Origin: an uncultured Eubacteriales bacterium
GTDB lineage: Bacteria > Bacillota > Clostridia > Oscillospirales > CAG-272
Assembly: GCA_934432675.1 (NCBI GenBank)
Contig: CAKRYT010000004.1
Coordinates: 19,570-83,569, forward strand
Direction of reading: 5' to 3'
Length of the DNA stretch: 64,000 nt
In this document: positions 1 to 64,000 of the stretch, piece by piece
Position numbering within the stretch: the first letter of the stretch is position 1
How the letters are laid out: the number at the start of each line of letters is the position of its first letter
Made by a program: the position numbers and the translations under genes
Notes under the pieces: model-generated
The model's database searches: none
Told to the model about the DNA's origin: nothing
Seen by the model: only the letters and a program-made list of their open reading frames with translations

Positions 1-2
1 AC

Positions 3-269
3 GCCATTGACCTCAAACGTTACGAGATTTTTTCCAACATTGCCACCGTCCTGCTCGGATGGTGCATCATCGTGCAGGCACCTACCGTCATCCGCGAGAT
101 CGGGCAGGTGGGCTTTTTCCTGCTCCTCTCGGGCGGTATCGCCTATACGGCCGGTGCCGTCCTCTACGTGCTCGGCGCGCGTCGACGCGGCTTTCACGCC
201 GTGTTTCATCTCTTCGTCCTTTTCGGCTCCGTCCTCCAATTCTTCTCGATCTTCTTCTTCGTGCTCTGA
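3..269 (+). CDS. Hemolysin-III/PAQR family membrane protein, C-terminal fragment (5' end outside window)
   Basis: Frame 3 is open from the window edge to the stop at 267-269. The tail ...GWCIIVQAPTVIREIGQVGFFLLLSGGIAYTAGAVLYVLG...GFHAVFHLFVLFGSVLQFFSIFFFVL holds the last TM helices and the H-x3-H-LFV signature typical of Hly-III/YplQ proteins. Confidence 0.7.
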   Translation, partial: AIDLKRYEIFSNIATVLLGWCIIVQAPTVIREIGQVGFFLLLSGGIAYTAGAVLYVLGARRRGFHAVFHLFVLFGSVLQFFSIFFFVL

Positions 270-378
270 CCCGACCGCTACGGTGCGGCATCAATACCGC
301 TTGGGACGCTCCCACTTTTTGCGACTTTCCCTCTCTGACTTTCTTTCCCCCACCGACGGGATCCGTTCACCACCTAAA

Positions 379-406
379 ACGCGCCGCCTGCCGCGGCGCG
401 TTTTTC
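379..406 (+). terminator. Rho-independent terminator downstream of the Hly-III gene
   Basis: GC stem ACGCGCCGC / GCGGCGCGT with a 5-nt loop, followed by TTTTT (401-405). Confidence 0.65.
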
Positions 407-415
407 GGAACGGGT

Positions 416-444
416 GTTGCATTTTTCTAATTCCTATGATATTA
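416..444 (+). promoter_or_regulatory. Sigma-A type promoter of the Rrf2-cysE unit
   Basis: TTGCAT (416-421), 17-nt spacer, TATTAT (439-444), with TGa extended -10. It lies 35 nt upstream of the Rrf2 start. The imperfect dyad TCCTAT-N6-ATAGGGA (431-449) overlaps the -10. Confidence 0.6.
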
Positions 445-478
445 TAGGGATATCCATTTTCAGCGGGAGGAATCCGTC

Positions 479-904
479 ATGATGATCTCTACGAAGGGGC
501 GGTACGCGCTCCTCGTTCTCACCGACCTCGCACAGCACGAGGATCAGGGGAATATTTCCCTCAAAGCGATCGCCGGACGCCAGCACGTCTCCATGAAATA
601 CCTGGAAATGATCGTCTCGCTTTTGCGGGAAGGAGGGCTCGTCACCTCCTGCCGCGGCAAAGAGGGTGGCTATCGCCTCGCCCGCCCCGCGACCGATATC
701 CGCGTCAGCGAGATCATCCGTGTGACCGAGGGCTCGCTCGCCATGATGGCGTGCCCCGACTGCGGCACGGAGGGCGTGACCTGCGAACGTGCCGATATGT
801 GCCTGACCCTGCCCATGTGGCAGCGGCTCGAAGTCATCATCGACGACTATCTGTCCAAAATCTCCATCCATGATCTGATCACGGGGCATATCCCCCCGGC
901 ATAA
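479..904 (+). CDS. Rrf2-family transcriptional regulator (IscR/CymR-like, Cys-rich C-terminal part)
   Basis: N-terminus MISTKGRYALLVLTDLA... plus ISLKAIAGRQHVSMKYLEMIVSLLREGGLVTSCRGKEGGYRLA is the Rrf2 winged-HTH signature. A CPDCG..C..ADMC cysteine cluster follows. RBS GGGAGGA at 464-470. It sits upstream of cysE-nifS-nifU. Confidence 0.9.
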   Translation: MMISTKGRYALLVLTDLAQHEDQGNISLKAIAGRQHVSMKYLEMIVSLLREGGLVTSCRGKEGGYRLARPATDIRVSEIIRVTEGSLAMMACPDCGTEGVTCERADMCLTLPMWQRLEVIIDDYLSKISIHDLITGHIPPA

Positions 905-915
905 CGAGGAGCCTT

Positions 916-1737
916 ATGAACAACGACATTCTGACTGCGCTCGCGGCACTTGACCGCGACAGCCGACTGACACCGCACACAACGGATACCCCCGCCCCCG
1001 ACCGCAACGCGGTCATCGACGTCATCAAAGACCTGCAAGCACTTCTGTTCCCCGGCTACTACCGCCGCGCGGGGTCGCCTGCACGGGAAGAGTTGCTCGC
1101 CCGGGTGGAAACGCGCCTGACGGGAGAAGTCGCCGCCGCCCTCCGCTTCCGTGACGAGGGGGGCGACCCCGCGGCACTGACCGGGGCTTTTCTCTCCGCA
1201 CTCCCGACCATCAAATCGATCCTCCTCAAAGACATCGAGGCTCTCTACCTCGGCGACCCGGCGGCGAAGTGCCGGGAGGAGATCCTGCTCTGTTACCCCG
1301 GTTTCTACGCCATCTCCATCTACCGCATGGCCCACGAGCTGTACCGACTCGGCGTCCCGCTCCTGCCCCGCATCATGACCGAATACGCGCATGAGAAAAC
1401 GGGCATCGACATCCACGCGGGTGCCGTCATCGGTGAATACTTCTTCATCGACCACGGGACGGGTATCGTCATCGGTGAAACGACCGTGATCGGACACCAC
1501 GTCAAACTCTACCAGGGCGTCACACTCGGTGCCAAGAGTTTTGAGACGGATGAAAACGGTAACCCCGTGAAGAACATCAAGCGACATCCCGACATCGGCA
1601 ATCACGTGGTGATCTACGCAGGCGCGACCATCCTCGGCGGCTCCACCACCGTCGGTGACGGGGCGACCATCGGGGGCAACGTCTGGCTCACGCACTCGGT
1701 CGAGCCGGGCACCACCGTCGTCTATCGCGAAAAGTGA
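916..1737 (+). CDS. cysE: Serine O-acetyltransferase (EpsC/CysE type)
   Basis: DIEALYLGDPAAKCREEILLCYPGFYAISIYRMAHELY followed by hexapeptide-repeat region GIDIHAGAVIGEYFFIDHGTGIVIGETTVIG..VKLYQGVTLGA. RBS GAGGAG at 906-911. Confidence 0.9.
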   Translation: MNNDILTALAALDRDSRLTPHTTDTPAPDRNAVIDVIKDLQALLFPGYYRRAGSPAREELLARVETRLTGEVAAALRFRDEGGDPAALTGAFLSALPTIKSILLKDIEALYLGDPAAKCREEILLCYPGFYAISIYRMAHELYRLGVPLLPRIMTEYAHEKTGIDIHAGAVIGEYFFIDHGTGIVIGETTVIGHHVKLYQGVTLGAKSFETDENGNPVKNIKRHPDIGNHVVIYAGATILGGSTTVGDGATIGGNVWLTHSVEPGTTVVYREK

Positions 1738-1740
1738 AAT

Positions 1741-1769
1741 GCGCTCCCCTTTCGGGGAGCGTTTTTTTT
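1741..1769 (+). terminator. Rho-independent terminator after cysE
   Basis: Stem CGCTCCCC / GGGGAGCG, loop TTTC, then an 8-T tract (1762-1769), starting 4 nt after the cysE stop. Confidence 0.85.
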
Positions 1770-1833
1770 GACGGGGCGGAATGATTCGCCCCGCCCTCAC
1801 AAAAAATATCGCCGAACGACGCGGTATTTCCCA

Positions 1834-1862
1834 TTGACATTATGGGAATTCTATGATACAAT
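1834..1862 (+). promoter_or_regulatory. Sigma-A type promoter of nifS-nifU
   Basis: TTGACA (1834-1839), 17-nt spacer, TACAAT (1857-1862), with TGa extended -10. The near-palindrome GGGAATT-N8-AATCCC (1844-1865) overlaps the -10. It shares AATTC(C)TATGATA with the Rrf2 promoter. Confidence 0.7.
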
Positions 1863-1900
1863 CCCTACGTAAAAGATAGGAATACAAAAAGGAGCCGACT

Positions 1901-3088
1901 ATGTTGGTTTACGCAGATAACGCCGCCACGACCGAAATGAGCGCAGCGGCAAAAAAAGCACTCTTTGACGCCACGGAGCACGTATGGGGCAATCCGTCCA
2001 GTCTGCATTCGGTGGGACAGGAGGCCAAGACGGTGCTGGAAGGCGCGAGAGAAAAGATCGCCGCCCTGCTCGGTGCCGATCCGAAGGAGATTTATTTCAC
2101 CTCCGGCGGGAGCGAGGCGGACAACCAGGCCATCGTCTCCGCGACGCGGAACGGTGCCAAAAAGGGCAAAAAGCATATCGTTTCGACCAAGTTTGAGCAT
2201 CATGCGGTGCTGCACACGCTTGACCGCCTCGCCAAAGACGGCTTTGAAGTGACGCTCGTGGACGTGCACGAAAACGGCGTCGTGCGCCCGGAGGAGATCG
2301 CCGCGGCAATCCGCCCGGACACCTGCCTCGTCTCGGTCATGTACGCCAACAACGAGATCGGCACGATCCAGCCCATCCGCGAGATCGGTGCTATCTGCCG
2401 TGAAAAGAAGGTGCCCTTCCACTGTGATGCCGTGCAGGCAATCGGGCACATCCCCGTCAACGTCAGGGAAGACAACATCGACATGCTGTCACTCTCCGCC
2501 CACAAATTCCACGGCCCCAAGGGTGTCGGCGTCCTGTACGCAAAGCGCGGCATTCTGCTCTCGAACATCATTGACGGCGGCGCGCAGGAGCGCGGCAAGC
2601 GCGCGGGCACCGAGAACATCCCGTCCATCGTCTCCATGGCGGCGGCACTGGAAGAATCGGTCGCACATATGACGGAAAACGCGGAAAAGATCACGCATCT
2701 GCGTGACAGACTCATCGAGGGGCTCTCGAAGATCCCGCACTCCCGCCTCAACGGCGACAGAGAACGGCGCGTCCCCGGCACGGTCAACTTCTGTTTTGAG
2801 GGGATTGAGGGGGAATCGCTCCTGCTCATGCTGGATATGAACGGCATCGAGGCATCCTCCGGCTCCGCCTGCACCTCCGGCTCACTCGACCCGAGCCACG
2901 TTCTGCTCGCCATAGGGCTCCCGCACGAGATCGCGCACGGCTCACTCCGCCTCTCTCTTTCGGAATACAATACCGACGCGGACGTTGATCACATCCTCGC
3001 GACCGTCCCCGGCGTCGTCACCTACCTCAGGAACATGTCCCCGGTGTGGGAAAACCTCGAAACCGGTAAGCAGCCGCACCTTATTTAA
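1901..3088 (+). CDS. nifS: Cysteine desulfurase NifS (class V aminotransferase, PLP-dependent)
   Basis: MLVYADNAATT..., PLP-lysine context LSLSAHKFHGPKGVGVLY, and the active-site loop SSGSACTSGSLDPSHVL. RBS AAAGGAG upstream. It is followed by nifU. Confidence 0.95.
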   Translation: MLVYADNAATTEMSAAAKKALFDATEHVWGNPSSLHSVGQEAKTVLEGAREKIAALLGADPKEIYFTSGGSEADNQAIVSATRNGAKKGKKHIVSTKFEHHAVLHTLDRLAKDGFEVTLVDVHENGVVRPEEIAAAIRPDTCLVSVMYANNEIGTIQPIREIGAICREKKVPFHCDAVQAIGHIPVNVREDNIDMLSLSAHKFHGPKGVGVLYAKRGILLSNIIDGGAQERGKRAGTENIPSIVSMAAALEESVAHMTENAEKITHLRDRLIEGLSKIPHSRLNGDRERRVPGTVNFCFEGIEGESLLLMLDMNGIEASSGSACTSGSLDPSHVLLAIGLPHEIAHGSLRLSLSEYNTDADVDHILATVPGVVTYLRNMSPVWENLETGKQPHLI

Positions 3089-3131
3089 CGCAAAAATATC
3101 AGGAACAAGCCTTCATAAAGGAGATACGAAA

Positions 3132-3587
3132 ATGCTATACAGCGAAAAAGTCATGGACCACTTCCAGCATCCGAGAAACGTCGGTAAGATGGATGACGCC
3201 GACGGGATCGGCGAGGTCGGCAACGCCGTCTGCGGCGACATCATGAAAATGTATATTAAGGTGCGCGACGGGATTATCGTGGACGTCAAGTTCAATACCT
3301 TCGGGTGCGGCTCTGCCATCGCGACCTCTTCCATGGCGACCGAGATGATTAAAGGCAAGTCCATCGACGAGGCACTCGCCCTCTCGAATAAGGCGGTCGT
3401 GGAAGCCCTCGACGGCCTGCCGGCGCACAAAATTCACTGCTCCGTCCTCGCGGAGGAGGCAGTCAAGGCGGCGGTCAAGGATTACTATGACAAACACGGC
3501 ATCGCATACGACCCCGAGCAGTTCTGTTCCGGCGACTGTGCCTGCTGCCACGCGCACGATGTCCCTGCGGACGCCGAGCACAAGTGA
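3132..3587 (+). CDS. nifU: Fe-S cluster assembly scaffold NifU/IscU
   Basis: MLYSEKVMDHFQHPRNVGKMDDADGIGEVGNAVCGDIMKMYI...FNTFGCGSAIATSS...HCSVLAEEA carries the three conserved scaffold Cys. I chose the internal ATG at 3132, preceded by AAAGGAG, over the track start at 2985, which overlaps nifS. Confidence 0.92.
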   Translation: MLYSEKVMDHFQHPRNVGKMDDADGIGEVGNAVCGDIMKMYIKVRDGIIVDVKFNTFGCGSAIATSSMATEMIKGKSIDEALALSNKAVVEALDGLPAHKIHCSVLAEEAVKAAVKDYYDKHGIAYDPEQFCSGDCACCHAHDVPADAEHK

Positions 3588-3644
3588 CGTTTCCCTCGGC
3601 ACGGGGGGAGGAGCCACGCCGCAAGGCGGGGTGTAATAACAGAG

Positions 3645-3680
3645 AGGAGCCGGAAAAACGCGGCTCCTCCCTGTTTTTTC
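3645..3680 (+). terminator. Rho-independent terminator after nifU
   Basis: Stem GAGGAGCCG / CGGCTCCTC with an 8-nt loop, followed by CCTGTTTTTTCTTTT. Confidence 0.75.
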
Positions 3681-3800
3681 TTTTCTTTCCGTTTCCTACC
3701 GCTCCGCGCGGTGCCATCGCTCGTTTCCCCTTGCCTTTTCGTCCGTTTTGGGGTATGATAAATGTGACCGGAAAAACCATGCATAGCGGAGGTACCTCTC

Positions 3801-4574
3801 ATGACATTCAAAAAAATTGCGATCGTGACCGGGGCGAGCGGCGGTCTCGGCCGTGCCTTTGCCGAACTGCTCGCCGGGGAAGAACTCGACGAGATCTGGG
3901 CAATCGCCCGCAGTGAGGAAAAACTCGGTGCCCTGCGCGAGGTGCTCGGGGAGAGGATCCGCCCCTTTGCCCTCGACCTCACGGAAAATGCGTCCTTTGC
4001 CGTCATCAGCCACGCCCTGGAACTGGAACTGCCGGAGGTGCGCTACCTCGTCAACAATGCCGGATACGGAAAATTCGGTGACTACAACGACGTCTCCATG
4101 GTGGATTCCATGGGCATGATCGATCTGAACATTTCTGCCTTGGTGCGGATGGGGCTCATCGTCCTGCCCTATATGCAGAAGGGGGCACACCTGATCAATA
4201 TTGCCTCGCAGGCATCTTTTCAGCCGCTCCCCTACCTGAATATTTACGCCGCGACCAAAGCCTTCGTGCGGAATTATACCCGTGCCCTGAACGTGGAACT
4301 CGCCGACCGCGGCATCACGGCGACCGCCGTCTGCCCGGGCTGGATCAGGACCGGGTTCTTCGCCCGCGGTGACATCGGCGCGGATAAGACCGCGCGGCGT
4401 TACCCGCACATGGCGAACCCCCGCGACGTCGCAAAGAAAGCACTCCGCGATGCCCGCCGCGGACGCGATATGTCCGTCTTCGGCGGTTACGTCAAACTGT
4501 GCCGTCTCGGGAGCGCGCTCGTCTCGCAAAAGACCGCCATGCGTTTCTGGCTCCGTATGCAGAAACTGCGCTGA
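3801..4574 (+). CDS. Short-chain dehydrogenase/reductase (SDR) family oxidoreductase
   Basis: N-terminal Rossmann motif IAIVTGASGGLGRAF, NNAG motif (LVNNAGYG), and catalytic Y-x3-K (YAATKAF). RBS GGAGG at 3788-3792. Confidence 0.9.
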   Translation: MTFKKIAIVTGASGGLGRAFAELLAGEELDEIWAIARSEEKLGALREVLGERIRPFALDLTENASFAVISHALELELPEVRYLVNNAGYGKFGDYNDVSMVDSMGMIDLNISALVRMGLIVLPYMQKGAHLINIASQASFQPLPYLNIYAATKAFVRNYTRALNVELADRGITATAVCPGWIRTGFFARGDIGADKTARRYPHMANPRDVAKKALRDARRGRDMSVFGGYVKLCRLGSALVSQKTAMRFWLRMQKLR

Positions 4575-4790
4575 CCCGACGCTCGCAGATGATACCGCGC
4601 GGTGCCGCGCAACCGGGCTCCGCGCCGTCATACATGCACCGTAAGACCTCCTGCCGCGGGATGCCGCACCGGGTCACAATCACGCCCCCGCAACACCGCC
4701 GGAAACGGCCGTGCGGGCGTCCTGCGCCCCCGGCAACTGTCGGTGCCGCACTGCCTGCCCCGACACCCACGGGAGCCTTTCCCCGCCGCC

Positions 4791-4819
4791 CTTGACAAAA
4801 CGGCGGGGATTTGTTATAC
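4791..4819 (+). promoter_or_regulatory. Sigma-A type promoter of the AraC-family gene
   Basis: TTGACA (4791-4796), 17-nt spacer, TATACT (4814-4819), with TGt extended -10. Confidence 0.7.
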
Positions 4820-4828
4820 TGCATATGA

Positions 4829-4842
4829 GTTAGCATATGCTA
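4829..4842. promoter_or_regulatory. Perfect 14-bp palindrome (candidate operator) just downstream of the AraC promoter
   Basis: TTAGCATATGCTAA is its own reverse complement. It sits 10 nt after the -10 box and just before the RBS AAAGGAG (4846-4852). Confidence 0.45.
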
Positions 4843-4861
4843 ACCGAAAGGAGTCCATGCT

Positions 4862-5845
4862 GTGACAACCGGTTACAATGCCTGCCCGGAGGCAACGCAA
4901 CGGGACCTGTGCACCGTCGGGGAGAGCAGCCGGGCGGGCGTCCGCCTGACGCGCTACCCCGTCTTTCCCGGCATCACCCTCATCTACCGCGACATCCACG
5001 CCGTCTCGCAGGAAGAGAAGGGCGTCGGAGACGCGCGCGTGCTTGAAATCCGCCACTGTTTTGAGGGGCGGATGGAATATACCGTGGGGGAGGATACCTA
5101 CTGCCTCGCCCCCGGCGACCTCTCCGTCTCGGAGATCGGCGCATGCCCGCGGGAAACGCGTTTTCCGACCGGGCACTTTCACGGTGTCTCCGTCCTCATC
5201 GACATTGACCGTGCGCCGGGATGTCTTTCCTGTCTTTTGGAAGACGTGAACGTGGAGCCGCTCGCCCTCGCCGAAAAATTCTGCGGAGGAGGCAGGGTCT
5301 ACGTTTCGCACTCCTCCCCGCGCGTCGAACATATCTTTTCGGAATTGTACGGCGTGCCGCAGGAGTTACGGAAAGGGTACTTCAAAGTCAAGGTCCTGGA
5401 ACTTCTTCTGTTCCTTTCCTCCCTCTCCCCCGAGAACGACGAGAGTGCCGCCCACCGTGTCACCGGGACGCAGGTGCGCCTCGCCGGAAAGATCGCGCAA
5501 TACCTCGACGAAAACATGGAGGAAAAGGTGACCCTCGGACAACTGCAAAAGAAGTTCGGCGTCTCCGCCGCACAGATCCGCAGCTGTTTCCTCCGCGTAT
5601 GGGGCATCAGTTCCGCCACCTATATCCGCCGCGAGAAAATGAAGCGCGCGGCGAAGGCACTCACGGACACCGACCGGACGGTACTGGATATTGCCCTGGA
5701 ATACGGGTACGACAACGCCTCCAAATTTGCCAAGGCGTTCCGCTCGGTCATGGGGGCCGCCCCCGCCGCCTATCGGGGCGGCTCGTGGCAGAATTCCTAC
5801 GCACCGGCGGACGCGCGCACGGCGACGGAAACCGCGGATAACTGA
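4862..5845 (+). CDS. AraC/XylS-family transcriptional regulator (cupin-like N-domain plus C-terminal dual HTH)
   Basis: The C-terminus KIAQYLDENMEEKVTLGQLQKKFGVSAAQIRSCFLRVWGISSATYIRREKMKRAAKALTDTDRTVLDIALEYGYDNASKFAKAFRSVMGAAPAAYR is a canonical AraC HTH pair. GTG start at 4862, about 9 nt after GGAG. The nearby ATG at 4857 terminates after 2 codons. Confidence 0.88.
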   Translation: MTTGYNACPEATQRDLCTVGESSRAGVRLTRYPVFPGITLIYRDIHAVSQEEKGVGDARVLEIRHCFEGRMEYTVGEDTYCLAPGDLSVSEIGACPRETRFPTGHFHGVSVLIDIDRAPGCLSCLLEDVNVEPLALAEKFCGGGRVYVSHSSPRVEHIFSELYGVPQELRKGYFKVKVLELLLFLSSLSPENDESAAHRVTGTQVRLAGKIAQYLDENMEEKVTLGQLQKKFGVSAAQIRSCFLRVWGISSATYIRREKMKRAAKALTDTDRTVLDIALEYGYDNASKFAKAFRSVMGAAPAAYRGGSWQNSYAPADARTATETADN

Positions 5846-5873
5846 AAAATACGCAAAACATACAATCCATACA

Positions 5874-5920
5874 ATCGGAGCCACGGAGCACCTTTTCGGA
5901 GCGGTCGCGGCTCCGATTTT
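5874..5920 (+). terminator. Probable terminator after the AraC gene
   Basis: ATCGGAGCC (5874-5882) pairs with GGCTCCGAT (5909-5917) around a structured loop, followed by TTTT. Confidence 0.5.
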
Positions 5921-5961
5921 CGTCTATACTGATGACAGAGAGACGAAGGGAGGCGCGCCGG

Positions 5962-6516
5962 ATGCCGGAAGAACTGATGGTACATTACTGTGCCCCGACA
6001 CTCGCCGGACTGAAAACCGGCAGTATGTTCTCCTGCGAGGTGGAGGATAAAGCCGCTCTCACGCGCGGTCTTGTTGCCTATAACCGTATCCTCGTCCCGC
6101 GGGGGCTGCGTGCCGTCCCCCTCCGTTTCTCCGACCGGCGGGCACTCATCTACGTGTATCGTCCGGGGCGGCTCGCGCACGACCTCGAAAAAGAGGCGGC
6201 GAAAGACATTCTCGCCGCGCGGTGCTACCCCGTCGGGCAGGCAGAACGGTGTACGGCGGAACTCGCACGGCGCGTCCGCCTGTCGGGAGAATTCCCGCAC
6301 GAGGTCGGGCTCTTTCTCGGTTACCCGCCCGAGGATGTCGCCGGTTTTATCCGCAACGGCGCGCGCGATGCCAAATGCGTAGGTGCCTGGAAAGTCTACG
6401 GTGATGAGAAAAAAGCCCGCAGGACCTTTCGCCGTTTTGAAGCCTGCACGCGGGCGTATCGCCGTGCCTACGGTCGCCGCGCGACGCTCGGCGACCTGAT
6501 CCGCAAGGATCGCTGA
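5962..6516 (+). CDS. DUF3793-family protein
   Basis: MPEELMVHYCAPTLAGLKTGSMFSC...FPHEVGLFLGYPPEDVAGFI...KCVGAWKVYGDEKKARRTF resembles the DUF3793 family, which commonly sits beside flavodoxin genes in Clostridia. The start was moved to ATG 5962, 9 nt after GGGAGG at 5947-5952. Confidence 0.75.
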   Translation: MPEELMVHYCAPTLAGLKTGSMFSCEVEDKAALTRGLVAYNRILVPRGLRAVPLRFSDRRALIYVYRPGRLAHDLEKEAAKDILAARCYPVGQAERCTAELARRVRLSGEFPHEVGLFLGYPPEDVAGFIRNGARDAKCVGAWKVYGDEKKARRTFRRFEACTRAYRRAYGRRATLGDLIRKDR

Positions 6517-6568
6517 CCAAACGAAGATCACCGCCCTGCGGCGGCATGATGAAAAAGGAGAGGATACC

Positions 6569-6994
6569 ATGAAAAAAGCAGCAATCGTTTATTGGAGCGC
6601 AACGGGAAATACGGAAGCGATGGCGGGGGCCGTCGCGGCGGGAGCCAAAGAGGCGGGGGCGGAAGTCTCGCTCCTCACGGCCGACGCCTTTGATGCCAAT
6701 CTCGTCGGCGCGTTCGATGCCGTAGCATTCGGTTGCCCCGCGATGGGGGCGGAAGAATTGGAAGAGGGCACGTTTGCCCCTCTGTTTGACGCCTGCCGTC
6801 CGTTGCTCGGCGGGAAACGGATCGCGCTCTTCGGCTCCTACGGCTGGGGCGACGGCGAATGGATGCGTAATTGGGAGGCGGATTGCGTCGCCGCCGGCGC
6901 GGTGTTTGCCGCCGACAGCGTCATCGCCCACGAGGCCCCGGACGAGGAGGCACTTACCGGTTGCCGTGCACTCGGTGCGTCACTGGCACAATGA
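6569..6994 (+). CDS. Short-chain flavodoxin
   Basis: MKKAAIVYWSATGNTEAMA (FMN phosphate-binding loop), GCPAMGAEELEE, and FGSYGWGDGEWM. 141 aa. RBS AAAGGAGAGG upstream. Confidence 0.92.
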   Translation: MKKAAIVYWSATGNTEAMAGAVAAGAKEAGAEVSLLTADAFDANLVGAFDAVAFGCPAMGAEELEEGTFAPLFDACRPLLGGKRIALFGSYGWGDGEWMRNWEADCVAAGAVFAADSVIAHEAPDEEALTGCRALGASLAQ

Positions 6995-7110
6995 AGGACA
7001 GAAGGCCGGCCGCCGTGCTGAAACGGATCGAGAAAAAACTCTTCGCGGCACTTGCCGTTGCCGCCGTCGTCCTCCTGCTCGCGCTCACCGGGATCAGCCC
7101 CCCGGTGTGA
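6991..7110 (+). CDS. Possible 39-aa single-pass membrane peptide, translationally coupled to flavodoxin
   Basis: ATGA overlap with the flavodoxin stop (6991-6994). MKDRRPAAVLKRIEKKLFAALAVAAVVLLLALTGISPPV has a basic N-terminus and one hydrophobic helix. No homology is recognised. Confidence 0.35.
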   Translation: MKDRRPAAVLKRIEKKLFAALAVAAVVLLLALTGISPPV

Positions 7111-7186
7111 CCGCCCGCGCCGGGGTACCCCCGGCACCGTGACCCCCGTTTTTTGCATCGCCCGAAGGGATAAAATGCAACCGTCG

Positions 7187-7217
7187 ACCGCCGACCGCGG
7201 TCGGCGGTTTTCTTTTT
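7187..7217 (+). terminator. Rho-independent terminator closing the DUF3793-flavodoxin unit
   Basis: Stem ACCGCCGACC / GGTCGGCGGT followed by TTTTCTTTTT. Confidence 0.75.
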
Positions 7218-7387
7218 GCGACGGCATTGCCCGTGAAACGGGCAAAATCAGTCGTGTTTTGCCCCCCCGAAAATATTGCATTGTCACCAAAAACAGGCGT
7301 CGGAGCCGGACGAATTTGTGCGCTTTTTCGTCATTCATTTCGGCAACAGATTTTTTACATTTGAGAGAAAAAATGTCGTAAAAAGAC

Positions 7388-7416
7388 TTCACAAATTTGT
7401 TGTTTTATGATATTAT
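7388..7416 (+). promoter_or_regulatory. Sigma-A type promoter of the plus-strand surface/transport operon
   Basis: TTCACA (7388-7393), 17-nt spacer, TATTAT (7411-7416), with TGa extended -10, in an AT-rich island 59 nt upstream of the ATG at 7475. Confidence 0.6.
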
Positions 7417-7425
7417 ATATAGCAT

Positions 7426-7443
7426 AAACGCGCTTGCGCGTTT
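7426..7443. promoter_or_regulatory. Palindrome/hairpin in the 5' leader of the operon
   Basis: AAACGCGC-TT-GCGCGTTT has perfect 8-bp arms, lies 10 nt after the -10 box, and is followed by GAACATATTTT. Confidence 0.4.
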
Positions 7444-7474
7444 GAACATATTTTCTCGAAGGAACCCACGTTAC

Positions 7475-8593
7475 ATGAAAGTTAAAATCGCTTTTGTTGC
7501 AATTTTGCTTTGTCTTCTGTTGCCATGTCTCATCGCATGCGGCAACAACAAAGATGTCTATGCGAAAAACGCGGAAAAAGGCTTTACCTCCCGCGTGACC
7601 TACGACTTCGGAGACGGGCTTCTGGACGGGAAGAGCACGCTGATCTGGCTTACCTCCCCCACCGCTCCCCTGCCGGAGCCGGGTGTGACCGTGGCGTCAC
7701 CGTCCATCGCCACTCCCATCCTCGCGGGGCACCACGTCGAGGGCTACTACGTCAAGAACGCCGACGGCAGTGAGCGTGACTGGGACTTTGCCACCGACCG
7801 CGCCGAGGGAGACGTCACGCTGTATGCGAGATGGCGACCCGATTACGCCGTGCGCGTCCTGTACGGCGATGACTTCGGGCAGTCCTATTCCATCCCGGTC
7901 ACGGCAGGCGACGAGTACTCGACGCTGCGCTCTACCGAATGGACCGGTCATACCTTCTACGGTTTCTATGAGGATGCCGCGTGCAGCATCCCCCTGACCT
8001 TCCCCTACACGCCGGCAGTCAGTGCGGAGAACCCGACCGTCACCGTCTATGCCCGCTACATTGAGGGCACCTACACCGTGATCCGCCAAGCCTCCGATTT
8101 CTCGAAGGCGATCAAGACCGGTACCAACTACTACATCGACGCCGACATCGACCTGACCGGTATTGCGATCGACATCAAGGAATTCTACTCCGGCCGCTTT
8201 ATCGGGAACGGGCATACCGTCAAAGGCTTACAGGTGGTCCGCAAGCAGGGGAAGAGCACGGAAAACTACGGTCTGTTCGGAACCGTCACCGGCTCGGCGG
8301 TGTTTGAGAACATCACGTTTGAGGATGTCAAAGTCACCGTCCACCTGAACAACGAAAGCAACCCCAACACCGAAAACAGTTGCATCGGCGTGCTCGCCGG
8401 TTCCGTCGACGAGGGTGCCACCTTCACCAACGTGAAGATCACCGGCTCCCTGACCTACTACTGCTACGATCGCGGTCTGACACTGCCGGGCGTCGGCGAC
8501 ATCTTCGGATACTGCGCTCCGAGCGTCAATACCGACACGATCGAGGCGACCGTCACCGTGACGCAGGTCACGGGTGCCCCCGCCGCCAAATAA
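7475..8593 (+). CDS. Lipoprotein with Listeria-Bacteroides (Flg_new) repeats and a GLUG-motif domain
   Basis: Signal plus lipobox MKVKIAFVAILLCLLLPCLIAC|GNN. Two repeats end in ...GHHVEGYYVKNADG...DVTLYARW and ...GHTFYGFYEDAAC...TVTVYARY. The GLUG-like segment is GRFIGNGHTVKGLQV...NYGLFGTVTGS...IGVLAGSV. The start was trimmed from 7397 to the ATG at 7475. Confidence 0.8.
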   Translation: MKVKIAFVAILLCLLLPCLIACGNNKDVYAKNAEKGFTSRVTYDFGDGLLDGKSTLIWLTSPTAPLPEPGVTVASPSIATPILAGHHVEGYYVKNADGSERDWDFATDRAEGDVTLYARWRPDYAVRVLYGDDFGQSYSIPVTAGDEYSTLRSTEWTGHTFYGFYEDAACSIPLTFPYTPAVSAENPTVTVYARYIEGTYTVIRQASDFSKAIKTGTNYYIDADIDLTGIAIDIKEFYSGRFIGNGHTVKGLQVVRKQGKSTENYGLFGTVTGSAVFENITFEDVKVTVHLNNESNPNTENSCIGVLAGSVDEGATFTNVKITGSLTYYCYDRGLTLPGVGDIFGYCAPSVNTDTIEATVTVTQVTGAPAAK

Positions 8594-8634
8594 CCCATTT
8601 TTCCACGACTCATTATTTAAGGAGATATAATTAA

Positions 8635-11184
8635 ATGAAGAAAACGCTCATAAGAGTCTTGTGCGCGACCTTGTGTGTCTGCGCTCTCCTGCCGCTGGTG
8701 ACCGCCTGCGGCTGCAACAACAAGAAGAACAATTATTCCAACGAGGAAACCCCGCTCGTTCTCGCGAGCGAGGCACTTGACGGCGTGTTCAACCCGTTCT
8801 TCTACACCAGCGGTGCCGACGGCTCCGTCGTCGCCCTCACCCAGATCGGGATGCTGAACACCGATGAAAACGGTAAACTCGCCTGCGGCTGGGATCGTGA
8901 CTGCGTCACCCTCGCCTATACCGTCGTGACCCACGGCTCCAAAGAGCAGTACGACATCTCGCAGGACTATAACGACTACTACACCGAGTACTCCTTCGCC
9001 ATCAAGAACGGCATCAAGTTCTCGAACGGCGAGACCCTCTCCGGCAAGGACGTGCTCTTCAACCTGTATACCCTCCTCGACCCGAGTTACACCGGCTCTT
9101 CCACCCTGTACTCCGTCAACATCAAGGGCCTGAAAGCCTACCGTGCACAGACCTACAACGAAAACGAGCAGGATCAGCTGGATGCGAAATTCGCCGCAGA
9201 GGCTGCCGCCCGCATCAACGACGTGTTGGCATGGTGCCGCGACGAGCACGCCCCGAAAGACGCGATGACCCAGCAGCAGAAAGAAGTCATCGAAAAAGCA
9301 AAGACCTTCTTCCGTGAAGAACTCGTTTCCGAGTGGGCATCTGCCGACTCCTCCAAGGAATCCTACGAAAAATACGGCTTCACCGAGACCTGGCAGGTCT
9401 TCCTCTATCTGGAAGGCTTTATCACGGTCAAGTCCGAGAAGATCAAAAACGCCGAAGGCAAATTCGACACCAAGTACACGGTGGATTACAACGATACCGA
9501 CAAGTACCAGGACAAGTCCAAGGAAGCCCTCATCGACAGAGTGTACAACTCCTTCACCAGTGAAACGGCTCCCCTCTCCTCCTACAAGGACAACTTCCGC
9601 AAGATTATCGGCGGCGGTACGGCGACGGCGTCCAACCTGCGCGAGTACTACAAGTCCGTTTGCATTTCCGAATATTTCAAGCAGTACGACCGGCTCCAAG
9701 TACCGAATATTTCCGGTATCACGCTGACCCGCGGCAACACTCTCCCGACGAACGATACCGGTGCTACCCAGGCACTCGGTGAGGAGTGCGAGATCCTGAA
9801 AATCATCGTCAACGGCGTTGACCCGAAGGCAATCTACAACTTCTCCTTCACCGTAACGCCTATGAGCTACTACTCTACCGAAGAAGAGATCAACAAATAC
9901 TCCTACGAGAACAACCACTTCGGTGTTGCTTTCGCAGACAGCGATTTCTTTGAACAGATGCAGATCAAACAGGTCCCCGTCGGCGCAGGTCCCTACAAGG
10001 CGACGACCGCCAACACCGACTGCGAAGCAGAGGGGTCCATCCCGAAGAAAAACGACTTCTTCCGTGACAACGTCGTTTACTACGAAAGAAACAATAATTT
10101 CTACACGGTGTTCGGTAACGATACGAGCAAGAATGCCAAGATCAGGAAGGTTCGTTACAAGGTTATTTCCACCGACCAGATGTACAACGCCGTCACCGGC
10201 GCAAACCCGGAGGTCTACTACTCCGAGCCGCAGGCGACCCCGGACAACATGAAGAAACTCGCCGACGCCAAGGGTATCGGTGTGGAACTCGCCGATAACC
10301 TCGGCTACGGTTATATCGGTATCAACGCCAAGTACGTGAAGGAGATCGAGGTACGCCGCGCCATCATGTACTGCCTGGATACCAGCCTGTGCGTGGAATA
10401 CTACGGCTCCTACGCCTCCGCGATCTACCGCTCCATGTCCTCCAACTCCTGGGCATACCCGGCAGGGTGCATGCCCTACTACGCCGAAAAGTCGTACGAC
10501 AACTGCAAGTGCGACGCCGAGGGGAACGTCATCAGTATCGGCAAATTCAACGCAGAGAAAGCACAGCAGTCCGCCCTTGCCGAAGTACAGGCGGCCGGCT
10601 ACTCCATCGGTAAAGACGGTAAACTTGTCAATGCAAAGAATGAGAAACTGACCTTCACCTTCACGATCGCCGGTGACTCGACCGACCACCCGGCGTGGAG
10701 AACGATGGATAAGGCAGCCAAACTGCTGAACGAGATCGGCTTTGACGTCACCGTGACCAAGGACGCGAACGCCCTCTCCAAACTCTCCTCCGGTACGCTT
10801 GCCGTCTGGGCGGCCGCCTGGTCCTCCACCATCGACCCGGATATGTACCAGGTCTACCACAAGGATTCCTCCGCGACCTCCATCCGCAACTGGGGCTTCC
10901 CCTACATCATGGAGGAGGGGACGGAAGAGGAGAATGACCTGCTCGACCGCCTCGCGGAGCTCATCGAGGACGGCCGCGCGACGATCGTCGAAAAGGACCG
11001 CAAAGGCATCTACTCCGACGCGCTTGATACCGTTATGGAACTCGCCGTCGAGTGCCCGACCTACCAGAGAAAGAATCTCTATATCTGGAACAGCACGGTC
11101 ATCGATTCCTCCACGCTCTGCAAGGCGACTGCCTACCAGTCTCCCTTCTCCCGCATCTGGGAAATCAGTTTCGTCCAGGGCTGA
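8635..11184 (+). CDS. ABC transporter substrate-binding lipoprotein, peptide/nickel (family 5) type, unusually long at 849 aa
   Basis: Lipobox LLPLVTAC|GCNN. Family-5 SBP-like segments: IKNGIKFSNGETLSGKDVLFNL, YKVISTDQMYNAVTGA, GYGYIGINAKY, and AAAWSSTIDPDMYQVYH. RBS AAGGAG upstream. It is followed by cognate permeases and ATPases. Confidence 0.88.
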   Translation: MKKTLIRVLCATLCVCALLPLVTACGCNNKKNNYSNEETPLVLASEALDGVFNPFFYTSGADGSVVALTQIGMLNTDENGKLACGWDRDCVTLAYTVVTHGSKEQYDISQDYNDYYTEYSFAIKNGIKFSNGETLSGKDVLFNLYTLLDPSYTGSSTLYSVNIKGLKAYRAQTYNENEQDQLDAKFAAEAAARINDVLAWCRDEHAPKDAMTQQQKEVIEKAKTFFREELVSEWASADSSKESYEKYGFTETWQVFLYLEGFITVKSEKIKNAEGKFDTKYTVDYNDTDKYQDKSKEALIDRVYNSFTSETAPLSSYKDNFRKIIGGGTATASNLREYYKSVCISEYFKQYDRLQVPNISGITLTRGNTLPTNDTGATQALGEECEILKIIVNGVDPKAIYNFSFTVTPMSYYSTEEEINKYSYENNHFGVAFADSDFFEQMQIKQVPVGAGPYKATTANTDCEAEGSIPKKNDFFRDNVVYYERNNNFYTVFGNDTSKNAKIRKVRYKVISTDQMYNAVTGANPEVYYSEPQATPDNMKKLADAKGIGVELADNLGYGYIGINAKYVKEIEVRRAIMYCLDTSLCVEYYGSYASAIYRSMSSNSWAYPAGCMPYYAEKSYDNCKCDAEGNVISIGKFNAEKAQQSALAEVQAAGYSIGKDGKLVNAKNEKLTFTFTIAGDSTDHPAWRTMDKAAKLLNEIGFDVTVTKDANALSKLSSGTLAVWAAAWSSTIDPDMYQVYHKDSSATSIRNWGFPYIMEEGTEEENDLLDRLAELIEDGRATIVEKDRKGIYSDALDTVMELAVECPTYQRKNLYIWNSTVIDSSTLCKATAYQSPFSRIWEISFVQG

Positions 11185-11362
11185 TACGCAGAGAGAGAGA
11201 TCTTACAACACGATTTTATCCATGATCTGACCTCTTTGTACAGGGCGCAACGGCATGCAGCGGGGTAACTCTCTGCCGCTTGCCAATGCGCTTTGTGCTT
11301 TGTCATCCCATCGGCGGTCTCACGGCATTTTCCACCTACCCAACAAGAAAGGTCCGGCTAGT

Positions 11363-12355
11363 ATGACTAAATACATCATCAAACGCCTGCTTTATTCCAT
11401 ACTGATTCTCTTTTGCGTGTCACTCATCATTTACTTCCTCGTCCGCTTGCTCCCGACCAACTTCGTCACGCAGAAGTTCCGTTCCCAGCTCGACCAGGGG
11501 ACGGTCAGTCAGGAAGACATTGACGCAATGCTGAAACTCTATGGTCTTTACGACGACTCCTTCACGGGGATCCTCAAAGGCTACTGGGGCTGGCTGACGA
11601 GCGCGATCAGGGGTGACCTGGGAATATCTTTCAAATTCAACGACAAGGTATCCACCGTCATCACCACCTATATGTGGATTTCGTTCACGATTTCCGCCGT
11701 GGCACTCGTCCTCGAATTCATCATTGCGATCCCGCTCGGCATCTATTCCGCGACGCACCAGTACGGATGGTCCGACTACCTCGTCACCGTGCTCGCGATG
11801 ATCGGTATATCGCTCCCGTCGTTCTTCCTCGGGTCCCTGCTCATCAAGATATTCGGCGTAGACCTCGGATGGTTGCCGATGCAGGGGCTTGTGGACGCGA
11901 CCGCCGACTATACCGGTTTTGCCGCCGTCCTCGATAAGGCAAGGCACTGCATACTGCCGATGCTGACGCTCGTCATCCTCTCGATCGGCGGGCTCATGCG
12001 TTACACGCGCACCAACACCCTTGAAGTGCTGAATGCGGACTATATCCGCACCGCACGAGCCAAGGGGCTCTCGGAGCACGACGTGGTGTACAAGCACGTG
12101 TTCCGCAACACCATGATCCCGCTCGTCACCATGATGGCAGGGACGCTGCCGAGCCTGTTCTCCGGTGCCATGATCACCGAGGAAATCTTCTCCTTACAGG
12201 GGATCGGGCAGAAGGCGTACCAGGCACTCTGTGCCGGTGACATCCCGTTCATCATGGGCTACAATATGTTCCTCGCCATTCTGACCGTCATCGGCACGTT
12301 CCTGACGGATATTGCCTATATGCTCGTTGACCCGCGTGTCAAACTCTTGAAGTAA
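11363..12355 (+). CDS. ABC transporter permease (OppB/DppB-like)
   Basis: MTKYIIKRLLYSILILFCVSLIIYFLVRLLP... N-terminus, plus the EAA-loop region YIRTARAKGLSEHDVVYKHVFRNTMIPLVT. The start was trimmed from 11255 to 11363. Confidence 0.9.
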   Translation: MTKYIIKRLLYSILILFCVSLIIYFLVRLLPTNFVTQKFRSQLDQGTVSQEDIDAMLKLYGLYDDSFTGILKGYWGWLTSAIRGDLGISFKFNDKVSTVITTYMWISFTISAVALVLEFIIAIPLGIYSATHQYGWSDYLVTVLAMIGISLPSFFLGSLLIKIFGVDLGWLPMQGLVDATADYTGFAAVLDKARHCILPMLTLVILSIGGLMRYTRTNTLEVLNADYIRTARAKGLSEHDVVYKHVFRNTMIPLVTMMAGTLPSLFSGAMITEEIFSLQGIGQKAYQALCAGDIPFIMGYNMFLAILTVIGTFLTDIAYMLVDPRVKLLK

Positions 12356-12369
12356 GGAGGAGAATCGTC

Positions 12370-13656
12370 ATGAAAAAACGCGAACTGGAAACCAGAACAG
12401 ACGTTCCCTCTCCGGAAGAGACCGCGGAGTTGACCGGCACGGTCCCCGGGGCCGAGACCCTGCCCGACGCAGATCACCTCACCCCGGAGGCAGAACGCCT
12501 CGCCCCCGAGGGGGACGGGGCCGCACCCGTAGCGGAAACCGTCCTGCCCGCGGAGAACGTTGCCGCAGAGGATACCACGGACAACGCCTACGCGGAAGAA
12601 AATGAGAGTTTCGCCGACAACGTGCGGATCATCTCCCCGATGCGACTGGTGCTCCAACGGTTTTTCCGCTCCCGCCTCTCCATGGTCGGTCTTGTGACCA
12701 TGGTCCTGCTCCTGCTCTTCTGCTTTGTGGGGCCCCTCTTCATCGGCTGGGGTGAGCAGGAAGTCGATTCCAACGCCGGCAGTGAGGAGATTATCCCCAT
12801 GACCGTGACCTACACGGGTCCCGACGGCAAACAGTATGAAGCGGTGCGTGTGGATATCCACACCTACAAAGAAAACAAGTTTGCCCCCTGTTTCAACGTC
12901 TCCGTCAATGAAAACGGCAAGAAAGCCGTCCACATTCTGGGCACGGATGACCAGGGTTACGACGTACTCGTCCGTCTGATGTACGGTGGCAGAATCTCCC
13001 TTTCCCTCTCCCTGCTCGTCGTGTTCGTGAACACCCTGATCGGTGTCGTCCTCGGCGGCCTCGCCGGTTTCTTCGGCAAATGGGTCGATATGCTTATCAT
13101 GCGTATCGTGGATATCATCAACTGTATCCCGACCCTGCCGATCCTGCTGATCATCAGCGCGATTCTCTCCGCGTACAACACCAAGGGGCCGGAGGCGCAG
13201 GCAATCTACATCGACAAATCCTTCAATATTTATATTCTGATGGGCGTCCTGACGCTCATCTCGTGGACGGGTGCCGCCCGGCTCGTGCGCGGTCAGATCC
13301 TCTCACTGCGTGAGCAGGAGTACATGACGGCGTGTGAAGCCCTCGGCGTGCCGAACAGCAGACGGATTTTCAAGCATCTGGTCCCGAACATCATGCCGCA
13401 GCTCATCGTTTCGATGACGCTCTCCCTCGGCAGTATGATTCTGTACGAGGCAACGCTGGGGTACCTCGACCTCGGCGTGCCGTACCCGAAGGCCTCTTGG
13501 GGGAATATTATCTTCCTCGCCAAGAAGCCGAATATCCTCAGTAATTTCCCGAACATCTGGATCCCCGCCGGCATTTGCATCGTGCTCGCCGTCCTCGCCT
13601 TCAACTTCATCGGCGACGGTCTGCGTGACGCGCTCGACCCGAGAATGAAACGATAA
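12370..13656 (+). CDS. ABC transporter permease (OppC/DppC-like) with a roughly 90-aa acidic/Pro-rich N-terminal extension
   Basis: OppC-type N-domain (...HILGTDDQGYDVLVRLMYGG), the EAA loop EYMTACEALGVPNSRRIFKHLVPNIMPQLIV, and the C-terminus FNFIGDGLRDALDPR. RBS AGGAGGAG upstream. Confidence 0.9.
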   Translation: MKKRELETRTDVPSPEETAELTGTVPGAETLPDADHLTPEAERLAPEGDGAAPVAETVLPAENVAAEDTTDNAYAEENESFADNVRIISPMRLVLQRFFRSRLSMVGLVTMVLLLLFCFVGPLFIGWGEQEVDSNAGSEEIIPMTVTYTGPDGKQYEAVRVDIHTYKENKFAPCFNVSVNENGKKAVHILGTDDQGYDVLVRLMYGGRISLSLSLLVVFVNTLIGVVLGGLAGFFGKWVDMLIMRIVDIINCIPTLPILLIISAILSAYNTKGPEAQAIYIDKSFNIYILMGVLTLISWTGAARLVRGQILSLREQEYMTACEALGVPNSRRIFKHLVPNIMPQLIVSMTLSLGSMILYEATLGYLDLGVPYPKASWGNIIFLAKKPNILSNFPNIWIPAGICIVLAVLAFNFIGDGLRDALDPRMKR

Positions 13657-13674
13657 CGGAGGCTGGCTGTAACT

Positions 13675-14982
13675 ATGGCAGAAAAGCATTATTTATCCGC
13701 AACAGAGCTCCGGAAGATCTCCCGCGAGAACATGAAGATCACCGCGGCTTACGAAAAGAAGAAAAAGCAGAAGGTCGATCCCGCCACCTACGAAACGGAG
13801 ATGCGGGACCCGAACAACGTCCTCGAAATCGAGGATCTGCATACTTTCTTCTTCACGGACGCCGGTGTTGTCAAATCGGTCAACGGCGTTTCCTTTGAGA
13901 TTCCGCAGGGCAAGATCGTCGGCGTCGTCGGCGAGTCCGGCTGCGGCAAGAGCGTCACTTCCCTCTCCGTCATGCAGCTGGTGCAGGCACCGCAGGGACA
14001 GATCGTGGACGGCAGCATCCGCTTCCGCACGTCGGAACTCTGCCTCGGCGAGAACCATAAACCGATCCCCGTCTGGGAACTTGACGAAAACGGCGAGCCC
14101 CTGACCGAGGAGATCACCGATAAGCACGGCAAGACCGTCACCGTCAAGGTGCAGAAAAAGGACAAGGACGGTTTCCCCGTCTTTCTGCGGCAGGACAAAG
14201 TGGTCGATATCGCCAAGATGCCGACCGCCGATATGCGTAAAATCCGCGGCAGAGAGATCTCGATGATTTTCCAGGAGCCGATGACGAGTCTGAACCCCGT
14301 GTTCACGATCGGTTATCAGCTCGACGAGGTGATTCTTGTCAACACGCCGGGCGTCACACGCAAGGACGCAAAAGCCAGGAGCATCGAAATGCTCGGTCAG
14401 GTCGGCATCGCCGCCCCCGAGGCGGTGTACGCCAAGTATCCGCACGAACTCTCCGGCGGTATGCGGCAGCGGGTGATGATCGCGATGGCAATCGCCTGCA
14501 ACCCGAAACTCATCATTGCCGACGAGCCGACGACCGCCCTCGACGTGACCATTCAGGCACAGATCCTCGATCTTCTGAAAGAACTGAAAGACCGTATCAA
14601 CGGCTCTATCATGCTCATCACCCACGACCTCGGCGTCATCGCCGGTATGGCGGACTACGTGGTCATCATGTACGCCGGTCGGATTATCGAAAAGGGCACC
14701 GTCTACGACATTTTCGATGACCCCAGGCACCCTTACACCATTGGTCTGCAAAAGTCCAAGCCCGTTGTCAACCGGGATACGGACTGGCTCTATTGCATCC
14801 CCGGCCGGGTGCCGAACCCGGTCGACCTGCCCGACACCTGCTACTTCAAGGATCGTTGCCGCAACTGCACGGCGGTGTGCAACGGTCCGTACCCGCCCCT
14901 GATGAAGATCTCGGACACCCACTACGTGGCGTGCTACCGCGCCGCCGAAATGCCCGGTTTGGAGGAGAACAATGGAAAATAA
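13675..14982 (+). CDS. ABC transporter ATP-binding protein (OppD-like) with an N-terminal extension and an internal insert
   Basis: Walker [10 protein letters not shown]-loop MIFQEP, signature LSGGMRQRV, Walker [14 protein letters not shown]-loop ITHDL, and the oligopeptide C-terminal Cys motif. About 55-60 extra residues lie between Walker A and the Q-loop (about 14038-14209). Confidence 0.92.
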
Positions 14983-16033
14983 CGAGAATATCCTCCTGCA
15001 AGTGGAGCACCTCAAAAAATACTTTGTCGCAGGCAAAGACTTTTTCGGCAAGCCCGTTTCGTTTCTGAAAGCGGTCGATGACGTCTCCTTCTCCATGCCG
15101 CGCGCATCCACCTTGGGCATCGTCGGTGAGTCGGGCTGTGGTAAGACCACGCTCGGCAGAACGATCCTCCACCTGCACGACATCACGGGCGGTCAGATCA
15201 TCTACGACGGCGAGGACATCACGCATTATTCGCGCAGGCAACTCATGCCTCTGCGCCGTAAGATGCAGATCGTCTTCCAGGACCCCTATTCCAGCCTCCC
15301 GCCGCGTATGACGGTCGGCGAGATCATCTCCGAGCCGGTCATGATCCACAAGATCGTGCCGAAAGACGAGATCAACGAATACGTCCTCGATATTATGAAG
15401 AAGTGCGGCCTCCGCGACTTCTACTATGACCGTTACCCGCACGAGTTTTCGGGTGGTCAGCGGCAGAGGATCTGCATTGCGCGTGCGCTTGCCGTAAAGC
15501 CCGAATTCGTGGTGTGTGACGAGCCCGTCTCTGCCCTGGACGTTTCCATTCAGGCACAGATCGTCAATTTGCTGAAAGAATTGCAGATGGAAATGGGGCT
15601 GACGTACCTCTTCATCTCCCACGACCTCTCGGTCGTCAAGCACATTTCCACCCACGTCGGCGTTATGTACCTCGGCTCGCTCGTCGAGATCGGGACCAAA
15701 AAGCAGATCTTCGATACGCCCTCCCACCCCTACACACAGGCTCTTCTGTCCGCCGCACCGGTGCCGGATCCCCACGTCAAGGTGGACCGCATCGTTCTCG
15801 ACGGCGATATTCCCTCTCCGATCAACTGCCCGCCCGGCTGTAAATTCCATACGCGCTGCTCGAAGTGCATGGATATCTGCCGTGAGAAGCGTCCTGCCCT
15901 GACCGATCTCGGTGACGGGCACAAGGTCGCCTGCTTCCTCTGCGGCTCCGAGCCGGAGGAGGACCCACTCGGAGAGCCCGAGACGGTCACCGCCCCCGAA
16001 GCGGAGCCCGTCGGTGAAACGGTGCAAGCATGA
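14972..16033 (+). CDS. ABC transporter ATP-binding protein (OppF-like)
   Basis: Walker A GESGCGKTT, FQDPYSSL, FSGGQRQRI, Walker B FVVCDEPVSALD, SHDL, and C-terminal CPPGCKFHTRC. It overlaps the upstream gene by 11 nt. Confidence 0.93.
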   Translation: MENNENILLQVEHLKKYFVAGKDFFGKPVSFLKAVDDVSFSMPRASTLGIVGESGCGKTTLGRTILHLHDITGGQIIYDGEDITHYSRRQLMPLRRKMQIVFQDPYSSLPPRMTVGEIISEPVMIHKIVPKDEINEYVLDIMKKCGLRDFYYDRYPHEFSGGQRQRICIARALAVKPEFVVCDEPVSALDVSIQAQIVNLLKELQMEMGLTYLFISHDLSVVKHISTHVGVMYLGSLVEIGTKKQIFDTPSHPYTQALLSAAPVPDPHVKVDRIVLDGDIPSPINCPPGCKFHTRCSKCMDICREKRPALTDLGDGHKVACFLCGSEPEEDPLGEPETVTAPEAEPVGETVQA

Positions 16034-16311
16034 GCGAAGAAAAGAAAAACAAGAAGAAAAAGAAAACCTCCGATACGCCGATCGACGACGGCAGAGTCAT
16101 CGTCGATATGAACGTGGAGGGGATGCCCTGGTACAACAAAAACAGCCGCGGGGAAAAGAAAAAGAAGGAAAAGAATGACCCTGACCGCCCCACGGCCAAA
16201 GAAACGAGAGCCATGATCATCGCCGCGTACAAGGCCTATCTCCCCTACCTGCTCATCATCCTCGGCGTCATGGGAATCGTCTACGTCATCGGATATCTTT
16301 ACCTGAAATAA
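16030..16311 (+). CDS. Small Lys-rich single-pass membrane protein (93 aa), unknown function
   Basis: ATGA overlap with the OppF-like stop (16030-16033). It has a highly basic N-terminal part (KKNKKKKK, KKKKEK) followed by one TM helix, YLPYLLIILGVMGIVYVIGYLYL. No family is recognised. Confidence 0.5.
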   Translation: MSEEKKNKKKKKTSDTPIDDGRVIVDMNVEGMPWYNKNSRGEKKKKEKNDPDRPTAKETRAMIIAAYKAYLPYLLIILGVMGIVYVIGYLYLK

Positions 16312-16376
16312 TCTGTCCCATATTCCCGCGAGCGTGCTGTATCCGGCGTGCTTCATAATACGATAAGGATCACAAA

Positions 16377-19300
16377 ATGAAAAACAGATTCACACATTTC
16401 CTCTGCGTCTGCCTGGTCATGGTGATGGCGTTGCAGCTCATGATTCTGCCCACCTTTGCCGCCATGCTGTCGGATGAAGATTTCCTCAATGCGTTCCCCG
16501 CCCTGAAAGATCTGGTCGCGGACCGTCTGACCGCCTCGGGCCTGAACGCAAACAAGTATGAGCAATCGCTCTCCGGAAAGGATCTCGGCGTCTACGAGCC
16601 GACCGACCGCGTCAACGCGGTCATCAAGCTGCCGGGCGAATCCATCCTTTCCCTCGCCACGTCGGTGGGCATGAGTGCCGCCGACTACGTACGGTCGAGT
16701 GAGGGGCAGGCAAAGATTGCCGAAATGACCGCCGCGCAGAACGAGGCGATCCGCCGCCTCGGTGACTCCATCTCGGATGTGAAGCACCGTTACACCACCC
16801 TCTTCTCGGGTTTCTCCTGCACGACGGAGTATCAGAACCTGGCGAAGATCGAGGGGCTGTTCGTGGGCTCCACCGCCATCATCGGGGAGAAGTACATCTC
16901 CGACAAACAGGATTCCACCGCGACCGATAACGCGCTGAACGCCTACGGCACGGGTATCTACAATTCCTCGAATGCGGGCTACACCGGCAAGGGGATGGTC
17001 GTCGCCGTCCTGGATACCGGTCTCGATTATACGCATACGGCCTTCCAGAGACTCCCCGAAGGGACTCTCAAACTGACGAAGGACGATATTGAGGAGTTGT
17101 TCCCCTACCTTGCCGCCGCCTCTCTGAACACTTCCGGCCGCTGGAACGAGACCTACTACTCCGACAAAGTCGTTTATATGTACGACTACGCCGACAAAGA
17201 CACCGACGTCTACCCCGTCAATGACCACGGCACCCACGTCGCGGGCATTATCTCGGGCAAAGACGACAAGATCACCGGCGTGGCCATCGACTCGCAGCTC
17301 GCCATCTTCAAGGTGTTCGGCAACAAAGATGCCGGTGCCGAGACGGAGGATATTCTCGCGGCACTGTCGGATGCCGTGCTGCTCGGTGTCGACGTCATCA
17401 ATATGTCGCTCGGCTCCTCCTGCGGCTTTTCGAGAGCCGCCGACGAAGAGGGCGTGAACGAGGTTTACGACGCAGTGCGCGCCGCAGGTATCAACCTGAT
17501 CGTCGCGGCATCCAACTCGCACTCCTCCGCCAAAGGCTCCAACGCCGGTGACACCAACCTGACGACCAACCCCGACTCCATGACCCTCGGCTCCCCCGCG
17601 ACTTACGACTCCTCGCTGGCGGTTGCGTCGGTGCTGGGTGCCAAAACGCACTACCTGTTCGCCAACGGTAAGTACCCCGTTTACCTGACCAAAGCGGTCA
17701 AAGGCGGCAAGGATATTGAATTCTACAATATGCTTCTGGACGGCAGATCGAGTGCCCAGTTCGACTACGTGCTGGTGCCCGGCGTCGGCAACGAGAGCAG
17801 CTACACCGACATTGACGTGACCGGTAAAATCGCCATCATCAAGCGCGGCGTCACCACTTTTGAAGAAAAGGTACAGATTGCCGCCGCGAAGGGTGCCGTC
17901 GGTGCCATCATCTACAACAACGTGTCCGGTACCATCAGCATGAGCATCACGACCGCGACCCTGCCCACCTGCTCGATCTCCATGGACGCCGGTGCGTACT
18001 TCGTCGCAAATCCGACCGGGACCCTGCATTTCGGTGCGGGCAACCTCGCCGGTCCCTTCATGAGTGACTTCTCCTCCTGGGGCCCGAACGCCGACCTCGT
18101 CCTGAACCCCGATGTCACCTCCTACGGCGGTGATATCACCTCCGCCGTCCGCGGCGGGTACGACGTCTTCTCCGGCACCTCCATGGCGTGCCCGAACCTC
18201 GCAGGTTCCGCCGCACTGGTCCGCCAGTACGTCAAGGCAAAGTACCCCACCTACACCGATTCCGAAGTGACGGCACTGGTCAACTGCCTGCTCATGTCCA
18301 CCGCCTCCATCCTCCGCAACGAGGCGAACAACCCCTACTCCCCGAGAAAGCAGGGCTCCGGGCTCGCCGATGCGGAGCGCGCCATCAAAACCGGGGCATA
18401 CCTGTATGTGGAGGGCTCGGACAAAGCCAAACTCTCGCTCGGCGATGACCCGCAGAAGACGGGTAAATATACCCTGACCTTCCGTCTCAAAAACATAACG
18501 GGCAACACGCTGTCCTATAACCTCAAAACCTACACCATGACCGAGACGGTCTCTACCGACGAAAAGACGGTGGCGGAACAGGCGTATATGCTCTCCCCCA
18601 CCATCCGTTACTCGGTGGAAGGCGGTCGCCTCACCGGCGAGACCGTCACCGTGCTCGGATACACCGAAGCGACGATCACGGCGGAGATCACCCTTTCCGA
18701 CGCCGATCGCACCTACATCGAAAGCCACTTTGCCAACGGTATGTACGTCGAAGGGTTCTGCACCCTGACCAACAACGAGGGGGACGCCGACCTGACGATC
18801 CCGTACCTCGCCTTCTTCGGTGACTGGACCAAGGCACCGATCCTGGACGTCACCGCCTTCGAGGAAGGCAAAGAGGCCAAAGACTCCTCCATCCTGGAAG
18901 ATGAAAAACTGAAAGCCGACGTTTACGCCACCATCCCGATGGTCGGTTTCTACTCCGGGAACGAGATCTCCTACTACTTCATGTGCAAGCCCGCCTTTAT
19001 TCTGGCCAAGGGCTATGAGGCACCCGCGACCCTGGAGGAATACTGTGCCCTCACGACCTCCAAGGACGGCAACTTCATGATCAAGTATATCAGCGCGGGG
19101 CTGCTCCGTAACGCGAAGCGCGTCCACATGACCATCGTGGACCCCGTGACCGGTAACGTGATCTTTGAAAAGACGGCGGAAAACTGCCGCAAATCCTACT
19201 ATAACGGCAACCAGACCGGCGGTTACGTCGAGGTGGATTTCGACGCCTCCGCGGCAGGCCTCGCAAACAATACCAAATATGTCTTCAACATGAGCTGCGA

Positions 19301-22300
19301 GCTCGACTGGGAGGGTGAACAGAACAACCTCCGTCGGGACTTCTCCTTCTCCTTCTATATTGACGACGAAGCACCCGTGGTGGATATGGATCAGACCGCT
19401 CTCCGCGTGGAAAGAGACGCAGAGGGCAATATCGAGAGATACCTGCTCGACCTCTACGTCTACGATAACCGTTTCCTCTCCGGCTACTTTATGTCCACCT
19501 TTGCGGAAAAGGATGCGAACGGTGTCGCCATCGATCCCGAGGCGGTCATCGAGGGCTTTATCCCCGTCGACGATATGGTCGCCGGTACCTCCAACAAGGT
19601 GACGATCGACCTCACCTCCGTATGGCACAAACTGAAAGACGGTGCCACCCCCGGCTCCAAGAACATTGAGTTCACGCTCTACGACTACGCGAAGAACAAA
19701 ACGGTCGTGGATCTGACGCTCGAAAAGTCCGTAGTCGATACCGTGAATATCAAGAACGGCAGAAAGTCGACCGAAAAGGGCGATGAGATCGTCTTCAACC
19801 TGAAACCCTACCAGCAGATCAACCTGCTTGCCACCAAGTATCTCGTGACGGCCCCCAAAGAGGCGTATTACAGCGACTTCCTCTGGTCGTCCTCCGACGA
19901 TGCCGTCGCCACCGTGCAGGACGGCGTCGTCACCACCCTCAAAAACGGTGAAGCGGTCATCACGGTTGCCACCCGGGACGGCAGGAGTGCCGCCCAGGTC
20001 ACGATCAAATGTACCGGGACGGCGAGCAATACGGATATTCCCATCTCCGGGCTTACGCTGAATTCCACACGTATTTCGCTCGTGCGCGGTGAGTCCTATG
20101 AACTCTACGCGACCTACGCACCCTATAACGCCACCACCCTGCCCACGCTCGTGTGGGATGCCTACAATTCTCCCTACGTCACGCTGACACCCGATCCGGA
20201 AAATCCGTATCACTGCACCGTGTTTGCCAAGCAGTCGGGCTCTGCCATCGTCACGGCAAAAGCGCAGGGGACACTGTTCTCCGCCACTTGCAGTTTCGGC
20301 ATTGCGGAAGAATTCGAGTATCTCGGCCAGTATCTGAAATCCTACACCGGCCGCGGTGACGCCGACGGTGTGGTGGAGATCCCCGCCGACAAGGGCGTGA
20401 CGCGCATCTACCGCCTCGCATTCTACAACAATAAAGACATCCGTAAGGTCATCATCCCCGAAGGGGTGGAAGAGATCGAATACGGTGCCTTCTACGGGTG
20501 CGAAAACCTGGAAGAGATCGTCCTGCCCTCTACCTGTAAGCAGCTCGACGAGTGGTCCTTCGGTTATTGCGAATCACTGAAAACGATCAATCTCGGCAAC
20601 GTACAGACCATCTGCCAGCTTGCCTTCTACAGCGATAAAGCCCTGGAAGCACTGGACCTCTCCAACTGCCATACCATCTGTGACCGTGCCTTCTCGTTCT
20701 GCACCTCGCTGCAATCGGTGGATATCAGCACGGTCGGTCAGATCGGCAGATTCTGCTTCGTGGGATGCACGGGGCTGGAAGAACTCAAAACCTCGGACAA
20801 GAACAAGATTGCCGACTACGCCTTCGCGATGTGTTCTTCCCTGCGTTCGCTGACCCTCTATGCCGCCTATGTCGGTGAAAACGCTTTCTACTACTGCTCG
20901 GGTCTGACCGACGTGGTGTTCGCGTCCGATGTGGCAGAAATCGACGATGCCGGTTTCTACTATTGCAGTGCACTGACCAACGTCTCCTTCAAGGGGACCT
21001 GCCGTTACATCGGTGCCTACGCCTTCACCAACTGCTCGGCACTTACCTCCGTGTACGTCCCCGCAGGGTGTGAATACATCGGCGACTTTGCCTTCGCGGG
21101 TTGCCGCGCCGTCAGTGCCGTGACGTTCAGTGCGGACGCCAACATCCGCTCCGTCGGGCGCAACCCGTTCTACCTCGTCTTTGTGGAAAACTTCGTGGTG
21201 GAGGACGGCAGCAAGTACATGACCGCCCGGGACGGGATCCTCTATGACAAGAACATGACCCGTCTCATCCTCTCCCCGTTTGCCAGATCCATCGTCGGGC
21301 TCTCGCTCCCGGACAGTGTCCGGACCATCGGCGATTATGCCCTCTCCTACGTCTACTCTATCCTATCTGTCAACCTGAACGGGGTGACCGAGATCGGTGA
21401 GGGTGCTTTCATGGGCTCGGGCGTGCAGACCGTCTACCCGGGTACCGCACTCACCACCATCGGCGATTACGCCTTTGCTTCCTGCGATCGTCTGGAACTC
21501 GGCGGCATCCCTGCGGGCGTGACCTCCATCGGCGAGTATGCCTTTGCGCAGAGCTCCCTCTCCGGCAGGCTTGAGCTCCCCGCGAGCCTGACCTCGCTCG
21601 GTGCATACGCCTTCGCCCAGAACGAGGGTATCACCTCCGTGACCGTTCCGGCAGGCGTTGCAACGATCGGTGAGGGTGCCTTCGCAGAGTGCACCGCGCT
21701 GACTTCCGTGACCCTCGCAGAGGGGGTCGGTACGATCGGTGACTTTGCCTTTATCGGCGATGCGGCACTGACGAGCGTGACCCTGCCCGCCTCCCTCGGG
21801 GCGATCGGCAAGGGTGCCTTCGCCGCATGCAAGGGGCTGCGTACCGTCGCTCTGCCCGCAGGACTCACCGAAATTGCGGACTATACCTTCTACAATGCAA
21901 CCTCCCTGGATGCCCTGACGCTACCCGAGGCCGTCACATCAATCGGCGACTTTGCCTTCTTCGGCGACGAAAAACTGACAGGTCTGGACTTCGCATCCGT
22001 GACCTCCGTCGGCAACTACGCCTTTATGGGCACCGCCCTCACCACACTGGATGCGGATGCCGTCGAAACGGTAGGTAACTACGCCTTTGCGCGGACCCAT
22101 CTCACCTCCGTCCGTCTCCCCGCCGCGACCGACATCGGTGCCTACGCCTTTGCCGAGGCCAAAGAACTGACCTCCCTGTCGCTGGACCGTGCGGTGCATA
22201 TCGGCGAGGGTGCCTTTGCCCGCGCCACGGGGCTCACCGCCGTCTCGCTCCCCGCTTGCGAAACGATCGGCGACCTTGCCTTCGCCTATGCGGGTTCCCT

Positions 22301-23420
22301 CACCTCGCTGGACGTCCCGGCACTGCAAACCATCGGCTCCTACGCCATCTACAACACGCGGATTTCGTCCGTTTCCCTGCCCGCCAGCCTGACCTACGTG
22401 GCACCGAACGCCCTCACCACGAAGGCGTACAACTCCACCGACGACAGCCTCGTCCGCCTCACCGAAATCAAGCTGGACAGTGCGAACGCGACCTTCTTCC
22501 TGGATGACGCCGGGGTGCTCTATCAAAGACTCACCGAGAATTCGTATCTGCTCGTCGCCTACCCCTCCGGTAAGACCGACAAGACCTATACGATTCTGGA
22601 TAAGACCGTCCGCATCGAGGCGTATGCGTTTGCCAACAACCCCTATCTTGAAGACGTGACCGTTGCCCGTACCGTGAAATCGATCGGTGACGGTGCCTTC
22701 TACGGCAACACCTCGCTGCACACGCTCCGTTTCCTGTCCGTGACGGCACCCACACTGGAAAGCCATTACTCCGGTGCGGCGGTGAACGGCTGGTCGTACA
22801 AGAACTTCGTGTACGACTTCGCGGACACCGACAAAGCCCCGCACCTGACCGTCTCGGTCCCGAAGAATGCAGCAGGTTACGACTCCTTCCTCTGGACAGC
22901 GTATATCGGCAACGCGGAGCACACGGACGTCATCTCCATGACCGACGGTACCGCCGCCCTGAATGAAAGCATCAATCGTCTCCCCGCGACCGTTACGCTC
23001 GCGGATGCGGAGACGGTGGACCGCCTCGAACGGATGTATAACGCTACCTCCGCCGATCAGAGAGTCTTCATCGAGAATTACGCCAAACTGCAAAACGCCA
23101 TCGCCACCGTACAGCGTCTCCGCGCCGAGCAGGGCGGTGACACGCCGGAGCCCCCGACGCCGGATACCCCGACGGAGCCGGCGAAGACGGACGGTATGCC
23201 TGTTTATGCCATCGTCCTCATCGTCGTGGGTGCCGTCGTGGTGCTCGCGGGTGTCGGTCTCGCCGTGTGGTTCTTCGTCGTGAAGAAACGCAAAGGCGCG
23301 GATGCCGCGGGGTCGGAACAAACGGCCGCCTCCGACGACTCCGACGACTCCGACGCTCCCGATCATTCCGATGCCGCGTCCACCGAAGAAACGAAAGGAG
23401 AGGACAACGATGAAAAATAA
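16377..23420 (+). CDS. Cell-envelope subtilisin-like (S8) serine protease with PA insert, Big_2 domains, BspA-type LRR array and C-terminal TM anchor (2,347 aa)
   Basis: Signal peptide MKNRFTHFLCVCLVMVMALQLMILPTFAA.
Catalytic triad motifs: VVAVLDTGLD (Asp codon 17013), HGTHVAG (His codon 17226), GTSMACP (Ser codon 18180).
PA-like insert GKIAIIKRGVTTFEEKVQIAAAKGAVGAIIYNN.
Two Ig-like Big_2-type segments at about 19.84-20.29 kb.
LRR units of the IP.gV..Ig..AF..C..L type at about 20.38-22.74 kb.
C-terminal Pro/Thr linker, TM helix YAIVLIVVGAVVVLAGVGLAVWFFVV and KKRK stop-transfer. No LPXTG. Confidence 0.9.
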   Translation: MKNRFTHFLCVCLVMVMALQLMILPTFAAMLSDEDFLNAFPALKDLVADRLTASGLNANKYEQSLSGKDLGVYEPTDRVNAVIKLPGESILSLATSVGMSAADYVRSSEGQAKIAEMTAAQNEAIRRLGDSISDVKHRYTTLFSGFSCTTEYQNLAKIEGLFVGSTAIIGEKYISDKQDSTATDNALNAYGTGIYNSSNAGYTGKGMVVAVLDTGLDYTHTAFQRLPEGTLKLTKDDIEELFPYLAAASLNTSGRWNETYYSDKVVYMYDYADKDTDVYPVNDHGTHVAGIISGKDDKITGVAIDSQLAIFKVFGNKDAGAETEDILAALSDAVLLGVDVINMSLGSSCGFSRAADEEGVNEVYDAVRAAGINLIVAASNSHSSAKGSNAGDTNLTTNPDSMTLGSPATYDSSLAVASVLGAKTHYLFANGKYPVYLTKAVKGGKDIEFYNMLLDGRSSAQFDYVLVPGVGNESSYTDIDVTGKIAIIKRGVTTFEEKVQIAAAKGAVGAIIYNNVSGTISMSITTATLPTCSISMDAGAYFVANPTGTLHFGAGNLAGPFMSDFSSWGPNADLVLNPDVTSYGGDITSAVRGGYDVFSGTSMACPNLAGSAALVRQYVKAKYPTYTDSEVTALVNCLLMSTASILRNEANNPYSPRKQGSGLADAERAIKTGAYLYVEGSDKAKLSLGDDPQKTGKYTLTFRLKNITGNTLSYNLKTYTMTETVSTDEKTVAEQAYMLSPTIRYSVEGGRLTGETVTVLGYTEATITAEITLSDADRTYIESHFANGMYVEGFCTLTNNEGDADLTIPYLAFFGDWTKAPILDVTAFEEGKEAKDSSILEDEKLKADVYATIPMVGFYSGNEISYYFMCKPAFILAKGYEAPATLEEYCALTTSKDGNFMIKYISAGLLRNAKRVHMTIVDPVTGNVIFEKTAENCRKSYYNGNQTGGYVEVDFDASAAGLANNTKYVFNMSCELDWEGEQNNLRRDFSFSFYIDDEAPVVDMDQTALRVERDAEGNIERYLLDLYVYDNRFLSGYFMSTFAEKDANGVAIDPEAVIEGFIPVDDMVAGTSNKVTIDLTSVWHKLKDGATPGSKNIEFTLYDYAKNKTVVDLTLEKSVVDTVNIKNGRKSTEKGDEIVFNLKPYQQINLLATKYLVTAPKEAYYSDFLWSSSDDAVATVQDGVVTTLKNGEAVITVATRDGRSAAQVTIKCTGTASNTDIPISGLTLNSTRISLVRGESYELYATYAPYNATTLPTLVWDAYNSPYVTLTPDPENPYHCTVFAKQSGSAIVTAKAQGTLFSATCSFGIAEEFEYLGQYLKSYTGRGDADGVVEIPADKGVTRIYRLAFYNNKDIRKVIIPEGVEEIEYGAFYGCENLEEIVLPSTCKQLDEWSFGYCESLKTINLGNVQTICQLAFYSDKALEALDLSNCHTICDRAFSFCTSLQSVDISTVGQIGRFCFVGCTGLEELKTSDKNKIADYAFAMCSSLRSLTLYAAYVGENAFYYCSGLTDVVFASDVAEIDDAGFYYCSALTNVSFKGTCRYIGAYAFTNCSALTSVYVPAGCEYIGDFAFAGCRAVSAVTFSADANIRSVGRNPFYLVFVENFVVEDGSKYMTARDGILYDKNMTRLILSPFARSIVGLSLPDSVRTIGDYALSYVYSILSVNLNGVTEIGEGAFMGSGVQTVYPGTALTTIGDYAFASCDRLELGGIPAGVTSIGEYAFAQSSLSGRLELPASLTSLGAYAFAQNEGITSVTVPAGVATIGEGAFAECTALTSVTLAEGVGTIGDFAFIGDAALTSVTLPASLGAIGKGAFAACKGLRTVALPAGLTEIADYTFYNATSLDALTLPEAVTSIGDFAFFGDEKLTGLDFASVTSVGNYAFMGTALTTLDADAVETVGNYAFARTHLTSVRLPAATDIGAYAFAEAKELTSLSLDRAVHIGEGAFARATGLTAVSLPACETIGDLAFAYAGSLTSLDVPALQTIGSYAIYNTRISSVSLPASLTYVAPNALTTKAYNSTDDSLVRLTEIKLDSANATFFLDDAGVLYQRLTENSYLLVAYPSGKTDKTYTILDKTVRIEAYAFANNPYLEDVTVARTVKSIGDGAFYGNTSLHTLRFLSVTAPTLESHYSGAAVNGWSYKNFVYDFADTDKAPHLTVSVPKNAAGYDSFLWTAYIGNAEHTDVISMTDGTAALNESINRLPATVTLADAETVDRLERMYNATSADQRVFIENYAKLQNAIATVQRLRAEQGGDTPEPPTPDTPTEPAKTDGMPVYAIVLIVVGAVVVLAGVGLAVWFFVVKKRKGADAAGSEQTAASDDSDDSDAPDHSDAASTEETKGEDNDEK
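20380..22740 (+). repeat. BspA-type leucine-rich-repeat (LRR_5-like) coding array inside the S8 protease gene (approximate bounds)
   Basis: Successive units of roughly 23-25 aa, such as IPEGVEEIEYGAFYGCENLEEIVLPSTCKQLDEWSFGYCESLKTINL and VTLPASLGAIGKGAFAACKGLRTVALPAGLTEIADYTFYNATSL. Confidence 0.75.
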
Positions 23421-26400
23421 ACTTCTGCGCCTGTCCGCACTCGTGGTCCTCTGCCTCGTGCTCGGACTTTCCCTCTTTGCCTGTAAGGACAAAACCCCCG
23501 TCAACTACACCGTCACCTTTGATACCTGCGACGGCGCACCGGCAACGGTGCTCACCGTCGCGCAGGGCGGCACGCCTGCGGCACCCGCAGATCCCACCCG
23601 TTACGGCTACACCTTCACGGGTTGGTATGCCGACGCCGAGGGGACTGTGCCGGCGACGCCGGCGACCTCGCCCGTGACGGCGGATGTCACCTATTATGCC
23701 GGTTGGGCACCGCTCCGTTCCGTCCTCGTCGGGTTTGACACAGAGGGCGGCTCGGCGGTCCCCTCCGTCTCCCTCCTGCTCGGCAACACGCTGGATGAGA
23801 CGTCGATCCCCACCCCCGTCAAAGAGGGGTACATCTTCCTCGGGTGGTATAAGAATGCCGCCTGCACCGCCAAGTTCAACTTCCGCACCGCCCCGACCGA
23901 AGATATGACCCTGTACGCCGGCTGGGCTGTCAGCGGCGATATGGGTGAGTACGTCGGTGTCGTGGACGGCCGGGTGGTCGCGCGTTCGGTCTTCCCCGCA
24001 GGCGCACCTGTCCTGCCGACGACCGATGACGGTGTCTCCTACCTGTGGTTCTCCGACGTTTTTCTGACGCAGCCGTTCACCTGTGACGTTTCTGCCGGCT
24101 CCACCACGCTGTACGGCATGGCATACACCGACGGGCTCCGCATCGAGGCGGGTGTCGTCACCGGCTACACCGGAACGGAGCGTAACGTCATCGTCCCCGC
24201 AAAATGGGACGGTGTGGCCGTGACCGCCGTCGGTGCCTCCGCCTTCTCCGGCAATATGCGGGTGAAGACGGTGAAACTTCCCGCGACCATTGTGTCCGTC
24301 GGTGCCTCCGCCTTCTATGACTGTTACTCGCTTGCCACAGTGAATCTCACGTCTGCCTGCACGTCTGTCGGTGCCTATGCATTCGCCGGGTGCGGCAAGC
24401 TGGCAGACGCCGGGGACCTCTCCGGTCTTGACGAGATCTGTGAGCACACCTTTACCGGTTGCCGCCGTCTTGCAGCCGTGCAGTTCTCCGAGGGTCTGCT
24501 CGCCGTGGGCCGCTACGCGTTCTCCGACTGCGAGGCACTGTCCTCGATCCTGCTCCCCGACACCGTGACCGAGATCGGTGAGTATGCGTTCTCCGGCTGC
24601 TCCTCCGTACGCGAGTTCCGTATCCCCGCATCGCTGAACGACCTGCGTACCGGTGCGCTGAAAGGGTGCCTCTCCCTCTCGACACTGCTCCCTGCCCCGA
24701 ACAACGATACGGCTCTGTTCCGTGTCGTTGACGGCAATCTGTACAGTGCCTACGGTCGTTGCCTCTCGCTCTATCTTGCCTCCGACAAGGAGGAGACAAC
24801 CTTTACGCTCCCCTCCGGTTGTACCGAAATCGCGCCCTACGCCTTTGACGGCAACCGTAATATCGAGACGCTGGTGCTCGACGCACCGGGGCTCACCCTC
24901 CGTGAGGGGTCGCTCGCCGGTATGCGTGCCCTGACCACGCTTTCGGTCTACGCACTGCCGAGTGCCAATCCCTACCTCGCGTACTATTTCGGTGCCTCGT
25001 CGGGTGAGGCGAACGGCTCTGCCGGTAACTTCTCCCCCTCGACGCTGACGAAGGTCCGCATCGTAAACATGGGCGATGTGCTCCCCGATTACGCGTTCTA
25101 CGGTTTCACCGGGCTCTCCGAGATTGAGGGCATCGGAGACCTGCGCTCGATCGGCCGTTACGCCTTCGCCTACACCGCCCTGCGTGAGGTTTCCGTCCCT
25201 GCGACGGTGACGAAAATCGGCGAAAATGCCTACTATGGCTGTGCCGCAATCGAGTCCTTTACCGTTGCTCCCGAAAATACCGCTTATGCCGCATTTGACG
25301 GATGCCTTTACAGCAAGGATCTCTCGACCCTTTACCTGGTCCCCCAGACCAAAGAGGCGGTCACCTTTGCCGACGGCGTCAGGACCGTTGCGGCAGGTGC
25401 CTTCTACAAGTCGCAGGTGCGCAGCGTCGTTGTCCCCGCGACGGTGACGACGATCGAACAGGGTGCCTTTGCAGGTGTGCTCCGCCTGGAAGAGTTGACG
25501 GTGCCGTTTATCGGGGGGTCCGCGACAAACACCGACACCGACTACATGATGTATATTTTCGGCGGTACGGTGTCCAAGAGTGACTCCATCCAGGCAGACG
25601 GGACCTATTCCTACACCACCGGCTCCCGTTCCTGCACGCCGACCTCGCTCCGCAAACTGACCGTCTCGGGCGATATTTCCTTCCTCGGTGAATTTGCCTT
25701 TGCCTACCTCACGGAGGTGACGGAAATCCACTGGAACGGCGACATCACCTATATCGACGACTACGCTTTCTGTCAGACCGGGCTCACCGAACTGGTGATA
25801 CCGTCTACCGTGACGCGCATCGGCGACTTTGCTTTCGCCGCCATGAGTGACCTTGTGAGTGCCGTCGTCCCCGGCTCTGTCGGCGGAAACCTCGGGCTCT
25901 ACCTCTTCCGTGAATGCTCGTCACTGGAAACGGTCGTATTTGAGGAGGGCGTGACCCGAATCCCGGCATACGCGTTCTACCTCGCGGGCTCCAAGGACAG
26001 CGAAACGGGCGATACCTTCTACTACTCCAAGCTGGACAGCGTCACACTCCCCTCGACCATCCGGTCGATCGGTGAGGCGGCATTTGCCTATGCGGGTACG
26101 CGCTACATCGGTGAAGGCTCCACCTACGGCAACCTGAAATTCATTCTCCCTGCCGCGTCTGACCTTCGCGTGATCGAGAAAAACGCCTTCTACCGCGCGT
26201 CCGTAAAGTCGCTGACGCTCCCCGCCTGCTTTGAGGAAATCGGCGAGATGGCATTCTTCGGATGCCGCAACCTCGCGCACGTGACCTTCGGCACCGAGGA
26301 CGGCGGCTCCGCCCTGCGGAAATTCGGCGGTGCCTCCTTCGCGTACTGCACGGGGCTCCTCGACATCACGATCTGGAAGGATATCAAATCCCCGTCGGAC

Positions 26401-26574
26401 GTCCCGGTGATGGAATACTACACCGTGACCACGACCACCGAGAACGTGTCCTTCAACGTGTTTGCAGGTGCGTCCGTCCCCTCCATTTATGTGCGATCCG
26501 CCGCCACCTACCGTGCGGCAGAGCATTGGGACGAATACGACGCGAAGATCTACGAGATCTCCTCGACCCGTTGA
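23410..26574 (+). CDS. Lipoprotein with Flg_new repeats and a BspA-type LRR array (1,054 aa)
   Basis: ATG at 23410 follows AAAGGAGAGG and overlaps the protease gene by 11 nt. Lipobox LGLSLFAC|KDK. Repeats end in GYTFTGWYADAEG...VTYYAGW and GYIFLGWYKNAAC...MTLYAGW. The LRR array spans about 24.19-26.37 kb (for example VKLPATIVSVGASAFYDCYSLATVNL). Confidence 0.85.
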   Translation: MKNKLLRLSALVVLCLVLGLSLFACKDKTPVNYTVTFDTCDGAPATVLTVAQGGTPAAPADPTRYGYTFTGWYADAEGTVPATPATSPVTADVTYYAGWAPLRSVLVGFDTEGGSAVPSVSLLLGNTLDETSIPTPVKEGYIFLGWYKNAACTAKFNFRTAPTEDMTLYAGWAVSGDMGEYVGVVDGRVVARSVFPAGAPVLPTTDDGVSYLWFSDVFLTQPFTCDVSAGSTTLYGMAYTDGLRIEAGVVTGYTGTERNVIVPAKWDGVAVTAVGASAFSGNMRVKTVKLPATIVSVGASAFYDCYSLATVNLTSACTSVGAYAFAGCGKLADAGDLSGLDEICEHTFTGCRRLAAVQFSEGLLAVGRYAFSDCEALSSILLPDTVTEIGEYAFSGCSSVREFRIPASLNDLRTGALKGCLSLSTLLPAPNNDTALFRVVDGNLYSAYGRCLSLYLASDKEETTFTLPSGCTEIAPYAFDGNRNIETLVLDAPGLTLREGSLAGMRALTTLSVYALPSANPYLAYYFGASSGEANGSAGNFSPSTLTKVRIVNMGDVLPDYAFYGFTGLSEIEGIGDLRSIGRYAFAYTALREVSVPATVTKIGENAYYGCAAIESFTVAPENTAYAAFDGCLYSKDLSTLYLVPQTKEAVTFADGVRTVAAGAFYKSQVRSVVVPATVTTIEQGAFAGVLRLEELTVPFIGGSATNTDTDYMMYIFGGTVSKSDSIQADGTYSYTTGSRSCTPTSLRKLTVSGDISFLGEFAFAYLTEVTEIHWNGDITYIDDYAFCQTGLTELVIPSTVTRIGDFAFAAMSDLVSAVVPGSVGGNLGLYLFRECSSLETVVFEEGVTRIPAYAFYLAGSKDSETGDTFYYSKLDSVTLPSTIRSIGEAAFAYAGTRYIGEGSTYGNLKFILPAASDLRVIEKNAFYRASVKSLTLPACFEEIGEMAFFGCRNLAHVTFGTEDGGSALRKFGGASFAYCTGLLDITIWKDIKSPSDVPVMEYYTVTTTTENVSFNVFAGASVPSIYVRSAATYRAAEHWDEYDAKIYEISSTR
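24185..26370 (+). repeat. BspA-type LRR coding array (approximate bounds)
   Basis: Repeated ..P..V..IG..AF..C..L.. units read directly from the translation of 23410..26574. Confidence 0.7.
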
Positions 26575-26590
26575 CCCTGACAAAACAGAA

Positions 26591-26621
26591 AACCTCCCGA
26601 CGAAACGTCGGGAGGTTTTTT
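26591..26621 (+). terminator. Rho-independent terminator of the plus-strand operon
   Basis: Stem ACCTCCCGACG / CGTCGGGAGGT, loop AAA, then TTTTTT. It starts 17 nt after the stop at 26574. Confidence 0.85.
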
Positions 26622-26705
26622 ATCGCTTGGGTGAATGCTACTATCAAGTGCGACACTTGACGACAGTATAAATTCACAGGCAATAAAAATAAATTCACCG
26701 GCAAT

Positions 26706-26737
26706 TAAAAAGCAGGGCTGCCTTTTGGCAGCCCTGC
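26706..26737 (-). terminator. Rho-independent terminator of the minus-strand operon
   Basis: On the minus strand, stem GCAGGGCTGCC / GGCAGCCCTGC, loop AAAA, then TTTTTAATT. It lies 28 nt after the stop of the 1,713-aa gene. Confidence 0.85.
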
Positions 26738-26764
26738 GGGTCAGTGCTATCCGGTACCGTCGGC

Positions 26765-29700
26765 TTATGCCTGTTCTTCGGCTGCCGGAGCGGTTGTTTC
26801 GGTAATGGTCGCCACCCCACCGGTGATCGTCACGGTATAGTTCTTCTCGTCGCTGGTTTTCAGCGTATACACGCCGTTCTCCGCGTCGTAGTTGCATTCC
26901 GTAATGAGCAGGATGGTGCTGGTTTCCTTCCCGTCCTTTTCCGTCGTGACGGACATGAGCAGGATTGTGTTATCGGGGAGAACGTCCACGAAGCCCTTGC
27001 CGTCCGCCGTGTACGCGGTGGTCGCCTCAATGACCGTCACCGTCGCGCTCTCAAAGAGCGGTAACGGCTTGTTCTTTTCTTCCGTCGTCTCACCGGACGT
27101 GGTCCCACCGGACGTGGTCCCACCGGACGTGGTCTCACCGGACGTGGTCTCACCGCCCTCTTTCCCGGTGCCCTCTTCCAGGCTGCCGGAAGACTTCTCG
27201 ACGAGCGTCAGCTGATAGTAGTAGGTCTTGGCCCCTTCACCCTCGCCTCTGACGATGTAGTAGATTTTCCCGTTGTTCATGATGATGTTCGAGGCGGGGA
27301 CCTCCGCACCGTCCTTCGTAAGACCGAAGGAGTAGTAAGAGCCTACGGGATACCCGATATCGGACGCGATCACACGGTTAACGGTCACGACATATCCGTC
27401 GTTTGCCGGCACTGTCTCCTCGCGGAGCAATGCATAGATGCTGTACCCGTTCGTTTTGAATGCCGACATCGTTCTGGCCATGAATATCATCGTGTACCGG
27501 TACCCGTCTCCACCCGTGAAGGAGGCCCGATAAACGCCGGAGGCAAGCGGTACGACCTCTGTCTTTTCCAGTTTTTCAATCAGCGTCCCGTCGCTGAGCA
27601 GGAGACTTGCAGACTCACCGAAGGTGGCGTTCATATACCGCTCTTCGACCGAGCCGTCCTGCTTGTAGACGGTGCAGACCGTAATGGTACCGTAGGTGTT
27701 CTTTAACTGGCTCGCGTACTTCGACCCCATCATCGAATAGATGTAGTAGAGATAGTAGAGGTAGGTGTACGAGGGCATCACGTTGATGTTGGAGAGCCCG
27801 GTAACTTCATAGGTGCTCTTGTTCGCGGTCCCGACACCGTCACCCTCGTAGTGAATGGTGATGTCAAAGCGGAAGTTGTACACCATGAAGTACATTTTGG
27901 AAACACCGTCTACGGTCTCTCTGACCACAGTGCAGTCATAGGTATCGTTGCCGATCGTGACCGTGCCGCTGACCGAGAAGTTCTGCCCGCCGGTCGGGGC
28001 AAAGGTCAGAGTGAGCGTCGGCAGGATGTTATCCTTATCCACCTGCACCGGGTAGTAGTCCTTGGTCGCATCCGCACGGACAAAGTTGATGGCAAAGCCG
28101 TCGTTCTTATAGTAGGTATGGTTGCCGTAGGACTTGACGTCGCTCATCTCGCCGAAACTATCATCCTTCACATAACCGTAGCGGTTCTTGTCGGTAGCGT
28201 TCTCGTCGAGGTAATACAGCGTCACGATGTCGTTTTCGTCGACCGTGTAGTAATATTTGACACTGTTGTTGAAGATGGCAAAGCCGTACTGCGTGAACAG
28301 GAGCGAGTCCAGTTCGGTCGTGTAGTACGCGACTGCCTCGTATTCCTGAGGTGTTGCCGTCCCGCGTTCGGTGTCGTAGACGTAGATATATGCCTGCGTG
28401 CCGCTCGTGTTGGCATAATAGAGCAGATGCTCGGTGATGAGTGAGTAGGTACCCGTCTCCACTGCACCGTTCGTGAGATACTTGGTGGCGGAGCCGTCAC
28501 CGTTCAGGCGCAGGACGGACCAGTCTTTTTCGTTGACATACGCGTAAACGACTTCCTCGTGCACGGTGTGGAGAGCATTCAGCGTGTTGCTGCCGCTCGT
28601 CACGGTACCGAACTTCACGGTGATCGTGTGCTCTGCGGCACCGTTCCGGTAGGTGATCGTCGCTCTGTCGCCGTTCACCGTATAGGTGGCGGCGGCGTCG
28701 ACTGCCTCCCGCACGTAATCTTCTCCGTCTTTCACCATACGGAAGATGGTCACGTGACCGAGACCGTCGAACTCTGCATACAACCCGTCAAAGACCTGGT
28801 TGTCGATCATGACGTAGACCCTGCCGTATTCACTACCGCGCAGTGCACAGGTATCGCCCGCGAGGAGGAAGCAGAGGGTCCCCTTGGAAGCGGACAGTTG
28901 CACCTCGTCTCCGTTCTTCTGGTACATACCCATGTACGACTCATGCCCCTCTCCGTCGGAGTAGGTCGCCGCGAGGCCGAAGCCGTCCAGTTTCAGCACA
29001 CCGTCTTTGGTGTTGGTGGAGCGGAAAGTGCCGGCATACGCCGCGTCATAGCGGAAGAAGTATCTGCCGGTCGAGATGTCACGCGTGATGTACTCGAATG
29101 AGTAGAGCGGCGTGTCGGTCCCCTCTTCCGTCAGGTCGGAGGCGAAGGAATAGATCGGGAAACCGGTGAGCGAGGTCCTGCCCGTCTTGGTCTGCGTCCC
29201 GTGGTATGCGGTCGTGGTCTTGTTCTCACCGTCCGTGGTGATGACATAGTAGAAGTAACCCTTTACCGGGTCCTCGACGAGGTACCCCTCCTGAGACACC
29301 TTACCGTCCTTGCCGACCTCATAGTAAGCCGTGGCGGTCTTGTCCGCGACCGTAAAGGTCTTTGCATCGGTATCAAGCGTAAAGTAGCGGTTGCGGTCGG
29401 CGAACGATACCACCGCCACATTCCCGCTCCGCTTGTAAACGCCCAGTTCGGCCTTTTTTCCCTTGATGCGGTAAACGGCAAAGCCGGATACCAGCGTCAG
29501 TTCGCTCCCGTCCGCACCGGTGTACTTCTCGGTGTTGTCCACCGTCTCCACGCCGTCGTTGTAGTTGAACCAGAAGTGGACACTGTACTGCGTAAGGTCG
29601 GAGTTCAGCATCAGGGCGCAGGACTTCACTTTGGAGAAGTCTACCGGCTCTGTAAATACGGGGCTGACGTCGGCGGGTACCGTAAAGGTCTCGGTGACCG

Positions 29701-31906
29701 TCAGGAGGTAGAGTCCGGTCGTTGCGTCGTAGGTCAGCGTGCCCGCGGCGATCTTGTGATACTGCTTTTCTTTGTTGCGGCCGTACACGGTGACCGTCGA
29801 ACGGTCTGCCGTCTCGAACACGAAGAGCGGTGCATAATAGGTGCCTTCGGCATCCTTATAGTAATACTCTGCGTAGTACGCCGAGAGTCTGTCGACGACC
29901 GTAACCTTGGTCGAAGTCGTGCCGCTCTCCGGTTTGTCAGGGTCGACCAGCACGTCCTGCGTCTTGACCGTGAGCATGAACTTGTAGGTCACACCGTTCT
30001 CGGTGAAGGTCAGGATCGTCCCGCCGAAGGCGGAGGTCGCCGTGGTGAAGAAACCGCTGTGTGCGACACCGTCCGTCCCCGTATAGGTGGCGGTCCGGAT
30101 GCCGTCCAGTCGCAGCGTCGAGCCGTCCGTGAGCGTATAGGTAACGTCCATCGCGGCGTTGTAAATCATGTAGCCCAGTTTACCGTTCAACTCCATGAGG
30201 CGGAGTACCCCGGCAACCTTCCCCTGCGAGATCAGGGTGATGGTGCGTGCCTCGGCGTCGTACGTATAATAGATGCTGGTTATACCGGCGGACGGCGAGT
30301 TGTAGGCGGCGATCCCAAAGCCGTTCAGCGTCAGGTCACCGACCGGATTGTCGTTTGCGTCGGTAGAGACGACGATCGTGTCGTTGTCGATGACGAAACA
30401 GTAGATTCTGCCGAGGGCGACTTCCTCCTCGTTCCGCACCTGGAACGCCGTCCGTCTCTCGCCGTTGACCTTGACGGTCCCGACGGCGATGGTCAGCGTC
30501 TTACCGGCGAGCGGGCCGGAGGTAAAGGTCACGACGTAGTTCCCTTCGTCGTCAAAGACGTAGGTACCCGTGGATGCGACGGCAATGCCGTCTGCACTCT
30601 CCTTCTGGGAGTAGGTCACACCGTTTGCGTCGTCGAAGGCAAGATTGATGAGTTCGTTGAGCCCCTTGCCTGCGCCCATCTCGTAGAGCGTCGCGTTGAA
30701 ATCGGCGCGCTTACGGTTCCTGAACAGGAACGTGGTACCGTCGGCGTTCAGTTGTGCAATCGGGAAATCGGCGGGGACGTTGTTGAAGGCGATGGTCGAG
30801 TTCCGGATCCTGCCCTTGAAGTAACGACCGCCGCGGCAAAGGTAGACGACACCTGCCTCTCCCTCTGCAACGTATATCATATCCGCGCCGCCGAAGAGGT
30901 CGGTGTAACCGCGGCTCCACACGGCGTAGAGCGTCACGTTCTCCTCGGGGGTGATCTTCTCGACCTCGGGTGCATCGGCGTTAGCCAGGGCAGCATCCAT
31001 GACGTGAGAATAGTACACCATCTTACCGCCCGGCGTGAGCGACCAGCCTTCCAGGTAGTAGCCCTCCTTCGTATAGGTGACAAAGGGCAGTTCCGTCTCC
31101 ACACCGTAGTACACGTTCGCGGACGTTCTCTGATTTTGGGAGCCGTCCGGGTAGTTGGAGGCGAACGTCAGCGTGCGACCCTCGCGGTCAAAATAGAGGC
31201 GGAACGCGTTTTTCGTCGCGTCGTCCCCGAGCACGAGCTGTGTGACGCTATCGGGCTTGGTCACGGCCGTGAAACCGGTAAAGGTACGTTTTTCCGTCAC
31301 GGCGTCGCCGATATAACCGTATTCCGTGATGAGATCCGCCTCGCGGTCGTAGCCGTCCCGCGTGGTGTTCTGCTTGAACACTTCGATCGTGTACTTGATC
31401 TTGTACTTCGCGACGAGCGTGATGTCTTCATTGCCCATCACGGCATCGGCGGCGAGGGGCTCACCGTCGAGGAGCCACATGCCGAAAAGGCAGTCCGCCT
31501 TTTCGGGTACCAGTGCCGCGATCTTCTCGAAGATGACGTCCCCGGCGGTGAGCGACACCTTTGTCTGTGCGAGGGTGCCGCCGGCAGGATCCAGCGTCAA
31601 CTCATAGAGTTTGTTCCACTTGGCATAAACGGTCATATCCGTCTCCGTCGTAACGGAGGTAATACGCTCGCCGGTGCCGTTCTTGTCCCCGTACCAGCCG
31701 CCGAAGACGTAACCGTCACGCGTCGGCTCCGCGGGAGTGTAGGGTTTCCCCTTCGCAATCTGCGCGACGGTACTCGTCCCGTCGTCGATCACCATAGTGA
31801 GCGATACCGTATCGGTTGCGGGGCCATCCTTCTTGTCACAGGCGACAAGGAGACCGAGCAGCAGTACGAGTACGCTGACCAGCAGGAGCAAATGTGTCTT
31901 TTTCAT
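26765..31906 (-). CDS. Very large lipoprotein (1,713 aa): N-terminal Flg_new repeats plus about 1,250 aa with no domain I can recognise
   Basis: Lipobox LLGLLVAC|DKK. Flg_new-type repeats occupy aa about 31-330 (GYVFGGWYGDKNG...MTVYAKW, ...ITLVAKY, GYYLEGWSL...VTLYAVW). The rest is beta-rich (Tyr/Thr/Gly/Val) with a recurring L-x-L-[DN]-G-x-G-x-A-x-Y motif. A TSG-rich linker precedes a final domain of about 100 aa. Confidence 0.8.
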   Translation of the reverse strand: MKKTHLLLLVSVLVLLLGLLVACDKKDGPATDTVSLTMVIDDGTSTVAQIAKGKPYTPAEPTRDGYVFGGWYGDKNGTGERITSVTTETDMTVYAKWNKLYELTLDPAGGTLAQTKVSLTAGDVIFEKIAALVPEKADCLFGMWLLDGEPLAADAVMGNEDITLVAKYKIKYTIEVFKQNTTRDGYDREADLITEYGYIGDAVTEKRTFTGFTAVTKPDSVTQLVLGDDATKNAFRLYFDREGRTLTFASNYPDGSQNQRTSANVYYGVETELPFVTYTKEGYYLEGWSLTPGGKMVYYSHVMDAALANADAPEVEKITPEENVTLYAVWSRGYTDLFGGADMIYVAEGEAGVVYLCRGGRYFKGRIRNSTIAFNNVPADFPIAQLNADGTTFLFRNRKRADFNATLYEMGAGKGLNELINLAFDDANGVTYSQKESADGIAVASTGTYVFDDEGNYVVTFTSGPLAGKTLTIAVGTVKVNGERRTAFQVRNEEEVALGRIYCFVIDNDTIVVSTDANDNPVGDLTLNGFGIAAYNSPSAGITSIYYTYDAEARTITLISQGKVAGVLRLMELNGKLGYMIYNAAMDVTYTLTDGSTLRLDGIRTATYTGTDGVAHSGFFTTATSAFGGTILTFTENGVTYKFMLTVKTQDVLVDPDKPESGTTSTKVTVVDRLSAYYAEYYYKDAEGTYYAPLFVFETADRSTVTVYGRNKEKQYHKIAAGTLTYDATTGLYLLTVTETFTVPADVSPVFTEPVDFSKVKSCALMLNSDLTQYSVHFWFNYNDGVETVDNTEKYTGADGSELTLVSGFAVYRIKGKKAELGVYKRSGNVAVVSFADRNRYFTLDTDAKTFTVADKTATAYYEVGKDGKVSQEGYLVEDPVKGYFYYVITTDGENKTTTAYHGTQTKTGRTSLTGFPIYSFASDLTEEGTDTPLYSFEYITRDISTGRYFFRYDAAYAGTFRSTNTKDGVLKLDGFGLAATYSDGEGHESYMGMYQKNGDEVQLSASKGTLCFLLAGDTCALRGSEYGRVYVMIDNQVFDGLYAEFDGLGHVTIFRMVKDGEDYVREAVDAAATYTVNGDRATITYRNGAAEHTITVKFGTVTSGSNTLNALHTVHEEVVYAYVNEKDWSVLRLNGDGSATKYLTNGAVETGTYSLITEHLLYYANTSGTQAYIYVYDTERGTATPQEYEAVAYYTTELDSLLFTQYGFAIFNNSVKYYYTVDENDIVTLYYLDENATDKNRYGYVKDDSFGEMSDVKSYGNHTYYKNDGFAINFVRADATKDYYPVQVDKDNILPTLTLTFAPTGGQNFSVSGTVTIGNDTYDCTVVRETVDGVSKMYFMVYNFRFDITIHYEGDGVGTANKSTYEVTGLSNINVMPSYTYLYYLYYIYSMMGSKYASQLKNTYGTITVCTVYKQDGSVEERYMNATFGESASLLLSDGTLIEKLEKTEVVPLASGVYRASFTGGDGYRYTMIFMARTMSAFKTNGYSIYALLREETVPANDGYVVTVNRVIASDIGYPVGSYYSFGLTKDGAEVPASNIIMNNGKIYYIVRGEGEGAKTYYYQLTLVEKSSGSLEEGTGKEGGETTSGETTSGGTTSGGTTSGETTEEKNKPLPLFESATVTVIEATTAYTADGKGFVDVLPDNTILLMSVTTEKDGKETSTILLITECNYDAENGVYTLKTSDEKNYTVTITGGVATITETTAPAAEEQA
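27084..27155 (-). repeat. In-frame 15-nt tandem repeat encoding (E/G)TTSG x4-5
   Basis: The plus strand reads CACCGGACGTGGTC[C/T] four times in a row (27091-27150) with partial units at both ends. The translation is ETTSGETTSGGTTSGGTTSGETT. Confidence 0.9.
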
Positions 31907-31968
31907 CTTTTCTTTTTTCCTAACAAATAGTCACATGACCGGATATGCCGGCCATGCGGAATAACGGG

Positions 31969-34764
31969 TTAATCGATGGGGGTCCACTGCGCCGTGAGTG
32001 TCGTTCCCTCCGCCTGTGCGGAGAGTTCTTCGGTCGTCACCGTGGTGCCGTCCGGGCGCAACCAGCCGCTGAATGTGTAGCCGGGGCGCGTGGGGGAGGC
32101 GATCGGGGCGATAACCTCCGACAGTCTCCTGTCGTTGAGGACCGTCACGCCCGACACGGTCACCGACACAACGTAACCGCCCTCGTCGGCGAGGTCCGCG
32201 TGCAGGACGACCGGACGGTTGGAGGAATTCCAACGCATATTCCAGTCGCTCATGTCCGTTCCGTCCTCCACGTAGAAGGTAGCGTTGTAGCAACCGTAGA
32301 ACGCGTTACCGCCGATTACGGCGACCCCTTTCGGGATGTTCAGTGTCCGCAAGCCGGCGAGCCCCTTGAATGCGTACTTGCCGATGTTCGTGAGCGTCCC
32401 CGGCAGTTGCAGTTCCGTCACGTTTCCGAGACCGTAGAAAGCAAAGTCTCCGATGGTCTCCACGGCTGTGCCGAGCCGCAGGGTCGTGATGGCGGTGCAC
32501 TGATAGAAGGCACTGCCGCCGATCGTCCGCATCGTGTCGGGCAGATCCAGCGATTGCAGGCCCGTACACTTATAGAAGGCATAACTACCGATGCTCTCGA
32601 CACGGTTGCCCAGCGTCACCGTTCGGAGACCCGGGCAGAACGCGAATGCGAGGTTGGGGATTTCCAGCACGGTATCCGGCAGGGTGATGGATTCCAGGGT
32701 CGAGCAGCGATAGAAGGCAGCGTTGCCGATGCTCGCGACCTTGTCGCCGAGGAGGATTTCCCGCAGACTGATGCAGCCGAAGAAGGCGGCATTGCCGATG
32801 GCGAGCCCCTCGGAACTTTCATCCAGCATCATATCGGAGAAGTCCAGTTTCGTCAGCGATTCGCACTTATAGAACGCCGATTGCCCGATGGTTTCGAGGC
32901 AGTAAGGCAGGGTCACCTGCCCGAGCCCCGTGCAATTGTAAAACGTAAAACTTTTCAGTTCGGTGAGGTACTCGTTCAACGTGACCGAGAAAAGGTCGGT
33001 ACAGTTATAGAAGGCGCCCTCGCCGATATAGCGGTACCCGCTCAGATTGGCGAGTGAGCGGAGCGTCGTGCAATCCTTGAATGCGTAGTCGGCGATCCCC
33101 GCCACGTTTCCCGGCTTGTTTTCAGAGAGTGTCACCTCTCCGAGATTGGTATCTTTCTTATAACCGACGACCCAGTTGCCCGCATAGATGACGTTGTTTT
33201 CGTCGGGCGTTTTCCAGAGCCGCGTTTCGGCGAACGCCTGGAAGCCGATGCGCGTGACGGTCTTCGGCACGATGGAGCGCAGGGAGTTGTTCGCGAGTTT
33301 CGTACAACCGTAGAAAACGTAGGCGTCGATCTCCTGCAATCCGTCGTTCAACACCAGTTTGGTGAGTTCCTCACACAGGTTGAAGGCGGACATCTGAATA
33401 CGCAAAAGCCCGTTACCGGCGCGGAATTCCGCCAATTTGGAACATTGCTGGAAGGCGACCATACCCACCGTCTGCACGGATGCGGGCAGCGTCACGGATT
33501 CGAGTTTGGACGCCCGACGGAAGCAGGCATCGGCGATGCCGACCGTGTCGCTGCGGAATCCCGTGGCATCGATCTTGGTATAGGCATCCAGATTTTTCAC
33601 GGCGACCAGCCAACGCCCGGCGTAGACGAAATCCATGGCGGCGGCATAGAGTGCCGTCCCGTTGAACACCTTGGCACCGACGTGCGTCACACTGTCGGGG
33701 ATGGACACGTCGGTAAGTGCCCTGCAATCGTAAAAGCAACTGTCGTCGATGTCGATGACGCCATCGGGGATCACGACACCGTTCAAAAGAATGTCTTTAT
33801 AAAAGCAATGGTTACCGATCTTTTGCAGTGCGCTCCCTTCGGCGAAGGTCACCGAGGTGAGTTTTGCATTGTCACTGAACGCATATTCGCCGAGCGACGT
33901 GACCCCGCGTCCGACGGTGACTCCGGTGAGTTCTGTCATGGCGGAATAGGCATACGGTCCGATACGCACCGTGGCGTCGGGGACCCGCACCTCCGTCAGG
34001 GCGGCACCGGCAAAAGCAGACTCGCCGATGGTTCTGATACCGTCGTGGAGTGTGATCGCCGAGAGTGCCCGACAATAGGTAAAGCAGAAGTCCGGGATGG
34101 CGGAGACCCGCTCGGGGACATTCACCGTTGCGAGTGCGCGACAGCCCTGGAAAGCGGAGACCCCGATGGAGGTCACGCTGTCGGGCAGCGTCACGGAGAC
34201 GAGTTTGGAGCAGTTGTAGAACGCGCTCGCACCGATGGTACGCACCCCGTCTTCAATGACCACGCTCTCAACGTCACGGTTGCCCTTGAAGGCATTGTCC
34301 GCGATGGCGGTCACGGGTTTGCCGCGGTAGGTACCCTCAATGCGGACGTCACCGCCCGCAGTCCCTGCGCGGAGGATCCGATACTCGGAATTGGCGTTAT
34401 AGAGTTCGTAGATACAGCCGGACTCATAGTCGCGGTGGAAGGCGAGCGTACCGGACCACGGCGAGACCTGGTCGTTGTCGGCACCGCCCGTTGCCATCAC
34501 GCGGATTTCGTAGTCACCGACGTCGAGTCCGGAGAGTTTGTATTTGGTCTTCTCCGTCGTGTTCGTAACGGTCTCTCCGCTGCCCAGATTCTTCACCTCT
34601 ACGGTGTAAGACCTCGCGAAGTCCACGGCGTTCCAGGAGAGTTCATTCTCCGCATCGACCGCGAGCCCCGCGGGGGCGTTGAGCCCGTCGCCGCAGGAGG
34701 TCAGCACAAGGAGGAAAACGAGCAGTGTCAGGGTCGTCAGGAACAAGATTTTCATTCGTTTCAT
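31969..34764 (-). CDS. Lipoprotein with Fn3-like domain, BspA-type LRR array and C-terminal Flg_new repeat (931 aa)
   Basis: Lipobox LLVLTSC|GDG. Fn3-like segment APAGLAVDAENELSWNAVDFARSYTVEVKN...GDYEIRVMATG. The LRR array covers aa about 148-810. The C-terminus is PTRPGYTFSGWLRPDG...TLTAQW. The start codon overlaps the upstream vWA gene stop (ATGA, 34761-34764). Confidence 0.85.
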   Translation of the reverse strand: MKRMKILFLTTLTLLVFLLVLTSCGDGLNAPAGLAVDAENELSWNAVDFARSYTVEVKNLGSGETVTNTTEKTKYKLSGLDVGDYEIRVMATGGADNDQVSPWSGTLAFHRDYESGCIYELYNANSEYRILRAGTAGGDVRIEGTYRGKPVTAIADNAFKGNRDVESVVIEDGVRTIGASAFYNCSKLVSVTLPDSVTSIGVSAFQGCRALATVNVPERVSAIPDFCFTYCRALSAITLHDGIRTIGESAFAGAALTEVRVPDATVRIGPYAYSAMTELTGVTVGRGVTSLGEYAFSDNAKLTSVTFAEGSALQKIGNHCFYKDILLNGVVIPDGVIDIDDSCFYDCRALTDVSIPDSVTHVGAKVFNGTALYAAAMDFVYAGRWLVAVKNLDAYTKIDATGFRSDTVGIADACFRRASKLESVTLPASVQTVGMVAFQQCSKLAEFRAGNGLLRIQMSAFNLCEELTKLVLNDGLQEIDAYVFYGCTKLANNSLRSIVPKTVTRIGFQAFAETRLWKTPDENNVIYAGNWVVGYKKDTNLGEVTLSENKPGNVAGIADYAFKDCTTLRSLANLSGYRYIGEGAFYNCTDLFSVTLNEYLTELKSFTFYNCTGLGQVTLPYCLETIGQSAFYKCESLTKLDFSDMMLDESSEGLAIGNAAFFGCISLREILLGDKVASIGNAAFYRCSTLESITLPDTVLEIPNLAFAFCPGLRTVTLGNRVESIGSYAFYKCTGLQSLDLPDTMRTIGGSAFYQCTAITTLRLGTAVETIGDFAFYGLGNVTELQLPGTLTNIGKYAFKGLAGLRTLNIPKGVAVIGGNAFYGCYNATFYVEDGTDMSDWNMRWNSSNRPVVLHADLADEGGYVVSVTVSGVTVLNDRRLSEVIAPIASPTRPGYTFSGWLRPDGTTVTTEELSAQAEGTTLTAQWTPID
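32330..34325 (-). repeat. BspA-type LRR coding array (approximate bounds)
   Basis: Units such as VTLPDSVTSIGVSAFQGCRALATVNVPERVSAIPDFCFTYCRALSAITL, read from the translation. Confidence 0.7.
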
Positions 34765-37700
34765 TGCTCCGATCCCCCTTTCTTGCGATGTGCCTTTTGC
34801 CTGTGCTCGCGCACGAGTTCATGCGGCCATTTGAACTTGAATTTCCGAACGGCAACATCTGCGAGGAACAGGACAAGTGCCAGGATCATGAACACATATC
34901 TCGGGTCAAAGGTCTTCTGTACTGCCGTCACAAAGTTGGCGAAGATTTCTTTTGGCTCGTCGTTGTCCTCGATGACGGCCCCGTTGCCGCCCTCTGCCAG
35001 TCCGGTGAGGAACGCCGCGAGTTCCCGGTCCGTCGGGGTGCCGGCGATGTCGTACTCCCCGGAGTACGAGAACGCGCAGTAGGTCTTGCTTTCGGCGAGG
35101 ACATTGCCCGCCGCATCCACCTTCTGCAAGGCGATTTCATACACGCCGGGGGTCTTGATGACGAAACCGCAACGGCTGTAATGGTTGGTCGCGCCGAGGG
35201 CGGAGGTAACGTAACAGTCGAGGGCCGTCAGGCGCGTCCCCTCCGGTGCCGCCGTCACCGTATCGAGCGACAGGGGCTGCCCCGTCGCGTCTGCCATGTT
35301 CTTTAAGTAGCCGACGATACGTTCCCCGTCGTCGAGCGACGAAAAGATACTGAGTTGATTCGTGTAGTTATCCCGCGTCAGTTGCATGGAGATCTTTTCC
35401 CTCACGGATTCAAGCGGCATGGTTGCGGTCACCGCATTGCGGATGAACTGCCTGCCGGAGCCGTTGTTCTGTTCCGTCACGGAGAGAAAATCCGAAGACC
35501 ACGTACCGTTCAGGTCACACATGAAACTACCGACGTTACCTTTTCCGTACCGCCACTGGGCATACAGCGGAACACCGTAGTTACTCACAAGCACCAGGTC
35601 GGCACCGTCCTTCACCTTCACACCGAAGAAACCGTCAATGGTCACGGTCATTTTCGAAGTCTTTTTGCCGTCTACCGTGGCGAGTTCAATGCCGTTCAGG
35701 AGCGGCGAGAAGGTGTCGTTCGCAATCACGTCGTATTTGAGCGGATTGCCGTCCTTGTCCTTGTAGTTGACCTCATCCACCTTGGCGGCATGGAGGTCCT
35801 CCTGCATGGAGTCGGTGATGCCGCCCCCCTCCGCACTGGTGTACAGTTTACCGCCGCCGAGGGTGCACGCCTCCTGCATCTGCTTGGCGGCGTCGGAGCC
35901 CTTCTCCACGCCGATGCCGACGACGGAATAAGTAATACCGTTACTGTTATGGAATTGCCGGATATAATCGTGGTATTCATCCTTCTGGTCCTCGGGCACA
36001 AGACCGTCCGTCACGATAATGACGTGGCGCACCGCCACGTCCATGGAAAGGAGTGCGCGGCTCGCGGTCTCGATCGGCCCCGGGAAAACGGTGCCGCCCG
36101 TAGGTCCGAGTTCGAGCGTTTCGACGATCGCCCGATCGATCTTGGCGGTTTCGGAACGCGGTGTCAGCCCGAGCCGGATCTCATAATCGGTGTCCAGGGT
36201 CATAAGGCCGAAATAGTCTCTCTCGGTCAGTTTGTCAAGGCACCCTCTCGCGCCTGCGAGTGCAAGTTCGTAATAGGTGTTGCCCTTGTCGTCCTTTGCG
36301 CCCATGGAGCCGGAGCGGTCCACGATCACGATGAGTGCCGTAGGGGGGGTGTAGTCGATGGCCTGCACCGGCATGATCTCTTGGAGGACCTTGCCGAATT
36401 TCCCCATGTCTTCACGGTTGTAGGCGTGGGCGACGTACTTGTCGTCTTCCCCGTTCTCGCCGGGCACCACGTCGGCACCGCCGACGGTGAAGAGACCGCC
36501 GCCGTACGTGCCGACGTAGTCGCGGAGGAGTTCCTGGAAACCTTCCGGCATCTCCGCCGCCTTGACGTTATTGAGGATAATCTGGTCGTACACACGCATC
36601 TCGTCCATCGTCCGCGGCACGGTGTTATCGGTCGTGATATTCTTGACCGTGACGTCAAACGGATCGTCCCCCTCCGAGAGGAGTGCTTTCAACGCCTCAG
36701 ACTCCCCGTCCTTGTGTTCGAGGATGAGGACCTTGTCGAAGTGTTCCAGATTAAGATACGAGTAATAAACGTTGTTCTCGGTCAGCATATCCCGTCCGCC
36801 CGCATCGGCACCGTCGCCGCCGGACGTCCCCTTCCCGGACAGGAGCCGGAAGGAGAGGGAGTGCAGACCCGCACCGGTGAACGTGTACTGAAAAGTCACG
36901 TTCTGCGTACCAGCACCGACGGACACATCCTGCGTTTCTATGAGCGTACCGTTGTCGTAAAACTCCACCGTGGCAGTGCCCGCAGTGCTTGCGTGCAAGG
37001 TCACGCCGATCGGGCAGTTCGTGCCCGGGGTCACGTGGTAGTCCGGCAGGACGGCACCCACCAGCTGCATATTCACGCCGCCGAAGGAGGAGGGCACGTT
37101 GGCGACGTCCACACCGATGCCCTTTGCACTGACGCTGCGGATGACGTTCATCGCCGCCTCGTCCGTCTCTTTCCCGTCCGTGACGAGCACGATGCGCGCC
37201 GTCTCCGGGTGCGTAAAGAGGGTGGAGGTGTAAGTCAGCGCGGCGGCGATGTCCGTCGCCGTGGTGTCCGGCCGTTCTGCCGACCGGTAACGGTTCATCA
37301 TCTTTTCCACCGAGATCTTATCCGTCATTTCCACGGCATAGACCTGGTCGTAACCGAAAGTGACGATACCGATACTGTAACCGTCATACTGCCCCCGACG
37401 GAGGACCGTCCTGACGAATTCGTCTCGCGCGGCACTTGCCTGTTCCTCGGTGTCCGAGGCATCCACCAGAAGGATGATCTGGTTTTCCTTGTTGGGAATC
37501 TCGTAAGTAAAGAAGGTGCCCGCCATGGTCAGCACCGCGAGTGCAAACACGATGAGGTGCAGGACGATGGAGGTCACGCGGTTCCTGTTCTTCCGATACT
37601 TTTTGGAGAGGCGGAAATACAGGAGTGCCGTCAGCCCGAGGCCGAGCAGGAAGACAAGGAGGAGAAGCGGGTATGAAAAATGAATTCTGAAATGTACCAT
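34761..37700 (-). CDS. Membrane protein with two vWA domains (BatB-like), 979 aa
   Basis: N-terminal TM pair with the basic loop SKKYRKNRNR.
First vWA beginning IILLVDASDT.
Central region FDKVLILEHKDGESEALKALL...YDQIILNNV...GGGLFTVGG, tentatively class-I glutamine-amidotransferase-like.
Second vWA with a complete MIDAS start, LIVIVDRSGSMG...GGT...VIIVTDG.
C-terminal TM FMILALVLFLADVAV plus a basic tail.
RBS AGGAGG 6 nt before the ATG. Confidence 0.85.
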   Translation of the reverse strand: MVHFRIHFSYPLLLLVFLLGLGLTALLYFRLSKKYRKNRNRVTSIVLHLIVFALAVLTMAGTFFTYEIPNKENQIILLVDASDTEEQASAARDEFVRTVLRRGQYDGYSIGIVTFGYDQVYAVEMTDKISVEKMMNRYRSAERPDTTATDIAAALTYTSTLFTHPETARIVLVTDGKETDEAAMNVIRSVSAKGIGVDVANVPSSFGGVNMQLVGAVLPDYHVTPGTNCPIGVTLHASTAGTATVEFYDNGTLIETQDVSVGAGTQNVTFQYTFTGAGLHSLSFRLLSGKGTSGGDGADAGGRDMLTENNVYYSYLNLEHFDKVLILEHKDGESEALKALLSEGDDPFDVTVKNITTDNTVPRTMDEMRVYDQIILNNVKAAEMPEGFQELLRDYVGTYGGGLFTVGGADVVPGENGEDDKYVAHAYNREDMGKFGKVLQEIMPVQAIDYTPPTALIVIVDRSGSMGAKDDKGNTYYELALAGARGCLDKLTERDYFGLMTLDTDYEIRLGLTPRSETAKIDRAIVETLELGPTGGTVFPGPIETASRALLSMDVAVRHVIIVTDGLVPEDQKDEYHDYIRQFHNSNGITYSVVGIGVEKGSDAAKQMQEACTLGGGKLYTSAEGGGITDSMQEDLHAAKVDEVNYKDKDGNPLKYDVIANDTFSPLLNGIELATVDGKKTSKMTVTIDGFFGVKVKDGADLVLVSNYGVPLYAQWRYGKGNVGSFMCDLNGTWSSDFLSVTEQNNGSGRQFIRNAVTATMPLESVREKISMQLTRDNYTNQLSIFSSLDDGERIVGYLKNMADATGQPLSLDTVTAAPEGTRLTALDCYVTSALGATNHYSRCGFVIKTPGVYEIALQKVDAAGNVLAESKTYCAFSYSGEYDIAGTPTDRELAAFLTGLAEGGNGAVIEDNDEPKEIFANFVTAVQKTFDPRYVFMILALVLFLADVAVRKFKFKWPHELVREHRQKAHRKKGGSEQ

Positions 37701-37712
37701 TGTTCCGCCTCC

Positions 37713-39710
37713 TTACAAACTGCTTTCTCTGTGCTGCAAATACCATTCCAGTGTCAGCAGCGCAACCAAAGCACAGGCGATATACAGCAGTACGTCACTG
37801 TAATAATCGCTCTCGTCCACCTCGTAGTACGGGCTCCTGAGAGCATCTTTCTCGGCAAAAATGTTACTCTCCGCGCGCGGCATCCGAACGTAAATGGTCT
37901 CGACCACTTCCTTGCCGGAATAGGTCGTCTGCCGGACGGTGTAGGCACCGGGTGTATCCAGCCGCAAACTCGCGGGGAACGACGTGAAGGTCAACCGGTC
38001 ATCACCCTCGCCGACCGTGAGGGATTCTCCCCGGCAGTTGAGCGAAACAGACTCTCCGGTCTCGAATGCATTGGAGTCCACCGTGGACGGGAAGAAATAC
38101 CCGAACATGTTATACATCAGAATCGGGAAATCCACGAGCAGCGGCAGATTGGAATAATGCAACGAGAAACTCATGATCGCCACCCGCGCGTCCTTGTCGT
38201 TCCGGACGAGCAGCAACGGGTCGTCGGCGTAAGAAAGCAGCACCGTATAGGCGGAATCGGCGGTGATCTTGTTATAACGACTGACGGAAATATCGGTCGC
38301 ATTCACGTTTTCGAGCACGGGACTCGCGTTCTGCTCGGCAAGATAAACGCTGTTCTTGCTGTCAACGATGTTTCTCACCTGGAAACCGGCATTTTCGGGT
38401 GCTTCCAGCGGATCGGCGAGGAGCACAACGCCGTCTGTCGGCATTTGCGTCGGCATGGTATGTTCGAAAATGTAGAAATCGAAACCGCTCGTCTCGTACG
38501 GATTGCCCCTCTTGACCTGCGTAATCTCAATATTCCAGCGGTCCGCATAGTTCTTTTTGACGGCGGCAAGCACCTGCTGGAAGAAGACGTTGGGGCCGAG
38601 CGGCTGACCCGTCATAGGGTCGGTGCCGTTGCTGTAATACTGAATTCTGACCGTCTCTTTTTGCCCGCCGTAAATGCTGAACACATTATCCTCGCGGAGC
38701 GAATCCCGCTCGTCGATGCTGACGATAACGGACTGGTAGGAATAGACGCGGTCCTCCTCGGCGATATTCACGAAAACCGTGTTATCGTCGAGCGAGTCGT
38801 AAAACGCCTGTTCCTGATCCCGGGGCACGTACTTGAAGAGGACGGTGTACACGCCGTCGTTGGCGCAGTGCACGGTCGCGGAAAACCGTCGATCCTGCCC
38901 GCCCTCGGCCTCTGTACGGTTGACACCGTTGACGGCGAGGTCCACGGTCAGATCCGTGTCTTTTCCGTAACTGGCCACTTCCACGCGGAAAGTATAATAG
39001 TTGTCCTCGTAGACGGCGGTGGCGTCGAGGATAGCGGCATTCCACTCCTCCCGGTCGGCAACGTTCACAAGACTGATGTTGTCGGAGAGGTCCGCATACG
39101 TTTCATCCGTGTAAAGATAGATGTGCGCTGCCGGATTGGAGGAGAGGATACGGTCACTCATGGTCACGGCGGCTCTCATGTCCGCCGCCGTGTAGGTACA
39201 GCCGTCTGCCCCGTTGTCCAGGAGGGCACGGATGCTACCGATCGTCTTTTCCCGGGTCTCCGCACCCGCCCGCTCTGCAAGGTAGGTGTTTTCTTTCCCG
39301 GCGAGGATGACGGAAACGATACCGTCCTGATCAAAAATCTGTTCTGCCTGCTGCGCGGCGGCATTCACCGCGCGTTCATACCGCGTCTTATCCCCGTCTC
39401 CCGTCCGCATACTGGCGGAGGCGTCGATGACGAGGACGGCCTCGGGCCGGTCTTCCTGCTCTTTCAGGACCCGGACAGGCTTGGAGAGGATCATGGCGAT
39501 GGAGGCGATGATGAGCACCTGGCACGCAACGAGCAGGATGTTACGCAGGCGGCTGATCGGGATTTTGCGTTTTTTGAATTGAAGACTCAATTTCCAGATG
39601 TAGGTACTGGAAATCAACTTTTGCTGGAAATTCGGCTTAATGATGTAAATCAGGAGAAGAACGAGAATTCCGACAAGAGCGAGGAGTCCGAGTGGTAGGA
39701 GTAATCTCAC
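37713..39710 (-). CDS. BatA-N-terminal-domain / vWA membrane protein, 665 aa
   Basis: MRLLLPLGLLALVGILVLLLIYIIKP...KKRKIPISRLRNILLVACQVLIIASIAMILSKP is the BatA-type double-TM N-domain. The vWA follows, with MIDAS VLVIDASASM...LYTDE, then a C-terminal TM LLYIACALVALLTLEWYL. GTG start overlapping the DUF58 stop (GTGA, 39707-39710). Confidence 0.85.
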   Translation of the reverse strand: MRLLLPLGLLALVGILVLLLIYIIKPNFQQKLISSTYIWKLSLQFKKRKIPISRLRNILLVACQVLIIASIAMILSKPVRVLKEQEDRPEAVLVIDASASMRTGDGDKTRYERAVNAAAQQAEQIFDQDGIVSVILAGKENTYLAERAGAETREKTIGSIRALLDNGADGCTYTAADMRAAVTMSDRILSSNPAAHIYLYTDETYADLSDNISLVNVADREEWNAAILDATAVYEDNYYTFRVEVASYGKDTDLTVDLAVNGVNRTEAEGGQDRRFSATVHCANDGVYTVLFKYVPRDQEQAFYDSLDDNTVFVNIAEEDRVYSYQSVIVSIDERDSLREDNVFSIYGGQKETVRIQYYSNGTDPMTGQPLGPNVFFQQVLAAVKKNYADRWNIEITQVKRGNPYETSGFDFYIFEHTMPTQMPTDGVVLLADPLEAPENAGFQVRNIVDSKNSVYLAEQNASPVLENVNATDISVSRYNKITADSAYTVLLSYADDPLLLVRNDKDARVAIMSFSLHYSNLPLLVDFPILMYNMFGYFFPSTVDSNAFETGESVSLNCRGESLTVGEGDDRLTFTSFPASLRLDTPGAYTVRQTTYSGKEVVETIYVRMPRAESNIFAEKDALRSPYYEVDESDYYSDVLLYIACALVALLTLEWYLQHRESSL

Positions 39711-40606
39711 GATACGGTACCTCGTTTCAAAAGCTCGGAGAAGAGCTGCCGCTCAATCGGCTTTTCGCAGTTGAGGGCAATGAACCCCGCACCGCGCTTT
39801 TTGCAGAAATTGCCAATGTCATCGTAGAAAGCGGTGACGGCCTCACGGAATGCCTGCTGCATGGATTTGTTGATGCGGAGTTTCATGTTGCGGGCGTCTG
39901 CCATGTCCACGGACTCCGCGTCGATCAGGTTGATCCTGTCCGTATAGGTAGGGTCGAGTTCATCCGGGGAATAGACCTGCATGAGCAGGATCTGTTTCTT
40001 TTTGTAAACCAGGTAATCGACGCCTTTTTTCCAGTCGTCGTTTGAGAAGAAGTCGGAGATAATCACCGTCAGCCCGTCACCCGTCCCGGTATTCGGATTG
40101 GAGATGATGGCGCGGGAAATCTCCGCTTCACCGTCGAATTCGATCCGATCGAGCGTCTTCATCGCACGGAAGAATGCGGTCTTCCCGACGATGGTGCCGA
40201 AAGGATTTTCCGCCTTGCCCCCCCGAATCAGATGGTACGATACCTTGTCCATATTGTGGATGGCGAGGTATCCCATGGCGGCGGCGGCGGCAATGGCGTA
40301 CGCGCCCTTGTCCGGATTGACCTTCCCCATGGAGCCCGAGCAGTCGATGAAGATCTGCACGTGCATTTGTCTTTCATCGGTGAACAGTTTGATAAAGTAC
40401 TTCTCAAAACGGCTGTATAGATTCCAGTCGATGCGGCGGATATCGTCTCCCAGCATATACTCGCGGTAATCGGCGAATTCCACGGTCTGCCCGTAGGTGT
40501 TGACCAGGTGCTTGCCGCCGAAGTAGCCGCCGAGATCCTTACGCAGGTTAAACGCAAGTGCCTCCAAACGACTGAAAAACGCGTCGTTCAAATAAGAAGC
40601 TTTCAT
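39707..40606 (-). CDS. DUF58-family protein (vWA-like, MoxR partner)
   Basis: FADYREYMLGDDIRRIDWNLYSRFEKYFIKLFTDERQMHVQIFIDCSGSMG is the DUF58 core motif. 299 aa. The start overlaps the MoxR stop by 1 nt (TAATG at 40604-40608). Confidence 0.9.
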   Translation of the reverse strand: MKASYLNDAFFSRLEALAFNLRKDLGGYFGGKHLVNTYGQTVEFADYREYMLGDDIRRIDWNLYSRFEKYFIKLFTDERQMHVQIFIDCSGSMGKVNPDKGAYAIAAAAAMGYLAIHNMDKVSYHLIRGGKAENPFGTIVGKTAFFRAMKTLDRIEFDGEAEISRAIISNPNTGTGDGLTVIISDFFSNDDWKKGVDYLVYKKKQILLMQVYSPDELDPTYTDRINLIDAESVDMADARNMKLRINKSMQQAFREAVTAFYDDIGNFCKKRGAGFIALNCEKPIERQLFSELLKRGTVS

Positions 40607-41649
40607 TAGTCTTTACTGTTGTCTCCCACAGCGGCATTCCACACGCCGGCATCCAGATGCACCTTGCATCTCTTTGCGACTTCTTCCACGATCATACGGA
40701 TGACCGTGTCGGGGGCGACGCGTTCGGCGATCGCCTCGAAGTTCATCTTCATACGGTGGCGCAGCACGGGGAAAGCCAGCGACGCGACGTCCGAGTAGGA
40801 CACGTTGTATCTGCCGTTCATGAGTGCCAGCACTTTAGCGGCGGAGATGAGTGCCTGACCGCCACGCGGGGAGGAGCCGAGCCGGATATAGTTCTTCGCC
40901 GCCTCCGATGCGTGCACGCTGTCGGGCTGGGTCGCGGAAATGATCATCATGGCGAAGTCCAGTACCTCGTCCGCGACGGGGATCTGATTGGCGGTCTCGC
41001 GCATTTCGAGCAGCTGCTCTGCGTTGCAGGCGGCGTTCGCGGTCTCGCCCATGGTCTTCTGCGTCATGGTGACGATGCCCTTCAAATCTTCGAGCGAGGG
41101 GTTATCGACCACCAGTTTGAACATGAAACGGTCCATCTGTGCCTCCGGCAGCGGATAGGTACCGTCCTGCTCCACGGGGTTCTGCGTCGCGAGGACGAAG
41201 AACGGTTCTTTCATCCGGCGGGAGACGCCCATGACGGTCACGGTGTGCTCCTGCATGGCTTCCAGCAGGGCCGACTGCGTTTTCGGCGTCGCACGGTTGA
41301 TTTCGTCTGCGAGAATCAGGTTGGCGAAGATCGGACCGGGCTCAAAGCGGAAGGTGGAGTTACCGTTTTCATCCTTGGTGATGATGTTGGTACCCGTAAC
41401 GTCCGCCGGCATCAGGTCGGGGGTGAACTGAATACGGGAAAAAGGAAGATCGAATACGCGGCTGAGCGTTCTGACAAGCCTTGTCTTACCCACCCCGGGT
41501 ACCCCTTCCAGCAGGATGTTGCCCCCTGCAATCAGGGCGATGATCGTGTTCCGCACGACCTCTTCCTGCCCTATCATATCCTTGTGGGTCTCTTCAAAGA
41601 TGTGCGTGCAAAGCTCGCTGAAATGCTGAATGCTCTCTTCTGTAACCAT
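40606..41649 (-). CDS. MoxR-family AAA+ ATPase (AAA_3)
   Basis: Walker A LLEGVPGVGKTRLV, RIQFTPDLMPADVTG, Walker B and sensor LILADEINRATPKTQSALLEAMQE, and FFVLATQNPVEQDGTYPLPEAQMDRF. The 347-aa length and adjacency to DUF58/vWA genes are typical for MoxR. Confidence 0.93.
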   Translation of the reverse strand: MVTEESIQHFSELCTHIFEETHKDMIGQEEVVRNTIIALIAGGNILLEGVPGVGKTRLVRTLSRVFDLPFSRIQFTPDLMPADVTGTNIITKDENGNSTFRFEPGPIFANLILADEINRATPKTQSALLEAMQEHTVTVMGVSRRMKEPFFVLATQNPVEQDGTYPLPEAQMDRFMFKLVVDNPSLEDLKGIVTMTQKTMGETANAACNAEQLLEMRETANQIPVADEVLDFAMMIISATQPDSVHASEAAKNYIRLGSSPRGGQALISAAKVLALMNGRYNVSYSDVASLAFPVLRHRMKMNFEAIAERVAPDTVIRMIVEEVAKRCKVHLDAGVWNAAVGDNSKD

Positions 41650-41694
41650 TTTGAAATCCTTTTCCCTGAAAAATTAACTCGTTCGTTGTGTTGA

Positions 41695-42843
41695 TTATTT
41701 GGCGATATTGTTGAAGTAGTCGCTGATGGTGTCCGACTGTCCGCCGGACAGGTTGGTGTTGCCGCTCGTGGCGTTTTGTGCCTCGGAGAGGCTGTTGCTG
41801 TATTCGTTGCCGTAGAAGGTCTTGCCGTCGATGACCTGGTTGCCGGGCAAGGAAGATCCGCCCGCACCGGCACCGTCGCCGTCACCGTCACCATCTCCGT
41901 CTCCGTCACCGTCTCCGTCACCGTCGGAGGGGTCACCCGGTTTCGACGGTGCCTTGTCCTCGTCCCACGGCCGTTTGTCACCGGAGCCGTTCGAGTCCTG
42001 GTCCTGCGAGGGGTCCCCGTCCTCAAAATCGTTTGCGTCGGCGGGCTCGAAGATTGCCATGACCTTAAAGCCGTTCTGCACGTCCGCGTCGGCACGGAAA
42101 GCGTCTTCCACACCGTCCGTCCAGCCGACGAAGATGTATCCGTCATCCGCGATGGCCTGCATGGGCTCACCGGCCGAACCGGCGGCGACCTGCTGTCTGA
42201 CGATACCGAGTTTGCGGTCCTCTTCTTTCTGCTCGGGTCCGCCGACGACGACACCGCCCACGTTGTCCATGACACCGTACACGATCTCGTAGTACACGGT
42301 CTCCGACTTCGTTTTCGAGTCCGAAATGTATTGGAGGAGCGATTCGTCGACCAAAGCGTCAGCGGTCGTCGCAGTCGCGCTGACCGCGGCGGTCGTCGCG
42401 CAGATCACGATGAGCGGCACGGAAACCGCAAGTTTGATCAGCGAGGCGTTAACCTTTTTGAGTGCCGCGATGGTGTCTTCCCGCTGGCGGCGCGCCATGA
42501 AACTTTCGTCCCCCTCCAACTGTGCCATGGTCAGCACTCTCTCTTCGAGCCCGAGCATATCCACGCGGGACGCTACCTGACGCAGGGAGTTTTTAAATTT
42601 GCCGAAGTAAAAGAGTGGGGTCGCGGCGGCGACACCGACGGCGAAAACAACGGGGCCGATCCAGTACATCTTGATGCCGAATACCAGGCTCAGGACCGTA
42701 TAAAGAATATCCAGCGCAAACCCGACGATAAGACCGCAGAGTGCGGACTTGACCCATCCTTCCGTTGCCAGGCGGGAGCGGTATTGTGCCAGCAGTTTTT
42801 CTGCCTCGGACACGGGCTTATCGCTGTGTTTCTGTGTGCTCAT
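41695..42843 (-). CDS. Multi-pass membrane protein with extracytoplasmic Flg_new repeat and a (DG)9 acidic tract; first gene of the MoxR operon
   Basis: TM helices ALCGLIVGFALDILYTVLSLVF, WIGPVVFAVGVAAATPLFYF and AVSVPLIVICATTAAVSA. The Flg_new-like segment is DGYIFVGWTDGVED...FKVMAIFEP, followed by DPSDGDGDGDGDGDGDGDGDGAGAGG. AGGAGG precedes tandem ATGs at 42846 and 42843, and I chose 42843 for better spacing. The track start at 42882 has no RBS. Confidence 0.75.
   Translation of the reverse strand: MSTQKHSDKPVSEAEKLLAQYRSRLATEGWVKSALCGLIVGFALDILYTVLSLVFGIKMYWIGPVVFAVGVAAATPLFYFGKFKNSLRQVASRVDMLGLEERVLTMAQLEGDESFMARRQREDTIAALKKVNASLIKLAVSVPLIVICATTAAVSATATTADALVDESLLQYISDSKTKSETVYYEIVYGVMDNVGGVVVGGPEQKEEDRKLGIVRQQVAAGSAGEPMQAIADDGYIFVGWTDGVEDAFRADADVQNGFKVMAIFEPADANDFEDGDPSQDQDSNGSGDKRPWDEDKAPSKPGDPSDGDGDGDGDGDGDGDGDGAGAGGSSLPGNQVIDGKTFYGNEYSNSLSEAQNATSGNTNLSGGQSDTISDYFNNIAK
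41872..41925 (-). repeat. In-frame hexanucleotide repeat encoding (Asp-Gly)x9
   Basis: The plus strand is GTCDCC-type hexamers (GCCGTCACCGTCACCATCTCCGTCTCCGTCACCGTCTCCGTCACCGTC). The minus strand is GAC GGT GAC GGA ..., 18 codons of alternating D and G. Confidence 0.9.
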
Positions 42844-42935
42844 CATAACCTCCTGTTTGGTTTCGGCAGGTTGCCGCCGCACCGATGGCGGGTGTCACGG
42901 CTCCCCCGACAGTTCCCCAAAAATATATATAATAT

Positions 42936-42964
42936 AATATAGCACTTTGGTATAGGCTTGTAAA
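42936..42964 (-). promoter_or_regulatory. Sigma-A type promoter of the MoxR/vWA-adhesin operon
   Basis: On the minus strand: TTTACA (42964-42959), 17-nt spacer, TATATT (42941-42936), with TGc extended -10, in an AT-rich island about 90 nt upstream of the start codon. Confidence 0.65.
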
Positions 42965-42993
42965 GGACTTTTTGTCAACTTTATCCGAGGGTT

Positions 42994-43015
42994 TGCAATT
43001 CTTTTACAAATTGCA
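42994..43015. promoter_or_regulatory. Inverted repeat (operator-like) upstream of the operon promoter
   Basis: TGCAATT-cttttaca-AATTGCA has perfect 7-bp arms and an 8-nt spacer. It lies 30-50 bp upstream of the -35 box on the minus strand. Confidence 0.4.
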
Positions 43016-43270
43016 TGCCCGTTTTTCTATCTTATGCCGAAAATCGCGGGTCGGCAAATCGAAAAATGCACCCCGCGGGGTGCCGCGATGCAAAAAACCG
43101 TGAAAACTCCCTCCCCGTCGGGGGGCGTCATCTGCCGCGCCGTGCGCGACGGCCCCCGAAAAAACGCATGGGGGCTGCACCGGGATATAACGGCTCCCGA
43201 AAAAGCACATCGGAGGTGACGCCCGTCCGTCGCGCCGTCGTGCTCCCCTGCCCCGCCCGCACGGACGAAC

Positions 43271-43305
43271 AAAACGCCCCCCGCCAAAATGATTGGCGGG
43301 GGGCG
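43271..43305 (-). terminator. Rho-independent terminator of the giant LRR gene
   Basis: On the minus strand, stem CGCCCCCCGCCAA / TTGGCGGGGGGCG with a 5-nt loop, then TTTTG. A second hairpin (43306-43328) precedes it. A further GC palindrome followed by a T-tract lies at 43062-43083. Confidence 0.8.
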
Positions 43306-43345
43306 GAAGACCGATGGTTTCGGTCTTCTTTCGGTTACAGTGGCG

Positions 43346-46300
43346 TTATTCCGTTACGCCGGGGGTTGCGGGTGTCGTTGTCTTGCCGTAGTCCCAGACA
43401 ATGGTAGCCTGGCAGTTGCCGTCCCAGCCGCTGCGCAGAGCATGATGCCATGTAGCGGCTGCCGCCTTCGATGCCTTGAAGCGGATGGTCTGTTCCGCGG
43501 TCCAATCGCCGAATGCCAGCGAACGGATAGCCGTCACGTTCTCGGGAATTTCAATCACGGAGAGAGAGGTACATCCGTTGAATGCCTTGTTGTCGATGGT
43601 CGTAAGCGTATCGGGCAGGGTCACGGATTTCAGAGAGATACAGCCGGCAAAGGTCCAACTGTTCAACTGAACGAATCCCTCTTCAAACACTGCCGTTTCG
43701 AGTGCCAGGCAGTTCTCGAACATGGAGGTCGCGCCCACGGTGATGGAGCCGGGGACCGTGATGCTCGTGAGGCCGGAGCCCTTGAACGCCGTCGAACCGA
43801 CGCTCGTCACGGTTTCGGGAATGACCAGGGAGGTCAGGCTCGTGCAGTTCAGGAACGCGGAGGTCGGAATCGCCTTGACAGACCCGCCGAGAGACACTCT
43901 CGCAAGGCTCGCGCAACCGTTAAAGATGCTCGTGCCGAGCGCGAGGTCGCCCTCCACGGTAGGCAACGTGATCATAAGCAGGCCGGAGTCGCTGAACGCC
44001 GTATCACCGATGTCGGTCAACTTCGAGCCCTTTGCGAAGGTGACGGTCGCGAGTGCTGTGCAGCCCTTGAACGCACTTTTACCGATGGTCTCGACGGACG
44101 CGGGGATTTCGATGGAGGTCAGAGCCGCGTTCAGGAATGCTTCCTTACCGATCGAGGTCAGCGCGGCTTTGTCGCCGAAGGTCACCGTTGCAAGTGCCGT
44201 GCAGTCCTTGAAGGCACTTTCACCGATATCTGCCTGCGCCCCTGCCGGGAAGGCAAAGTTTGCAAGCGCGGTGCAACCGTTGAAAGCACTGGTACCGATG
44301 GTGGTAACCGAAGCGGGGATGGTGACACTGGTGAGTGCCGTACAGCCCTTGAATGCCGAGCTGTTGATGTACTCGACACCATCCGAGAGGATGACCGTCG
44401 TCAGTGCCGTGCAGTTCTGGAACGTATAGCCTGCACCCGTCGAGGAGGTCTCGTCGGAACTGTAAAGTGCTTTCAGCGTGCCGGGGATCGTGATGCTCGT
44501 GAGGCCGGAGCCCGAGAAGACATACGCACCCATCGACTTCACGGTCGTGGGGATCGTGAAACTCGTCAGCGACGTGCAGTCGCGGAACGCGGAGCTGTTC
44601 AGTTCGGTAATGGCACCGAGGAAAGTGACGGAAGTCAGTTTTTCGCAACCGTAGAAAGTCCAGGACGCCTCATAAGGCCGATAAAGGTTGGTCACACCCG
44701 CAGGGAGTGTGATGGCCGTCAGCCCGCTGCCGGCAAACGCGTACTCGCCGAGCGTCGTGAGTTGCGAGCCATCTGCGAAGGTGATGGACGCGAGCGAAGT
44801 GCAATCTTCAAATGCGTTGTCGCCGATTTCGGTGACGCTCGCCGGAATGGTGATGGATTTCAGCTTGGAGCCGCTGAACGCACTCGCACCGATCTTCGTC
44901 AGCGTGGACGGGAGCGTAATCGACTCGATGCCGGCACCGAAGAATGTTTCATCCGGGATCTCGGTCAACCCCTCGGGGAGTGTGAGCGATTTCAGGATGT
45001 TCACGCCGTTCAGGGCCCACGCGCCGAGGTTGGCGGCGGCGGGCAGCGTCGCGGCCGCCCCCTCCGTCAGTTTGCCGGGCATGGCAATGATGGTGGGCAG
45101 ATCGTCCTTCGTCGCGGCGGACTTCATGAGCAACGTCTCGTTCTCGGTAATGGCGAACGTCTCGAACGTCGTATTCCCTTCCGCAACGGTGAACTTGGTG
45201 AGTTGACGGCACCCGCCGAAGGCGTTGTCGCCGATGGACGTGCAGTTCTTCGGAATGGTAATCGAGGTCAGTCCGCTGTTGAGGAACGCGTTTGCGGCGA
45301 TAGACGTCACCGTGTCGGGGAGCGTAATCACGCCGAGTGCGGAGCAACCGCGGAACGCACCGTCATCGATGGTCGTGATGCAGTTTGCCGTCACGGTCGC
45401 GAGGCTCTCACAGCCGTTGAAAGTACGCTTCGGGAGAGACGTGACCTGATCCGGCAGCGTCACCGACGTCAGCGCGGAGCAACCTTCAAAGACATACCTG
45501 CCCAGTGTCAGTGTCTTGTCCCTGTTCTCAAACGTCAGCGTTGCAAGGTCCTTACAGCCGAGGAAGGTATAATCGCTGAGTTTGTTCACTCTTGCGGGAA
45601 CTTCAAAGGCGGTCAGACCGGCGTTCTGGAAAGCCTTGGTGCCGATCGTCAGCGCAGCAGTACCCTTGGCGAACGTTGCGGTGGCGAGTTTCTCGCAACC
45701 GTCAAAGCAACTGTTGCCGATCTTTGTGACCGTCGACGGGATATTGATGGCCGTCAGTTCCGCACAATACTGGAACGCATAGTTGCCAATCGTGGTTACC
45801 TTCTCCGGGAGAGTGACGGTAGCCAGTTTAATACAGCTCTCAAACGCGCTGTTACCGATGGTGATATTCGCGGTTCTCGCCGCAAAGGTCACGGTGGTCA
45901 GGTTTTCACACGCCTTGAATGCACTGCTGCCGATCGAAGAAACGTTGGCGGGGATCTCGACAGAGGTCAATGCGGTTTTCGTGAATGCAGAGCTACCGAT
46001 GGTCATCTTACCGGTGCCGCCTGCAAAGGTGACGGAAGCAAGTTTCTCGCAACCGTCAAAGCAGTAGTCACCGATCTGTGTGAGGCCGGACGGGAAGGAG
46101 ACGGACGTCAGCTCCGTGCAGCCCTGGAAGACGTAACCGCCGAGCTTCTGGATGCCGGCAAAGGTCACGGACTTCAAACTCTTGCAGTTGAGGAACTGCT
46201 TGGCTCTCGAAGACGCGGTTGCAGTAGTCCCGGTGCCAAGTAGCTTGACGCCCTTCGGGATGTCGATGCTCTCGATGCCGGATCCCTCAAAGCAATTGGT

Positions 46301-49300
46301 CAGGATGGTGTCCAGAGCCGAGTCGGCACCGAAGGTAACGGATTTGAGATTGATGCAGTCCTTGAACATCGAGCCACCGAGCGTTTTCACACTGTCCGGG
46401 ATGGCCATGGTGGTCAGCGCGGTGCAATTCTGGAATACGGTAGAACCGAACGTCGTGAGCCCGGAGGGGAACGTCACGGAGGTCAGGCTCGTGCAGTCCT
46501 TGAAGGTGCTGTTCGGCATGGTCTGCATCGTATTCTCGAAGACGACGGTGGTCAGGCTCTTGCAGGAATCGAACACCTGGTAACCGAACGAGGTCACGGA
46601 TTTCGGAACGGTGAACGACGTGTACGGCTGGTACTGGAAAGCATTGTTGCCGATAGTAGTGAGTGCCGTGTTGCCCTCCTGCGTCTTGGCGAAGGTTACG
46701 CTTTCGAGGAAGCCGGCGTCACTGGCGGAGGCACCCAGAAATGCCTTCTCGCCGATCGTCGTCACGGTAGACGGGATGGTCACGGAAGTAAGACCCGCCT
46801 GGGCAAAGGCACTCTTGCCGATGGTCAAGAGCCCCTCGGGGAGCGTGATCGACGTCAGCTTGTGAGCGGCACTGAACGTGCTGTCGGGAATTGCCGTCAG
46901 GTTACCGGGCAACGTCACGTTACGCAGTTCATAGCAGTTCTGGAAGACACCGGTGCCGAACTTCTCGACGTTGAGCTGGCTGGGTTTTTCCTTGGTGTGC
47001 TCAAATACAATCTCTTCGAGGAGCGCGCAACCGGCGAAGGCGTTGTTACCGATTTCCTTGACGCTGGCGGGAATGATGAGTTTAGTGAGTGCAATCTGAT
47101 TTTCGAAGACGTTGGCACCGATCAACTCGATGGTGCTGCCCACCCTGAATTCCCCGACGATCAGACCGGAGACATACTGGTAAGCGGTCTTCTGTTTGTT
47201 GTAGAGGATCGGGTCGCCCTCCACGGCAGAGAAATTCTCACTCGCGGGGTCAACGACGAAACCCTTGATGGAGGAGCAGCCGGCAAACGTACCTTCAATT
47301 TTGCCGACCGACTTCGAGAGGGTGACGGTCGTAAGTTCTTTGCAGCCGTTAAATAGTTTTTGACCCAGTGTGAGATCGCCGCTCTTCAACGTTGGGAACG
47401 CGAAGGAAGTCAGGGCGGTGTTTGCAAACGCGCTGTCGCCGATGTTCGCTACCTTGGAGTATGCGGGCGCGCCCTCCGCATCGCTTTCGGGGGCGGTCGC
47501 AAAGGTCACGGATGCGAGGCTGGTGCACTCGCTGAACGCACTTGCACCGATACTCGTCGCACTTGCCGGGATGGTGATGGAAGTCAGACTCGTGCAGGAA
47601 CCGAACATATTGGATCCGATGGCGGTCGTGCCTTCGGGGAGGGTAATGCTCGTCAGTGCCTCACAGGATTTGAAGACATAGGTGCCGAAAACGATGTCCT
47701 TGGTCGTTGCAAAACTCACAGAAGTCAGGGCACCCGCGGACTGGAAGCAGTTGTTCCCGATGTTACCGACGCCCTCCGGGATGACGATGGAAGTCAGACC
47801 CGAGTACTTAAATGCACTCTGCCCCAGAGAATACGACGCCTTGGCATCCCCCGCGGGGAGCGTGATGCTCGTGAGTTTCCTGCATTCTTCAAACGCACTT
47901 GTACCGATGGCGGTCACTTTCGCGCTGGTGTCTTTGAGGGACGCCGTCGCCGCAAAGGTGACGGAGGTCAGGTTCTTCGCATAGTAGAAAGCGTAGTTGC
48001 CGATCCGCTCGATGGTCGAGGGGAAGGTGACGGTCGTGATCGCGTGGTTGATCTCCGGTCTCGCTTGCGGACCGCCGCCAATCTTAGTCTGACCGCCAAA
48101 TGCGTAGTTACCGAGGACGGTCATACGCTCCGGGAAGTTGACGGTCGTCAGTGACGTACAACCGTTGAACGGCGAGTTTGCAGGAGCACTTGCGTCCTTG
48201 ATGACGAGCGGCACGACCTCGTCGCCCTCACCGGGCGCGGCAAAGGTCAGCGTTTTCAGTTTTTTACAACCGCTGAACGCTTTGTTGCCGATGCTGGTGA
48301 CCGTGCAGGGGATGGTAATCTCCTCCAACTGGTCGCAGAACAGGAACAGGCTGTCGGCGATCTCCGTCAGCCCCTTCGGGAGCGTGACGGAAGTCAGTTT
48401 CTGCGTGCTGGAAAAAGCGTTCTGTTCAATGGTGAATTCCGCACCGGCGGCAATGTCACTGAACCTGACGGCGGTGACGACGTCGTTGTAGAAGAATGCC
48501 CAGCCGCACACCTTGGTGACGGTGCCGGGGACGTTCACCTCGGTAGAGCCGGCCTTATTCTGCGGGCAGTAGAGCAACGACGTCACGACGTATACAGTCG
48601 TCTCGGCACCGTCGCCGTCGGTCGTGGTCTCTGCCGTCTTCTGATAGAGGACGTTGTCGATCGTCCCGTAGTACCGGTTGGTATCCGGGATGGACAGCTT
48701 TTCGAGCGAGAGGCAGCCGATGAACAGCGTGCAGGCGCCCTTATCCTTTTGCGAGGACGATGTGTTGGCAGTCGCGAGCTCGATCTTTTCGAGCGTGGAC
48801 GGGAGCTTCACTTCGGTCAGATCGCGGCAGTACCGGAAGGCTGCCTCGCCGATCTCGGTGAGCCCTTCGGGCAGGGTGATACTCGCGAGGTTGAAACACG
48901 ATTCAAATGTAAATGCTCCGAGGGTTTTGAGACGCGCGGGGAGTTCCACCGCGGTCAGCGTACTGCAACCCTTGAAGGCATACTTGTCGATGGCGAGGTC
49001 TGCCGTGCCGCCCTCCGTAAAGGTGACGTACGTCATCTTGTTACATCCCCGGAACGCGCCTTCCCCGATGCTCGTCACGTTCTTGCCGATGGTGATACCG
49101 GTAAGACCCGTTCTTTCGAGGAACGCGTTGGCACCGATTTCGGTCACCGTCTCGGGCAACGTATAATCGCCGGCGCGTTCGATCGGGTAGAACGCCACTT
49201 TGGTGACCCCTTTATCGAACAGAACGCCGTCCACGGCGGTGTAGTCCTCGTTTTCTTCGGCAACGTCAATGCTTTGAAGTTTCTTGCCGAGCACGCCGGG

Positions 49301-52300
49301 AATATCGAAGTACAGGGCCTTTGCACCGATGTACGCGTCGACGACGTACGAGGTCCCGTTCGTCGAGGCGAATGCGCCGTTGGCGAGTTCCACCTTGATC
49401 GGCGGATCGAGTTTCGATTTGTCCGTCGTGTTGACCGTGACGTGGGTCAGTTTGCTCGTATTGCCGAAAGCGTTGACTTCCAGCTTGACGAGTCGGGTCG
49501 GGAGCGTAACGGATTCGAGGCCGGAGCATCCGTAGAATGCCGCCTCACAGATGGTGAGGGGCTGCCCTTCCGGATCTTCCATGTCGACCTCGGTCACGCT
49601 GCTGTTACCCTTGAAAGCGTTTTTGCTGATGGTCGTCACATAGCCGGGGATCACGACCTTCGTGAGGCTCGTGCACCCGGAGAATGCCTCTTCGCCGATC
49701 ACCTCGACGCCGGAGGGGATCGTGAAAGTGCCCGTCATGCCCTGCGGGCAGAAAATGAGTGTCGTGCCGTCCGCGGAGCAGAGGACCTTTCTGCCGTCCT
49801 CGCCCTTGGCGGTATAGAGACCGCCCTCGCCGCGGATGTCGACGGAAGTCAGTGCCGAGCAATCCACGACCTTCTGCGCCGTGAATTCCGTCACGCGTGC
49901 CGGGATGGTGAGCGACGTCAGTGCGCTGCATCCGTTGAACGCCTTATCCTCGATGGTGAGCGGAACGCTCTTCTCGCCCTCCGGCGTATCCAGGAACTTG
50001 ACGGCCAGGAGGCTCTTACTGTTGATGGCGTTGGTGCCGATCAGGGACACCGTGTACGGGATCTGGATCTCATACGCCTTGGTGTTCTTGAAGACGCCGG
50101 CAGAGATGGTATCGGTCCCCTCTGCCACCTTGATGACACCCGTCTTGTTGTACGGGCAGTATCTGACGTCCCTGACACCGAACTCGTTGCAATACAGGAT
50201 GCCGTCCACCGAATAATACTTCGGCTCGATGGCGTCCGCATCGTAGATGTTGACGGCTTTGAGCTTGTAGCAGCTCTGGAAGCAGGAGGAAGCACCGCTC
50301 GTACCGTCGATACCGGTATTGATGACCTCGATGGTGTTCGGGATATTGATGGTCACAAGCGTCCCGCAGGAAGCAAATGCGCCGCTCGCGATGGTGGTAA
50401 CGGGCTTACCGTTGTAGGTGGCGGGAATGGTGATCTCGGTCAGGTTACCGATACCGTACGGGCCCTTGGAGACGGAGTACGCCGTGTCACCGTCGATGAG
50501 TTTGTAGGACAGCATCTCCGCATAGTACGCGTAGAGCGTCACGTTTTCCTTGGTGTTGTTCCACTTGAACAGGGCTTCGCCCTTATCGTCAAAGTAGCGG
50601 ATCCCGGCACCGTTCGGCTCGGAGAACCAACCGACGAAGGTCCTCGTCGCATCCGTGCAGGTCGCCGTAATGATCGTATTGTGTTTCCCGTAGGTAACGG
50701 TCACTGTATCCTTCTCCACCGTGCCGAGATCCCCGGGATTCAGGGTGACGTTGAATTTCTTGGCGATCCAGGCCGCGTAAAGCACCAGGTCTTCGCCGTC
50801 GCAGACCGTCTCGGTGTATTCTTTACCGCTGACGAGACCGTTCGGCGACAGGAACCAGCCGGCGAAGTCATAGCCCTCGCGGGTGGTGGCAGGCAGAACG
50901 ATACGGTCGCCCTTTGCCCGATAGAGGCTGGTGACTGCCGTACCGCCGCGGACATCCAGCAGGATCTCTGCGACCTCCACCGTGATGGAGACCCGGTCGG
51001 AACGCTCGCCCTGCTCGGTCTCGGAGCAGACGGAGATCTTGACCTCCCCGCTCTCCGTGAAGGAAATGGGCGCAAAGGCAGCGGTGGCCGGGACGACGAT
51101 TTCATTCGTCGAGTCACCGATCGTGATGATGTACTTTTCCGCATTCAGTACCGGCGTCCAGTAGAGGTAACCGTTGCGGTAACTGACCTCGGTGATCGCC
51201 GCGTTGTGCAGCGTGACCGTCTCCGACACGGGCGAATTGGCCTGTGCTTCCTCGGCGATTGCCTGTACGGTGATCTCATAGGTATCGGTATTGTCGGAAA
51301 GGACGTCTTTGCCCATCACAAAGGAATTCTCCGTGACGGTGTATTCGGTACCGTTGACGGTCACCTTGTAGCTGACCGCGCCGGGCACCTTGTTCCAGAC
51401 CACGGTGGTACCGTTCAGGGTTACACCGCTCGGGCGTGCGAGCACCGTCTTGTTGAAGGACACTGCCTCGGAGGCCTCGGCATAGTACCCGGTGCAGACG
51501 GGCGTCACCTTGACGTACAGCGTGCCGGCATCCCGGTCGGTGAGGTCGTAGGAGGTCCCGCTCATCACGGTGTAATCCGTGTAGTTCACGCCGTCCTTCG
51601 AGAGGCTGACGACGTACCACGCGGCATTCGTGACGGGGTTCCAGGTGATCTTCGTGTCGTCCGCCGCGACACCGGTGACGGTGTCCAGGGAACGGTAGTA
51701 GGTAAAGGTGCTGACCGAGTCAAGATACCCGTTTGCCTTTGCCGTAACGACGAAACGGATACCGTCCTTCGGCATCGCGCAGTTGGCGAAATTGAAGTTC
51801 GTCGAGTTGCCGTTATTCTCGGAGAGATGGTTATGGTTGTTGCTGCCGCAGATGACGGAGATCACGTAGTTCTCCGCATTCTTCACCGGATCAAACACCA
51901 GAAGACCGGAAGCAACCACCTTGAAACCGCCGACGCGGTCCAGACCCTTGTTGCGGTAGTAGGCGGTCGCCGCCTTGCCGTCAACGGTCACGGTGACGGT
52001 GTAGTCGCCTGCCGCCTGCTTCGTGAAGTCAAAATCATAGTGGGCAGCGGTGGCTTTGGCATTCGAGAGAACTTCCGTGTCGCCGCACTTAATCGTCACG
52101 GAGTAGGCGACGTTGGTGCCGACGGAGTTCCAGTCGATGCTGTTCCCGTTCACGGAAACAGAAGGTGCGCCGTCCGCATTTGCATAGACTGCGTAGAGGG
52201 TAACGTCCTGCGTGAGCACCTGACCGGTGTACTGCTGCGTCAGTTTGTCCGCATTCTCGTAGTCACTCATCCACCAGCCGACGAATGCCGCGCCGTCCTT

Positions 52301-53014
52301 AGCCGCGGGGGTCGGGAGGTTATACAACACGCCGTTCACGGTCTTCACGGGGGCATAGGTCTCCCCGCCGCCGACGAAGGAGGCAGTATACTTGATATAG
52401 TCGTTGGTCCGCTCCACGAAACGCGCGTACACCGTGGTATTCTGGGTGATACCCGTGCTGTCAAACGCGAACGCCTTGGTGTACGTCTTGTCGGTGTACC
52501 AGCCGAGGAAGGCATAGCCGTCCTTCACAGGGTCTGCCGGTTTGGACACGCACGCGCCGTTCTTGACCGTTTTGGATGCGGTTTCGCTCCCGCCGTCCAC
52601 ATCGAAGGAGACGGTGAAAGTGGTCTTTTTCAGCATCCGATAGGTGCCGCCGTTGTATGTAAGCGTCAGAACGTCGTTCTCGATTTTGGCGGAGGCATTG
52701 GTGGTATCGCCCTCCTCGAACGTGAGCGTCAGAACGCCGTTCTCGTAGGTGAAAGTACCACGCTGTACTCCGTTCAGACCGGAAATGATGAAAGTATTGT
52801 GCTTGATGCTGAACAAATACTCCTCGTCGTCTTCGGTCATGAAGAAATCGTAGTTGATTCCATAGTCGATTTCCGTCTGGGTGCCCGGATCCTTGGTGCC
52901 GGGGTCTTTTTTGTTGCCCCCGTCGTCCTTGTCACATGACACCAACAGGAAGAGTGAAACGCAAAGTGCGATCAGCAGAATGATGCCGACCAGACTCCTC
53001 TTGAAGTGGCTCAT
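43346..53014 (-). CDS. Giant surface lipoprotein (3,222 aa): Flg_new repeats, Fn3-like domains and a roughly 7-kb BspA-type LRR array
   Basis: ATG at 53014 follows GGGAGG (53022-53027).
Lipobox LFLLVSC|DKDDGG (Cys codon 52934-52936).
Flg_new pairs at about 52.15-52.6 kb (GYAFLGWYTDKTY...TVYARF) and about 50.5-51.0 kb (GYDFAGWFLSPNG...LVLYAAW).
Fn3-like modules at about 51.0-52.15 kb (IDWNSV...YSVTIK, ITWNPV...WYVVSL, VVWNKVPGAVSYKVTV).
Continuous LRR units (LTSVTIP..V..IG..AF..C..L) run to within about 45 aa of the C-terminus.
The track start at 53095 was trimmed. Confidence 0.88.
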   Translation of the reverse strand: MSHFKRSLVGIILLIALCVSLFLLVSCDKDDGGNKKDPGTKDPGTQTEIDYGINYDFFMTEDDEEYLFSIKHNTFIISGLNGVQRGTFTYENGVLTLTFEEGDTTNASAKIENDVLTLTYNGGTYRMLKKTTFTVSFDVDGGSETASKTVKNGACVSKPADPVKDGYAFLGWYTDKTYTKAFAFDSTGITQNTTVYARFVERTNDYIKYTASFVGGGETYAPVKTVNGVLYNLPTPAAKDGAAFVGWWMSDYENADKLTQQYTGQVLTQDVTLYAVYANADGAPSVSVNGNSIDWNSVGTNVAYSVTIKCGDTEVLSNAKATAAHYDFDFTKQAAGDYTVTVTVDGKAATAYYRNKGLDRVGGFKVVASGLLVFDPVKNAENYVISVICGSNNHNHLSENNGNSTNFNFANCAMPKDGIRFVVTAKANGYLDSVSTFTYYRSLDTVTGVAADDTKITWNPVTNAAWYVVSLSKDGVNYTDYTVMSGTSYDLTDRDAGTLYVKVTPVCTGYYAEASEAVSFNKTVLARPSGVTLNGTTVVWNKVPGAVSYKVTVNGTEYTVTENSFVMGKDVLSDNTDTYEITVQAIAEEAQANSPVSETVTLHNAAITEVSYRNGYLYWTPVLNAEKYIITIGDSTNEIVVPATAAFAPISFTESGEVKISVCSETEQGERSDRVSITVEVAEILLDVRGGTAVTSLYRAKGDRIVLPATTREGYDFAGWFLSPNGLVSGKEYTETVCDGEDLVLYAAWIAKKFNVTLNPGDLGTVEKDTVTVTYGKHNTIITATCTDATRTFVGWFSEPNGAGIRYFDDKGEALFKWNNTKENVTLYAYYAEMLSYKLIDGDTAYSVSKGPYGIGNLTEITIPATYNGKPVTTIASGAFASCGTLVTINIPNTIEVINTGIDGTSGASSCFQSCYKLKAVNIYDADAIEPKYYSVDGILYCNEFGVRDVRYCPYNKTGVIKVAEGTDTISAGVFKNTKAYEIQIPYTVSLIGTNAINSKSLLAVKFLDTPEGEKSVPLTIEDKAFNGCSALTSLTIPARVTEFTAQKVVDCSALTSVDIRGEGGLYTAKGEDGRKVLCSADGTTLIFCPQGMTGTFTIPSGVEVIGEEAFSGCTSLTKVVIPGYVTTISKNAFKGNSSVTEVDMEDPEGQPLTICEAAFYGCSGLESVTLPTRLVKLEVNAFGNTSKLTHVTVNTTDKSKLDPPIKVELANGAFASTNGTSYVVDAYIGAKALYFDIPGVLGKKLQSIDVAEENEDYTAVDGVLFDKGVTKVAFYPIERAGDYTLPETVTEIGANAFLERTGLTGITIGKNVTSIGEGAFRGCNKMTYVTFTEGGTADLAIDKYAFKGCSTLTAVELPARLKTLGAFTFESCFNLASITLPEGLTEIGEAAFRYCRDLTEVKLPSTLEKIELATANTSSSQKDKGACTLFIGCLSLEKLSIPDTNRYYGTIDNVLYQKTAETTTDGDGAETTVYVVTSLLYCPQNKAGSTEVNVPGTVTKVCGWAFFYNDVVTAVRFSDIAAGAEFTIEQNAFSSTQKLTSVTLPKGLTEIADSLFLFCDQLEEITIPCTVTSIGNKAFSGCKKLKTLTFAAPGEGDEVVPLVIKDASAPANSPFNGCTSLTTVNFPERMTVLGNYAFGGQTKIGGGPQARPEINHAITTVTFPSTIERIGNYAFYYAKNLTSVTFAATASLKDTSAKVTAIGTSAFEECRKLTSITLPAGDAKASYSLGQSAFKYSGLTSIVIPEGVGNIGNNCFQSAGALTSVSFATTKDIVFGTYVFKSCEALTSITLPEGTTAIGSNMFGSCTSLTSITIPASATSIGASAFSECTSLASVTFATAPESDAEGAPAYSKVANIGDSAFANTALTSFAFPTLKSGDLTLGQKLFNGCKELTTVTLSKSVGKIEGTFAGCSSIKGFVVDPASENFSAVEGDPILYNKQKTAYQYVSGLIVGEFRVGSTIELIGANVFENQIALTKLIIPASVKEIGNNAFAGCALLEEIVFEHTKEKPSQLNVEKFGTGVFQNCYELRNVTLPGNLTAIPDSTFSAAHKLTSITLPEGLLTIGKSAFAQAGLTSVTIPSTVTTIGEKAFLGASASDAGFLESVTFAKTQEGNTALTTIGNNAFQYQPYTSFTVPKSVTSFGYQVFDSCKSLTTVVFENTMQTMPNSTFKDCTSLTSVTFPSGLTTFGSTVFQNCTALTTMAIPDSVKTLGGSMFKDCINLKSVTFGADSALDTILTNCFEGSGIESIDIPKGVKLLGTGTTATASSRAKQFLNCKSLKSVTFAGIQKLGGYVFQGCTELTSVSFPSGLTQIGDYCFDGCEKLASVTFAGGTGKMTIGSSAFTKTALTSVEIPANVSSIGSSAFKACENLTTVTFAARTANITIGNSAFESCIKLATVTLPEKVTTIGNYAFQYCAELTAINIPSTVTKIGNSCFDGCEKLATATFAKGTAALTIGTKAFQNAGLTAFEVPARVNKLSDYTFLGCKDLATLTFENRDKTLTLGRYVFEGCSALTSVTLPDQVTSLPKRTFNGCESLATVTANCITTIDDGAFRGCSALGVITLPDTVTSIAANAFLNSGLTSITIPKNCTSIGDNAFGGCRQLTKFTVAEGNTTFETFAITENETLLMKSAATKDDLPTIIAMPGKLTEGAAATLPAAANLGAWALNGVNILKSLTLPEGLTEIPDETFFGAGIESITLPSTLTKIGASAFSGSKLKSITIPASVTEIGDNAFEDCTSLASITFADGSQLTTLGEYAFAGSGLTAITLPAGVTNLYRPYEASWTFYGCEKLTSVTFLGAITELNSSAFRDCTSLTSFTIPTTVKSMGAYVFSGSGLTSITIPGTLKALYSSDETSSTGAGYTFQNCTALTTVILSDGVEYINSSAFKGCTALTSVTIPASVTTIGTSAFNGCTALANFAFPAGAQADIGESAFKDCTALATVTFGDKAALTSIGKEAFLNAALTSIEIPASVETIGKSAFKGCTALATVTFAKGSKLTDIGDTAFSDSGLLMITLPTVEGDLALGTSIFNGCASLARVSLGGSVKAIPTSAFLNCTSLTSLVIPETVTSVGSTAFKGSGLTSITVPGSITVGATSMFENCLALETAVFEEGFVQLNSWTFAGCISLKSVTLPDTLTTIDNKAFNGCTSLSVIEIPENVTAIRSLAFGDWTAEQTIRFKASKAAAATWHHALRSGWDGNCQATIVWDYGKTTTPATPGVTE
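43485..50440 (-). repeat. BspA-type LRR coding array of the giant gene (approximate bounds)
   Basis: The first unit is around ...GNLTEITIPATYNGKPVTTIASGAF (50.40-50.45 kb) and the last is around IPENVTAIRSLAFGDW. That is about 2,300 aa of units of about 23-25 aa, which I roughly estimate at 90-100 units (not counted individually). The DNA copies I compared are diverged rather than identical. Confidence 0.75.
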
Positions 53015-53044
53015 AATTTTCCTCCCACTTAAAAAATATGTTAT

Positions 53045-53073
53045 ATTATCGCACGTATTCACAATAATTGCAA
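53045..53073 (-). promoter_or_regulatory. Sigma-A type promoter of the giant LRR gene
   Basis: On the minus strand: TTGCAA (53073-53068), 17-nt spacer, GATAAT (53050-53045), with TGc extended -10, in an AT-rich island about 30 nt upstream of the start codon. Confidence 0.55.
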
Positions 53074-53923
53074 GATTTTTTCTAAAATAATTCAAATTTA
53101 TCGAATATCACTCAAATTCCCCCGTTTCGCGCATCAATTTTGGTGTGATTTGCAACGGGCTCGGTCAAAATCGCACGTCCGCGGCGGCATTCCCTCCCGT
53201 TCCGGCAGGCGGGGCATGCCCTTCTCCCGTCCGGCCCCGCCGCGGCACCCGGTCTCGCGCCCCTTCGCGGGGCCGCAACTCACCGCCGAAACGTTCCCGT
53301 CGCGATACGATGCGTCCCGTCAAAACACCCCTCCGCGGCGCGGTGTGCCCTGTCGAAAACGCCGCCGCGTCACGATGCGTACCGACGGCGATGGCACAAT
53401 GCGTACCGACGTCGCCGGCGGCGTCTTGCAGAAACCCATGCATGACTGCATATTTATTTATATGTGCGAATATTTATGCTGTCTCCCCTGAAAATGAAAT
53501 ATTGCTCTCCGCTGTTCTGCCGGGCGATGGAAACGGCAAGACGCGCCCGCCTAACTTGCAACTACCCCTGCGTCATTCCGAACCTGCGGGCGCGTATCAC
53601 GTGTACCCCCGCCACATGGAGCATTTTACCCGTGTACGGCCATTACCAAGGGAAGTGCAACGCTTGAGGGGCGGGAGTCGGAGCCCTGCCCGCCCCCGCG
53701 GCGGAACGCGGTTTTCCCATATATAATATTATAGATGGGTTTCCTCGTCGGCGCGATGCCCCCACTCTTGCCGCCGTATGCAACCGTGTGGTGCCGGAAT
53801 TGCATTTTTGTTAAAATGCCGTCATTTTATGCCCTCGATGCCGCCGCCTCTTCCCGTCGCGATAATATCGGATCGGTGACGTTTTGCGGCCTTCGTTTTG
53901 CATAGCATCTGCATAATATAAAA

Positions 53924-53953
53924 CCCCCGCACCGCAGCTTTTGCGGTGCGGGG
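53924..53953 (-). terminator. Rho-independent terminator 185 nt downstream of the GNAT gene
   Basis: On the minus strand, stem CCCCGCACCGCA / TGCGGTGCGGGG, then GTTTTATATTAT. Confidence 0.7.
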
Positions 53954-54137
53954 ACGGGCGGAGGCGATTGCGGCGGCATCCTGCCGTAGGGAGCCGCGCG
54001 GAACGTTTGATTTACCTCGGTGAGGTCCGCCCTCCGGGCGGCCGGCTGCCGCACGGGGCGGTATCGTCCGGGTATCGCCGATTGATTGGTCGGGCACCCT
54101 GTCAATCAATGTCGGCGTCGTATCGCCGACGGTGCGG

Positions 54138-54722
54138 TCAGCCGGCCGCAAAGGTCGGTGTCACCGCCGTATCACCGACGGTCCGGCGGGTGCCTTCGTC
54201 CGGGGATAACGCGCGATAATAGTACAGTGTCTCGCGGGTCGTGCCCAACTGCGCCGCAAAGGTGTCCTCTCGATGGTGGAGGGAGAAACCTGCCTTTTCC
54301 AGCACGCGGCGGGAGCCGACGTTGCTCGGAAAAATAACCCCCCACAGCCCTCGCAGTCCGAGGTCGCGCGCGGCGTGGGCGATGAGTGCCCCGAGCGCCT
54401 CGGTGGCAAACCCCCAGCCCCAATATGCTTTGCCGATCCAGTAGCCGACCTCTGCGTCACCCGGCTTTTTGCACTCGCTCCCCTCCAAGGACAGAATGAG
54501 CGCGCAGGACCCGATGATCTCCCCGCTCCCGCGGTTTACGATCGCGTACGTCTCGGGCTGAGAGAGCACATCGCGGATGACGGCGCGGCTGACCTCCACG
54601 CTCTCGTGTGGCGGGAAACCCGCCCCCGCACCGATTTCCGGCACGCGGCAGAGACGATACAGCCGCCCGGCATCCTCCTCCCGCCAAGGGCGGAGGAGTA
54701 GTCTTTTCGTTTTGATTTCCAT
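54138..54722 (-). CDS. GNAT-family N-acetyltransferase (RimJ/RimL-like)
   Basis: MEIKTKRLLLRPWREEDAGRLYRL..., acetyl-CoA-binding region GYWIGKAYWGWGFATEAL..., and VIFPSNVGSRRVLEKAGF. The last 20 aa or so are encoded by a locally repeated sequence and may not be native. Confidence 0.88.
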   Translation of the reverse strand: MEIKTKRLLLRPWREEDAGRLYRLCRVPEIGAGAGFPPHESVEVSRAVIRDVLSQPETYAIVNRGSGEIIGSCALILSLEGSECKKPGDAEVGYWIGKAYWGWGFATEALGALIAHAARDLGLRGLWGVIFPSNVGSRRVLEKAGFSLHHREDTFAAQLGTTRETLYYYRALSPDEGTRRTVGDTAVTPTFAAG

Positions 54723-54820
54723 ATCGGCGCGGTGCCCGGTTTTCCGGGCATCACGCGGTCACCTCCCGCCTGTATTCCGTTTTTTCGCCCGCCTGTTTCC
54801 GGGCACGTTCCCCGTCTCTT

Positions 54821-54880
54821 TTCCGGTCCGTTTCCCGATCTGCTTCCCGGTCTGCTTCCCGGTCTGCTTCCCGTCCGTCT
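54821..54880. repeat. 12-nt tandem repeat (TCCCGGTCTGCT-like, about 5 units) in the GNAT / FAD-protein intergenic region
   Basis: Two perfect units (54845-54868) are flanked by three degenerate ones. On the minus strand it would encode (READ)n within a 67-aa ORF (54751..54954) that has no RBS. Confidence 0.85.
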
Positions 54881-55000
54881 CCGGGTTTTCCGCCCGCCCG
54901 TTGCAGGCGCGCGCTCCGACCGCTTTCGGGTTTGTCACCTGTCTTTTCAGGCATTATACCACAGGATGACCCGTGTGAGAAGATGTTACGGAAAATTCAC

Positions 55001-55029
55001 TTGATAATTTTGCGCGTGCGTGTTACAAT
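55001..55029 (+). promoter_or_regulatory. Sigma-A type promoter of the FAD protein-luxS-mtnN operon
   Basis: TTGATA (55001-55006), 17-nt spacer, TACAAT (55024-55029), with TGt extended -10. Confidence 0.7.
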
Positions 55030-55108
55030 GGGATGTACTTTGCCGGGAGTGTGACTTCCGGTATTTGATTGTCACGGCGGGCACGCGCCCGCGGAAAAGA
55101 GGTCGTTG

Positions 55109-56521
55109 ATGAAATACGATGTTGTCATTGTAGGTGCCGGACCCGCCGGTATCTTCACCGCCATCGAACTGCTCCGTCTGGGCTCCAAGCAGTCGATTCT
55201 CATCGTCGAAAAGGGACAGCCGATCGAAAAACGCCGTTGCCCGAAAAGCAAGACGAAAGAGTGCATGAACTGCAAACCCTTCTGCCATATTACCACCGGT
55301 TTTTCGGGTGCCGGTGCTTTCTCGGACGGCAAACTTTCGCTCTCCCCCGAGGTGGGCGGTGACCTGCCCTCCCTCATCGGTGAGGATCTTGCCGTCGAAC
55401 TCATCGACTACGCCGACAAGATTTATCTGGAATTCGGTGCGGACGAACACGTCGAGGGTGTCTCCGACCCCGATAAGGTCAAAGAGATCCGTAAACGCGC
55501 CATTCACGCGGGGCTGAAACTCGTCGATTGCCCCATCCGCCACCTCGGGACCGAGAAGGCGCAGGACATCTACCTTGCGATCGAGCATTATTTGCAGAAT
55601 AACGGCGTGGACATGCTGTTCGGCTACGAGTGCGACGATCTGCTCCTGACCGGCAACGTCTGCCGCGGGGTCGTCGTCACGAACGGTAAGGACACGCAGG
55701 AAATCGAAGCGGGCGCGACCATTATCGCGACGGGTCGCCGCGGTGCCGACTGGCTCGAAAAACTGTGTGCCGAATACGACGTCGCGCACCAGCCCGGCAC
55801 GGTAGACATCGGCGTGCGCGTCGAGGTACGGAACGAAGTCATGGAGGAGGTCAACCGCGTGCTGTATGAGTCCAAACTCATCGGCTACCCCCGCCCGTTC
55901 AAAAACAAGGTGCGTACCTTCTGCCAGAATCCCGGCGGCTTTGTCAGTCAGGAAAACTACGATAACAACCTCGCCGTCGTCAACGGCCACTCCTACAAGG
56001 ACATCAAGAGCGGGAATACCAACGTGTCGATCCTCTGCTCCCACAATTTCTCCTACCCTTTCAACCAGCCGATTGCCTACGCCCAGAAGGTCGGGGAACT
56101 GACCAACATGCTCGGCGCGGGTCACATCCTGGTACAGCGGTTCGGCGATATTCTGGACGGTAAGCGCACCTGGCCGAAGGAACTCTCGCAGTCCAACGTC
56201 CGCCCGACGCTGCCCGACGCCGTCGCGGGTGACATCACCGCCGCGATGCCTTACCGCGCCATGACCAACATCATCAACTTCATCCAGTCGGTCGATATCG
56301 TCGTCCCCGGCTTTGCATCCACCGAGACGCTCCTTTACTCCCCCGAACTCAAATTCTACTCCAACCGTGTCAAGATGGACGCCAACCTGGAAACCAACGT
56401 CCGCGGCCTCCATTGCCTCGGCGACTCGTCCGGGTGGACGCGCGGCCTCATGATGGCGTCCGTCATGGGCGTGCTCATGGGCAGAAAACTCCGCGAAAAA
56501 GAACTTGCCAAAGAGGCATAA
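55109..56521 (+). CDS. FAD-dependent oxidoreductase-like protein (COG2509-type, unknown substrate)
   Basis: N-terminal dinucleotide-binding motif MKYDVVIVGAGPAGIFTAIEL. The 470-aa length and ...GFSGAGAFSDGKL...ATGRRGADW...GDSSGWTRGLMMASVMG resemble the conserved clostridial FAD-dependent protein family. ATG at 55109 is preferred over TTG at 55106. Confidence 0.8.
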   Translation: MKYDVVIVGAGPAGIFTAIELLRLGSKQSILIVEKGQPIEKRRCPKSKTKECMNCKPFCHITTGFSGAGAFSDGKLSLSPEVGGDLPSLIGEDLAVELIDYADKIYLEFGADEHVEGVSDPDKVKEIRKRAIHAGLKLVDCPIRHLGTEKAQDIYLAIEHYLQNNGVDMLFGYECDDLLLTGNVCRGVVVTNGKDTQEIEAGATIIATGRRGADWLEKLCAEYDVAHQPGTVDIGVRVEVRNEVMEEVNRVLYESKLIGYPRPFKNKVRTFCQNPGGFVSQENYDNNLAVVNGHSYKDIKSGNTNVSILCSHNFSYPFNQPIAYAQKVGELTNMLGAGHILVQRFGDILDGKRTWPKELSQSNVRPTLPDAVAGDITAAMPYRAMTNIINFIQSVDIVVPGFASTETLLYSPELKFYSNRVKMDANLETNVRGLHCLGDSSGWTRGLMMASVMGVLMGRKLREKELAKEA

Positions 56522-56524
56522 CGC

Positions 56525-56998
56525 ATGCGGACGATTGCCAGTTTCTCGGTCGACCACGACCTCATTGTCCCCGGGATGTACGTCTCGCGCGTGGACGGTG
56601 ACGTCGTGACCTACGACCTCCGCACCCGCCGACCGAATGCGGGCGACTATATGTCCAACCTCACCATGCACTCGGTCGAGCATGTCCTCGCGACGCTCCT
56701 GCGTAACAGCCCCCGCGGAGAGGAGGTCGTCTACTTCGGACCGATGGGCTGTCGCACCGGGTTCTACCTGCTCGTGCGCGACACCCTGTCGCCGGAGGAG
56801 GTCTATCGCCTGCTGGTCGATACCCTCCGTGCAGTGCCGGGTGTCACGGAAATGTTCGGTGCACGGCGCAGGATGTGCGGCAACTATCGCGGGCTCAGCC
56901 TCGCCGCCGCCAAGGAGGAGTGCGCCGCATACCTCGACGCATTGCTCGCGCGCGGCGCACACTTTGATTATCCCACCCGAGGGGAGGAGACACCATGA
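56525..56998 (+). CDS. luxS: S-ribosylhomocysteine lyase LuxS
   Basis: SFSVDHDLIVPGMYVSRVDG..., metal-binding motif HSVEH, and GPMGCRTGFYL with the catalytic Cys. 157 aa. Confidence 0.93.
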   Translation: MRTIASFSVDHDLIVPGMYVSRVDGDVVTYDLRTRRPNAGDYMSNLTMHSVEHVLATLLRNSPRGEEVVYFGPMGCRTGFYLLVRDTLSPEEVYRLLVDTLRAVPGVTEMFGARRRMCGNYRGLSLAAAKEECAAYLDALLARGAHFDYPTRGEETP

Positions 56999-57693
56999 CC
57001 GGCCTTATCGGTGCCACGGAGGGAGAGATCAGACACCTCGTCGCGGCACTCGCGGATGCAAAAACCGAAACACACCTCGGCATGACCTTTTATACCGGTA
57101 CCCTCGTCGGAGAGCCGGTCGTGATCACCCGCGCCGGCGTCGGGAAAGTCAACGCCGCCCTCGCGGCAGGCACTATGTCGCTCCTCTACCACCCTGACCG
57201 ACTCATCAATACCGGTGTCGCGGGCGCGCTCGCGGAAGACCTCAGGCAGGGCGACGTAGTAATCGCCACCTCGCTCGTGGAATACGATATGGACACCACT
57301 CCCCTCGGTGAGCCGCGGGGACTGCTTTCCGTCGGCGGCAAAGAACTGGTCGAACTCCCGACCGATGCGGATATGGCTGCGGCACTGACCCGCGCCGCCG
57401 GGGCGTGCGGAGAAACGCCCCACCTCGGCATGATTGCGACGGGCGACCGTTTCGTCGCCGGGGCAGACGCGAAAGCGGCGATCCTCCGGGACTTTCCCGC
57501 CCTCGCCTGCGAGATGGAGGGCGCGGCGATTGCCCACGCGGCGTATGCGGCGGGCACGCCCGTCGCGGTCCTGCGCGTCATTTCCGACAGTGCGGACGGC
57601 TCGGCGCAACTGGACTACCCCACCTTTGCGGGGATTGCGGCGGAGAAATGCCAGCGCGTCGTCTGTACCTGTCTCGCCTCCCTGCACGGATAA
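56995..57693 (+). CDS. mtnN: 5'-methylthioadenosine/S-adenosylhomocysteine nucleosidase
   Basis: IGATEGEI..., VVITRAGVGKVNAALAAGTM, INTGVAGAL, MIATGDRFV and EMEGAAIAHAAY. ATGA overlap with the luxS stop (56995-56998). Confidence 0.92.
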   Translation: MTGLIGATEGEIRHLVAALADAKTETHLGMTFYTGTLVGEPVVITRAGVGKVNAALAAGTMSLLYHPDRLINTGVAGALAEDLRQGDVVIATSLVEYDMDTTPLGEPRGLLSVGGKELVELPTDADMAAALTRAAGACGETPHLGMIATGDRFVAGADAKAAILRDFPALACEMEGAAIAHAAYAAGTPVAVLRVISDSADGSAQLDYPTFAGIAAEKCQRVVCTCLASLHG

Positions 57694-57806
57694 GGAAGCA
57701 CACTTTACGCACCACCTGTCAAACGCATGGTGCGCGCGCCCGTGGCGCACGATACACGCCGACGTCAAACGCGCAACGTAACGGCCGTGCGGCAAAAGAG
57801 GCAGTG

Positions 57807-57846
57807 ACGGGGCGGAGCCTTTTTTACAGGCTCCGCCCCGTTTTTA
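57807..57846. terminator. Strong hairpin terminator between the convergent mtnN and metallopeptidase genes
   Basis: Stem ACGGGGCGGAGCC / GGCTCCGCCCCGT, followed by TTTTT on the plus strand. It abuts the stop of the minus-strand gene at 57848, but the U-tract on that strand is weak. Confidence 0.8.
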
Positions 57847-57847
57847 T

Positions 57848-58564
57848 CTATCGATTATCGGCGGAAAACAATTCCTCAAACGGACAGGCAGGGAACGCTT
57901 TCCGCACCCTCTCCGTTTCCCGCCGGGCGGGGTAAGCACTGTCGAGCCGCCGATAGAACGCCGTGCCGTGCCCCGCCACCCACAGATGGGTGAGCTCGTG
58001 TGCGAGCACCAGGTCGAGGCATTCGGGCGGATACCACGCGAGCGTGAGATTCAGCCGTATGGCACCCGTCGCGGGTGTGCAACTCCCCCAGCGGGAGCGC
58101 ATGAGACGCAGGCTCACGCGGCCCGGCTCCTTCCCCACCGTCGCCGTAACGGTCGGCAACCGCTCCTCCACCCGTCGGGAGAGTGCCTCCGCATAAAAGC
58201 GCAACAGCAATGACCGTCGCGCGGCAAAGGGGGCTTTTTCGCCACCGTCGAGGGAGAGACGGAGCCGATCCCCCTCCCGCCGCGCGGCGGCACGCCCGTG
58301 ACGGTCCTCGAAACAGAGCGTCAGCCCTTCACCGAAAAGATATACGTGCGCCCCCGACGCCAGCATCAGCCGTTTTCCTGCGCTCTCGTGCGCGGCGGCG
58401 ACGTGGGTGCGTATCCAGTCGGCGCGCTCCGAGAGGAGCCGCTCGATGGCCCCGTCGGAGGTGCCGCGCGGTGCCGTCACGACCACCTCGCCGCCGGGAT
58501 AGACGCGCAGATAGGTGTGTCGGATATTCTTTCGTATCACACGGACGTTTTCGATCGGTTTCAT
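57848..58564 (-). CDS. YgjP-like (DUF45/M48-related) zinc metallopeptidase
   Basis: HEXXH motif in LVLAHELTHLWVAGHGTAFYRRL near the C-terminus. The 238-aa length and N-terminus ...IRHTYLRVYPGGEVVVTAP are typical of this family. RBS GAGGGAG upstream. Confidence 0.8.
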   Translation of the reverse strand: MKPIENVRVIRKNIRHTYLRVYPGGEVVVTAPRGTSDGAIERLLSERADWIRTHVAAAHESAGKRLMLASGAHVYLFGEGLTLCFEDRHGRAAARREGDRLRLSLDGGEKAPFAARRSLLLRFYAEALSRRVEERLPTVTATVGKEPGRVSLRLMRSRWGSCTPATGAIRLNLTLAWYPPECLDLVLAHELTHLWVAGHGTAFYRRLDSAYPARRETERVRKAFPACPFEELFSADNR

Positions 58565-58668
58565 TTTTGTCGCTCCCTCACCGATGGCGGGCAGACCCGC
58601 AGGATACTTTATTGTAGCACAAACCGCCGCCTGCGTGCAATGTTCGCCCGATATTCACATTTTACGGC

Positions 58669-58697
58669 TTGCACCGAAGAGCACCTTGTGCTACAAT
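58669..58697 (+). promoter_or_regulatory. Sigma-A type promoter of the HAD phosphatase gene
   Basis: TTGCAC (58669-58674), 17-nt spacer, TACAAT (58692-58697), with TGc extended -10. Confidence 0.6.
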
Positions 58698-58726
58698 GAA
58701 CGCAAATACAGCAAAAAGAGGCAATC

Positions 58727-59374
58727 ATGAAATACAAGGCAGTCATATTTGATTTGGACGGCACCCTGCTCAATACGATTGAGGATCTCAAAAACGCCGC
58801 CAACTACGCCCTCACGGCGTTCGGCTACCCCGCCCGCACGACGGAGGAGATGAAACACTTTGCCGGCAGGGGCGTGCGCTATATGATGGCGCAGGCACTC
58901 CCCGAGGGAGAGGCAAACCCGCAGTTCGAGGAGGTCTTCGACTGTTTCCGCCCCTACTACGAGGCACACTGCCAGGATCTCACCACCCCCTATCCCGGAA
59001 TCGGAGAACTGCTGGCGCGGCTGCGCCGCGCGGGTTGCAAGACCGCCGTCGTCACCAACAAGCTGCAATCTGCCGCGGATGAGCTCATCCATGATCTGTT
59101 CCCGGACATCCCGCTCGTCGTCGGAGACAGCCCCGCCGTCAGACGTAAGCCCGCGCCCGACGGCGTTTGGCTCGCGCTCGAAAAGCTCGGTGTCGACCGC
59201 GCGGATGCCGCCTACGTCGGCGACAGCAACATTGACTATGAGACGGCGAAGAACGCCGCTCTCCCCTGCCTCTCCGTCCTCTGGGGCTTCCGCACCCGCG
59301 AGGAGCTCGTCGCCTGCGGTGCCGACACCTTCTTTGAGACGCCGGAAGAACTCGCCGACTACCTCCTCGCCTGA
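58727..59374 (+). CDS. HAD-superfamily hydrolase (phosphoglycolate phosphatase-like)
   Basis: Motif I VIFDLDGTLLNT, motif II AVVTNK, and motif III/IV KPAPDG...YVGDSNIDYETAKNA. Confidence 0.88.
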   Translation: MKYKAVIFDLDGTLLNTIEDLKNAANYALTAFGYPARTTEEMKHFAGRGVRYMMAQALPEGEANPQFEEVFDCFRPYYEAHCQDLTTPYPGIGELLARLRRAGCKTAVVTNKLQSAADELIHDLFPDIPLVVGDSPAVRRKPAPDGVWLALEKLGVDRADAAYVGDSNIDYETAKNAALPCLSVLWGFRTREELVACGADTFFETPEELADYLLA

Positions 59375-59402
59375 CCCGACAATCCACCCATCAAAATAAA
59401 CC

Positions 59403-59436
59403 GCCCGGCGGCTCGACTTTGAGCCGCCGGGTTTGT
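59403..59436. terminator. Hairpin terminator between the convergent HAD and XRE genes
   Basis: Stem CCCGGCGGCTC / GAGCCGCCGGG, loop GACTTT, then TTTGTT on the plus strand and TTTATTTT nearby on the minus strand. Confidence 0.7.
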
Positions 59437-59465
59437 TCGTTGTACAATTGAAACTGCACAAACGA

Positions 59466-59690
59466 TTATTTTCCCTCTCCCGCATCGTCATCGTCCGGCA
59501 CATACGCAAGAATGTCCTCCGGGCGACAGTCAAGAATTCTACAAAGGTCATTTAGCGTCACCGTCGTAATCGCCTGATTATGTTTCAGCCGATTGATAAG
59601 TCCTCGACTCACACCGTGATATGTGATAAGCCGGTAGGTACTAATCCCGCGCTTGCGCATGGTTTCATAAAGAGGCGTGTAGACAATCAT
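59466..59690 (-). CDS. Small XRE/Cro-type helix-turn-helix transcriptional regulator (74 aa)
   Basis: LYETMRKRGISTYRLITYHGVSRGLINRLKHNQAITTVTLNDLCRILDCRPEDILAYV is a typical short HTH_26/XRE protein, with an acidic tail. Confidence 0.8.
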   Translation of the reverse strand: MIVYTPLYETMRKRGISTYRLITYHGVSRGLINRLKHNQAITTVTLNDLCRILDCRPEDILAYVPDDDDAGEGK

Positions 59691-59763
59691 TTGGCGTTAC
59701 TCCGATATTAATATGGCATTTTTATTATAAACAATGCTCAAATATTGAAAAATTCCTTATAAC

Positions 59764-59792
59764 TTGACAATTGCCAATATAATGAGTATAAT
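59764..59792 (+). promoter_or_regulatory. Consensus sigma-A promoter of the small lipoprotein gene
   Basis: TTGACA (59764-59769), 17-nt spacer, TATAAT (59787-59792). Both hexamers match the consensus perfectly. Confidence 0.75.
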
Positions 59793-59835
59793 TTTATATG
59801 ATCAATATATAGACCATTGTTTTGAGTGCAATATT

Positions 59836-60156
59836 ATGTCAATCAAAAAATACTTTATCAGTTTATTAATCGTTCTCCTGCTCGTCTCTATGTTCTGCCC
59901 CCTTTTGGTTTCCTGTTCGTCATGCGGCGGTTCCGTTACCTACGTCACCTCGCCCCGGGAGTATCAAGGCGACGACACCACGCGTGGCACCGACACCCCC
60001 GAGTATTACGTCGGCAACATTTCCAGCAAGGTCTTTCACCGCCCCGACTGCAACCGTATCCCCCTGATGAACCCCGGGAACAAGGTCACGCTCCACGGTA
60101 CACGAGACAACGCCCTTGCGCGCGGCTATACCCCGTGCGGCATCTGCACTCCTTGA
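59836..60156 (+). CDS. Small lipoprotein (106 aa) with a C-terminal His/Cys zinc-binding-type motif
   Basis: Lipobox CPLLVSC|SSCGG. The C-terminus KVFHRPDCNRIPLMNPGNKVTLHGTRDNALARGYTPCGICTP matches the H-x2-[DS]-C ... GY-x-PC-x2-C motif often found at the ends of secreted Firmicute proteins such as nucleases (Ada-like metal-binding). The start was trimmed from 59764. Confidence 0.65.
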   Translation: MSIKKYFISLLIVLLLVSMFCPLLVSCSSCGGSVTYVTSPREYQGDDTTRGTDTPEYYVGNISSKVFHRPDCNRIPLMNPGNKVTLHGTRDNALARGYTPCGICTP

Positions 60157-60248
60157 AGTGAATCGACAAGGACAGTGCAGCATCGGCGTCCACATTTTTC
60201 AGTTCTTTGTTTCACAAAATCCGTTACGGATTTGGCAGGCTCCATCTT

Positions 60249-60295
60249 GCGGGGTCAGGCGTTTATGTACGCCTGACCCCGCTTGTCGTTTTTTG
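60249..60295 (+). terminator. Rho-independent terminator after the lipoprotein gene
   Basis: Stem GCGGGGTCAGGCG / CGCCTGACCCCGC, 8-nt loop, then TTGTCGTTTTTTG. Confidence 0.8.
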
Positions 60296-60448
60296 TGTGA
60301 CCGGCGCGACAACGGAGACTCTCGCCCGGCGGGCGGTCAGAGGCCCCCCGATGCGTGTTCCGCCATCCGCCGGATGGTTTTTAGCGGTAGCCGCACCGGT
60401 CACTTGCATTTCTCTTGCAGCTTTTTTCCGAAAAAAACAAAAAAAGAC

Positions 60449-60477
60449 TTTACAAATGGCCTTTGTCAAGATATAAT
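60449..60477 (+). promoter_or_regulatory. Sigma-A type promoter of the Fur-family/flavodiiron operon
   Basis: TTTACA (60449-60454), 17-nt spacer, TATAAT (60472-60477). Confidence 0.7.
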
Positions 60478-60481
60478 ATCT

Positions 60482-60494
60482 ATTGATAATCAAT
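60482..60494. promoter_or_regulatory. Fur/PerR-box-like palindrome at the transcription start region
   Basis: ATTGAT-A-ATCAAT is a perfect 6-1-6 dyad that contains TGATAATCA. It starts 5 nt after the -10 box. Confidence 0.6.
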
Positions 60495-60512
60495 CCTATT
60501 AACGGAGCCATT

Positions 60513-60902
60513 ATGGATAGAAGACATACCATACAACGTGAAATTGTCCTGAAGACCGTGCGGCGGCTGCATACCCATGTAACGGCGGACGATGTGTACG
60601 GCGCGGTGCGGGATGAGTTCCCCGCCGTCGGGCGCGGAACGGTGTACCGCAACCTGAACATCCTTGCCGAGGAGGGTGAGATCCGCAAGATCGAGGTGCC
60701 CGGAGAGGCCGATCGATTTGACTTCACAATAGCGGCGCATTACCATGTGAAATGCATGATCTGTAAAAGAATATCCGACGTGGATATGGCGGCTATCCCG
60801 CAGCTCCCGGATACGATCAAAGACAATCGCGGAGGGCAATTCACCCTTTGCGATGTGGCGTTCACAGGTATCTGCCCGGAATGCCGAAAGAAGAATATTT
60901 GA
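60513..60902 (+). CDS. Fur-family transcriptional repressor (PerR-like by context)
   Basis: RHTIQREIVLKTVRRLHTHVTADDVYGAVRDEFPAVGRGTVYRNLNILAEEGEIRKI is a winged HTH. The metal sites are HYHVKCMICKRISDVD and the C-terminal CPEC. GGAG lies 6 nt before ATG 60513, and the track start at 60483 was trimmed. Confidence 0.88.
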   Translation: MDRRHTIQREIVLKTVRRLHTHVTADDVYGAVRDEFPAVGRGTVYRNLNILAEEGEIRKIEVPGEADRFDFTIAAHYHVKCMICKRISDVDMAAIPQLPDTIKDNRGGQFTLCDVAFTGICPECRKKNI

Positions 60903-60933
60903 CATGATTTGCGTGAAAGGAGAACCACTAAAA

Positions 60934-62724
60934 ATGAAAATCACAGACGACATTGTCTACGCCGGCGTCAACGATCACGGAATTGATCTGTTTGAGGGGC
61001 AGTACCGGGTGCCGAACGGGATGGCGTATAATTCTTATGTGATCCTTGACGAAAAAACAGCCGTAATGGATACGGTAGACAAGAATTTTACGCACGAGTG
61101 GCTGGATCATCTTGCGGCGGCACTTGACGGCAGAGATCCGGACTATCTGATCGTGCAGCATATGGAGCCGGATCACAGTGCCAATATCGTCCATTTCCTG
61201 CAAACCTATCCGAGGGCGATCATCGTCTCCTCCGACAAGGCATTCAAGATGATGAAAAACTTTTTCGGGACGGAATTTGAGGGCAGGCGGATCGTCGTCG
61301 GGGAAAATAGCACGCTATCGCTCGGGAAGCACACATTGACGTTTCTCACTGCCCCCATGGTTCATTGGCCGGAGGTGATCGTCACATACGATAGCCTTGA
61401 CAAGGTGCTGTTTTCGGCAGACGGATTCGGTAAATTCGGCGCGCTGGACGTCGAGGAGGACTGGGCGGACGAGGCGCGGAGGTACTATTTCGGGATCGTC
61501 GGAAAGTACGGCGCACAGGTACAGGCACTCCTGAAAAAAGCGGCCGGGCTGGATATTCGGACGATCTGCCCGCTACATGGTCCGGCACTGGCGGAAAACC
61601 TCGGCTACTATCTCGGTCTGTACCAAACATGGTCCGCCTACGCAGTGGAAAGCGAGGGGATCACCGTCGCATACACCTCCGTGTACGGAAACACCAGAAA
61701 AGCCGTGGAGATACTGGTCGAGCAGCTGAAAGCGAACGGATGCCCGCAGGTTGCCGTCACCGACCTTGCCCGCGGGGATATGGCGAAAGCGGTGGAGGAC
61801 GCCTTCCGCTACGGAAAAATCGTTCTTGCCACTACCACCTATAACGCCGATATATTCCCGTTCATGAAGGAGTTTATCCATCACCTGACCGAACGCGGCT
61901 TTAAGAACAGGACGGTCGCCCTGATCGAAAACGGTTCATGGGCACCGCAAGCGGCAAAAACCATGCGGGCGATGCTGGACGGGTGCAAGAACCTGACTTT
62001 TACCGACACGACCGTCAGGATCCTTTCCGCGGTGAATGACGAAAGCAGTGCCCAGATTGATGCGCTGGCAAAGGAGCTGACCCGGGACTACACAGCGCAA
62101 AACGGAGAAACGGCAAACAAAAACGATATGACCGCGCTTTTCAGAATCGGTTACGGGCTGTATGTCGTGACCTCAAATGACGGCAAAAAAGATAACGGTC
62201 TGATTGTCAATACGGTAACACAGGTCACGGATGCTCCGAACCGGATCGCCGTCTGCATCAACAAGCAGAATTATTCGCACCACGTCATTCGGCATACCGG
62301 CATCATGAATGTCAACTGTCTGTCGGTGGACGCACCATTCTCGGTGTTTGAGTCTTTCGGCTTCAGAAGCGGGAGAAACACGGACAAATTCGCCGATTGC
62401 AAGACGCTCCGCTCGGACAACGGGCTTGTCTTCCTTTCACAGTATATCAATGCGATGATGTCGCTGAAGGTGGAACAATATGTCGATCTCGACACACATG
62501 GAATGTTCCTCTGCTCTGTGACGGAAGCTCGTGTGATTTCCGACAGGGAAACGATGACCTACTCGTACTACCAGGAGAACGTGAAACCGAAGCCCGTAAC
62601 AGACGGCAAAAAAGGATATGTCTGCAAGGTATGCGGCTATGTTTACGAGGCGGATGAGCTGCCGGACGATTTTGTATGTCCGCTTTGTAAGCACGGGGCG
62701 GCAGACTTCGAGCCGATACAGTGA
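60934..62724 (+). CDS. Flavodiiron protein (FprA core) fused to a flavin-reductase-like domain and a C-terminal rubredoxin (596 aa)
   Basis: Metallo-beta-lactamase-like domain with the di-iron motif HMEPDH (61159-61176).
Flavodoxin-like domain ITVAYTSVYGNTRKAVE...TTTYNADIFP.
Flavin-reductase-like segment LFRIGYGLYVVTSNDGKKDNGLIVNTVTQVTDAPNRIAVCINK.
Rubredoxin YVCKVCGYVYEADELPDDFVCPLCKHGAADFEPI.
RBS GAAAGGAG before ATG 60934. Confidence 0.9.
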   Translation: MKITDDIVYAGVNDHGIDLFEGQYRVPNGMAYNSYVILDEKTAVMDTVDKNFTHEWLDHLAAALDGRDPDYLIVQHMEPDHSANIVHFLQTYPRAIIVSSDKAFKMMKNFFGTEFEGRRIVVGENSTLSLGKHTLTFLTAPMVHWPEVIVTYDSLDKVLFSADGFGKFGALDVEEDWADEARRYYFGIVGKYGAQVQALLKKAAGLDIRTICPLHGPALAENLGYYLGLYQTWSAYAVESEGITVAYTSVYGNTRKAVEILVEQLKANGCPQVAVTDLARGDMAKAVEDAFRYGKIVLATTTYNADIFPFMKEFIHHLTERGFKNRTVALIENGSWAPQAAKTMRAMLDGCKNLTFTDTTVRILSAVNDESSAQIDALAKELTRDYTAQNGETANKNDMTALFRIGYGLYVVTSNDGKKDNGLIVNTVTQVTDAPNRIAVCINKQNYSHHVIRHTGIMNVNCLSVDAPFSVFESFGFRSGRNTDKFADCKTLRSDNGLVFLSQYINAMMSLKVEQYVDLDTHGMFLCSVTEARVISDRETMTYSYYQENVKPKPVTDGKKGYVCKVCGYVYEADELPDDFVCPLCKHGAADFEPIQ

Positions 62725-62831
62725 CAGCACCTTGAAAAGGACTGTCGGCACCCCCGCGCAAGGCGGATCTCATCCGACCGAGCGACAAAAATTTTACGGA
62801 ACGGAGAGAAGCAACGGCTTCAAATGACCCT

Positions 62832-63569
62832 ATGACAACAGCAATATCGTGGCTTTATCTCGGATACTTTGTGATTCTGTCGGCGGAAAGAATACAGAGT
62901 CTCTTCCGCACCGGCAGCGGGCATCTCTTTTCCTCCGGATTCGGAATCTATGTAAATCTATTGACTATGCTGTCCCTTTTGGCTTCCGTTGTCCTGCTCG
63001 CGGCACGGAACGGACGCTTTTGGAGGAGCCTTTTTGACCGTACGGTCACGCCGGACTATTCCGTACTGTCTGTCACCGCAGGCGTGCTCCTTATTTCGGG
63101 CATGGTACACACGGAATATACGATCGCGCCCGTCCAGTTTATCGCCTACGGCATGATCATCGCGGCGATGATTCTGCGTACCATACAAACCACCAGGGAC
63201 GTGAGAGCGGTGTTCCCGTGGTGGTATTCCCTGCTCTTTCTCACGGCGTTTTCCATGGCGATCCCGGTCGTATATCCGTCCGAAATGGATCATGCCGCCC
63301 GGTTCTATATCATAGAGGCGGCGGTTTCACTGGTGCTGGTTGTCTCTTTCACTCTGCTCCTCCGACGGGTGATGACAGGCAACGGTGCGGATCTGCTGCA
63401 GTGGTTCCCGATGCTGGTCGCCGCTTTCGGGAATGCCGTTATCCTCGCCATGCAATGGAAAGAAAAAGTCAATCTGTTCGTTCTTGTCTTTACGGCACTT
63501 TCGGCTTTCCTTTTTGCGGTCGGTAAAATCATTTTCGGCATCCGAAAGAAAGGAGGAAATGCGTCATGA
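62832..63569 (+). CDS. Polytopic membrane protein of unknown function (245 aa)
   Basis: At least 6 hydrophobic helices, for example [74 protein letters not shown] and [18 protein letters not shown]. The stop overlaps the rubredoxin start (ATGA). No clear RBS, so the start is uncertain. Confidence 0.6.
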
Positions 63570-63724
63570 AATATGTGTGTGATGCCTGCGGATGGGAATA
63601 CGACGAGGCGGCGGGCGACCCCGAGAACGGAATTGCCCCCGGCACGAAGTTTGAAGATCTGCCCGATGATTTCACCTGCCCCTTGTGCGGGGTCGGAAAA
63701 GAAATGTTTTCGGCTGCGAAATAA
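63566..63724 (+). CDS. Rubredoxin (52 aa; below the ORF-track length cut-off)
   Basis: Manual translation: [52 protein letters not shown]. It has both CxxCG knuckles and the conserved W/Y/F core. AGGAGG at 63551-63556 lies 9 nt upstream, and TAA is at 63722-63724. Confidence 0.92.
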
Positions 63725-63812
63725 ACCCGCCGGCGACGTTCCCGCGGCAACAGTCTCATCGAGGAGGAGCCTGAAAATCCGGCTCCTCCTCATGCATATT
63801 GCCCATAATACA

Positions 63813-63840
63813 AAAAAGGACGTCGCCTGACGTCCTTTTT
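63813..63840. terminator. Bidirectional hairpin terminator between the rubredoxin gene and the convergent last gene
   Basis: AAAAAGGACGTC-gcct-GACGTCCTTTTT has a perfect 12-nt arm pair that includes A- and T-tracts on both sides. Confidence 0.85.
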
Positions 63841-63845
63841 GCTGT

Positions 63846-64000
63846 TTATTTCCCGAACTCCACAAGCTCCGTGCCCGGGTTCTGCTCCAGAAACCAGCCG
63901 ATCATATACTCGCTCTGGAACAGCACGAAGTTGTTGCCCCGCACGTCCTGTACCCACTTGTTGTCGAAGAACTTGATATTCTTCGGGTCGGCCGGGGCGA
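63846..64000 (-). CDS. C-terminal fragment of an unidentified protein (gene continues beyond the window)
   Basis: The minus-strand frame is open from the window edge to TAA (63846-63848). Manual translation: ...APADPKNIKFFDNKWVQDVRGNNFVLFQSEYMIGWFLEQNPGTELVEFGK*. The composition is protein-like, a terminator follows immediately, and I recognise no family. Confidence 0.5.
   Translation of the reverse strand, partial: APADPKNIKFFDNKWVQDVRGNNFVLFQSEYMIGWFLEQNPGTELVEFGK

Follow-up and report, generated by a model that had tools for sequence, protein, structure and literature searches.

We describe a cluster of nine same-strand genes at 7475-26574 of the window (the whole 64,000-nucleotide stretch of DNA that was analysed), which probably represents a conserved operon coupling protein degradation at the cell surface to oligopeptide import. 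The pairing of an S8 protease with this unusually elaborate importer is shared by dozens of further uncultured bacteria from animal guts, suggesting a dedicated protein-foraging module, and we found no description of a protease-importer module of this kind in the literature searched. From the arrangement and likenesses set out below, we infer the peptide ligand, the co-transcription, the nutritional purpose, and the roles of the LRR proteins, g1 and mini.

Gene layout and transcription signals

All nine open reading frames are intact and lie on the forward strand, at the coordinates reported in the first-pass annotation (Table 1). The cluster is bracketed by a promoter-like site and a strong terminator. 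Promoter-like matches in the region numbered 8, against 7.4 ± 3.3 expected by chance, so the scan on its own is no proof; the −35 and extended −10 elements are kept at the equivalent position in two relatives (L086 and L087). The same two relatives retain the stem of the 5′-UTR with differing sequence, and this stem-loop would serve as a 5′ stabiliser or leader element.

The intergenic gaps had been described as short or overlapping, and three overlaps are indeed present (OppD/OppF at 14972/14982, an ATGA shared by oppF and mini at 16030-16033, and S8/LRR at 23410/23420), but a gap of 178 nt after the SBP gene (SBP stop 11184, OppB start 11363; MFE −61 kcal/mol, z = −2.4) was overlooked. Similarly, the description of a single promoter and a single terminator was right in that both end signals are seen, but it missed the strong stem-loop within this gap. 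All six relatives examined (L086-L091) carry an analogous hairpin downstream of the SBP gene, with a T-run in one; because it is conserved, "single terminator" passes over a probable partial terminator or mRNA stabiliser, and the stem-loop probably modulates transcription of the operon. Apart from this hairpin, the signal scans yielded no convincing internal terminator, and in the 65-nt gap preceding the protease gene, where none had been reported, there is just a weak hairpin lacking a T-run (−12.5 kcal/mol, z = −0.24). Gene spacing and overlaps, like the signal scans, are in keeping with a single transcription unit. Neither here nor in relatives was an intracellular peptidase gene or a dedicated regulator found to be conserved in the cluster.

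Table 1. Features of the cluster, whose genes run in the order g1, SBP, OppB, OppC, OppD, OppF, mini, S8 protease, Flg_new/LRR_5 lipoprotein
Feature	Position	Strand	Details
Sigma-70-type promoter-like site	7388..7416	+	TTCACA, 17 nt, TG-extended TATTAT; best scan score 10/12
5′-UTR stem-loop	7425..7444	+	TAAACGCGC-TT-GCGCGTTTG; flagged by scan; near predicted transcript start
g1, 372-aa lipoprotein	7475..8593	+	Lipobox LIAC; two InlB-B-repeat/Flg_new beta-grasp domains and C-terminal beta domain
SBP, 849-aa family-5 (cluster C) lipoprotein	8635..11184	+	Lipobox VTAC; insertion of ∼260 aa, residues ∼172-433
Strong stem-loop in SBP-OppB gap	11240..11296	+	Followed by GCTTTGTCAT; candidate partial terminator or mRNA stabiliser
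OppB-type permease, 330 aa	11363..12355	+	BPD_transp_1, 122.8 bits
OppC-type permease, 428 aa	12370..13656	+	OppC_N and BPD_transp_1; acidic Pro-rich N-terminal extension of ∼85 aa
OppD-type ATPase, 435 aa	13675..14982	+	ABC_tran and oligo_HPY C-terminal domain
OppF-type ATPase, 353 aa	14972..16033	+	ABC_tran and oligo_HPY; 11-nt overlap with oppD
mini, 93-aa tail-anchored protein	16030..16311	+	Lys-rich N-terminal part with DDGRVIVDMNVEGMPWY; one C-terminal TM helix
S8 protease, cell-envelope-proteinase-like, 2347 aa	16377..23420	+	Signal peptide, I9-like propeptide region, C-terminal TM anchor; S8 aa 204-662, PA insert 472-540, fn3_5 698-811, then Big_2; 8 stretches of BspA-type LRR_5, Pro/Thr linker, TM 2271-2289, acidic tail
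g9, 1054-aa lipoprotein	23410..26574	+	Lipobox LFAC; Flg_new x2, 7 stretches of LRR_5; 11-nt overlap with protease stop
Intrinsic terminator	26589..26625	+	Stem of ∼10-14 bp, core CCTCCCGACG / CGTCGGGAGG, loop AAA, T6

Properties of the importer and protease components

The domain set of an Opp/Dpp importer (PepT, TC 3.A.1.5) is complete, comprising the SBP, two BPD_transp_1 permeases (one with OppC_N) and two oligo_HPY ATPases. Equivalog-level NCBIfam matches (Opp3, Opp4, OppA-F) were not reached by any component, and only OppF passed a model, at the subfamily level (NF008453 dipeptide ABC ATP-binding subfamily, 414 bits against a cut-off of 408). The nearest models to the permeases were Opp4B for OppB (256.7 bits, cut-off 450) and Opp4C for OppC (320.5 bits, cut-off 350), the OppD/DppD scores lay under their cut-offs (334.7 against 575 for OppD), and the SBP scored 63.7 against 650 with Opp4A. 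In OppD, an insertion of ∼70-80 aa separates Walker A from the remaining nucleotide-binding domain, and the ABC_tran match is split in two. An alternative OppB start at the upstream ATG 11255 was rejected, as the 330-aa genes called in relatives support 11363.

The SBP_bac_5 match of the binding protein (Pfam, 92.5 bits) likewise falls into two stretches. Its homologues, all of 810-900 aa, conserve the ∼260-aa insertion, for which we found no known counterpart. An AF2 model (pLDDT 88.7) and Foldseek confirm the family-5 fold; the top Foldseek match was B. subtilis AppA with a nonapeptide (E 3e-21, TM 0.82 over AppA), with NikZ and NikA close behind at ranks 2-5. AppA was also the top profile match (E 1.2e-18), nickel binders following at 5e-7 or worse, and a single-sequence search returned no solved SBP at E < 1e-4. 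In OppA/DppA an Asp three residues after a conserved Trp anchors the peptide amino group; the corresponding motif here, AAWSSTIDPD, is without it. Given the divergence of the SBP, the proximity of nickel binders by fold and the absence of the canonical Asp, peptide is a candidate ligand only. The possibility raised at first pass that the SBP serves a non-peptide ligand such as nickel is nonetheless weakened, as AppA, not a nickel binder, is the nearest relative.

Two further genes accompany the importer. In nearly all related loci the g1 gene immediately precedes the SBP gene; the g1 product had been called a GLUG protein. While an HMM search did match Peptidase_S8, PA and SBP_bac_5 in the cluster as that annotation anticipated, Pfam Glug (PF07581) was insignificant on g1 (E = 0.56, 11.2 bits against a cut-off of 20.5) and weak across the family (1 of 18 members, at E 0.086). 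Flg_new reached 23.5 bits, under its cut-off of 27, and Peptidase_M26_N was detected in 4 of the 18 members (best E 3e-4); the C-terminal beta domain bears weak similarity to GLUG and to the N-terminal region of IgA1 proteases. Because GLFG and G.LAG motifs are conserved in the family, "GLUG-like" is a possible description. The other gene encodes mini, for which the label of a Lys-rich mini membrane protein was correct as to its Lys content and TM helix but fell short, since the protein belongs to a conserved family of 75-121 aa, placed after oppF in every relative and sharing the motif DDGR.I..MNV[ED]GMPWY and a C-terminal TM helix. It matched no Pfam or NCBIfam family.

The protease matches Peptidase_S8 at 142.5 bits (Pfam), and its catalytic residues D213 (VLDTG), H284 (HGTH) and S602 (GTSMA) and oxyanion N380 (SNS) are intact; across 27 homologues the triad and the oxyanion Asn show little or no variation, and the family also conserves the I9-like propeptide region. 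As in cell-envelope proteinases (CEPs), PA lies within the S8 domain and is followed by an Fn3-like (A) domain. The solved structures nearest to residues ∼200-857 are the C5a peptidases ScpA/ScpB, SpyCEP and other CEPs (E 4e-66 to 1e-55). The closest kin of the enzyme are the cell-envelope proteinases of streptococci and lactic acid bacteria; the NCBIfam model of the SGO_0316 family gave 261 bits against a cut-off of 1400. We predict endoproteolytic activity. The protein contains no LPXTG-like motif and instead ends in a TM helix, a KKRK stop-transfer sequence and an acidic tail, features by which it is judged envelope-bound through an anchor differing from the LPXTG/wall-binding CEP type. An equivalent of the trailing lipoprotein g9 follows the protease in six other loci (L089-L091, L098, L004 and L018) and is absent in many other relatives. 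Because BspA-type LRR and Flg_new proteins, several of them encoded by giant genes, are abundant elsewhere in the window, their presence in the cluster is not specific, and a "capture" role for the LRR and GLUG parts is conjecture.

Linkage in relatives and the weighing of explanations

The neighbourhood survey suggested at first pass lends strong support to the proposal made there, in which the S8 protease is united with a complete Opp-type importer: the pairing is conserved across distantly related gut lineages. Among GTDB species representatives with an S8 protease at least 34% identical, the transporter adjoins in 24 of ∼27 informative cases, with 3-4 informative negatives; S8 proteases at 33% identity or less showed transporter linkage in none. 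Viewed from the SBP, the protease is present in 27 of 29 informative dereplicated metagenome clusters, and long contigs show linkage in 6/6. The linked blocks are adjacent, co-oriented and tightly spaced, and occur in two cyclic orders, with g1-SBP-BCDF-mini either before or after S8(-LRR); in relatives, the gaps at the block junctions are 0-35 nt. Protease and SBP diverge together (93/90, 80/75, 62/64 and 45/42% identity), and the flanking genes vary between relatives while the two blocks remain together. Carriers are Christensenellales-, Oscillospiraceae- and Bacilli-labelled gut MAGs, all from animal guts. Two SBP lineages (L100; L102/L104) have no adjacent protease, and some related S8-LRR proteases have no transporter.

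In the explanation that we favor, protein foraging at the surface, the protease would be exported by the Sec route, would probably activate itself by removal of the I9-like propeptide, and would be retained on the cell by its C-terminal transmembrane helix. Its Big_2 and BspA-type LRR modules may hold it at, or reach towards, protein substrates, a task that the co-translated LRR lipoprotein would share where present, while the S8/PA/fn3 catalytic head of CEP type would cut proteins into oligopeptides. The lipid-anchored AppA/OppA-like SBP, which the stem-loop behind its gene probably causes to be overproduced, would take up the released peptides outside the cell and hand them to OppBC, with OppDF supplying power. 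The g1 and tail-anchored mini proteins would be conserved accessory subunits of this transporter subtype; our guess places g1 beside the SBP as an extracellular scaffold or gate and has mini partner the modified OppD/F at the cytoplasmic face.

A different purpose for the same genes would be host interaction, with the protease mainly cutting specific host factors (immunoglobulin, chemokine, complement, mucin or matrix protein), the LRR parts serving as adhesins, and the importer salvaging the products or importing peptides unrelated to the protease. Every carrier comes from an animal gut, the nearest solved relatives of the protease are C5a peptidase and SpyCEP, BspA-type LRR and InlB-B-repeat modules are characteristic of surface proteins that bind the host, and the g1 family weakly resembles the N-terminal region of IgA1-specific metalloproteases. 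However, LRR and Flg_new modules are commonplace in these genomes. More than 90% of informative loci link the protease to the full importer, and this linkage withstands permutation of gene order, the pattern predicted by selection for joint function; we know of no streptococcal immune-evasion proteinase that is operon-linked to a peptide importer. We therefore regard host interaction as unlikely. Chance clustering of surface-protein genes, which would rob the neighbourhood of meaning, is suggested by several other giant LRR/Flg_new genes in the window and by a promoter scan at chance level, but is scarcely credible when the two blocks stay joined despite differing flanks, the linkage outlasts cyclic permutation and divergence to ∼35-45% identity across orders, and the junctions overlap or span <70 nt (the 178-nt SBP-OppB gap apart).

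The nature of the transported ligand invites two other explanations. Nickel, metallophore, glutathione and sugar binders are all found among family-5 SBPs, so this SBP might bind a metal chelate, an opine or an oligosaccharide/glycopeptide, leaving the protease to a separate task such as surface-protein maturation; the fold ranks of NikZ and NikA, the missed NCBIfam equivalog cut-offs for oligopeptide SBPs and permeases and the SBP insertion without known counterpart are in keeping with this. Yet in the profile search AppA leads every nickel binder by 11 orders of magnitude, the top permease scores go to Opp4 oligopeptide models, the cluster holds no metal-related gene, and the conserved partner is a predicted endopeptidase, all of which make a non-peptide substrate quite improbable. 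Less probable still is a signalling or self-directed system in which surface proteins of the cell itself or a secreted precursor are what the protease processes, and the importer takes up a pheromone-type or recycled envelope peptide. Opp systems do import signalling peptides in several Bacillota (Bacillus, Enterococcus), and the cluster encodes no cytoplasmic peptidase, but no relative carries a conserved small precursor gene, an RRNPP-type regulator or any other regulator within or beside the cluster, and a protease of ∼2300-2500 aa with many binding modules seems oversized for pheromone maturation.

Comparison with known systems

A parallel in logic is the proteolytic system of the lactic acid bacteria (lactocepin PrtP, its maturase PrtM, and Opp), in which an envelope S8 proteinase with PA and Fn3-like A domain makes oligopeptides that a family-5 SBP lipoprotein passes to an OppBCDF importer. 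There, protease and transporter genes occupy separate loci, whereas here they share one conserved cluster. Neither the cluster nor its relatives encode a PrtM-type maturase (PPIase or PrsA-like), a TM helix replaces the LPXTG or S-layer-type anchor, the C-terminal half is made of BspA-type LRR rather than B/H/W domains, the SBP is ∼300 aa larger, two extra conserved genes (g1 and mini) are present, and no CodY-like box was found. ScpA/ScpB, SpyCEP and CspA share the S8 catalytic domain with PA insert followed by Fn3 domains, and are LPXTG-anchored virulence factors with narrow host targets. One observation counts against a nutritional reading: C5a peptidase and SpyCEP, to which the protease is related, serve immune evasion in streptococci rather than nutrition.

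On the transporter side, B. subtilis App provides the nearest solved SBP relative (AppA, PDB 1xoc) and the same five-component Opp/Dpp architecture, but identity to AppA is ∼13%, and the ∼260-aa SBP insertion, the OppD insert, the OppC N-terminal extension, g1 and mini distinguish the present system from it; to our knowledge, the app operon has no protease gene. Precedent for an importer-peptidase operon exists in B. subtilis dppA-dppBCDE and L. lactis opp-pepO, where a peptide ABC importer is co-transcribed with a peptide-cleaving enzyme; those peptidases are small and act on imported or short peptides, unlike a giant surface endoprotease upstream of transport. PULs (Sus-like in Bacteroidota, ABC-based in Gram-positives) and RagAB-gingipain of Porphyromonas also join binding, surface depolymerisation and import, but they handle another substrate class with other protein families, and with no SusC/SusD or glycoside hydrolase here the likeness is one of analogy only.

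Gene content of the cluster

Nine intact ORFs occupy the + strand between 7475 and 26574 (window GC ~58%), with features assigned from Pfam and simple sequence checks (see table). The first-pass annotation had described this region as an operon joining an S8 protease to an Opp/Dpp-type importer, and on re-examination its observation was borne out, subject to three corrections. Its junctions were correct, comprising 11-nt overlaps at 14972/14982 and 23410/23420, an ATGA at 16030-16033, and a 65-nt gap before the protease gene. An alternative OppB start at the upstream ATG 11255 was rejected, as this ATG sits within a hairpin and the OppB proteins of relatives are 330 aa long.

Features of the protease-importer cluster and of homologous mini genes (coordinates of the latter refer to the related locus named)
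Feature	Coordinates	Strand	Description
Upstream terminator	7179-7209	+	closes flavodoxin/small-ORF unit before the cluster
g1 (lipoprotein heading the cluster)	7475-8593	+	372 aa; lipobox LIAC; Flg_new 23.5 bits, under the cut-off of 27
SBP (family-5 substrate-binding lipoprotein)	8635-11184	+	849 aa; lipobox VTAC; SBP_bac_5 92.5 bits, match in two stretches
OppB	11363-12355	+	330 aa; BPD_transp_1
OppC	12370-13656	+	428 aa; OppC_N; acidic, Pro-rich N-terminal extension of ~85 aa
OppD	13675-14982	+	435 aa; ABC_tran match split by insertion; oligo_HPY
OppF	14972-16033	+	353 aa; ABC_tran; oligo_HPY
mini	16030-16311	+	93 aa; single C-terminal TM helix
S8 protease	16377-23420	+	2347 aa
LRR lipoprotein (g9)	23410-26574	+	1054 aa; lipobox LFAC; Flg_new x2; LRR_5 in 7 stretches
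Intrinsic terminator	26589-26625	+	hairpin with T6 run; textbook type
mini homologue, L086	17371-17652		
mini homologue, L087	17301-17567		
mini homologue, L088	17239-17502		
mini homologue, L089	17093-17335		
mini homologue, L090	17281-17646		
mini homologue, L091	17138-17365		

The protease begins with a signal peptide, followed by a Peptidase_S8 domain (aa 204-662) with a PA insert (472-540), an fn3_5 domain (698-811), Big_2, LRR_5 in 8 stretches, a Pro/Thr linker, a TM helix (2271-2289) and an acidic tail. Its catalytic triad and oxyanion Asn are intact and conserved, and family members share an I9-like propeptide region (with Pfam I9 on record for the homologue P0003); the protein is predicted to be enzymatically active. 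At the level of domains it is a cell-envelope proteinase (CEP), but the LPXTG anchor and PrtM partner of that class are missing, no LPXTG motif being present in its 2347 aa. In one unlinked relative (L083, 10001-25053), an LRR_5 protein is flanked by two S8-PA paralogues, one of which has a weak Dockerin_1 match; some family members may thus be displayed differently.

The SBP family is uniformly 810-900 aa in size because of a conserved, partly helical insertion of ~260 aa, which contains invariant residues (W200, E229, W234, and Y244) and matched no Pfam family. In OppD, the insertion (~70-80 aa) separates Walker A from the Q-loop region, and relatives retain it together with the OppC extension (OppD length in L086-L091, 431-463 aa). 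At their ends, both ATPases carry Cys-rich motifs resembling Fe-S-binding OppD/F tails. The mini protein belongs to a conserved unannotated family of 75-121 aa, always located after oppF in relatives and usually with a start/stop overlap, in which a DDGR.I..MNV[ED]GMPWY motif, a basic linker and PT.KE.RAMI.AAY.A.LP precede one C-terminal TM helix; it may represent a new accessory subunit of an ABC importer.

The g1 model (pLDDT 87.2) consists of two beta-grasp InlB-B-repeat domains and a C-terminal beta domain, and when it was compared with the PDB by Foldseek, only the beta-grasp/InlB B-repeat part was matched, with no match to the C-terminal domain at E < 1e-3. Family-wide, resemblance to the GLUG motif and to the N-terminal region of IgA1-specific M26 metalloproteases is only weak, and full-length g1-like proteins (350-500 aa) form hundreds of 50%-identity clusters. 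The LRR lipoprotein follows the protease in the window, L089-L091, L098, L004, and L018 and is absent or replaced in many other loci; we therefore regard it as frequent in the cluster but facultative.

Transcription signals

The top match of the promoter scan was a site at 7388-7416 (TTCACA, 17 nt, TG-TATTAT; 10/12). The eight promoter-like matches found in the region are at chance level (7.4 +/- 3.3 expected from shuffling); this site draws its weight not from the scan count but from the relatives L086 and L087, which keep the -35 and extended -10 at the same position. The remaining + strand promoter-like and terminator-like matches within genes were weak and at chance frequency and were set aside. 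An A/T inverted repeat (ATTTTTT-N11-AAAAAAT, ~7351-7375) precedes the -35 and is conserved in L086, and a related palindrome is present in L087 (AATTTTCTG...CAGAAAAATT). Just past the -10, the 5'-UTR contains a hairpin (7425-7444) with a stem that persists in relatives despite a different sequence. The repeat is possibly an operator and the hairpin possibly an mRNA-stabilising leader.

The first-pass annotation had proposed a single transcript ending at a single terminator, with no terminator in the gap before the protease gene. This gap indeed holds only a weak hairpin without a T-run (z = -0.24), and the gene after the cluster terminator (26765-31906) is convergent. However, the account had omitted the 178-nt gap between the SBP and OppB genes, which contains a long stem-loop (11240-11296, z = -2.4). 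A strong hairpin of unrelated sequence occurs at the same place in all six relatives examined, with a T-run in one. A hairpin after a binding-protein gene is a classical arrangement giving more binding protein than membrane components. Instead of one transcript with one terminator, the cluster is thus better described as a single probable operon in which an internal hairpin would attenuate or stabilise the transcript.

Rfam scans, run at E <= 1 for the region and at gathering thresholds for the whole window, returned no family and no riboswitch or T-box leader, and no CodY box (AATTTTCWGAAAATT) was present in the window when up to 3 mismatches were allowed. An AraC-type regulator is encoded at 4862-5845, but because it adjoins the cluster only in the closest relative (L086), it is probably not a dedicated regulator.

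Linkage of the protease to the importer

The survey of neighbourhood conservation proposed in the first-pass annotation was made from three sides, each of which favoured linkage. In the protease-centred survey, the catalytic half was aligned with 26 homologues for a scan covering one genome per GTDB species, and loci with a protease at least 34% identical were classified by tblastn/blastp with the window's proteins. In 24 loci, g1/SBP/Opp genes directly adjoined the protease gene on the same strand, as compared to 3-4 informative unlinked loci (L041, L083, L084, and probably L026); another ~10 were truncated at the end of a contig. Of the roughly 40 S8 loci that were more distant (<= 33% identity), none was linked to an importer. 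An SBP-centred metagenome scan yielded 80 loci forming 51 clusters at 90% SBP identity, with the protease directly downstream in 15, directly upstream in 12, and lacking in 2 (22 were uninformative); linkage thus holds for 27 of the 29 clusters that were informative. The two SBP lineages with no S8 gene beside them have unrelated neighbours, among which an alternative peptidase was sought and none was found. Finally, long contigs carrying SBP relatives at 90, 75, 64, 46, 42, and 42% identity all had the full gene set, with differing flanks.

The two gene orders are cyclic permutations of two blocks, either [g1-SBP-OppBCDF-mini][S8(-LRR protein)], as in the window, or [S8(-LRR protein)][g1-SBP-OppBCDF-mini], this second order having block junctions of 0-35 nt. 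Identities of protease and SBP fall in step (93/90, 80/75, 62/64, and 45/42%), and linked proteases are consistently ~2230-2550 aa, as compared to ~1600-1700 aa for two unlinked relatives. Carriers are labelled Christensenellaceae/Christensenella, Borkfalkia, Faecousia/Oscillospiraceae, Pumilibacteraceae, 'Clostridia', 'Bacilli', and Anaeroplasmataceae, and come from gut samples of human, mouse, rabbit, chicken, goat, sheep, roe-deer, and giraffe. In one protease-upstream lineage (L105, L108, and L112, ~17750-21900; L106, ~15014; L109, ~7745), the place after oppF is taken by a g1-like ORF (24-26% identity) of ~1160-1390 aa, with mini going undetected at that position. In the lineage of L152 and L155-L161, it was a g1 homologue that went undetected upstream of the SBP gene.

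Interpretation and genomic setting

We consider it probable that the cluster integrates proteolysis at the cell surface with the uptake of oligopeptides, encoded in one conserved operon with an elaborated transporter. This reading builds on the observed architecture, anchoring signals, catalytic residues and conserved linkage, from which enzymatic activity, a peptide ligand, co-transcription, a nutritional purpose and the roles of the LRR modules, g1 and mini are inferred. The interpretation put forward in the first-pass annotation is borne out in part: the coupling of protease and importer is strongly supported by the conserved linkage, whereas the single transcript, the capture roles and the host or dietary protein substrate stand as proposals. 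The three-sided survey, the co-divergence, and the size specificity together indicate that selection has kept this linkage within one orthologous group, rather than an abundance of surface-protein genes having produced it by chance, and a meaningless neighbourhood can hardly be entertained. The transporter has the architecture of Opp/Dpp systems, although it missed all equivalog cut-offs except that of one OppF subfamily model. A profile search was needed for the very divergent SBP because a single-sequence PDB search was almost empty (best match only E 5e-4); the profile of 37 homologues matched the B. subtilis oligopeptide binder AppA with E 1.2e-18, leaving nickel binders far behind, and the AF2 model (pLDDT 88.7) superimposed best on AppA with a bound nonapeptide. 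We regard a non-peptide ligand as improbable, and a role in signalling or self-recycling as more improbable still. The solved structures closest to the protease are the C5a peptidases ScpA/ScpB, SpyCEP, and other CEPs (E 4e-66 to 1e-55, residues ~200-857). A primarily host-directed protease, with the transporter serving for salvage, seems rather unlikely.

A more ambitious extension of this proteolysis-and-uptake reading, which we advance only tentatively, is that uncultured gut Bacillota share a distinct and widespread 'protein utilisation operon', the products of which assemble into a single physical machine at the surface. The tethered protease, LRR partner, g1, and enlarged SBP would channel long peptides from bound substrate into a modified Opp, while the tail-anchored mini would serve the OppD insert and OppC extension of the translocator. 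If true, the transporter would represent a new subtype of Opp in which two additional subunits are obligatory, and Sus-like PULs would have a protein counterpart in Gram-positive bacteria.

The working principle proposed here is shared by PrtP-Opp in lactic acid bacteria, whereas the single conserved operon and elaborated transporter are features of the window's cluster. Peptidase genes are known inside peptide-transporter operons (e.g., B. subtilis dppA and L. lactis pepO), but these encode small enzymes that act downstream of transport. In the searchable literature, with subscription journals mostly outside reach, we found no description of a CEP joined to an Opp system at the operon level, no use of the term 'peptide/protein utilisation locus', and no description of protease-Opp co-localisation in Clostridia or Christensenellales. 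The cluster thus appears to be undescribed, absence from this literature being short of proof of novelty.

Gut protein and peptide fermentation is attributed to poorly defined taxa, and many Christensenellales, Oscillospiraceae, and RF39-like lineages are still uncultured. The cluster, which is widespread in uncultured gut lineages and easily recognised, would serve as a genomic marker of protein-foraging capacity in metagenomes and would suggest supplying amino acids in cultivation as intact proteins or long peptides. Its biology is logical rather than startling, yet in Gram-positive bacteria it would carry the concept of a 'utilisation locus' beyond glycans to proteins, and its three uncharacterised conserved components (the 850-aa SBP with its insertion, the g1 lipoprotein family, and the tail-anchored mini) are directly testable.

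The genes preceding the cluster (1-7210) are of housekeeping type: a hexapeptide transferase, a class-V aminotransferase (NifS/IscS-like), a NifU-like protein, and a short-chain dehydrogenase, together with the AraC-type regulator, DUF3793, a flavodoxin, and a 39-aa ORF. Beyond the cluster, a convergent string on the - strand (26765-42882) joins giant surface proteins (a 1713-aa Flg_new lipoprotein and a 931-aa LRR_5 protein) to a Bat/MoxR-type set (VWA, 979 aa; BatA/VWA, 665 aa; DUF58, 299 aa; MoxR AAA_3 ATPase, 347 aa) and also includes a 395-aa protein of no family. It is followed on the same strand (43346-53095) by a 3249-aa protein with BspA-type LRR_5 in 20 stretches and three Flg_new repeats, which shows that these modules are abundant in the genome and therefore not specific to the protease cluster.

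What the first reader, a model, noticed from the sequence alone, without database searches (positions are those of the whole stretch)
26765..31906. 1,713-aa lipoprotein whose central 1,250 aa or so match nothing I recognise but contain a recurring module
Seen:
- After the lipobox and about 300 aa of Flg_new repeats, the protein is Tyr/Thr/Gly/Val-rich with no LRR units.
- The motif [VT]L-x-L-[DN]-G-x-G/R-x-A-x-Y recurs at least four times: DLTLNGFGIAAY (30302-30337), TLRLDGIRTATY (30083-30118), VLKLDGFGLAATY (28961-28999) and VLRLNGDGSATKY (28478-28516).
- 'GTY..' beta-strand starts are also frequent.
- A flexible (E/G)TTSG linker and a terminal domain of about 100 aa follow.

Inference: it may be built from repeats of an undescribed beta-sandwich or lipocalin-like module. 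As the last gene of the MoxR/vWA operon, it is a candidate client or cargo of that system.
Basis: partly seen in the sequence, partly recalled or inferred. Interest (0 to 1): 0.6.

Follow-up and report, generated by a model that had tools for sequence, protein, structure and literature searches.

The report
Giant lipoprotein with ten beta modules
This is a real, conserved 1,713-residue surface lipoprotein of uncultured gut Clostridia whose centre is a chain of ten very divergent copies of a small all-beta module absent from the domain databases. It always lies beside a MoxR/vWA operon, a leucine-rich-repeat lipoprotein and usually a large cell-envelope protease, and its function is unknown.

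Summary
The motif L-x-L-[DN]-G occurs 4 times against 0.09 expected.

The recurring module is real and larger than reported. Profile-profile comparison finds ten divergent ~70-aa modules between aa 407 and 1255, and a module profile finds 9-11 copies in 189 of 209 relatives.

AlphaFold2 models are confident (pLDDT ~89) and all-beta. No Pfam, NCBIfam or PDB-sequence match covers the centre. Foldseek gives only non-superposable hits (TM about 0.1). The single sequence lead is sub-threshold similarity to lipocalin-like PF13648 (best HH probability 71%).

The family has about 200 representatives, nearly all 1.6-1.76 kaa, from uncultured Clostridia and Christensenella-like MAGs. The order MoxR, DUF58, BatA/vWA, 2xvWA, LRR lipoprotein, target is conserved down to about 30% identity. 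An S8 protease gene usually follows.

In this window the gene does end its transcription unit, at a strong terminator. A "MoxR client" role is untested, and the export topology argues against direct action.

Verdict: a new variant of a known kind, namely a repetitive surface lipoprotein. Moderate interest.

The parts
26765..31906 (-). Complete gene for the 1713-aa lipoprotein, stop codon included
   Evidence: ORF list and translation. About 110 full-length homologs down to 29% identity.
31838..31906 (-). Signal peptide and lipobox (aa 1-23, LLVAC)
   Evidence: Read directly from the sequence. Cys23 is at least 90% conserved in the family.
30917..31819 (-). N-terminal Flg_new / InlB B-repeat region (aa 30-330)
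   Evidence: Pfam PF09479 at 55.7 bits and TIGR02543. PDB profile hits to the InlB B-repeat. Flg1-Flg2 hhalign probability 97.3%.
30689..30916 (-). aa 331-406: all-beta lead-in segment before the module array, with no assignable family
   Evidence: AF2 strands with pLDDT 80-89. No significant hhalign match to the modules.
28142..30688 (-). Array of ten divergent ~70-aa all-beta modules (aa 407-1255). Window coordinates: H 30479-30688, G 30167-30379, A 29954-30154, K 29663-29866, B 29342-29539, F 29072-29320, C 28835-29041, E 28595-28822, D 28349-28555, J 28142-28348
   Evidence: Self hhalign. Pairwise sub-profile hhalign, for example A-C 95.9% with E 5e-9. Module alignment. The mixture HMM finds 9-11 modules per protein in 189 of 209 relatives. 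AF2 pLDDT is about 89.
27188..28141 (-). aa 1256-1573: further conserved beta-rich region with one helix (aa ~1380-1398). Any relation to the modules is at most very weak.
   Evidence: AF2 model 2 has pLDDT above 90 here. hhalign to the modules reaches at most 34%.
27080..27187 (-). Disordered low-complexity (E/G)TTSG linker (aa 1574-1609), encoded by a 15-nt tandem repeat at 27083-27155
   Evidence: pLDDT below 50. TRF reports 4.9 copies at 94% match. The region is gapped in more than 40% of homologs.
26768..27079 (-). Conserved C-terminal beta domain (aa 1610-1713), with no family assignment
   Evidence: AF2 places seven strands at aa 1618-1704 with pLDDT above 90. No Pfam hit at E < 0.05.
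26712..26737 (-). Intrinsic terminator 28 nt after the stop codon
   Evidence: An 11-bp stem with 9 G-C pairs followed by TTTTT.
31969..34764 (-). Upstream BspA-type LRR_5 lipoprotein (931 aa, lipobox LTSC). It is the neighbour in all 10 relatives examined.
   Evidence: Pfam LRR_5 E 9e-146. N-terminus. tblastn synteny 10 of 10.
34761..41649 (-). Bat-like genes: MoxR AAA_3 (40606-41649), DUF58 (39707-40606), BatA+vWA (37713-39710), 2xvWA membrane protein (34761-37700)
   Evidence: Pfam. Synteny in relatives. Predicted TM segments.
16377..23420 (+). S8/PA/fn3_5/LRR_5 cell-envelope protease (2347 aa, C-terminal TM anchor). It is convergent here, but lies directly downstream on the same strand in most relatives.
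   Evidence: Pfam. Synteny. C-terminal TM segment.

Best explanation
**What it is.** The gene encodes a conserved, exported, lipid-anchored surface protein of uncultured gut Clostridia.

**Layout, from the membrane outward**
- Flg_new (InlB B-repeat) domains.
- About 850 aa made of ten ancient, very divergent copies of a ~70-aa, seven-stranded beta module. Its consensus is Y-x-G-T-Y ... L-x-L-D-G-x-G-x-A-x-Y ... G-T-Y ... Y-F-x-L ... F-T-h.
- A further beta region of about 320 aa.
- A variable disordered linker.
- A small conserved C-terminal beta domain.

**The module (inferred).** Each module is most likely a compact closed beta domain. It is probably a shortened, very divergent relative of the small lipocalin-like lipoprotein domains PF13648 and PF18692.

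**Function (inferred from context only).** It is most likely an extracellular scaffold or binding component of a conserved envelope locus. That locus also encodes a BspA-like LRR lipoprotein, usually a membrane-anchored S8 protease, and next to it an Opp-type peptide transporter. Two membrane proteins, whose vWA domains the positive-inside rule places outside the cell, may tether or assemble these surface proteins. Cytoplasmic MoxR and DUF58 would act on the vWA proteins rather than directly on the lipoprotein.

**Shown:** the gene, the family, the ten-module repeat, the all-beta confident model, and the synteny.
**Inferred:** lipidation, the barrel fold, the lipocalin relationship, the topology of the vWA proteins, and any physical or functional coupling.
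For: - **Family.** About 110 full-length homologs and 200 representatives at 50% clustering, nearly all 1.6-1.76 kaa with 8-11 module matches each. The lipobox Cys is conserved.
- **Repeat.** Sub-profile hhalign gave A-C 95.9%, B-C 95.2%, H-E 94.5%, A-F 94.1%, A-B 92.7%, G-C 87.9% and C-D 84.4%. The positive control Flg1-Flg2 gave 97.3%, and modules against Flg were not significant. The mixture HMM found 9-11 modules in 189 of 209 relatives.
- **Structure.** AF2 gave pLDDT 88.7 with pTM 0.60 for aa 325-1310 and 88.9 with 0.76 for aa 1150-1713. Both models are all-beta meanders.
- **Contacts.** Pooled-module DCA (Neff 737) recovers the hairpin ladders b1-b2, b2-b3, b4-b5 and b6-b7 seen in the AF2 model. 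It also gives long-range pairs (8,65) and (24/25,65) above a column-shuffled null.
- **Lipocalin lead.** PF13648 was the commonest weak Pfam hit. hhalign against a 109-sequence PF13648/PF18692 profile gave module H 71.5% and module E 66.3%, collinear over 42-56 columns, against 0.1-3% for controls.
- **Synteny.** In ten loci at 28-36% identity, the LRR gene is present in 10 of 10, the vWA genes in 9 of 9, MoxR and DUF58 in 7 of 8, and S8 downstream in 8 of 9 (Pfam labels).
- **Window context.** An Opp operon and the S8 gene sit beside the locus.
- **vWA topology.** The N-terminal TM pair flanks a loop rich in K and R, and there is a C-terminal TM segment. The BatA-like BB0173 protein of Borrelia exposes its vWA domain to the periplasm (PMC5700661).
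Against: - The lipocalin-like link is below every accepted threshold: Pfam 17 bits against a cut-off of 22.4, and HH below 90%. It rests on two related modules.
- The pooled-paralog DCA can mistake module-type-specific residues for contacts.
- pTM of 0.6-0.76 suggests the modules pack into one larger body rather than forming beads on a string.
- Function rests on gene neighbourhood alone. One relative (L005) lacks MoxR and DUF58 at this position, and in this window the S8 gene is inverted.
Confidence: 0.5

Rival explanations
1. The central ~1,250 aa is not a chain of closed modules. Instead it is one large integrated beta superstructure, for example several beta-propellers as in DDB1/CPSF160, with each ~70-100-aa module supplying about two blades.
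For: - The top Foldseek PDB hits for aa 325-1310 are DDB1 and CPSF160, with E down to 1e-9, probability 1.00 and about 1,150 aligned columns. WD40 proteins top the list for aa 1150-1713.
- pTM of 0.60 and 0.76 indicates fixed packing between modules.
- DCA support for the b3-b4 and b5-b6 pairings is weak.
Against: - TM-scores are 0.07-0.11 and rmsd 29-37 A for every DDB1/CPSF160 hit, so not even one propeller superposes.
- No propeller repeat family appears in Pfam. Only single stray weak hits to DUF5050 and DUF5122 were seen among 50 modules.
- 3Di similarity between long antiparallel meanders is expected whatever the fold.
Confidence: 0.2
2. The protein is a direct client or cargo of the MoxR chaperone. 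MoxR and DUF58 would fold it or load a cofactor before or during export.
For: - It lies on the same strand as, and downstream of, MoxR-DUF58-vWA in the window and in 7 of 8 assessable relatives.
- A comparable proposal exists for the large secreted FN3 protein of the bifidobacterial PFNA cluster, which is also encoded with MoxR and DUF58 (PMC8430577).
Against: - MoxR and DUF58 have no signal peptide or TM segment, whereas the target has a Sec/lipoprotein signal and would cross the membrane unfolded.
- One relative keeps the vWA, LRR and target genes without MoxR and DUF58 at this position (L005).
- No interaction data exist.
Confidence: 0.12
3. The protein is an Rhs/YD-repeat-like shell that encloses its C-terminal domain as a toxin or effector.
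For: - The sequence is rich in Tyr, Asp and Gly hairpins of the Y-x-Y-D type.
- Teneurin and Rhs structures appear among the Foldseek hits for aa 1150-1713.
- A separate C-terminal domain follows a linker.
Against: - TM is 0.07-0.09 and probability 0.11-0.28 for those hits.
- There is no RHS_repeat or other Rhs Pfam hit.
- The C-terminal domain is conserved across the family rather than polymorphic.
- The linker is disordered and variable in the family and shows no recognisable cleavage motif.
Confidence: 0.03
4. The protein is a generic adhesin with no functional tie to its neighbours. The synteny would reflect only shared ancestry within one narrow clade.
For: - All full-length homologs come from uncultured Clostridia or Christensenella-like MAGs.
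- Flg_new and LRR surface proteins are abundant throughout this window.
Against: Gene order is retained while protein identity falls to 28-36%. At that divergence, unselected gene order is usually lost; this is general knowledge and was not tested here.
Confidence: 0.15

Closest known systems
Lipocalin_4 (PF13648) and DUF5640 (PF18692) small lipocalin-like bacterial lipoproteins
   Same: - The motifs are collinear: G-T-W/Y strand, h-x-h-x-x-D-G turn, second G-T-W/Y strand, then L-t-h-t.
- Both are all-beta and lipoprotein-associated.
- These families gave the best weak Pfam and HH matches.
   Different: - Scores are below threshold.
- The module is shorter, at about 70 aa against about 90-100, and lacks roughly one hairpin between the first GTY and the LDG turn.
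- The known members retrieved here are 110-250 aa proteins, not ten-fold arrays inside a 1.7-kaa protein.
Bat-type MoxR-DUF58-BatA/vWA operons (Bacteroides fragilis Bat, Borrelia bb0170-bb0176)
   Same: The upstream genes show the same domain set and order: AAA_3 MoxR, DUF58, and BatA N-terminal domain plus vWA. The BatA-like BB0173 protein exposes its vWA domain outside the cytoplasmic membrane (PMC5700661).
   Different: - The described Bat operons carry TPR/SH3 proteins. They do not carry a BspA-like LRR lipoprotein, a 1.7-kaa module-array lipoprotein or an S8 protease.
- Their function is itself unresolved.
Bifidobacterium PFNA cluster (pkb2-fn3-aaa_atp-duf58-tgm)
   Same: A large secreted, repetitive, presumably adhesive protein is encoded next to MoxR and DUF58 in a gut Gram-positive bacterium (PMC8430577).
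   Different: The repeat type differs (FN3). The cluster has a kinase and a transglutaminase instead of vWA, LRR and S8 genes. There is no sequence relationship to the target.
InlB B-repeat / Flg_new surface proteins
   Same: The N-terminal ~300 aa belong to this family. One database source gives a homolog this name (P0073).
   Different: This name covers under 20% of the protein and says nothing about the 1,250-aa centre.
Lactococcal-type cell-envelope proteinase plus Opp system (own knowledge, not tested here)
   Same: An S8/PA/fn3_5 envelope protease and an Opp-type transporter with an SBP_bac_5 protein are encoded together.
   Different: That system has no counterpart of the target, of the LRR lipoprotein or of MoxR/vWA. 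The protease here carries about 1,500 extra aa of LRR_5.

Membership tests
Flg_new / InlB B-repeat-containing protein (PF09479, TIGR02543) | At least one repeat scoring above the curated cut-off | tested here: met
   PF09479 scored 55.7 bits against 27, and TIGR02543 45.2 against 20.95. This applies to the N-terminal region only.
Bacterial lipoprotein (Lgt/Lsp substrate) | Signal peptide ending in a lipobox [LVI][ASTVI][GAS]C | tested here: met
   The N-terminus reads MKKTHLLLLVSVLVLLLGLLVAC. Cys23 is at least 90% conserved. Actual lipidation cannot be tested with these tools.
Lipocalin_4 (PF13648, lipocalin-like) | Pfam score at or above the gathering cut-off | tested here: not met
   The best score in the target was 17 bits against 22.4. 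Among 50 modules, 5 hit weakly, with best E 9.7e-4.
Lipocalin_4 (PF13648, lipocalin-like) | Profile-profile homology at high probability (above 90%) | tested here: inconclusive
   hhalign against a 109-sequence PF13648/PF18692 profile gave H 71.5%, E 66.3% and pooled modules 34-41%. Controls gave 0.1-3%.
Lipocalin_4 (PF13648, lipocalin-like) | Closed up-and-down beta-barrel in three dimensions | not testable with these tools
Beta-propeller (WD40 / DDB1-like) | Structural superposition of at least one propeller; propeller repeat profiles | tested here: not met
   Foldseek TM was 0.07-0.11 and rmsd 29-37 A for the DDB1/CPSF160 hits despite low E-values, and TM was at most 0.17 for the WD40 hits to the second model. 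No propeller family passed in Pfam.
Rhs / YD-repeat shell | RHS/YD repeat profiles; spiral shell superposition | tested here: not met
   No RHS_repeat hit was found. Rhs and teneurin hits had TM 0.07-0.09 and probability at most 0.28.
BspA-type LRR protein | LRR_5 repeats | tested here: not met
   The target has none. The neighbouring genes have many.
Component of a Bat-like MoxR/vWA locus | Same-strand adjacency conserved across distant relatives | tested here: met
   The vWA genes are present in 9 of 9 assessable loci, MoxR and DUF58 in 7 of 8, and the LRR gene in 10 of 10, at 28-36% identity.
Component of a Bat-like MoxR/vWA locus | Physical or functional dependence on MoxR/vWA proteins | not testable with these tools
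   This needs experiments or complex prediction; none was run.

The most novel reading that the evidence does not exclude
The family could be the signature surface subunit of a previously undescribed envelope machine of gut Clostridia. In that reading, cytoplasmic MoxR/DUF58 ATPase activity is transmitted through membrane proteins with extracellular vWA domains. This would assemble, hold or activate a complex of the ten-module lipoprotein, a BspA-like LRR lipoprotein and a giant S8 protease. The complex would feed an adjacent Opp transporter, making the locus a Gram-positive counterpart of a protein utilisation locus, built on a new tandem mini-barrel architecture.
Probability: 0.15. Interest if true: 0.7.

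Novelty: new variant of a known kind. Interest (0 to 1): 0.42.

Why it matters
**Module.** The central module is absent from Pfam and NCBIfam and has no relative detectable by sequence among solved structures. Defining it would annotate about 850 aa in each of roughly 200 protein clusters from human and animal gut metagenomes.

**Bat operons.** The strict linkage to a Bat-like MoxR/vWA operon gives a concrete, testable candidate partner set for operons whose function has been unclear since 1999. The candidates are extracellular vWA domains together with the LRR and module-array lipoproteins and a protease.

**If the lipocalin-like reading holds.** This would be an unusual ten-fold concatenation of a domain otherwise seen in small single-domain lipoproteins.

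Tried and rejected
- **Self-BLASTP** at E < 10 found no internal repeat. The repeats show only at profile level.
- **A four-module HMM** recovered only its own four training modules in the target. It was replaced by pairwise hhalign and a ten-module mixture HMM.
- **An all-against-all sliding-window hhalign** timed out.
The single-protein scan returned five full-length loci plus many Flg_new-only hits.
- **The first AF2 submissions** were too large and were redone with 46 sequences.
- **Foldseek against PDB and BFVD** on whole models gave only low-TM hits to propellers, Rhs and tail fibres. I treat these as generic beta-meander similarity.
- **The module profile against PDB sequences** found nothing, with best E 0.12.
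- **Module-profile hits to aRib LPXTG adhesins** (P0158, P0208, P0230, P0238) match only profile positions 10-35, repeated 8-21 times. I rejected them as short-motif accumulation.
- **Literature searches** found no description of this family.
- **The Rhs-shell and beta-propeller readings** were considered and disfavoured on TM-score and the lack of repeat profiles.
Full report
**1. The observation**

The ORF 26765-31906 (-) is real and encodes 1713 aa. The four motif strings sit at exactly the stated coordinates, at aa 524, 597, 970 and 1131. L-x-L-[DN]-G occurs four times against 0.09 expected, and none of 20,000 shuffles reached four.

Residues 331-1580 are T 11.8, G 9.6, Y 9.0 and V 8.5 %. 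Pfam and NCBIfam recognise only Flg_new/TIGR02543 at the N-terminus and no LRR. A family-profile search of PDB sequences returns only the InlB B-repeat.

The linker (aa 1574-1609) is disordered in the model. It is encoded by a 15-nt x 4.9 tandem repeat at 27083-27155 and is gapped in more than 40% of homologs. The C-terminal ~100 aa form a confident seven-strand domain.

**2. The family**

- The sequence search returned about 110 full-length homologs of 1,630-1,740 aa, down to 29% identity. All carry only PF09479, and one is named "InlB B-repeat-containing protein [Clostridia bacterium]".
- Full-length relatives among species-representative genomes are uncultured Clostridia or Christensenella MAGs.
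- The lipobox Cys23 is at least 90% conserved.
- Conserved length and end-to-end alignment argue for a fixed architecture rather than a labile repeat protein.

**3. The recurring module**

BLASTP sees no internal repeat. Profile-level self-comparison does: motif anchors near aa 427, 529, 602, 699, 880, 975, 1048 and 1136 align with each other in several registers.

Pairwise hhalign of family sub-profiles gave these probabilities:

| Pair | Probability |
|---|---|
| A-C | 95.9% (E 5e-9) |
| B-C | 95.2% |
| H-E | 94.5% |
| A-F | 94.1% |
| A-B | 92.7% |
| G-C | 87.9% |
| C-D | 84.4% |
| Flg1-Flg2 (positive control) | 97.3% |
| Modules against Flg | not significant |

This defines ten modules: H 407-476, G 510-580, A 585-651, K 681-748, B 790-855, F 863-945, C 956-1024, E 1029-1104, D 1118-1186 and J 1187-1255. 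The consensus is Y..D......L.LDG.G.A.Y....G....GTY........T.T....G.

A mixture HMM finds 9-11 copies in 189 of 209 relatives. There is no DNA-level repeat apart from the linker, so the duplication is ancient.

**4. Distribution of the module**

The module profile was run against 1.84 billion representatives and hit 200 proteins at E <= 0.001. Nearly all were 1.6-1.76 kaa with 8-11 matches each. A few longer variants exist, for example P0045 (2,724 aa, 16 matches).

The outliers P0158, P0208, P0230 and P0238 are aRib LPXTG adhesins. They match only a short stretch of the profile many times over. I regard these as motif accumulation, not homology. The module is therefore essentially specific to this family.

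**5. Structure**

| Model | Residues | mean pLDDT | pTM |
|---|---|---|---|
| 1 | aa 325-1310 | 88.7 | 0.60 |
| 2 | aa 1150-1713 | 88.9 | 0.76 |

Both models were built from a 46-sequence alignment and are almost purely beta meanders. Model 2 has one helix near aa 1380-1398.

Foldseek against the PDB gave DDB1/CPSF160 for model 1 and WD40, tricorn, teneurin and Rhs hits for model 2. TM was 0.07-0.11 for the DDB1/CPSF160 hits and at most 0.17 for the model 2 hits, and rmsd was 23-40 A. BFVD gave nothing better; a phage "lipocalin-like" protein appeared at rank 42 with probability 0.90 and TMt 0.24. I read these as generic antiparallel-meander similarity.

As a substitute I ran mean-field DCA on 833 pooled module sequences (Neff 737). 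The top couplings form antiparallel ladders b1-b2, b2-b3, b4-b5 and b6-b7 that agree with the AF2 strands. Seventeen pairs exceed the maximum of a column-shuffled null, including the long-range pairs (8,65) and (24/25,65).

This suggests that each module closes on itself. Module-type-specific residues could mimic such couplings, so the evidence is supportive only.

**6. Relation to known domains**

- Only lipocalin-like families recur among weak hits. PF13648 scored E 0.012 in the target and hit 5 of 50 modules with best E 9.7e-4. PF18692 hit 2 of 50. All scores are below the cut-off.
- I used an invented bait sequence to collect real PF13648 proteins.
- The first five-sequence reference profile built from them gave probabilities of 26% or less.
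- A 109-sequence reference profile then gave module H 71.5% (E 3.6e-5), module E 66.3%, modules B, D, A and K 11-21%, and pooled modules 34-41%. Controls gave 0.1-3%.
- The alignment is collinear: h-x-h-x-x-D-G turn, G-T-W/Y strand, L-t-h-t strand.
- I rate a distant lipocalin-like (calycin-type) origin at about 50-55%. Membership is not established.

**7. Genomic context**

Upstream on the same strand lie the following genes:

- A 395-aa membrane protein (41695-42882).
- MoxR AAA_3 (40606-41649).
- DUF58 (39707-40606).
- BatA+vWA (37713-39710).
- A 2xvWA membrane protein (34761-37700).
- A BspA-type LRR_5 lipoprotein (31969-34764).

A strong terminator follows the target's stop codon (26737-26712). 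The target therefore ends the transcription unit in this window.

Synteny in ten related loci at 28-36% identity (Pfam labels):

| Neighbour | Present / assessable |
|---|---|
| LRR gene directly upstream | 10 / 10 |
| Both vWA genes | 9 / 9 |
| MoxR and DUF58 | 7 / 8 (absent at this position in L005) |
| S8/PA/fn3_5/LRR_5 protease (~2,450 aa) directly downstream, same strand | 8 / 9 |

In four of the annotated relatives, a ~520-560-aa protein and an ~870-aa SBP_bac_5 protein then follow the protease.

In the window the S8 gene (16377-23420, +) is convergent, and a further LRR_5/Flg_new gene lies between it and the target. An 849-aa SBP_bac_5 gene and OppBCDF-like genes lie just before the S8 gene (8635-16033, +).

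**8. Mechanism**

*Shown:* the protein has a lipoprotein signal, as does the LRR neighbour. The S8 protease has a signal peptide and a C-terminal TM anchor. MoxR and DUF58 have neither.

*Inferred:* both vWA proteins have two N-terminal TM segments flanking a loop rich in K and R, plus a C-terminal TM followed by a short tail that is basic in the 2xvWA protein. By the positive-inside rule this puts their vWA domains outside the cell. This matches the periplasmic vWA domain shown for Borrelia BB0173 (PMC5700661).

The most economical model is an extracellular assembly. Membrane-anchored vWA domains would bind or organise the two lipoproteins and the protease. MoxR/DUF58 would act from the cytoplasmic side on the vWA proteins.

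A direct MoxR "client" role for an exported lipoprotein is unlikely on topology. A similar idea has, however, been floated for the FN3 protein of the bifidobacterial PFNA cluster (PMC8430577).

What the module array binds, if anything, is unknown.

**9. Novelty and score**

Noticed in passing
window 43346-53095 (-): A 3,249-aa ORF with 20 LRR_5 (BspA-type) stretches and three Flg_new repeats lies just upstream of the MoxR operon on the same strand.
   Followed up: no
window 8635-16033 (+) and 16377-23420 (+): An Opp-type ABC transporter is followed by a 2,347-aa S8/PA/fn3_5/Big_2/LRR_5 protease with a C-terminal TM anchor. The transporter comprises an 849-aa SBP_bac_5 protein, two permeases and two ATPases with oligo_HPY. 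Together they resemble a cell-envelope proteolysis and peptide-uptake unit.
   Followed up: partly
window 23302-26574 (+): A 1,090-aa LRR_5 + Flg_new ORF overlaps the end of the S8 gene by 119 nt, so its true start is probably further downstream. This gene separates the S8 gene from the target and was not seen between them in the relatives examined.
   Followed up: no
window 26589-26619: A 14-bp palindromic hairpin is flanked by an A-run and a T-run (AAAACCTCCCGACG...CGTCGGGAGGTTTT). It lies between the two convergent genes and looks like a bidirectional terminator.
   Followed up: partly
window 27083-27155: A 15-nt tandem repeat (4.9 copies, 94% match) encodes the (E/G)TTSG linker. The region is gapped in more than 40% of homologs, so it looks like a recent, variable expansion.
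   Followed up: yes
P0158, P0208, P0230, P0238: The module profile gives significant summed scores on aRib-repeat LPXTG adhesins. They match only profile positions 10-35, in 8-21 repeats. This is probably a shared short strand-turn-strand motif rather than homology.
   Followed up: partly
P0045 (2,724 aa), P0170 (1,674 aa), P0143 (1,868 aa): These family variants have 16, 14 and 12 module matches instead of about 10, so the array has expanded in some lineages.
   Followed up: no
L005 687-3851: In the P0073 locus the homolog of the 395-aa membrane protein directly precedes the BatA/vWA gene. MoxR and DUF58 are missing at this position, and the downstream giant gene has LRR_5 and Flg_new but no S8 domain.
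   Followed up: no
window 34761-39710 (-): Both vWA proteins have two N-terminal TM segments around a K/R-rich loop and one C-terminal TM. By the positive-inside rule this places about 560 and 870 aa of vWA-containing sequence outside the cell. The 979-aa protein also has a weak GATase1_like hit.
   Followed up: partly
window 31969-34764 (-): The LRR lipoprotein gives far-below-cutoff NCBIfam matches to adhesin HupY/LrrG (E 1.7e-53) and to the Mycoplasma gliding protein Gli349 (E 3e-35). These probably reflect shared repeat units only.
   Followed up: no
window 60853-62724 (+): A 623-aa fusion of ODP/metallo-beta-lactamase, flavodoxin, flavin reductase and rubredoxin-like domains. This is a flavodiiron-type oxygen/NO detoxification protein typical of strict anaerobes.
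   Followed up: no

Follow-up and report, generated by a model that had tools for sequence, protein, structure and literature searches.

A giant LRR lipoprotein of constant size heads a conserved MoxR–VWA gene neighbourhood in uncultured gut Clostridia

The giant lipoprotein gene and its expression signals

We analysed a 64,000-nucleotide stretch of DNA from an uncultured Eubacteriales bacterium (the window), in which one minus-strand gene encodes a lipoprotein of 3,222 amino acids. An earlier note on this DNA, made from its letters and open reading frames, had described the gene as monocistronic and intact, with its own promoter, a strong ribosome-binding site (RBS), a lipobox and tandem terminators. 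The gene and the signals around it are as follows.

43346..53014, minus strand: giant lipoprotein coding sequence, 3,222 aa; mature protein 337 kDa, pI 4.8
53021..53026, minus strand: RBS GGGAGG, 6 nt 5′ of the ATG
52934..53014, minus strand: signal peptide (aa 1-27) with lipobox L-V-S-C (LLVSC); Cys27 is the lipidation site
53045..53073, minus strand: promoter with −35 TTGCAA, 17-nt spacer and extended −10 TG-n-GATAAT, from motif scan and orthologue conservation
53085..53103, minus strand: AT-rich box GATAAATTTGAATTATTTT, 5′ of the −35 hexamer
43306-43328 and 43275-43305, minus strand: two adjoining hairpins 3′ of the stop, the second an intrinsic terminator
43068..43088, minus strand: further terminator-like hairpin, intergenic, a consensus match only
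42936..42964, minus strand: promoter-like site before the downstream cluster (TTTACA, 17 nt, TATATT with TG), a consensus match only

The reading frame runs from an ATG at 53014 to a stop codon at 43346-43348 with no internal stop, as the note had stated, and each of the start signals that it listed is present. The signal peptide reads MSHFKRSLVGIILLIALCVSLFLLVS, with cleavage before Cys27; this residue is invariant among 13 aligned orthologues, and lipoboxes were found in 44 orthologues. Signal peptide and invariant lipobox Cys together predict export and membrane anchoring of the protein. Both promoter hexamers and the TG are kept in seven orthologous upstream regions, down to 54% protein identity, with a variable spacer; promoter-like sites of this kind show no above-chance excess across the region. 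The AT-rich box is conserved in the alignment of upstream regions and is a candidate UP-element-like sequence or regulator site. At the other end of the gene, the hairpin at 43275-43305 has a GC-rich 13-bp stem followed by TTTTGTT, and most orthologues have a hairpin and T-run at the equivalent place, with the structure kept and the sequence not; together with the terminator-like site at 43068-43088, the two adjacent hairpins agree with the tandem terminators of the note. Given the conserved promoter and terminator, the giant gene is probably its own transcription unit. The description as monocistronic stands to that extent, but the gene is also the conserved first member of an eight-gene cluster. 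Two long antisense open reading frames on the plus strand (43289-46243 and 48749-52939) were rejected as codon-usage artefacts: codon-shuffled genes had 1,341 ± 328 stop-free codons in the frame concerned, against 1,594 observed.

Domain architecture of the giant lipoprotein

The protein consists of a lipid anchor, a beta domain, two Flg_new domains, five Fn3-like domains, two further Flg_new domains and an LRR array of about 2,300 aa. Pfam searches and AlphaFold2 models of segments bear out the order of Flg_new, Fn3-like and LRR parts proposed in the note.

52601..52849, minus strand: N-terminal beta domain, aa 56-138, from AlphaFold2 strands, with conserved motif DYGI..YF..EYLF
52184..52618, minus strand: two Flg_new (InlB B-repeat) domains, aa 133-277, Pfam 75 and 31 bits
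50954..52159, minus strand: five Fn3-like beta-sandwich domains, aa 286-687, AlphaFold2 pLDDT 84.7
50495..50953, minus strand: two further Flg_new domains, aa 688-840, Pfam 35.6 and 21.7 bits (the second sub-threshold), with the fold present in the AlphaFold2 model
43502..50443, minus strand: BspA/TpLRR-type (LRR_5) array, aa 858-3171, at least 80 units of about 23 aa in seven cassettes
43349..43501, minus strand: C-terminal cap and tail, aa 3172-3222 (GW-TA-QTIRF...W...C.A.IVW.Y), from conserved alignment columns

The N-terminal beta domain, absent from the domain list of the note, is weakly lipocalin-like (Pfam Lipocalin_4, 18 bits, under the cut-off). Flg_new matches obtained with Pfam on pieces of the protein span aa 133-197, 209-276 and 688-747, with a fourth, sub-threshold match at 764-829, and a PDB sequence search matched these B-repeats to InlB structures (E ~1e-6). 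The Fn3-like domains at aa 286-687 gave no Pfam match over the cut-off; Foldseek on this segment found fibronectin FnIII, gp130 and contactin. The stalk comprises nine Ig-like modules, namely four InlB-type B-repeats and five Fn3-like domains. The composition of the giant lipoprotein is acidic and Thr/Ser/Gly-rich, and a search of its sequence for an LPXTG motif found none.

The array scores 1,264 bits against LRR_5 (PF13306; gathering cut-off 27.7) in 20 stretches, and a custom unit model gave 80 matches with a period of 23 aa. The unit consensus is LTSVTIPSGVTTIGDSAFKGCTA, in which the family-type pattern L..I.IP..V..IG..AF..C.. is present; of the 33 canonical units, all have Phe18 and 28 have Cys21. 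The array ends 51 aa ahead of the stop. An AlphaFold2 model of aa 840-1975 has a pLDDT of 90.7 and a pTM of 0.67, and Foldseek matched the LRR model to 4GT6, 4FS7, 4H09, 4CP6 and 6MLX with E values of 1e-7 to 1e-14; fold and sequence matches of the array include PcpA and TpLRR. The note had called the array uninterrupted. LRR_5 repeats do extend across aa 858-3171, but the 23-aa register is disrupted by six three-stranded beta-meander modules of 20-50 aa, which separate the cassettes. Five of these have a Y..vDGvLY-type motif (aa 933, 1258, 1448, 1928 and 2620), and the sixth lies at about aa 1067-1088. Because such a module also occurs inside the solved LRR_5 domain 4GT6 and AlphaFold2 confidence for the modules is high, we regard them as typical of the family rather than as domain breaks.

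The units diverged from one another long ago, with a mean nucleotide identity of 46% and a longest exact repeat of 25 nt. Consistent with the diverged copies described in the note, repeat copies are 60-88% identical across at most 75 nt, and Tandem Repeats Finder returned nothing on the gene. Identity autocorrelation peaks at 23 only, with faint signals at 46-47, so that higher-order periodicity is weak. We rejected recent duplication or concerted evolution, since adjacent and distant units are about equally alike (0.310 versus 0.314) and comparisons between units show saturation at synonymous sites. Where residues are conserved, units have a codon identity of 0.50, and codon usage predicts 0.47. 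Selection for additional codon divergence among units is not supported, as this value lies slightly over expectation and not under it, which argues for old, saturated divergence without extra de-homogenisation. The proposal that divergence guards the array against recombinational collapse is consistent with the data as an effect, given the short longest exact repeat; that it is a selected property would be a further hypothesis.

A large family maintained at constant size

Arrays of repeats are easily mis-assembled, a 90%-identical relative (P0002) is a mosaic of two lineages with break points near codons 800 and 2080, through either recombination or a chimeric contig, and one orthologous locus (L010) is frameshifted, all of which would fit an assembly artefact or a decaying pseudogene. 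We consider this explanation to have a negligible probability. The repeats, with no tandem repeat detected and exact copies as short as they are, are too diverged for assembler confusion, the identical 3,222-aa protein occurs in at least three independent assemblies, and purifying selection acts on the gene. L010 is the sole frameshifted orthologue. Every gene of this locus has a frameshift, MoxR and both VWA genes included, and we therefore ascribe them to sequencing error and not to the decay that frameshifted orthologues might have indicated.

Length is conserved far beyond these assemblies. Thirteen strain variants have 3,218-3,225 aa, and 44 orthologue clusters at 41-97% identity, which give collinear alignments, have 2,920-3,280 aa. 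The entire N-terminal stalk is present in more than 120 clusters formed at 50% identity, most of them 2,300-3,800 aa long. Coarse Nei–Gojobori estimates gave an overall dN/dS of about 0.25-0.30, with the stalk at 0.06-0.18 and the LRR array at 0.24-0.44; by position within the unit, the estimates were 0.08 for the core and 0.52-0.64 for exposed residues, and in no region or unit-position class did dN/dS exceed 1. Variable sites between strains make up 2.5% of the stalk versus 15% of the distal LRR. Constraint is thus tightest on the stalk, and the distal repeats vary most, at exposed positions. We conclude that the gene is genuine, intact and selectively maintained, upholding the note's view that selection maintains the full length, and that the giant lipoprotein is a member of a large, widespread and previously uncharacterised family of strikingly constant size, which comprises hundreds of clusters formed at 50% identity.

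An N-terminal lipid anchor, a conserved stalk and distal repeats that vary most fit an outward-pointing molecule, and the fibril-like adhesin extending past the wall that the note had envisaged is plausible on these predicted features. A different reading is that the solenoids, with the two other lipoproteins encoded nearby, form a structural coat or spacer, a protective or size-excluding layer whose variability stems from immune or phage pressure. Family-wide fixed length, the acidic, Thr/Ser/Gly-rich composition and the concentration of variability at exposed distal positions would suit such a layer, and we found no specific ligand-binding motif. We nevertheless judge it improbable: the LRR_5 proteins characterised to date are binding proteins (PMC2843621), profile searches found no self-assembly or S-layer domain, and dN/dS is below 1 even at exposed positions.

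A conserved eight-gene neighbourhood

The giant gene heads a conserved module of eight genes spanning about 27 kb, which the note had not noticed. Downstream come, in order, the genes for a membrane protein of Flg_new type, MoxR, DUF58, two VWA/MIDAS membrane proteins whose ectodomains are large, an LRR lipoprotein and a 1,713-aa lipoprotein.

41695..42843, minus strand: 382-aa membrane protein with 3 TM helices, a Flg_new-like ectodomain and an acidic (DG)n tail
40606..41649, minus strand: MoxR-type AAA+ ATPase, AAA_3 208 bits
39707..40606, minus strand: DUF58 protein with a DCSGS MIDAS-like motif, DUF58 101 bits
37713..39710, minus strand: BatA-N and VWA membrane protein of 665 aa (VWA665), 2 N-terminal and 1 C-terminal TM helices, MIDAS DASAS
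34761..37700, minus strand: 979-aa membrane protein (VWA979) with two VWA domains and Ig-like and GATase1-like parts
31969..34764, minus strand: 931-aa LRR_5 lipoprotein (LRR931), start overlapping the VWA979 stop by 4 nt
26765..31906, minus strand: 1,713-aa lipoprotein (Flg1713) with one N-terminal Flg_new and the rest without an assigned domain, conserved downstream in many loci

At 40606 the stop codon of MoxR and the start codon of DUF58 overlap. All three large lipoproteins of the module have lipoboxes. Pfam assigns BatA (30.9 bits; cut-off 25.9) and VWA_2 (32 bits) to VWA665, and the MIDAS of VWA979 is D461-x-S-G-S...T537...D565; MIDAS residues are invariant. For each VWA protein the predictions give two TM helices at the N-terminus, a positively charged loop and a single TM helix at the C-terminus, a topology that with the positive loop inside would place the VWA domains outside the membrane. 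Searches with the partner proteins gave no NCBIfam name at the cut-off and none from PDB sequences, and no tRNA or non-coding RNA was found in the window. The window also carries two additional LRR_5 surface proteins outside the cluster.

The downstream genes are kept in 16 of the 17 genome loci with a full-length giant gene and at least 1.5 kb of downstream DNA, down to 28% identity of the giant protein. Gene order is constant from 97% to 28% protein identity, while upstream neighbours differ. Among metagenome loci centred on VWA979, 32 of 33 have a long LRR open reading frame ending 16-444 nt before the membrane-protein gene, and an LRR frame lies 3′ of VWA979 in 63 of 75 loci. The association has exceptions: MoxR is missing in one lineage (L142, L143, L146), the giant gene is missing at its position in another (L112, L119), and no such cluster lies near a homologue from Acholeplasmatales (L036). 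Between the giant gene and the downstream genes there are a strong terminator and a gap of 200-600 bp.

Relationship to known systems

Proteins with BspA-type repeats rank among the most frequent predicted surface proteins of gut Firmicutes, and a role is known for few of them. The PF13306 score, the 23-aa unit consensus and the predicted fold place the giant lipoprotein among the BspA-like/TpLRR proteins, and unit and fold are common to T. forsythia BspA, T. denticola LrrA, S. pneumoniae PcpA, S. agalactiae LrrG/HupY and T. pallidum TpLRR. The LRR_5 fold is shared with the JCSG structures from gut bacteria 4GT6, 4FS7 and 4H09, and the Y..DGvLY beta-meander with 4GT6. Proteins of the LRR_5 family in Firmicutes and Bacteroidetes are located at the surface (PMC2843621), with which the secretion signal of the giant lipoprotein agrees. 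No solved LRR_5 domain exceeds about 400 aa, however, and the array is about six times longer; repeat number is fixed in the giant family, whereas trichomonad BspA-like genes are highly variable in length (PMC2843621). A lipid anchor, a nine-module Ig-like stalk and linkage to MoxR/VWA genes further set it apart from BspA-like proteins. The protein scored 374 bits against the HupY/LrrG adhesin equivalog (NCBIfam NF047961; cut-off 1,250) and 250 bits against the Gli349 gliding protein (NF045861; cut-off 1,750), too low for assignment to either, and the Gli349 matches were 12 repeats of the same 60-aa stretch of the profile. Listeria internalins (InlB) likewise combine LRRs with Flg_new B-repeats; in the giant lipoprotein, by contrast, the B-repeats precede the LRRs, the unit is the 23-aa TpLRR and not the 22-aa internalin LRR, and the lipid anchor is N-terminal. 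With neither an inter-repeat domain nor LPXTG found, the B-repeat is all that places it near the internalins.

The function of the MoxR–DUF58–VWA module has been obscure since the naming of the Bacteroides ‘aerotolerance’ operon. Downstream of the giant gene, a MoxR-proper gene adjoins DUF58, and a BatA-N protein with VWA, MIDAS and the expected topology (predicted) follows. MoxR (AAA_3), DUF58, BatA-N/VWA and a second VWA membrane protein stand in the order common to the Bat-like operons, which we take to include B. fragilis batA-E, Borrelia bb0170-0176 and Leptospira bat. For Borrelia BB0173, a three-TM topology with the VWA outside the membrane was shown experimentally (PMC5700661). VWA665 and VWA979 are much larger than BB0173, of which 328 residues were mapped (PMC5700661), and no cluster protein matched TPR (BatC/BatE) or BatD. 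Unlike Bat operons, the cluster has genes for three giant lipoproteins and a Flg_new membrane protein on its flanks, and its host belongs to the monoderm gut Clostridia. The PFNA cluster of bifidobacteria (pkb2-fn3-MoxR-DUF58-tgm) offers a parallel in which a large secreted Fn3 protein is encoded directly upstream of MoxR and DUF58 (PMC8430577). One proposal casts that protein as an adhesin and MoxR as a possible aid to its folding (PMC8430577), on co-function evidence that is itself limited. The likeness is confined to the arrangement of a large surface protein followed by MoxR and DUF58: the place of the VWA proteins is taken in PFNA by a Ser/Thr kinase and a transglutaminase-like membrane protein, both absent from our cluster and its flanks, and the PFNA surface protein has no LRR array. 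In open-access text, we found no paper that connects LRR_5 proteins with MoxR/VWA clusters.

The MoxR protein downstream of the giant gene also matches Pfam bpMoxR (45 bits), a domain reported from MoxR-vWA-beta-propeller conflict systems (PMC7159879), which raises a conflict or defence system with the LRR protein as sensor or effector. This is very unlikely. The AAA_3 match is far higher at 208 bits, a beta-propeller and an effector domain are both absent, the VWA domains are predicted to be extracytoplasmic, PADLOC models give only weak AAA similarity, and the chromosomal synteny is stable, unlike that of a mobile island.

Possible functions of the module

From the conserved gene order, we give roughly even chances to the giant lipoprotein being a surface fibre that binds a ligand and relies on the Bat-like module for its docking or assembly. 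The LRR solenoid would be the ligand-binding (adhesive) part, facing outward on the stalk. The VWA ectodomains would use their metal-ion sites to dock the three lipoproteins at the membrane or organise them there, and cytoplasmic MoxR/DUF58 may act as a chaperone in assembly or remodelling, a role proposed for other MoxR-VWA (Bat-like) systems. More tentatively, the three lipoproteins, the Flg_new protein and the two VWA/MIDAS membrane proteins might constitute a new surface organelle, assembled or remodelled by MoxR/DUF58 from the cytoplasmic side and shared by a broad clade of gut Clostridia that are abundant and uncultured. Bat-type MoxR-VWA operons would then gain a concrete client in large surface lipoproteins. 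A functional linkage would give a candidate means for uncultured Clostridia to attach to host or food surfaces; a merely genomic one would leave a well-documented but ordinary giant adhesin candidate.

The latter outcome corresponds to a stand-alone adhesin for ligands on the host or on food particles, with a neighbourhood that reflects shared regulation or a co-inherited island of surface proteins, uncoupled from MoxR/VWA. The characterised BspA, LrrA, PcpA and LrrG work without such partners (PMC2843621), and the homologue L036 is cluster-less. The conserved promoter and strong terminator of the giant gene, and the two LRR_5 surface proteins elsewhere in the window, point the same way. We regard this explanation as possible, if rather unlikely, and the ligand-binding fibre served by a Bat-like module as the better account: gene order is kept down to 28% identity while upstream neighbours change, the MIDAS sites of the ectodomains imply extracellular protein ligands, and within the operon the translation of a second LRR lipoprotein is coupled to that of VWA979.

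A giant LRR lipoprotein gene heads a conserved module

The giant protein is predicted to be exported and lipid-anchored and is selectively maintained, with a conserved stalk (the Flg_new and Fn3-like part before the LRR array) and a more variable distal LRR solenoid, and its gene comes first in a conserved module of eight genes. The earlier note's observation of a giant intact LRR lipoprotein gene was confirmed, including its single uninterrupted reading frame, and its interpretation was supported in part. Seven genes lie 3' of the giant gene on the same strand.

Features of the giant gene and its seven downstream partners
53014 (ATG) to 43346-43348 (stop), minus strand: giant gene, 9,669 nt, 3,222 aa, no internal stops
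6 nt 5' of the ATG, minus strand: RBS, GGGAGG
53073-53045, minus strand: promoter-like site, TTGCAA, 17 nt, TG-n-GATAAT
53085-53103, minus strand: AT-rich box, GATAAATTTGAATTATTTT, just 5' of the -35 hexamer
Partner, minus strand: 382-aa membrane protein, Flg_new-like ectodomain, (DG)n tail
Partner, minus strand: MoxR (AAA_3, 208 bits)
Partner, minus strand: DUF58 protein
Partner, minus strand: BatA-N/VWA protein, 665 aa (VWA665)
Partner, minus strand: 979-aa protein with two VWA domains (VWA979)
Partner, minus strand: 931-aa LRR_5 lipoprotein, start overlapping the preceding stop by 4 nt
Partner, minus strand: 1,713-aa lipoprotein with one Flg_new domain

The strongest of the new findings concerns gene order around the giant gene. 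Among species-representative genomes, 17 loci have a full-length giant homologue with 1.5 kb or more of sequence downstream; in 16 of them the partner genes recur in unchanged order, even where the giant protein is as little as 28% identical. The upstream neighbours vary. A scan of metagenome contigs using VWA979 as bait yielded 80 loci at 38–69% identity; in 32 of the 33 loci with room upstream, the membrane-protein gene is preceded at a distance of 16–444 nt by a long LRR reading frame, and an LRR reading frame followed VWA979 in 63 of 75. The hosts are uncultured gut Clostridia, Eubacteriales or Oscillospiraceae, represented by metagenome-assembled genomes. One exceptional lineage (loci L142, L143 and L146) has no MoxR between the membrane protein and DUF58 and encodes a giant protein of reduced length (at least 1,980 aa seen). 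A second lineage (L112 and L119) lacks the giant gene at that position, and L119, not L112, has an extra pair of LRR and Flg_new lipoproteins upstream of MoxR. An Acholeplasmatales homologue of the giant protein has no cluster nearby. The gene had been described as monocistronic; with its own conserved promoter and terminator it is probably transcribed on its own, but it also heads a conserved eight-gene module that the earlier note missed.

VWA665 and VWA979 are both predicted to have two N-terminal transmembrane helices, separated by a strongly positive loop, and one C-terminal helix, a predicted topology that places their large VWA parts outside the membrane. The same topology has been shown experimentally for Borrelia BB0173 (PMC5700661). 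MIDAS residues are intact in both proteins and invariant in VWA979. In the 382-aa membrane protein, the predicted ectodomain closes with a low-complexity (DG)n stretch that is strongly acidic (aa ~300–335; 41839–41946, minus strand), to which the MIDAS sites of the adjacent VWA proteins could conceivably bind. By analogy with characterised BspA-type proteins, which have ligand-binding LRRs (PMC2843621), the LRR solenoid would be the ligand-binding part and the stalk would carry it outward. The VWA ectodomains may bind lipoproteins or the acidic tail via their metal sites, and MoxR and DUF58 could aid assembly from the cytoplasm, after the general proposal that MoxR–VWA pairs are assembly helpers (PMC8430577; PMC5700661).

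Expression and export signals

The N-terminus, MSHFKRSLVGIILLIALCVSLFLLVS followed by C, is a classical lipoprotein signal; the lipobox Cys is invariant across 13 aligned orthologues, and lipoboxes were found in the 44 closest orthologue clusters. The promoter-like site at 53073-53045, which the earlier note took as the gene's own promoter, is one of four such sites in the giant-gene region, a number in no excess over chance. When seven orthologous upstream regions were aligned, however, the two hexamers and the TG proved to be kept down to 54% protein identity, with a variable spacer, which favours the assignment. The AT-rich box, kept over the same range, may be a UP element or a regulator-binding site. 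Two hairpins directly follow the stop, as described previously, the second with a 13-bp GC stem and then TTTTGTT; another terminator-like site lies 200 nt beyond. Most orthologues have a hairpin and T-run of unrelated sequence at the equivalent place. The hairpin at 43275-43305 has the same stem as its counterpart at L085, the locus of a 90%-identical relative (bases 30–60 after the stop), whereas loop and inner stem are inverted (CCAATCATTTTGG versus CCAAAATGATTGG), which looks like a hairpin-mediated inversion between strains. We rejected two antisense reading frames within the giant gene (43289-46243, plus strand, 984 aa; 48749-52939, plus strand, 1,396 aa) as genes: they are by-products of codon usage, since codon shuffles of the giant gene gave equally long stop-free stretches in that frame.

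Domain architecture

The mature protein (337 kDa, pI 4.8, 13% Thr) has no LPXTG motif. Pfam detected LRR_5 (1,264 bits) and Flg_new. Scanned in pieces, the protein showed Flg_new domains at aa 133–197, 209–276 and 688–747 and a fourth, sub-threshold, at aa 764–829, with no Pfam match above cut-off in aa 286–687. An AlphaFold2 model of aa 28–860 (alignment of 27 orthologues; pLDDT 84.7, pTM 0.64) predicted, in order, a nine-stranded, weakly lipocalin-like beta domain (aa 56–138), two B-repeats, five beta-sandwiches and two B-repeats; Foldseek matched the sandwiches to fibronectin FnIII arrays, gp130 and contactin. Pfam placement, the model and the Foldseek matches together bear out the domain order read earlier, to which the model adds one domain at the N-terminus.

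The LRR region spans aa 858–3171, stopping 51 aa short of the C-terminus, and has a period of 23 aa; a unit model derived from the protein's own sequence found 80 units (consensus LTSVTIPSGVTTIGDSAFKGCTA). Six three-stranded modules of 20–50 aa break the register, so that the array falls into seven cassettes. A Y..vDGvLY-type motif marks five of the modules (aa 933, 1258, 1448, 1928 and 2620), and the sixth lies at aa ~1067–1088. The array, previously called uninterrupted, is thus a contiguous domain but not in strict 23-aa register. The modules are not domain boundaries, because crystal structure 4GT6 has the same motif mid-domain with repeats on both sides and AlphaFold2 was confident through five of them (aa 840–1975; pLDDT 90.7, pTM 0.67). 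The top structural matches of the array were the BspA-type LRR proteins 4GT6, 4FS7, 4H09, PcpA and TpLRR, each of at most ~400 aa. LRR solenoids curve and rise ~0.5 nm per rung; curvature left aside, this rise suggests a contour of roughly 40–45 nm for ~90 units.

Length is maintained and the repeats are old

Contigs of at least three independent assemblies encode the identical 3,222-aa product. The 90% cluster holds 13 distinct full-length variants (95.6–98.4% identical; 3,218–3,225 aa), and the next 44 clusters (41–97% identity) align collinearly with 87–100% query coverage at 2,920–3,280 aa. Nei–Gojobori dN/dS was 0.25–0.30 overall, 0.06–0.18 in the stalk and 0.24–0.44 in the array; by unit position it was 0.08–0.09 in the core, 0.27–0.29 at positions 2, 3 and 5, and 0.52–0.64 at positions 12, 15, 16, 19 and 20. 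Near-constant length and low dN/dS bear out the proposal that selection maintains the full length. Among strains, 2.5% of sites varied in the stalk, rising to 15% of those in the distal array. A stalk-only search returned 2,606 proteins at E ≤1e-30. Of the 150 top clusters (50% identity), more than 120 have the whole stalk at residues ~30–850, and these are mostly 2,300–3,800 aa long.

Across the 44 clusters, alignment gaps were near zero over aa 1–2100, with indel-prone zones only at aa 2100–2400, aa 2900–3100 and the tail. The few strain length differences cluster at aa 2262–2266, 2779, 2852–2861 and 2381–2403 (~45803-46230 and 44429-44680); at the last, the giant protein and its 80% orthologue differ by a single clean indel of exactly one 23-aa unit. 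Gain and loss of units do occur, but seldom, and are confined to the array's regular distal stretch. The 90%-identical relative (P0002, L085) is a mosaic: over codons ~801–2080 (~3.8 kb of array) its DNA is 100% identical to the 80% lineage (L086), and elsewhere it is ~97% identical to the window lineage. Either the lineages recombined recently within the array or the metagenome contig is chimeric.

Frameshifted orthologues would have indicated decay, and one locus had a broken frame: L010, on the metagenome-assembled 'chromosome' CP091718.1. We rejected gene decay there because MoxR, VWA665 and VWA979 are, like the giant gene, split across several frames, which points to sequencing error typical of indels in an unpolished long-read assembly.

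The DNA-level divergence of the repeats noted earlier held up. Tandem Repeats Finder reported nothing in the giant gene, and repeat copies were 60–88% identical over at most 75 nt. Thirty-three canonical units averaged 31% amino-acid and 46% nucleotide identity, neighbours being no more similar than distant units. The longest exact repeat was 25 nt, versus 12–17 nt in codon shuffles. Units shared codons at 49.8% of aligned same-amino-acid positions, against 46.6% expected from codon usage. Given this codon sharing, the low identity and the lack of likeness between neighbours, we conclude that the units are old and saturated at synonymous sites. Low identity and short exact repeats leave little substrate for homologous recombination, in keeping with the suggestion that divergence guards the array from collapse, but the codon sharing gave no sign of active selection for divergence.

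Relation to known systems and surroundings

By sequence, unit and fold the giant protein belongs to the BspA/TpLRR (LRR_5) class and is not an internalin, HupY/LrrG or Gli349 member; as such a representative the gene is ordinary, if very large. The downstream genes resemble Bat operons in MoxR, DUF58 and BatA-N/VWA, but there are no TPR and BatD proteins. The bifidobacterial PFNA cluster (fn3–MoxR–DUF58) is the nearest precedent, with a large surface protein gene adjoining MoxR and DUF58. We found no description of an LRR_5–MoxR–VWA module in the searchable literature. A fixed-length family and a conserved partnership with a Bat-like module set the giant gene apart and make modest follow-up worthwhile.

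Upstream of the giant gene, at a distance of 7–10 kb (~60513-62724, by the gene calls of locus L001), are genes for a Fur-family regulator and for a protein of the flavodiiron/rubredoxin type, associated with oxygen or NO detoxification. The 80%-identity species (L086) has the same neighbourhood, which was not found in lineages further removed; any connection with the 'aerotolerance' that Bat operons are named for is therefore probably a coincidence. Two further BspA-type surface proteins adjoin the cluster on the opposite strand: one of 2,347 aa (16377-23420, plus strand) with S8 subtilase, PA, fn3_5, Big_2 and LRR_5 domains and a C-terminal transmembrane anchor, and a Flg_new and LRR_5 lipoprotein of ~1,050 aa (23302-26574, plus strand). 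The whole window amounts to an island of LRR_5 surface proteins.
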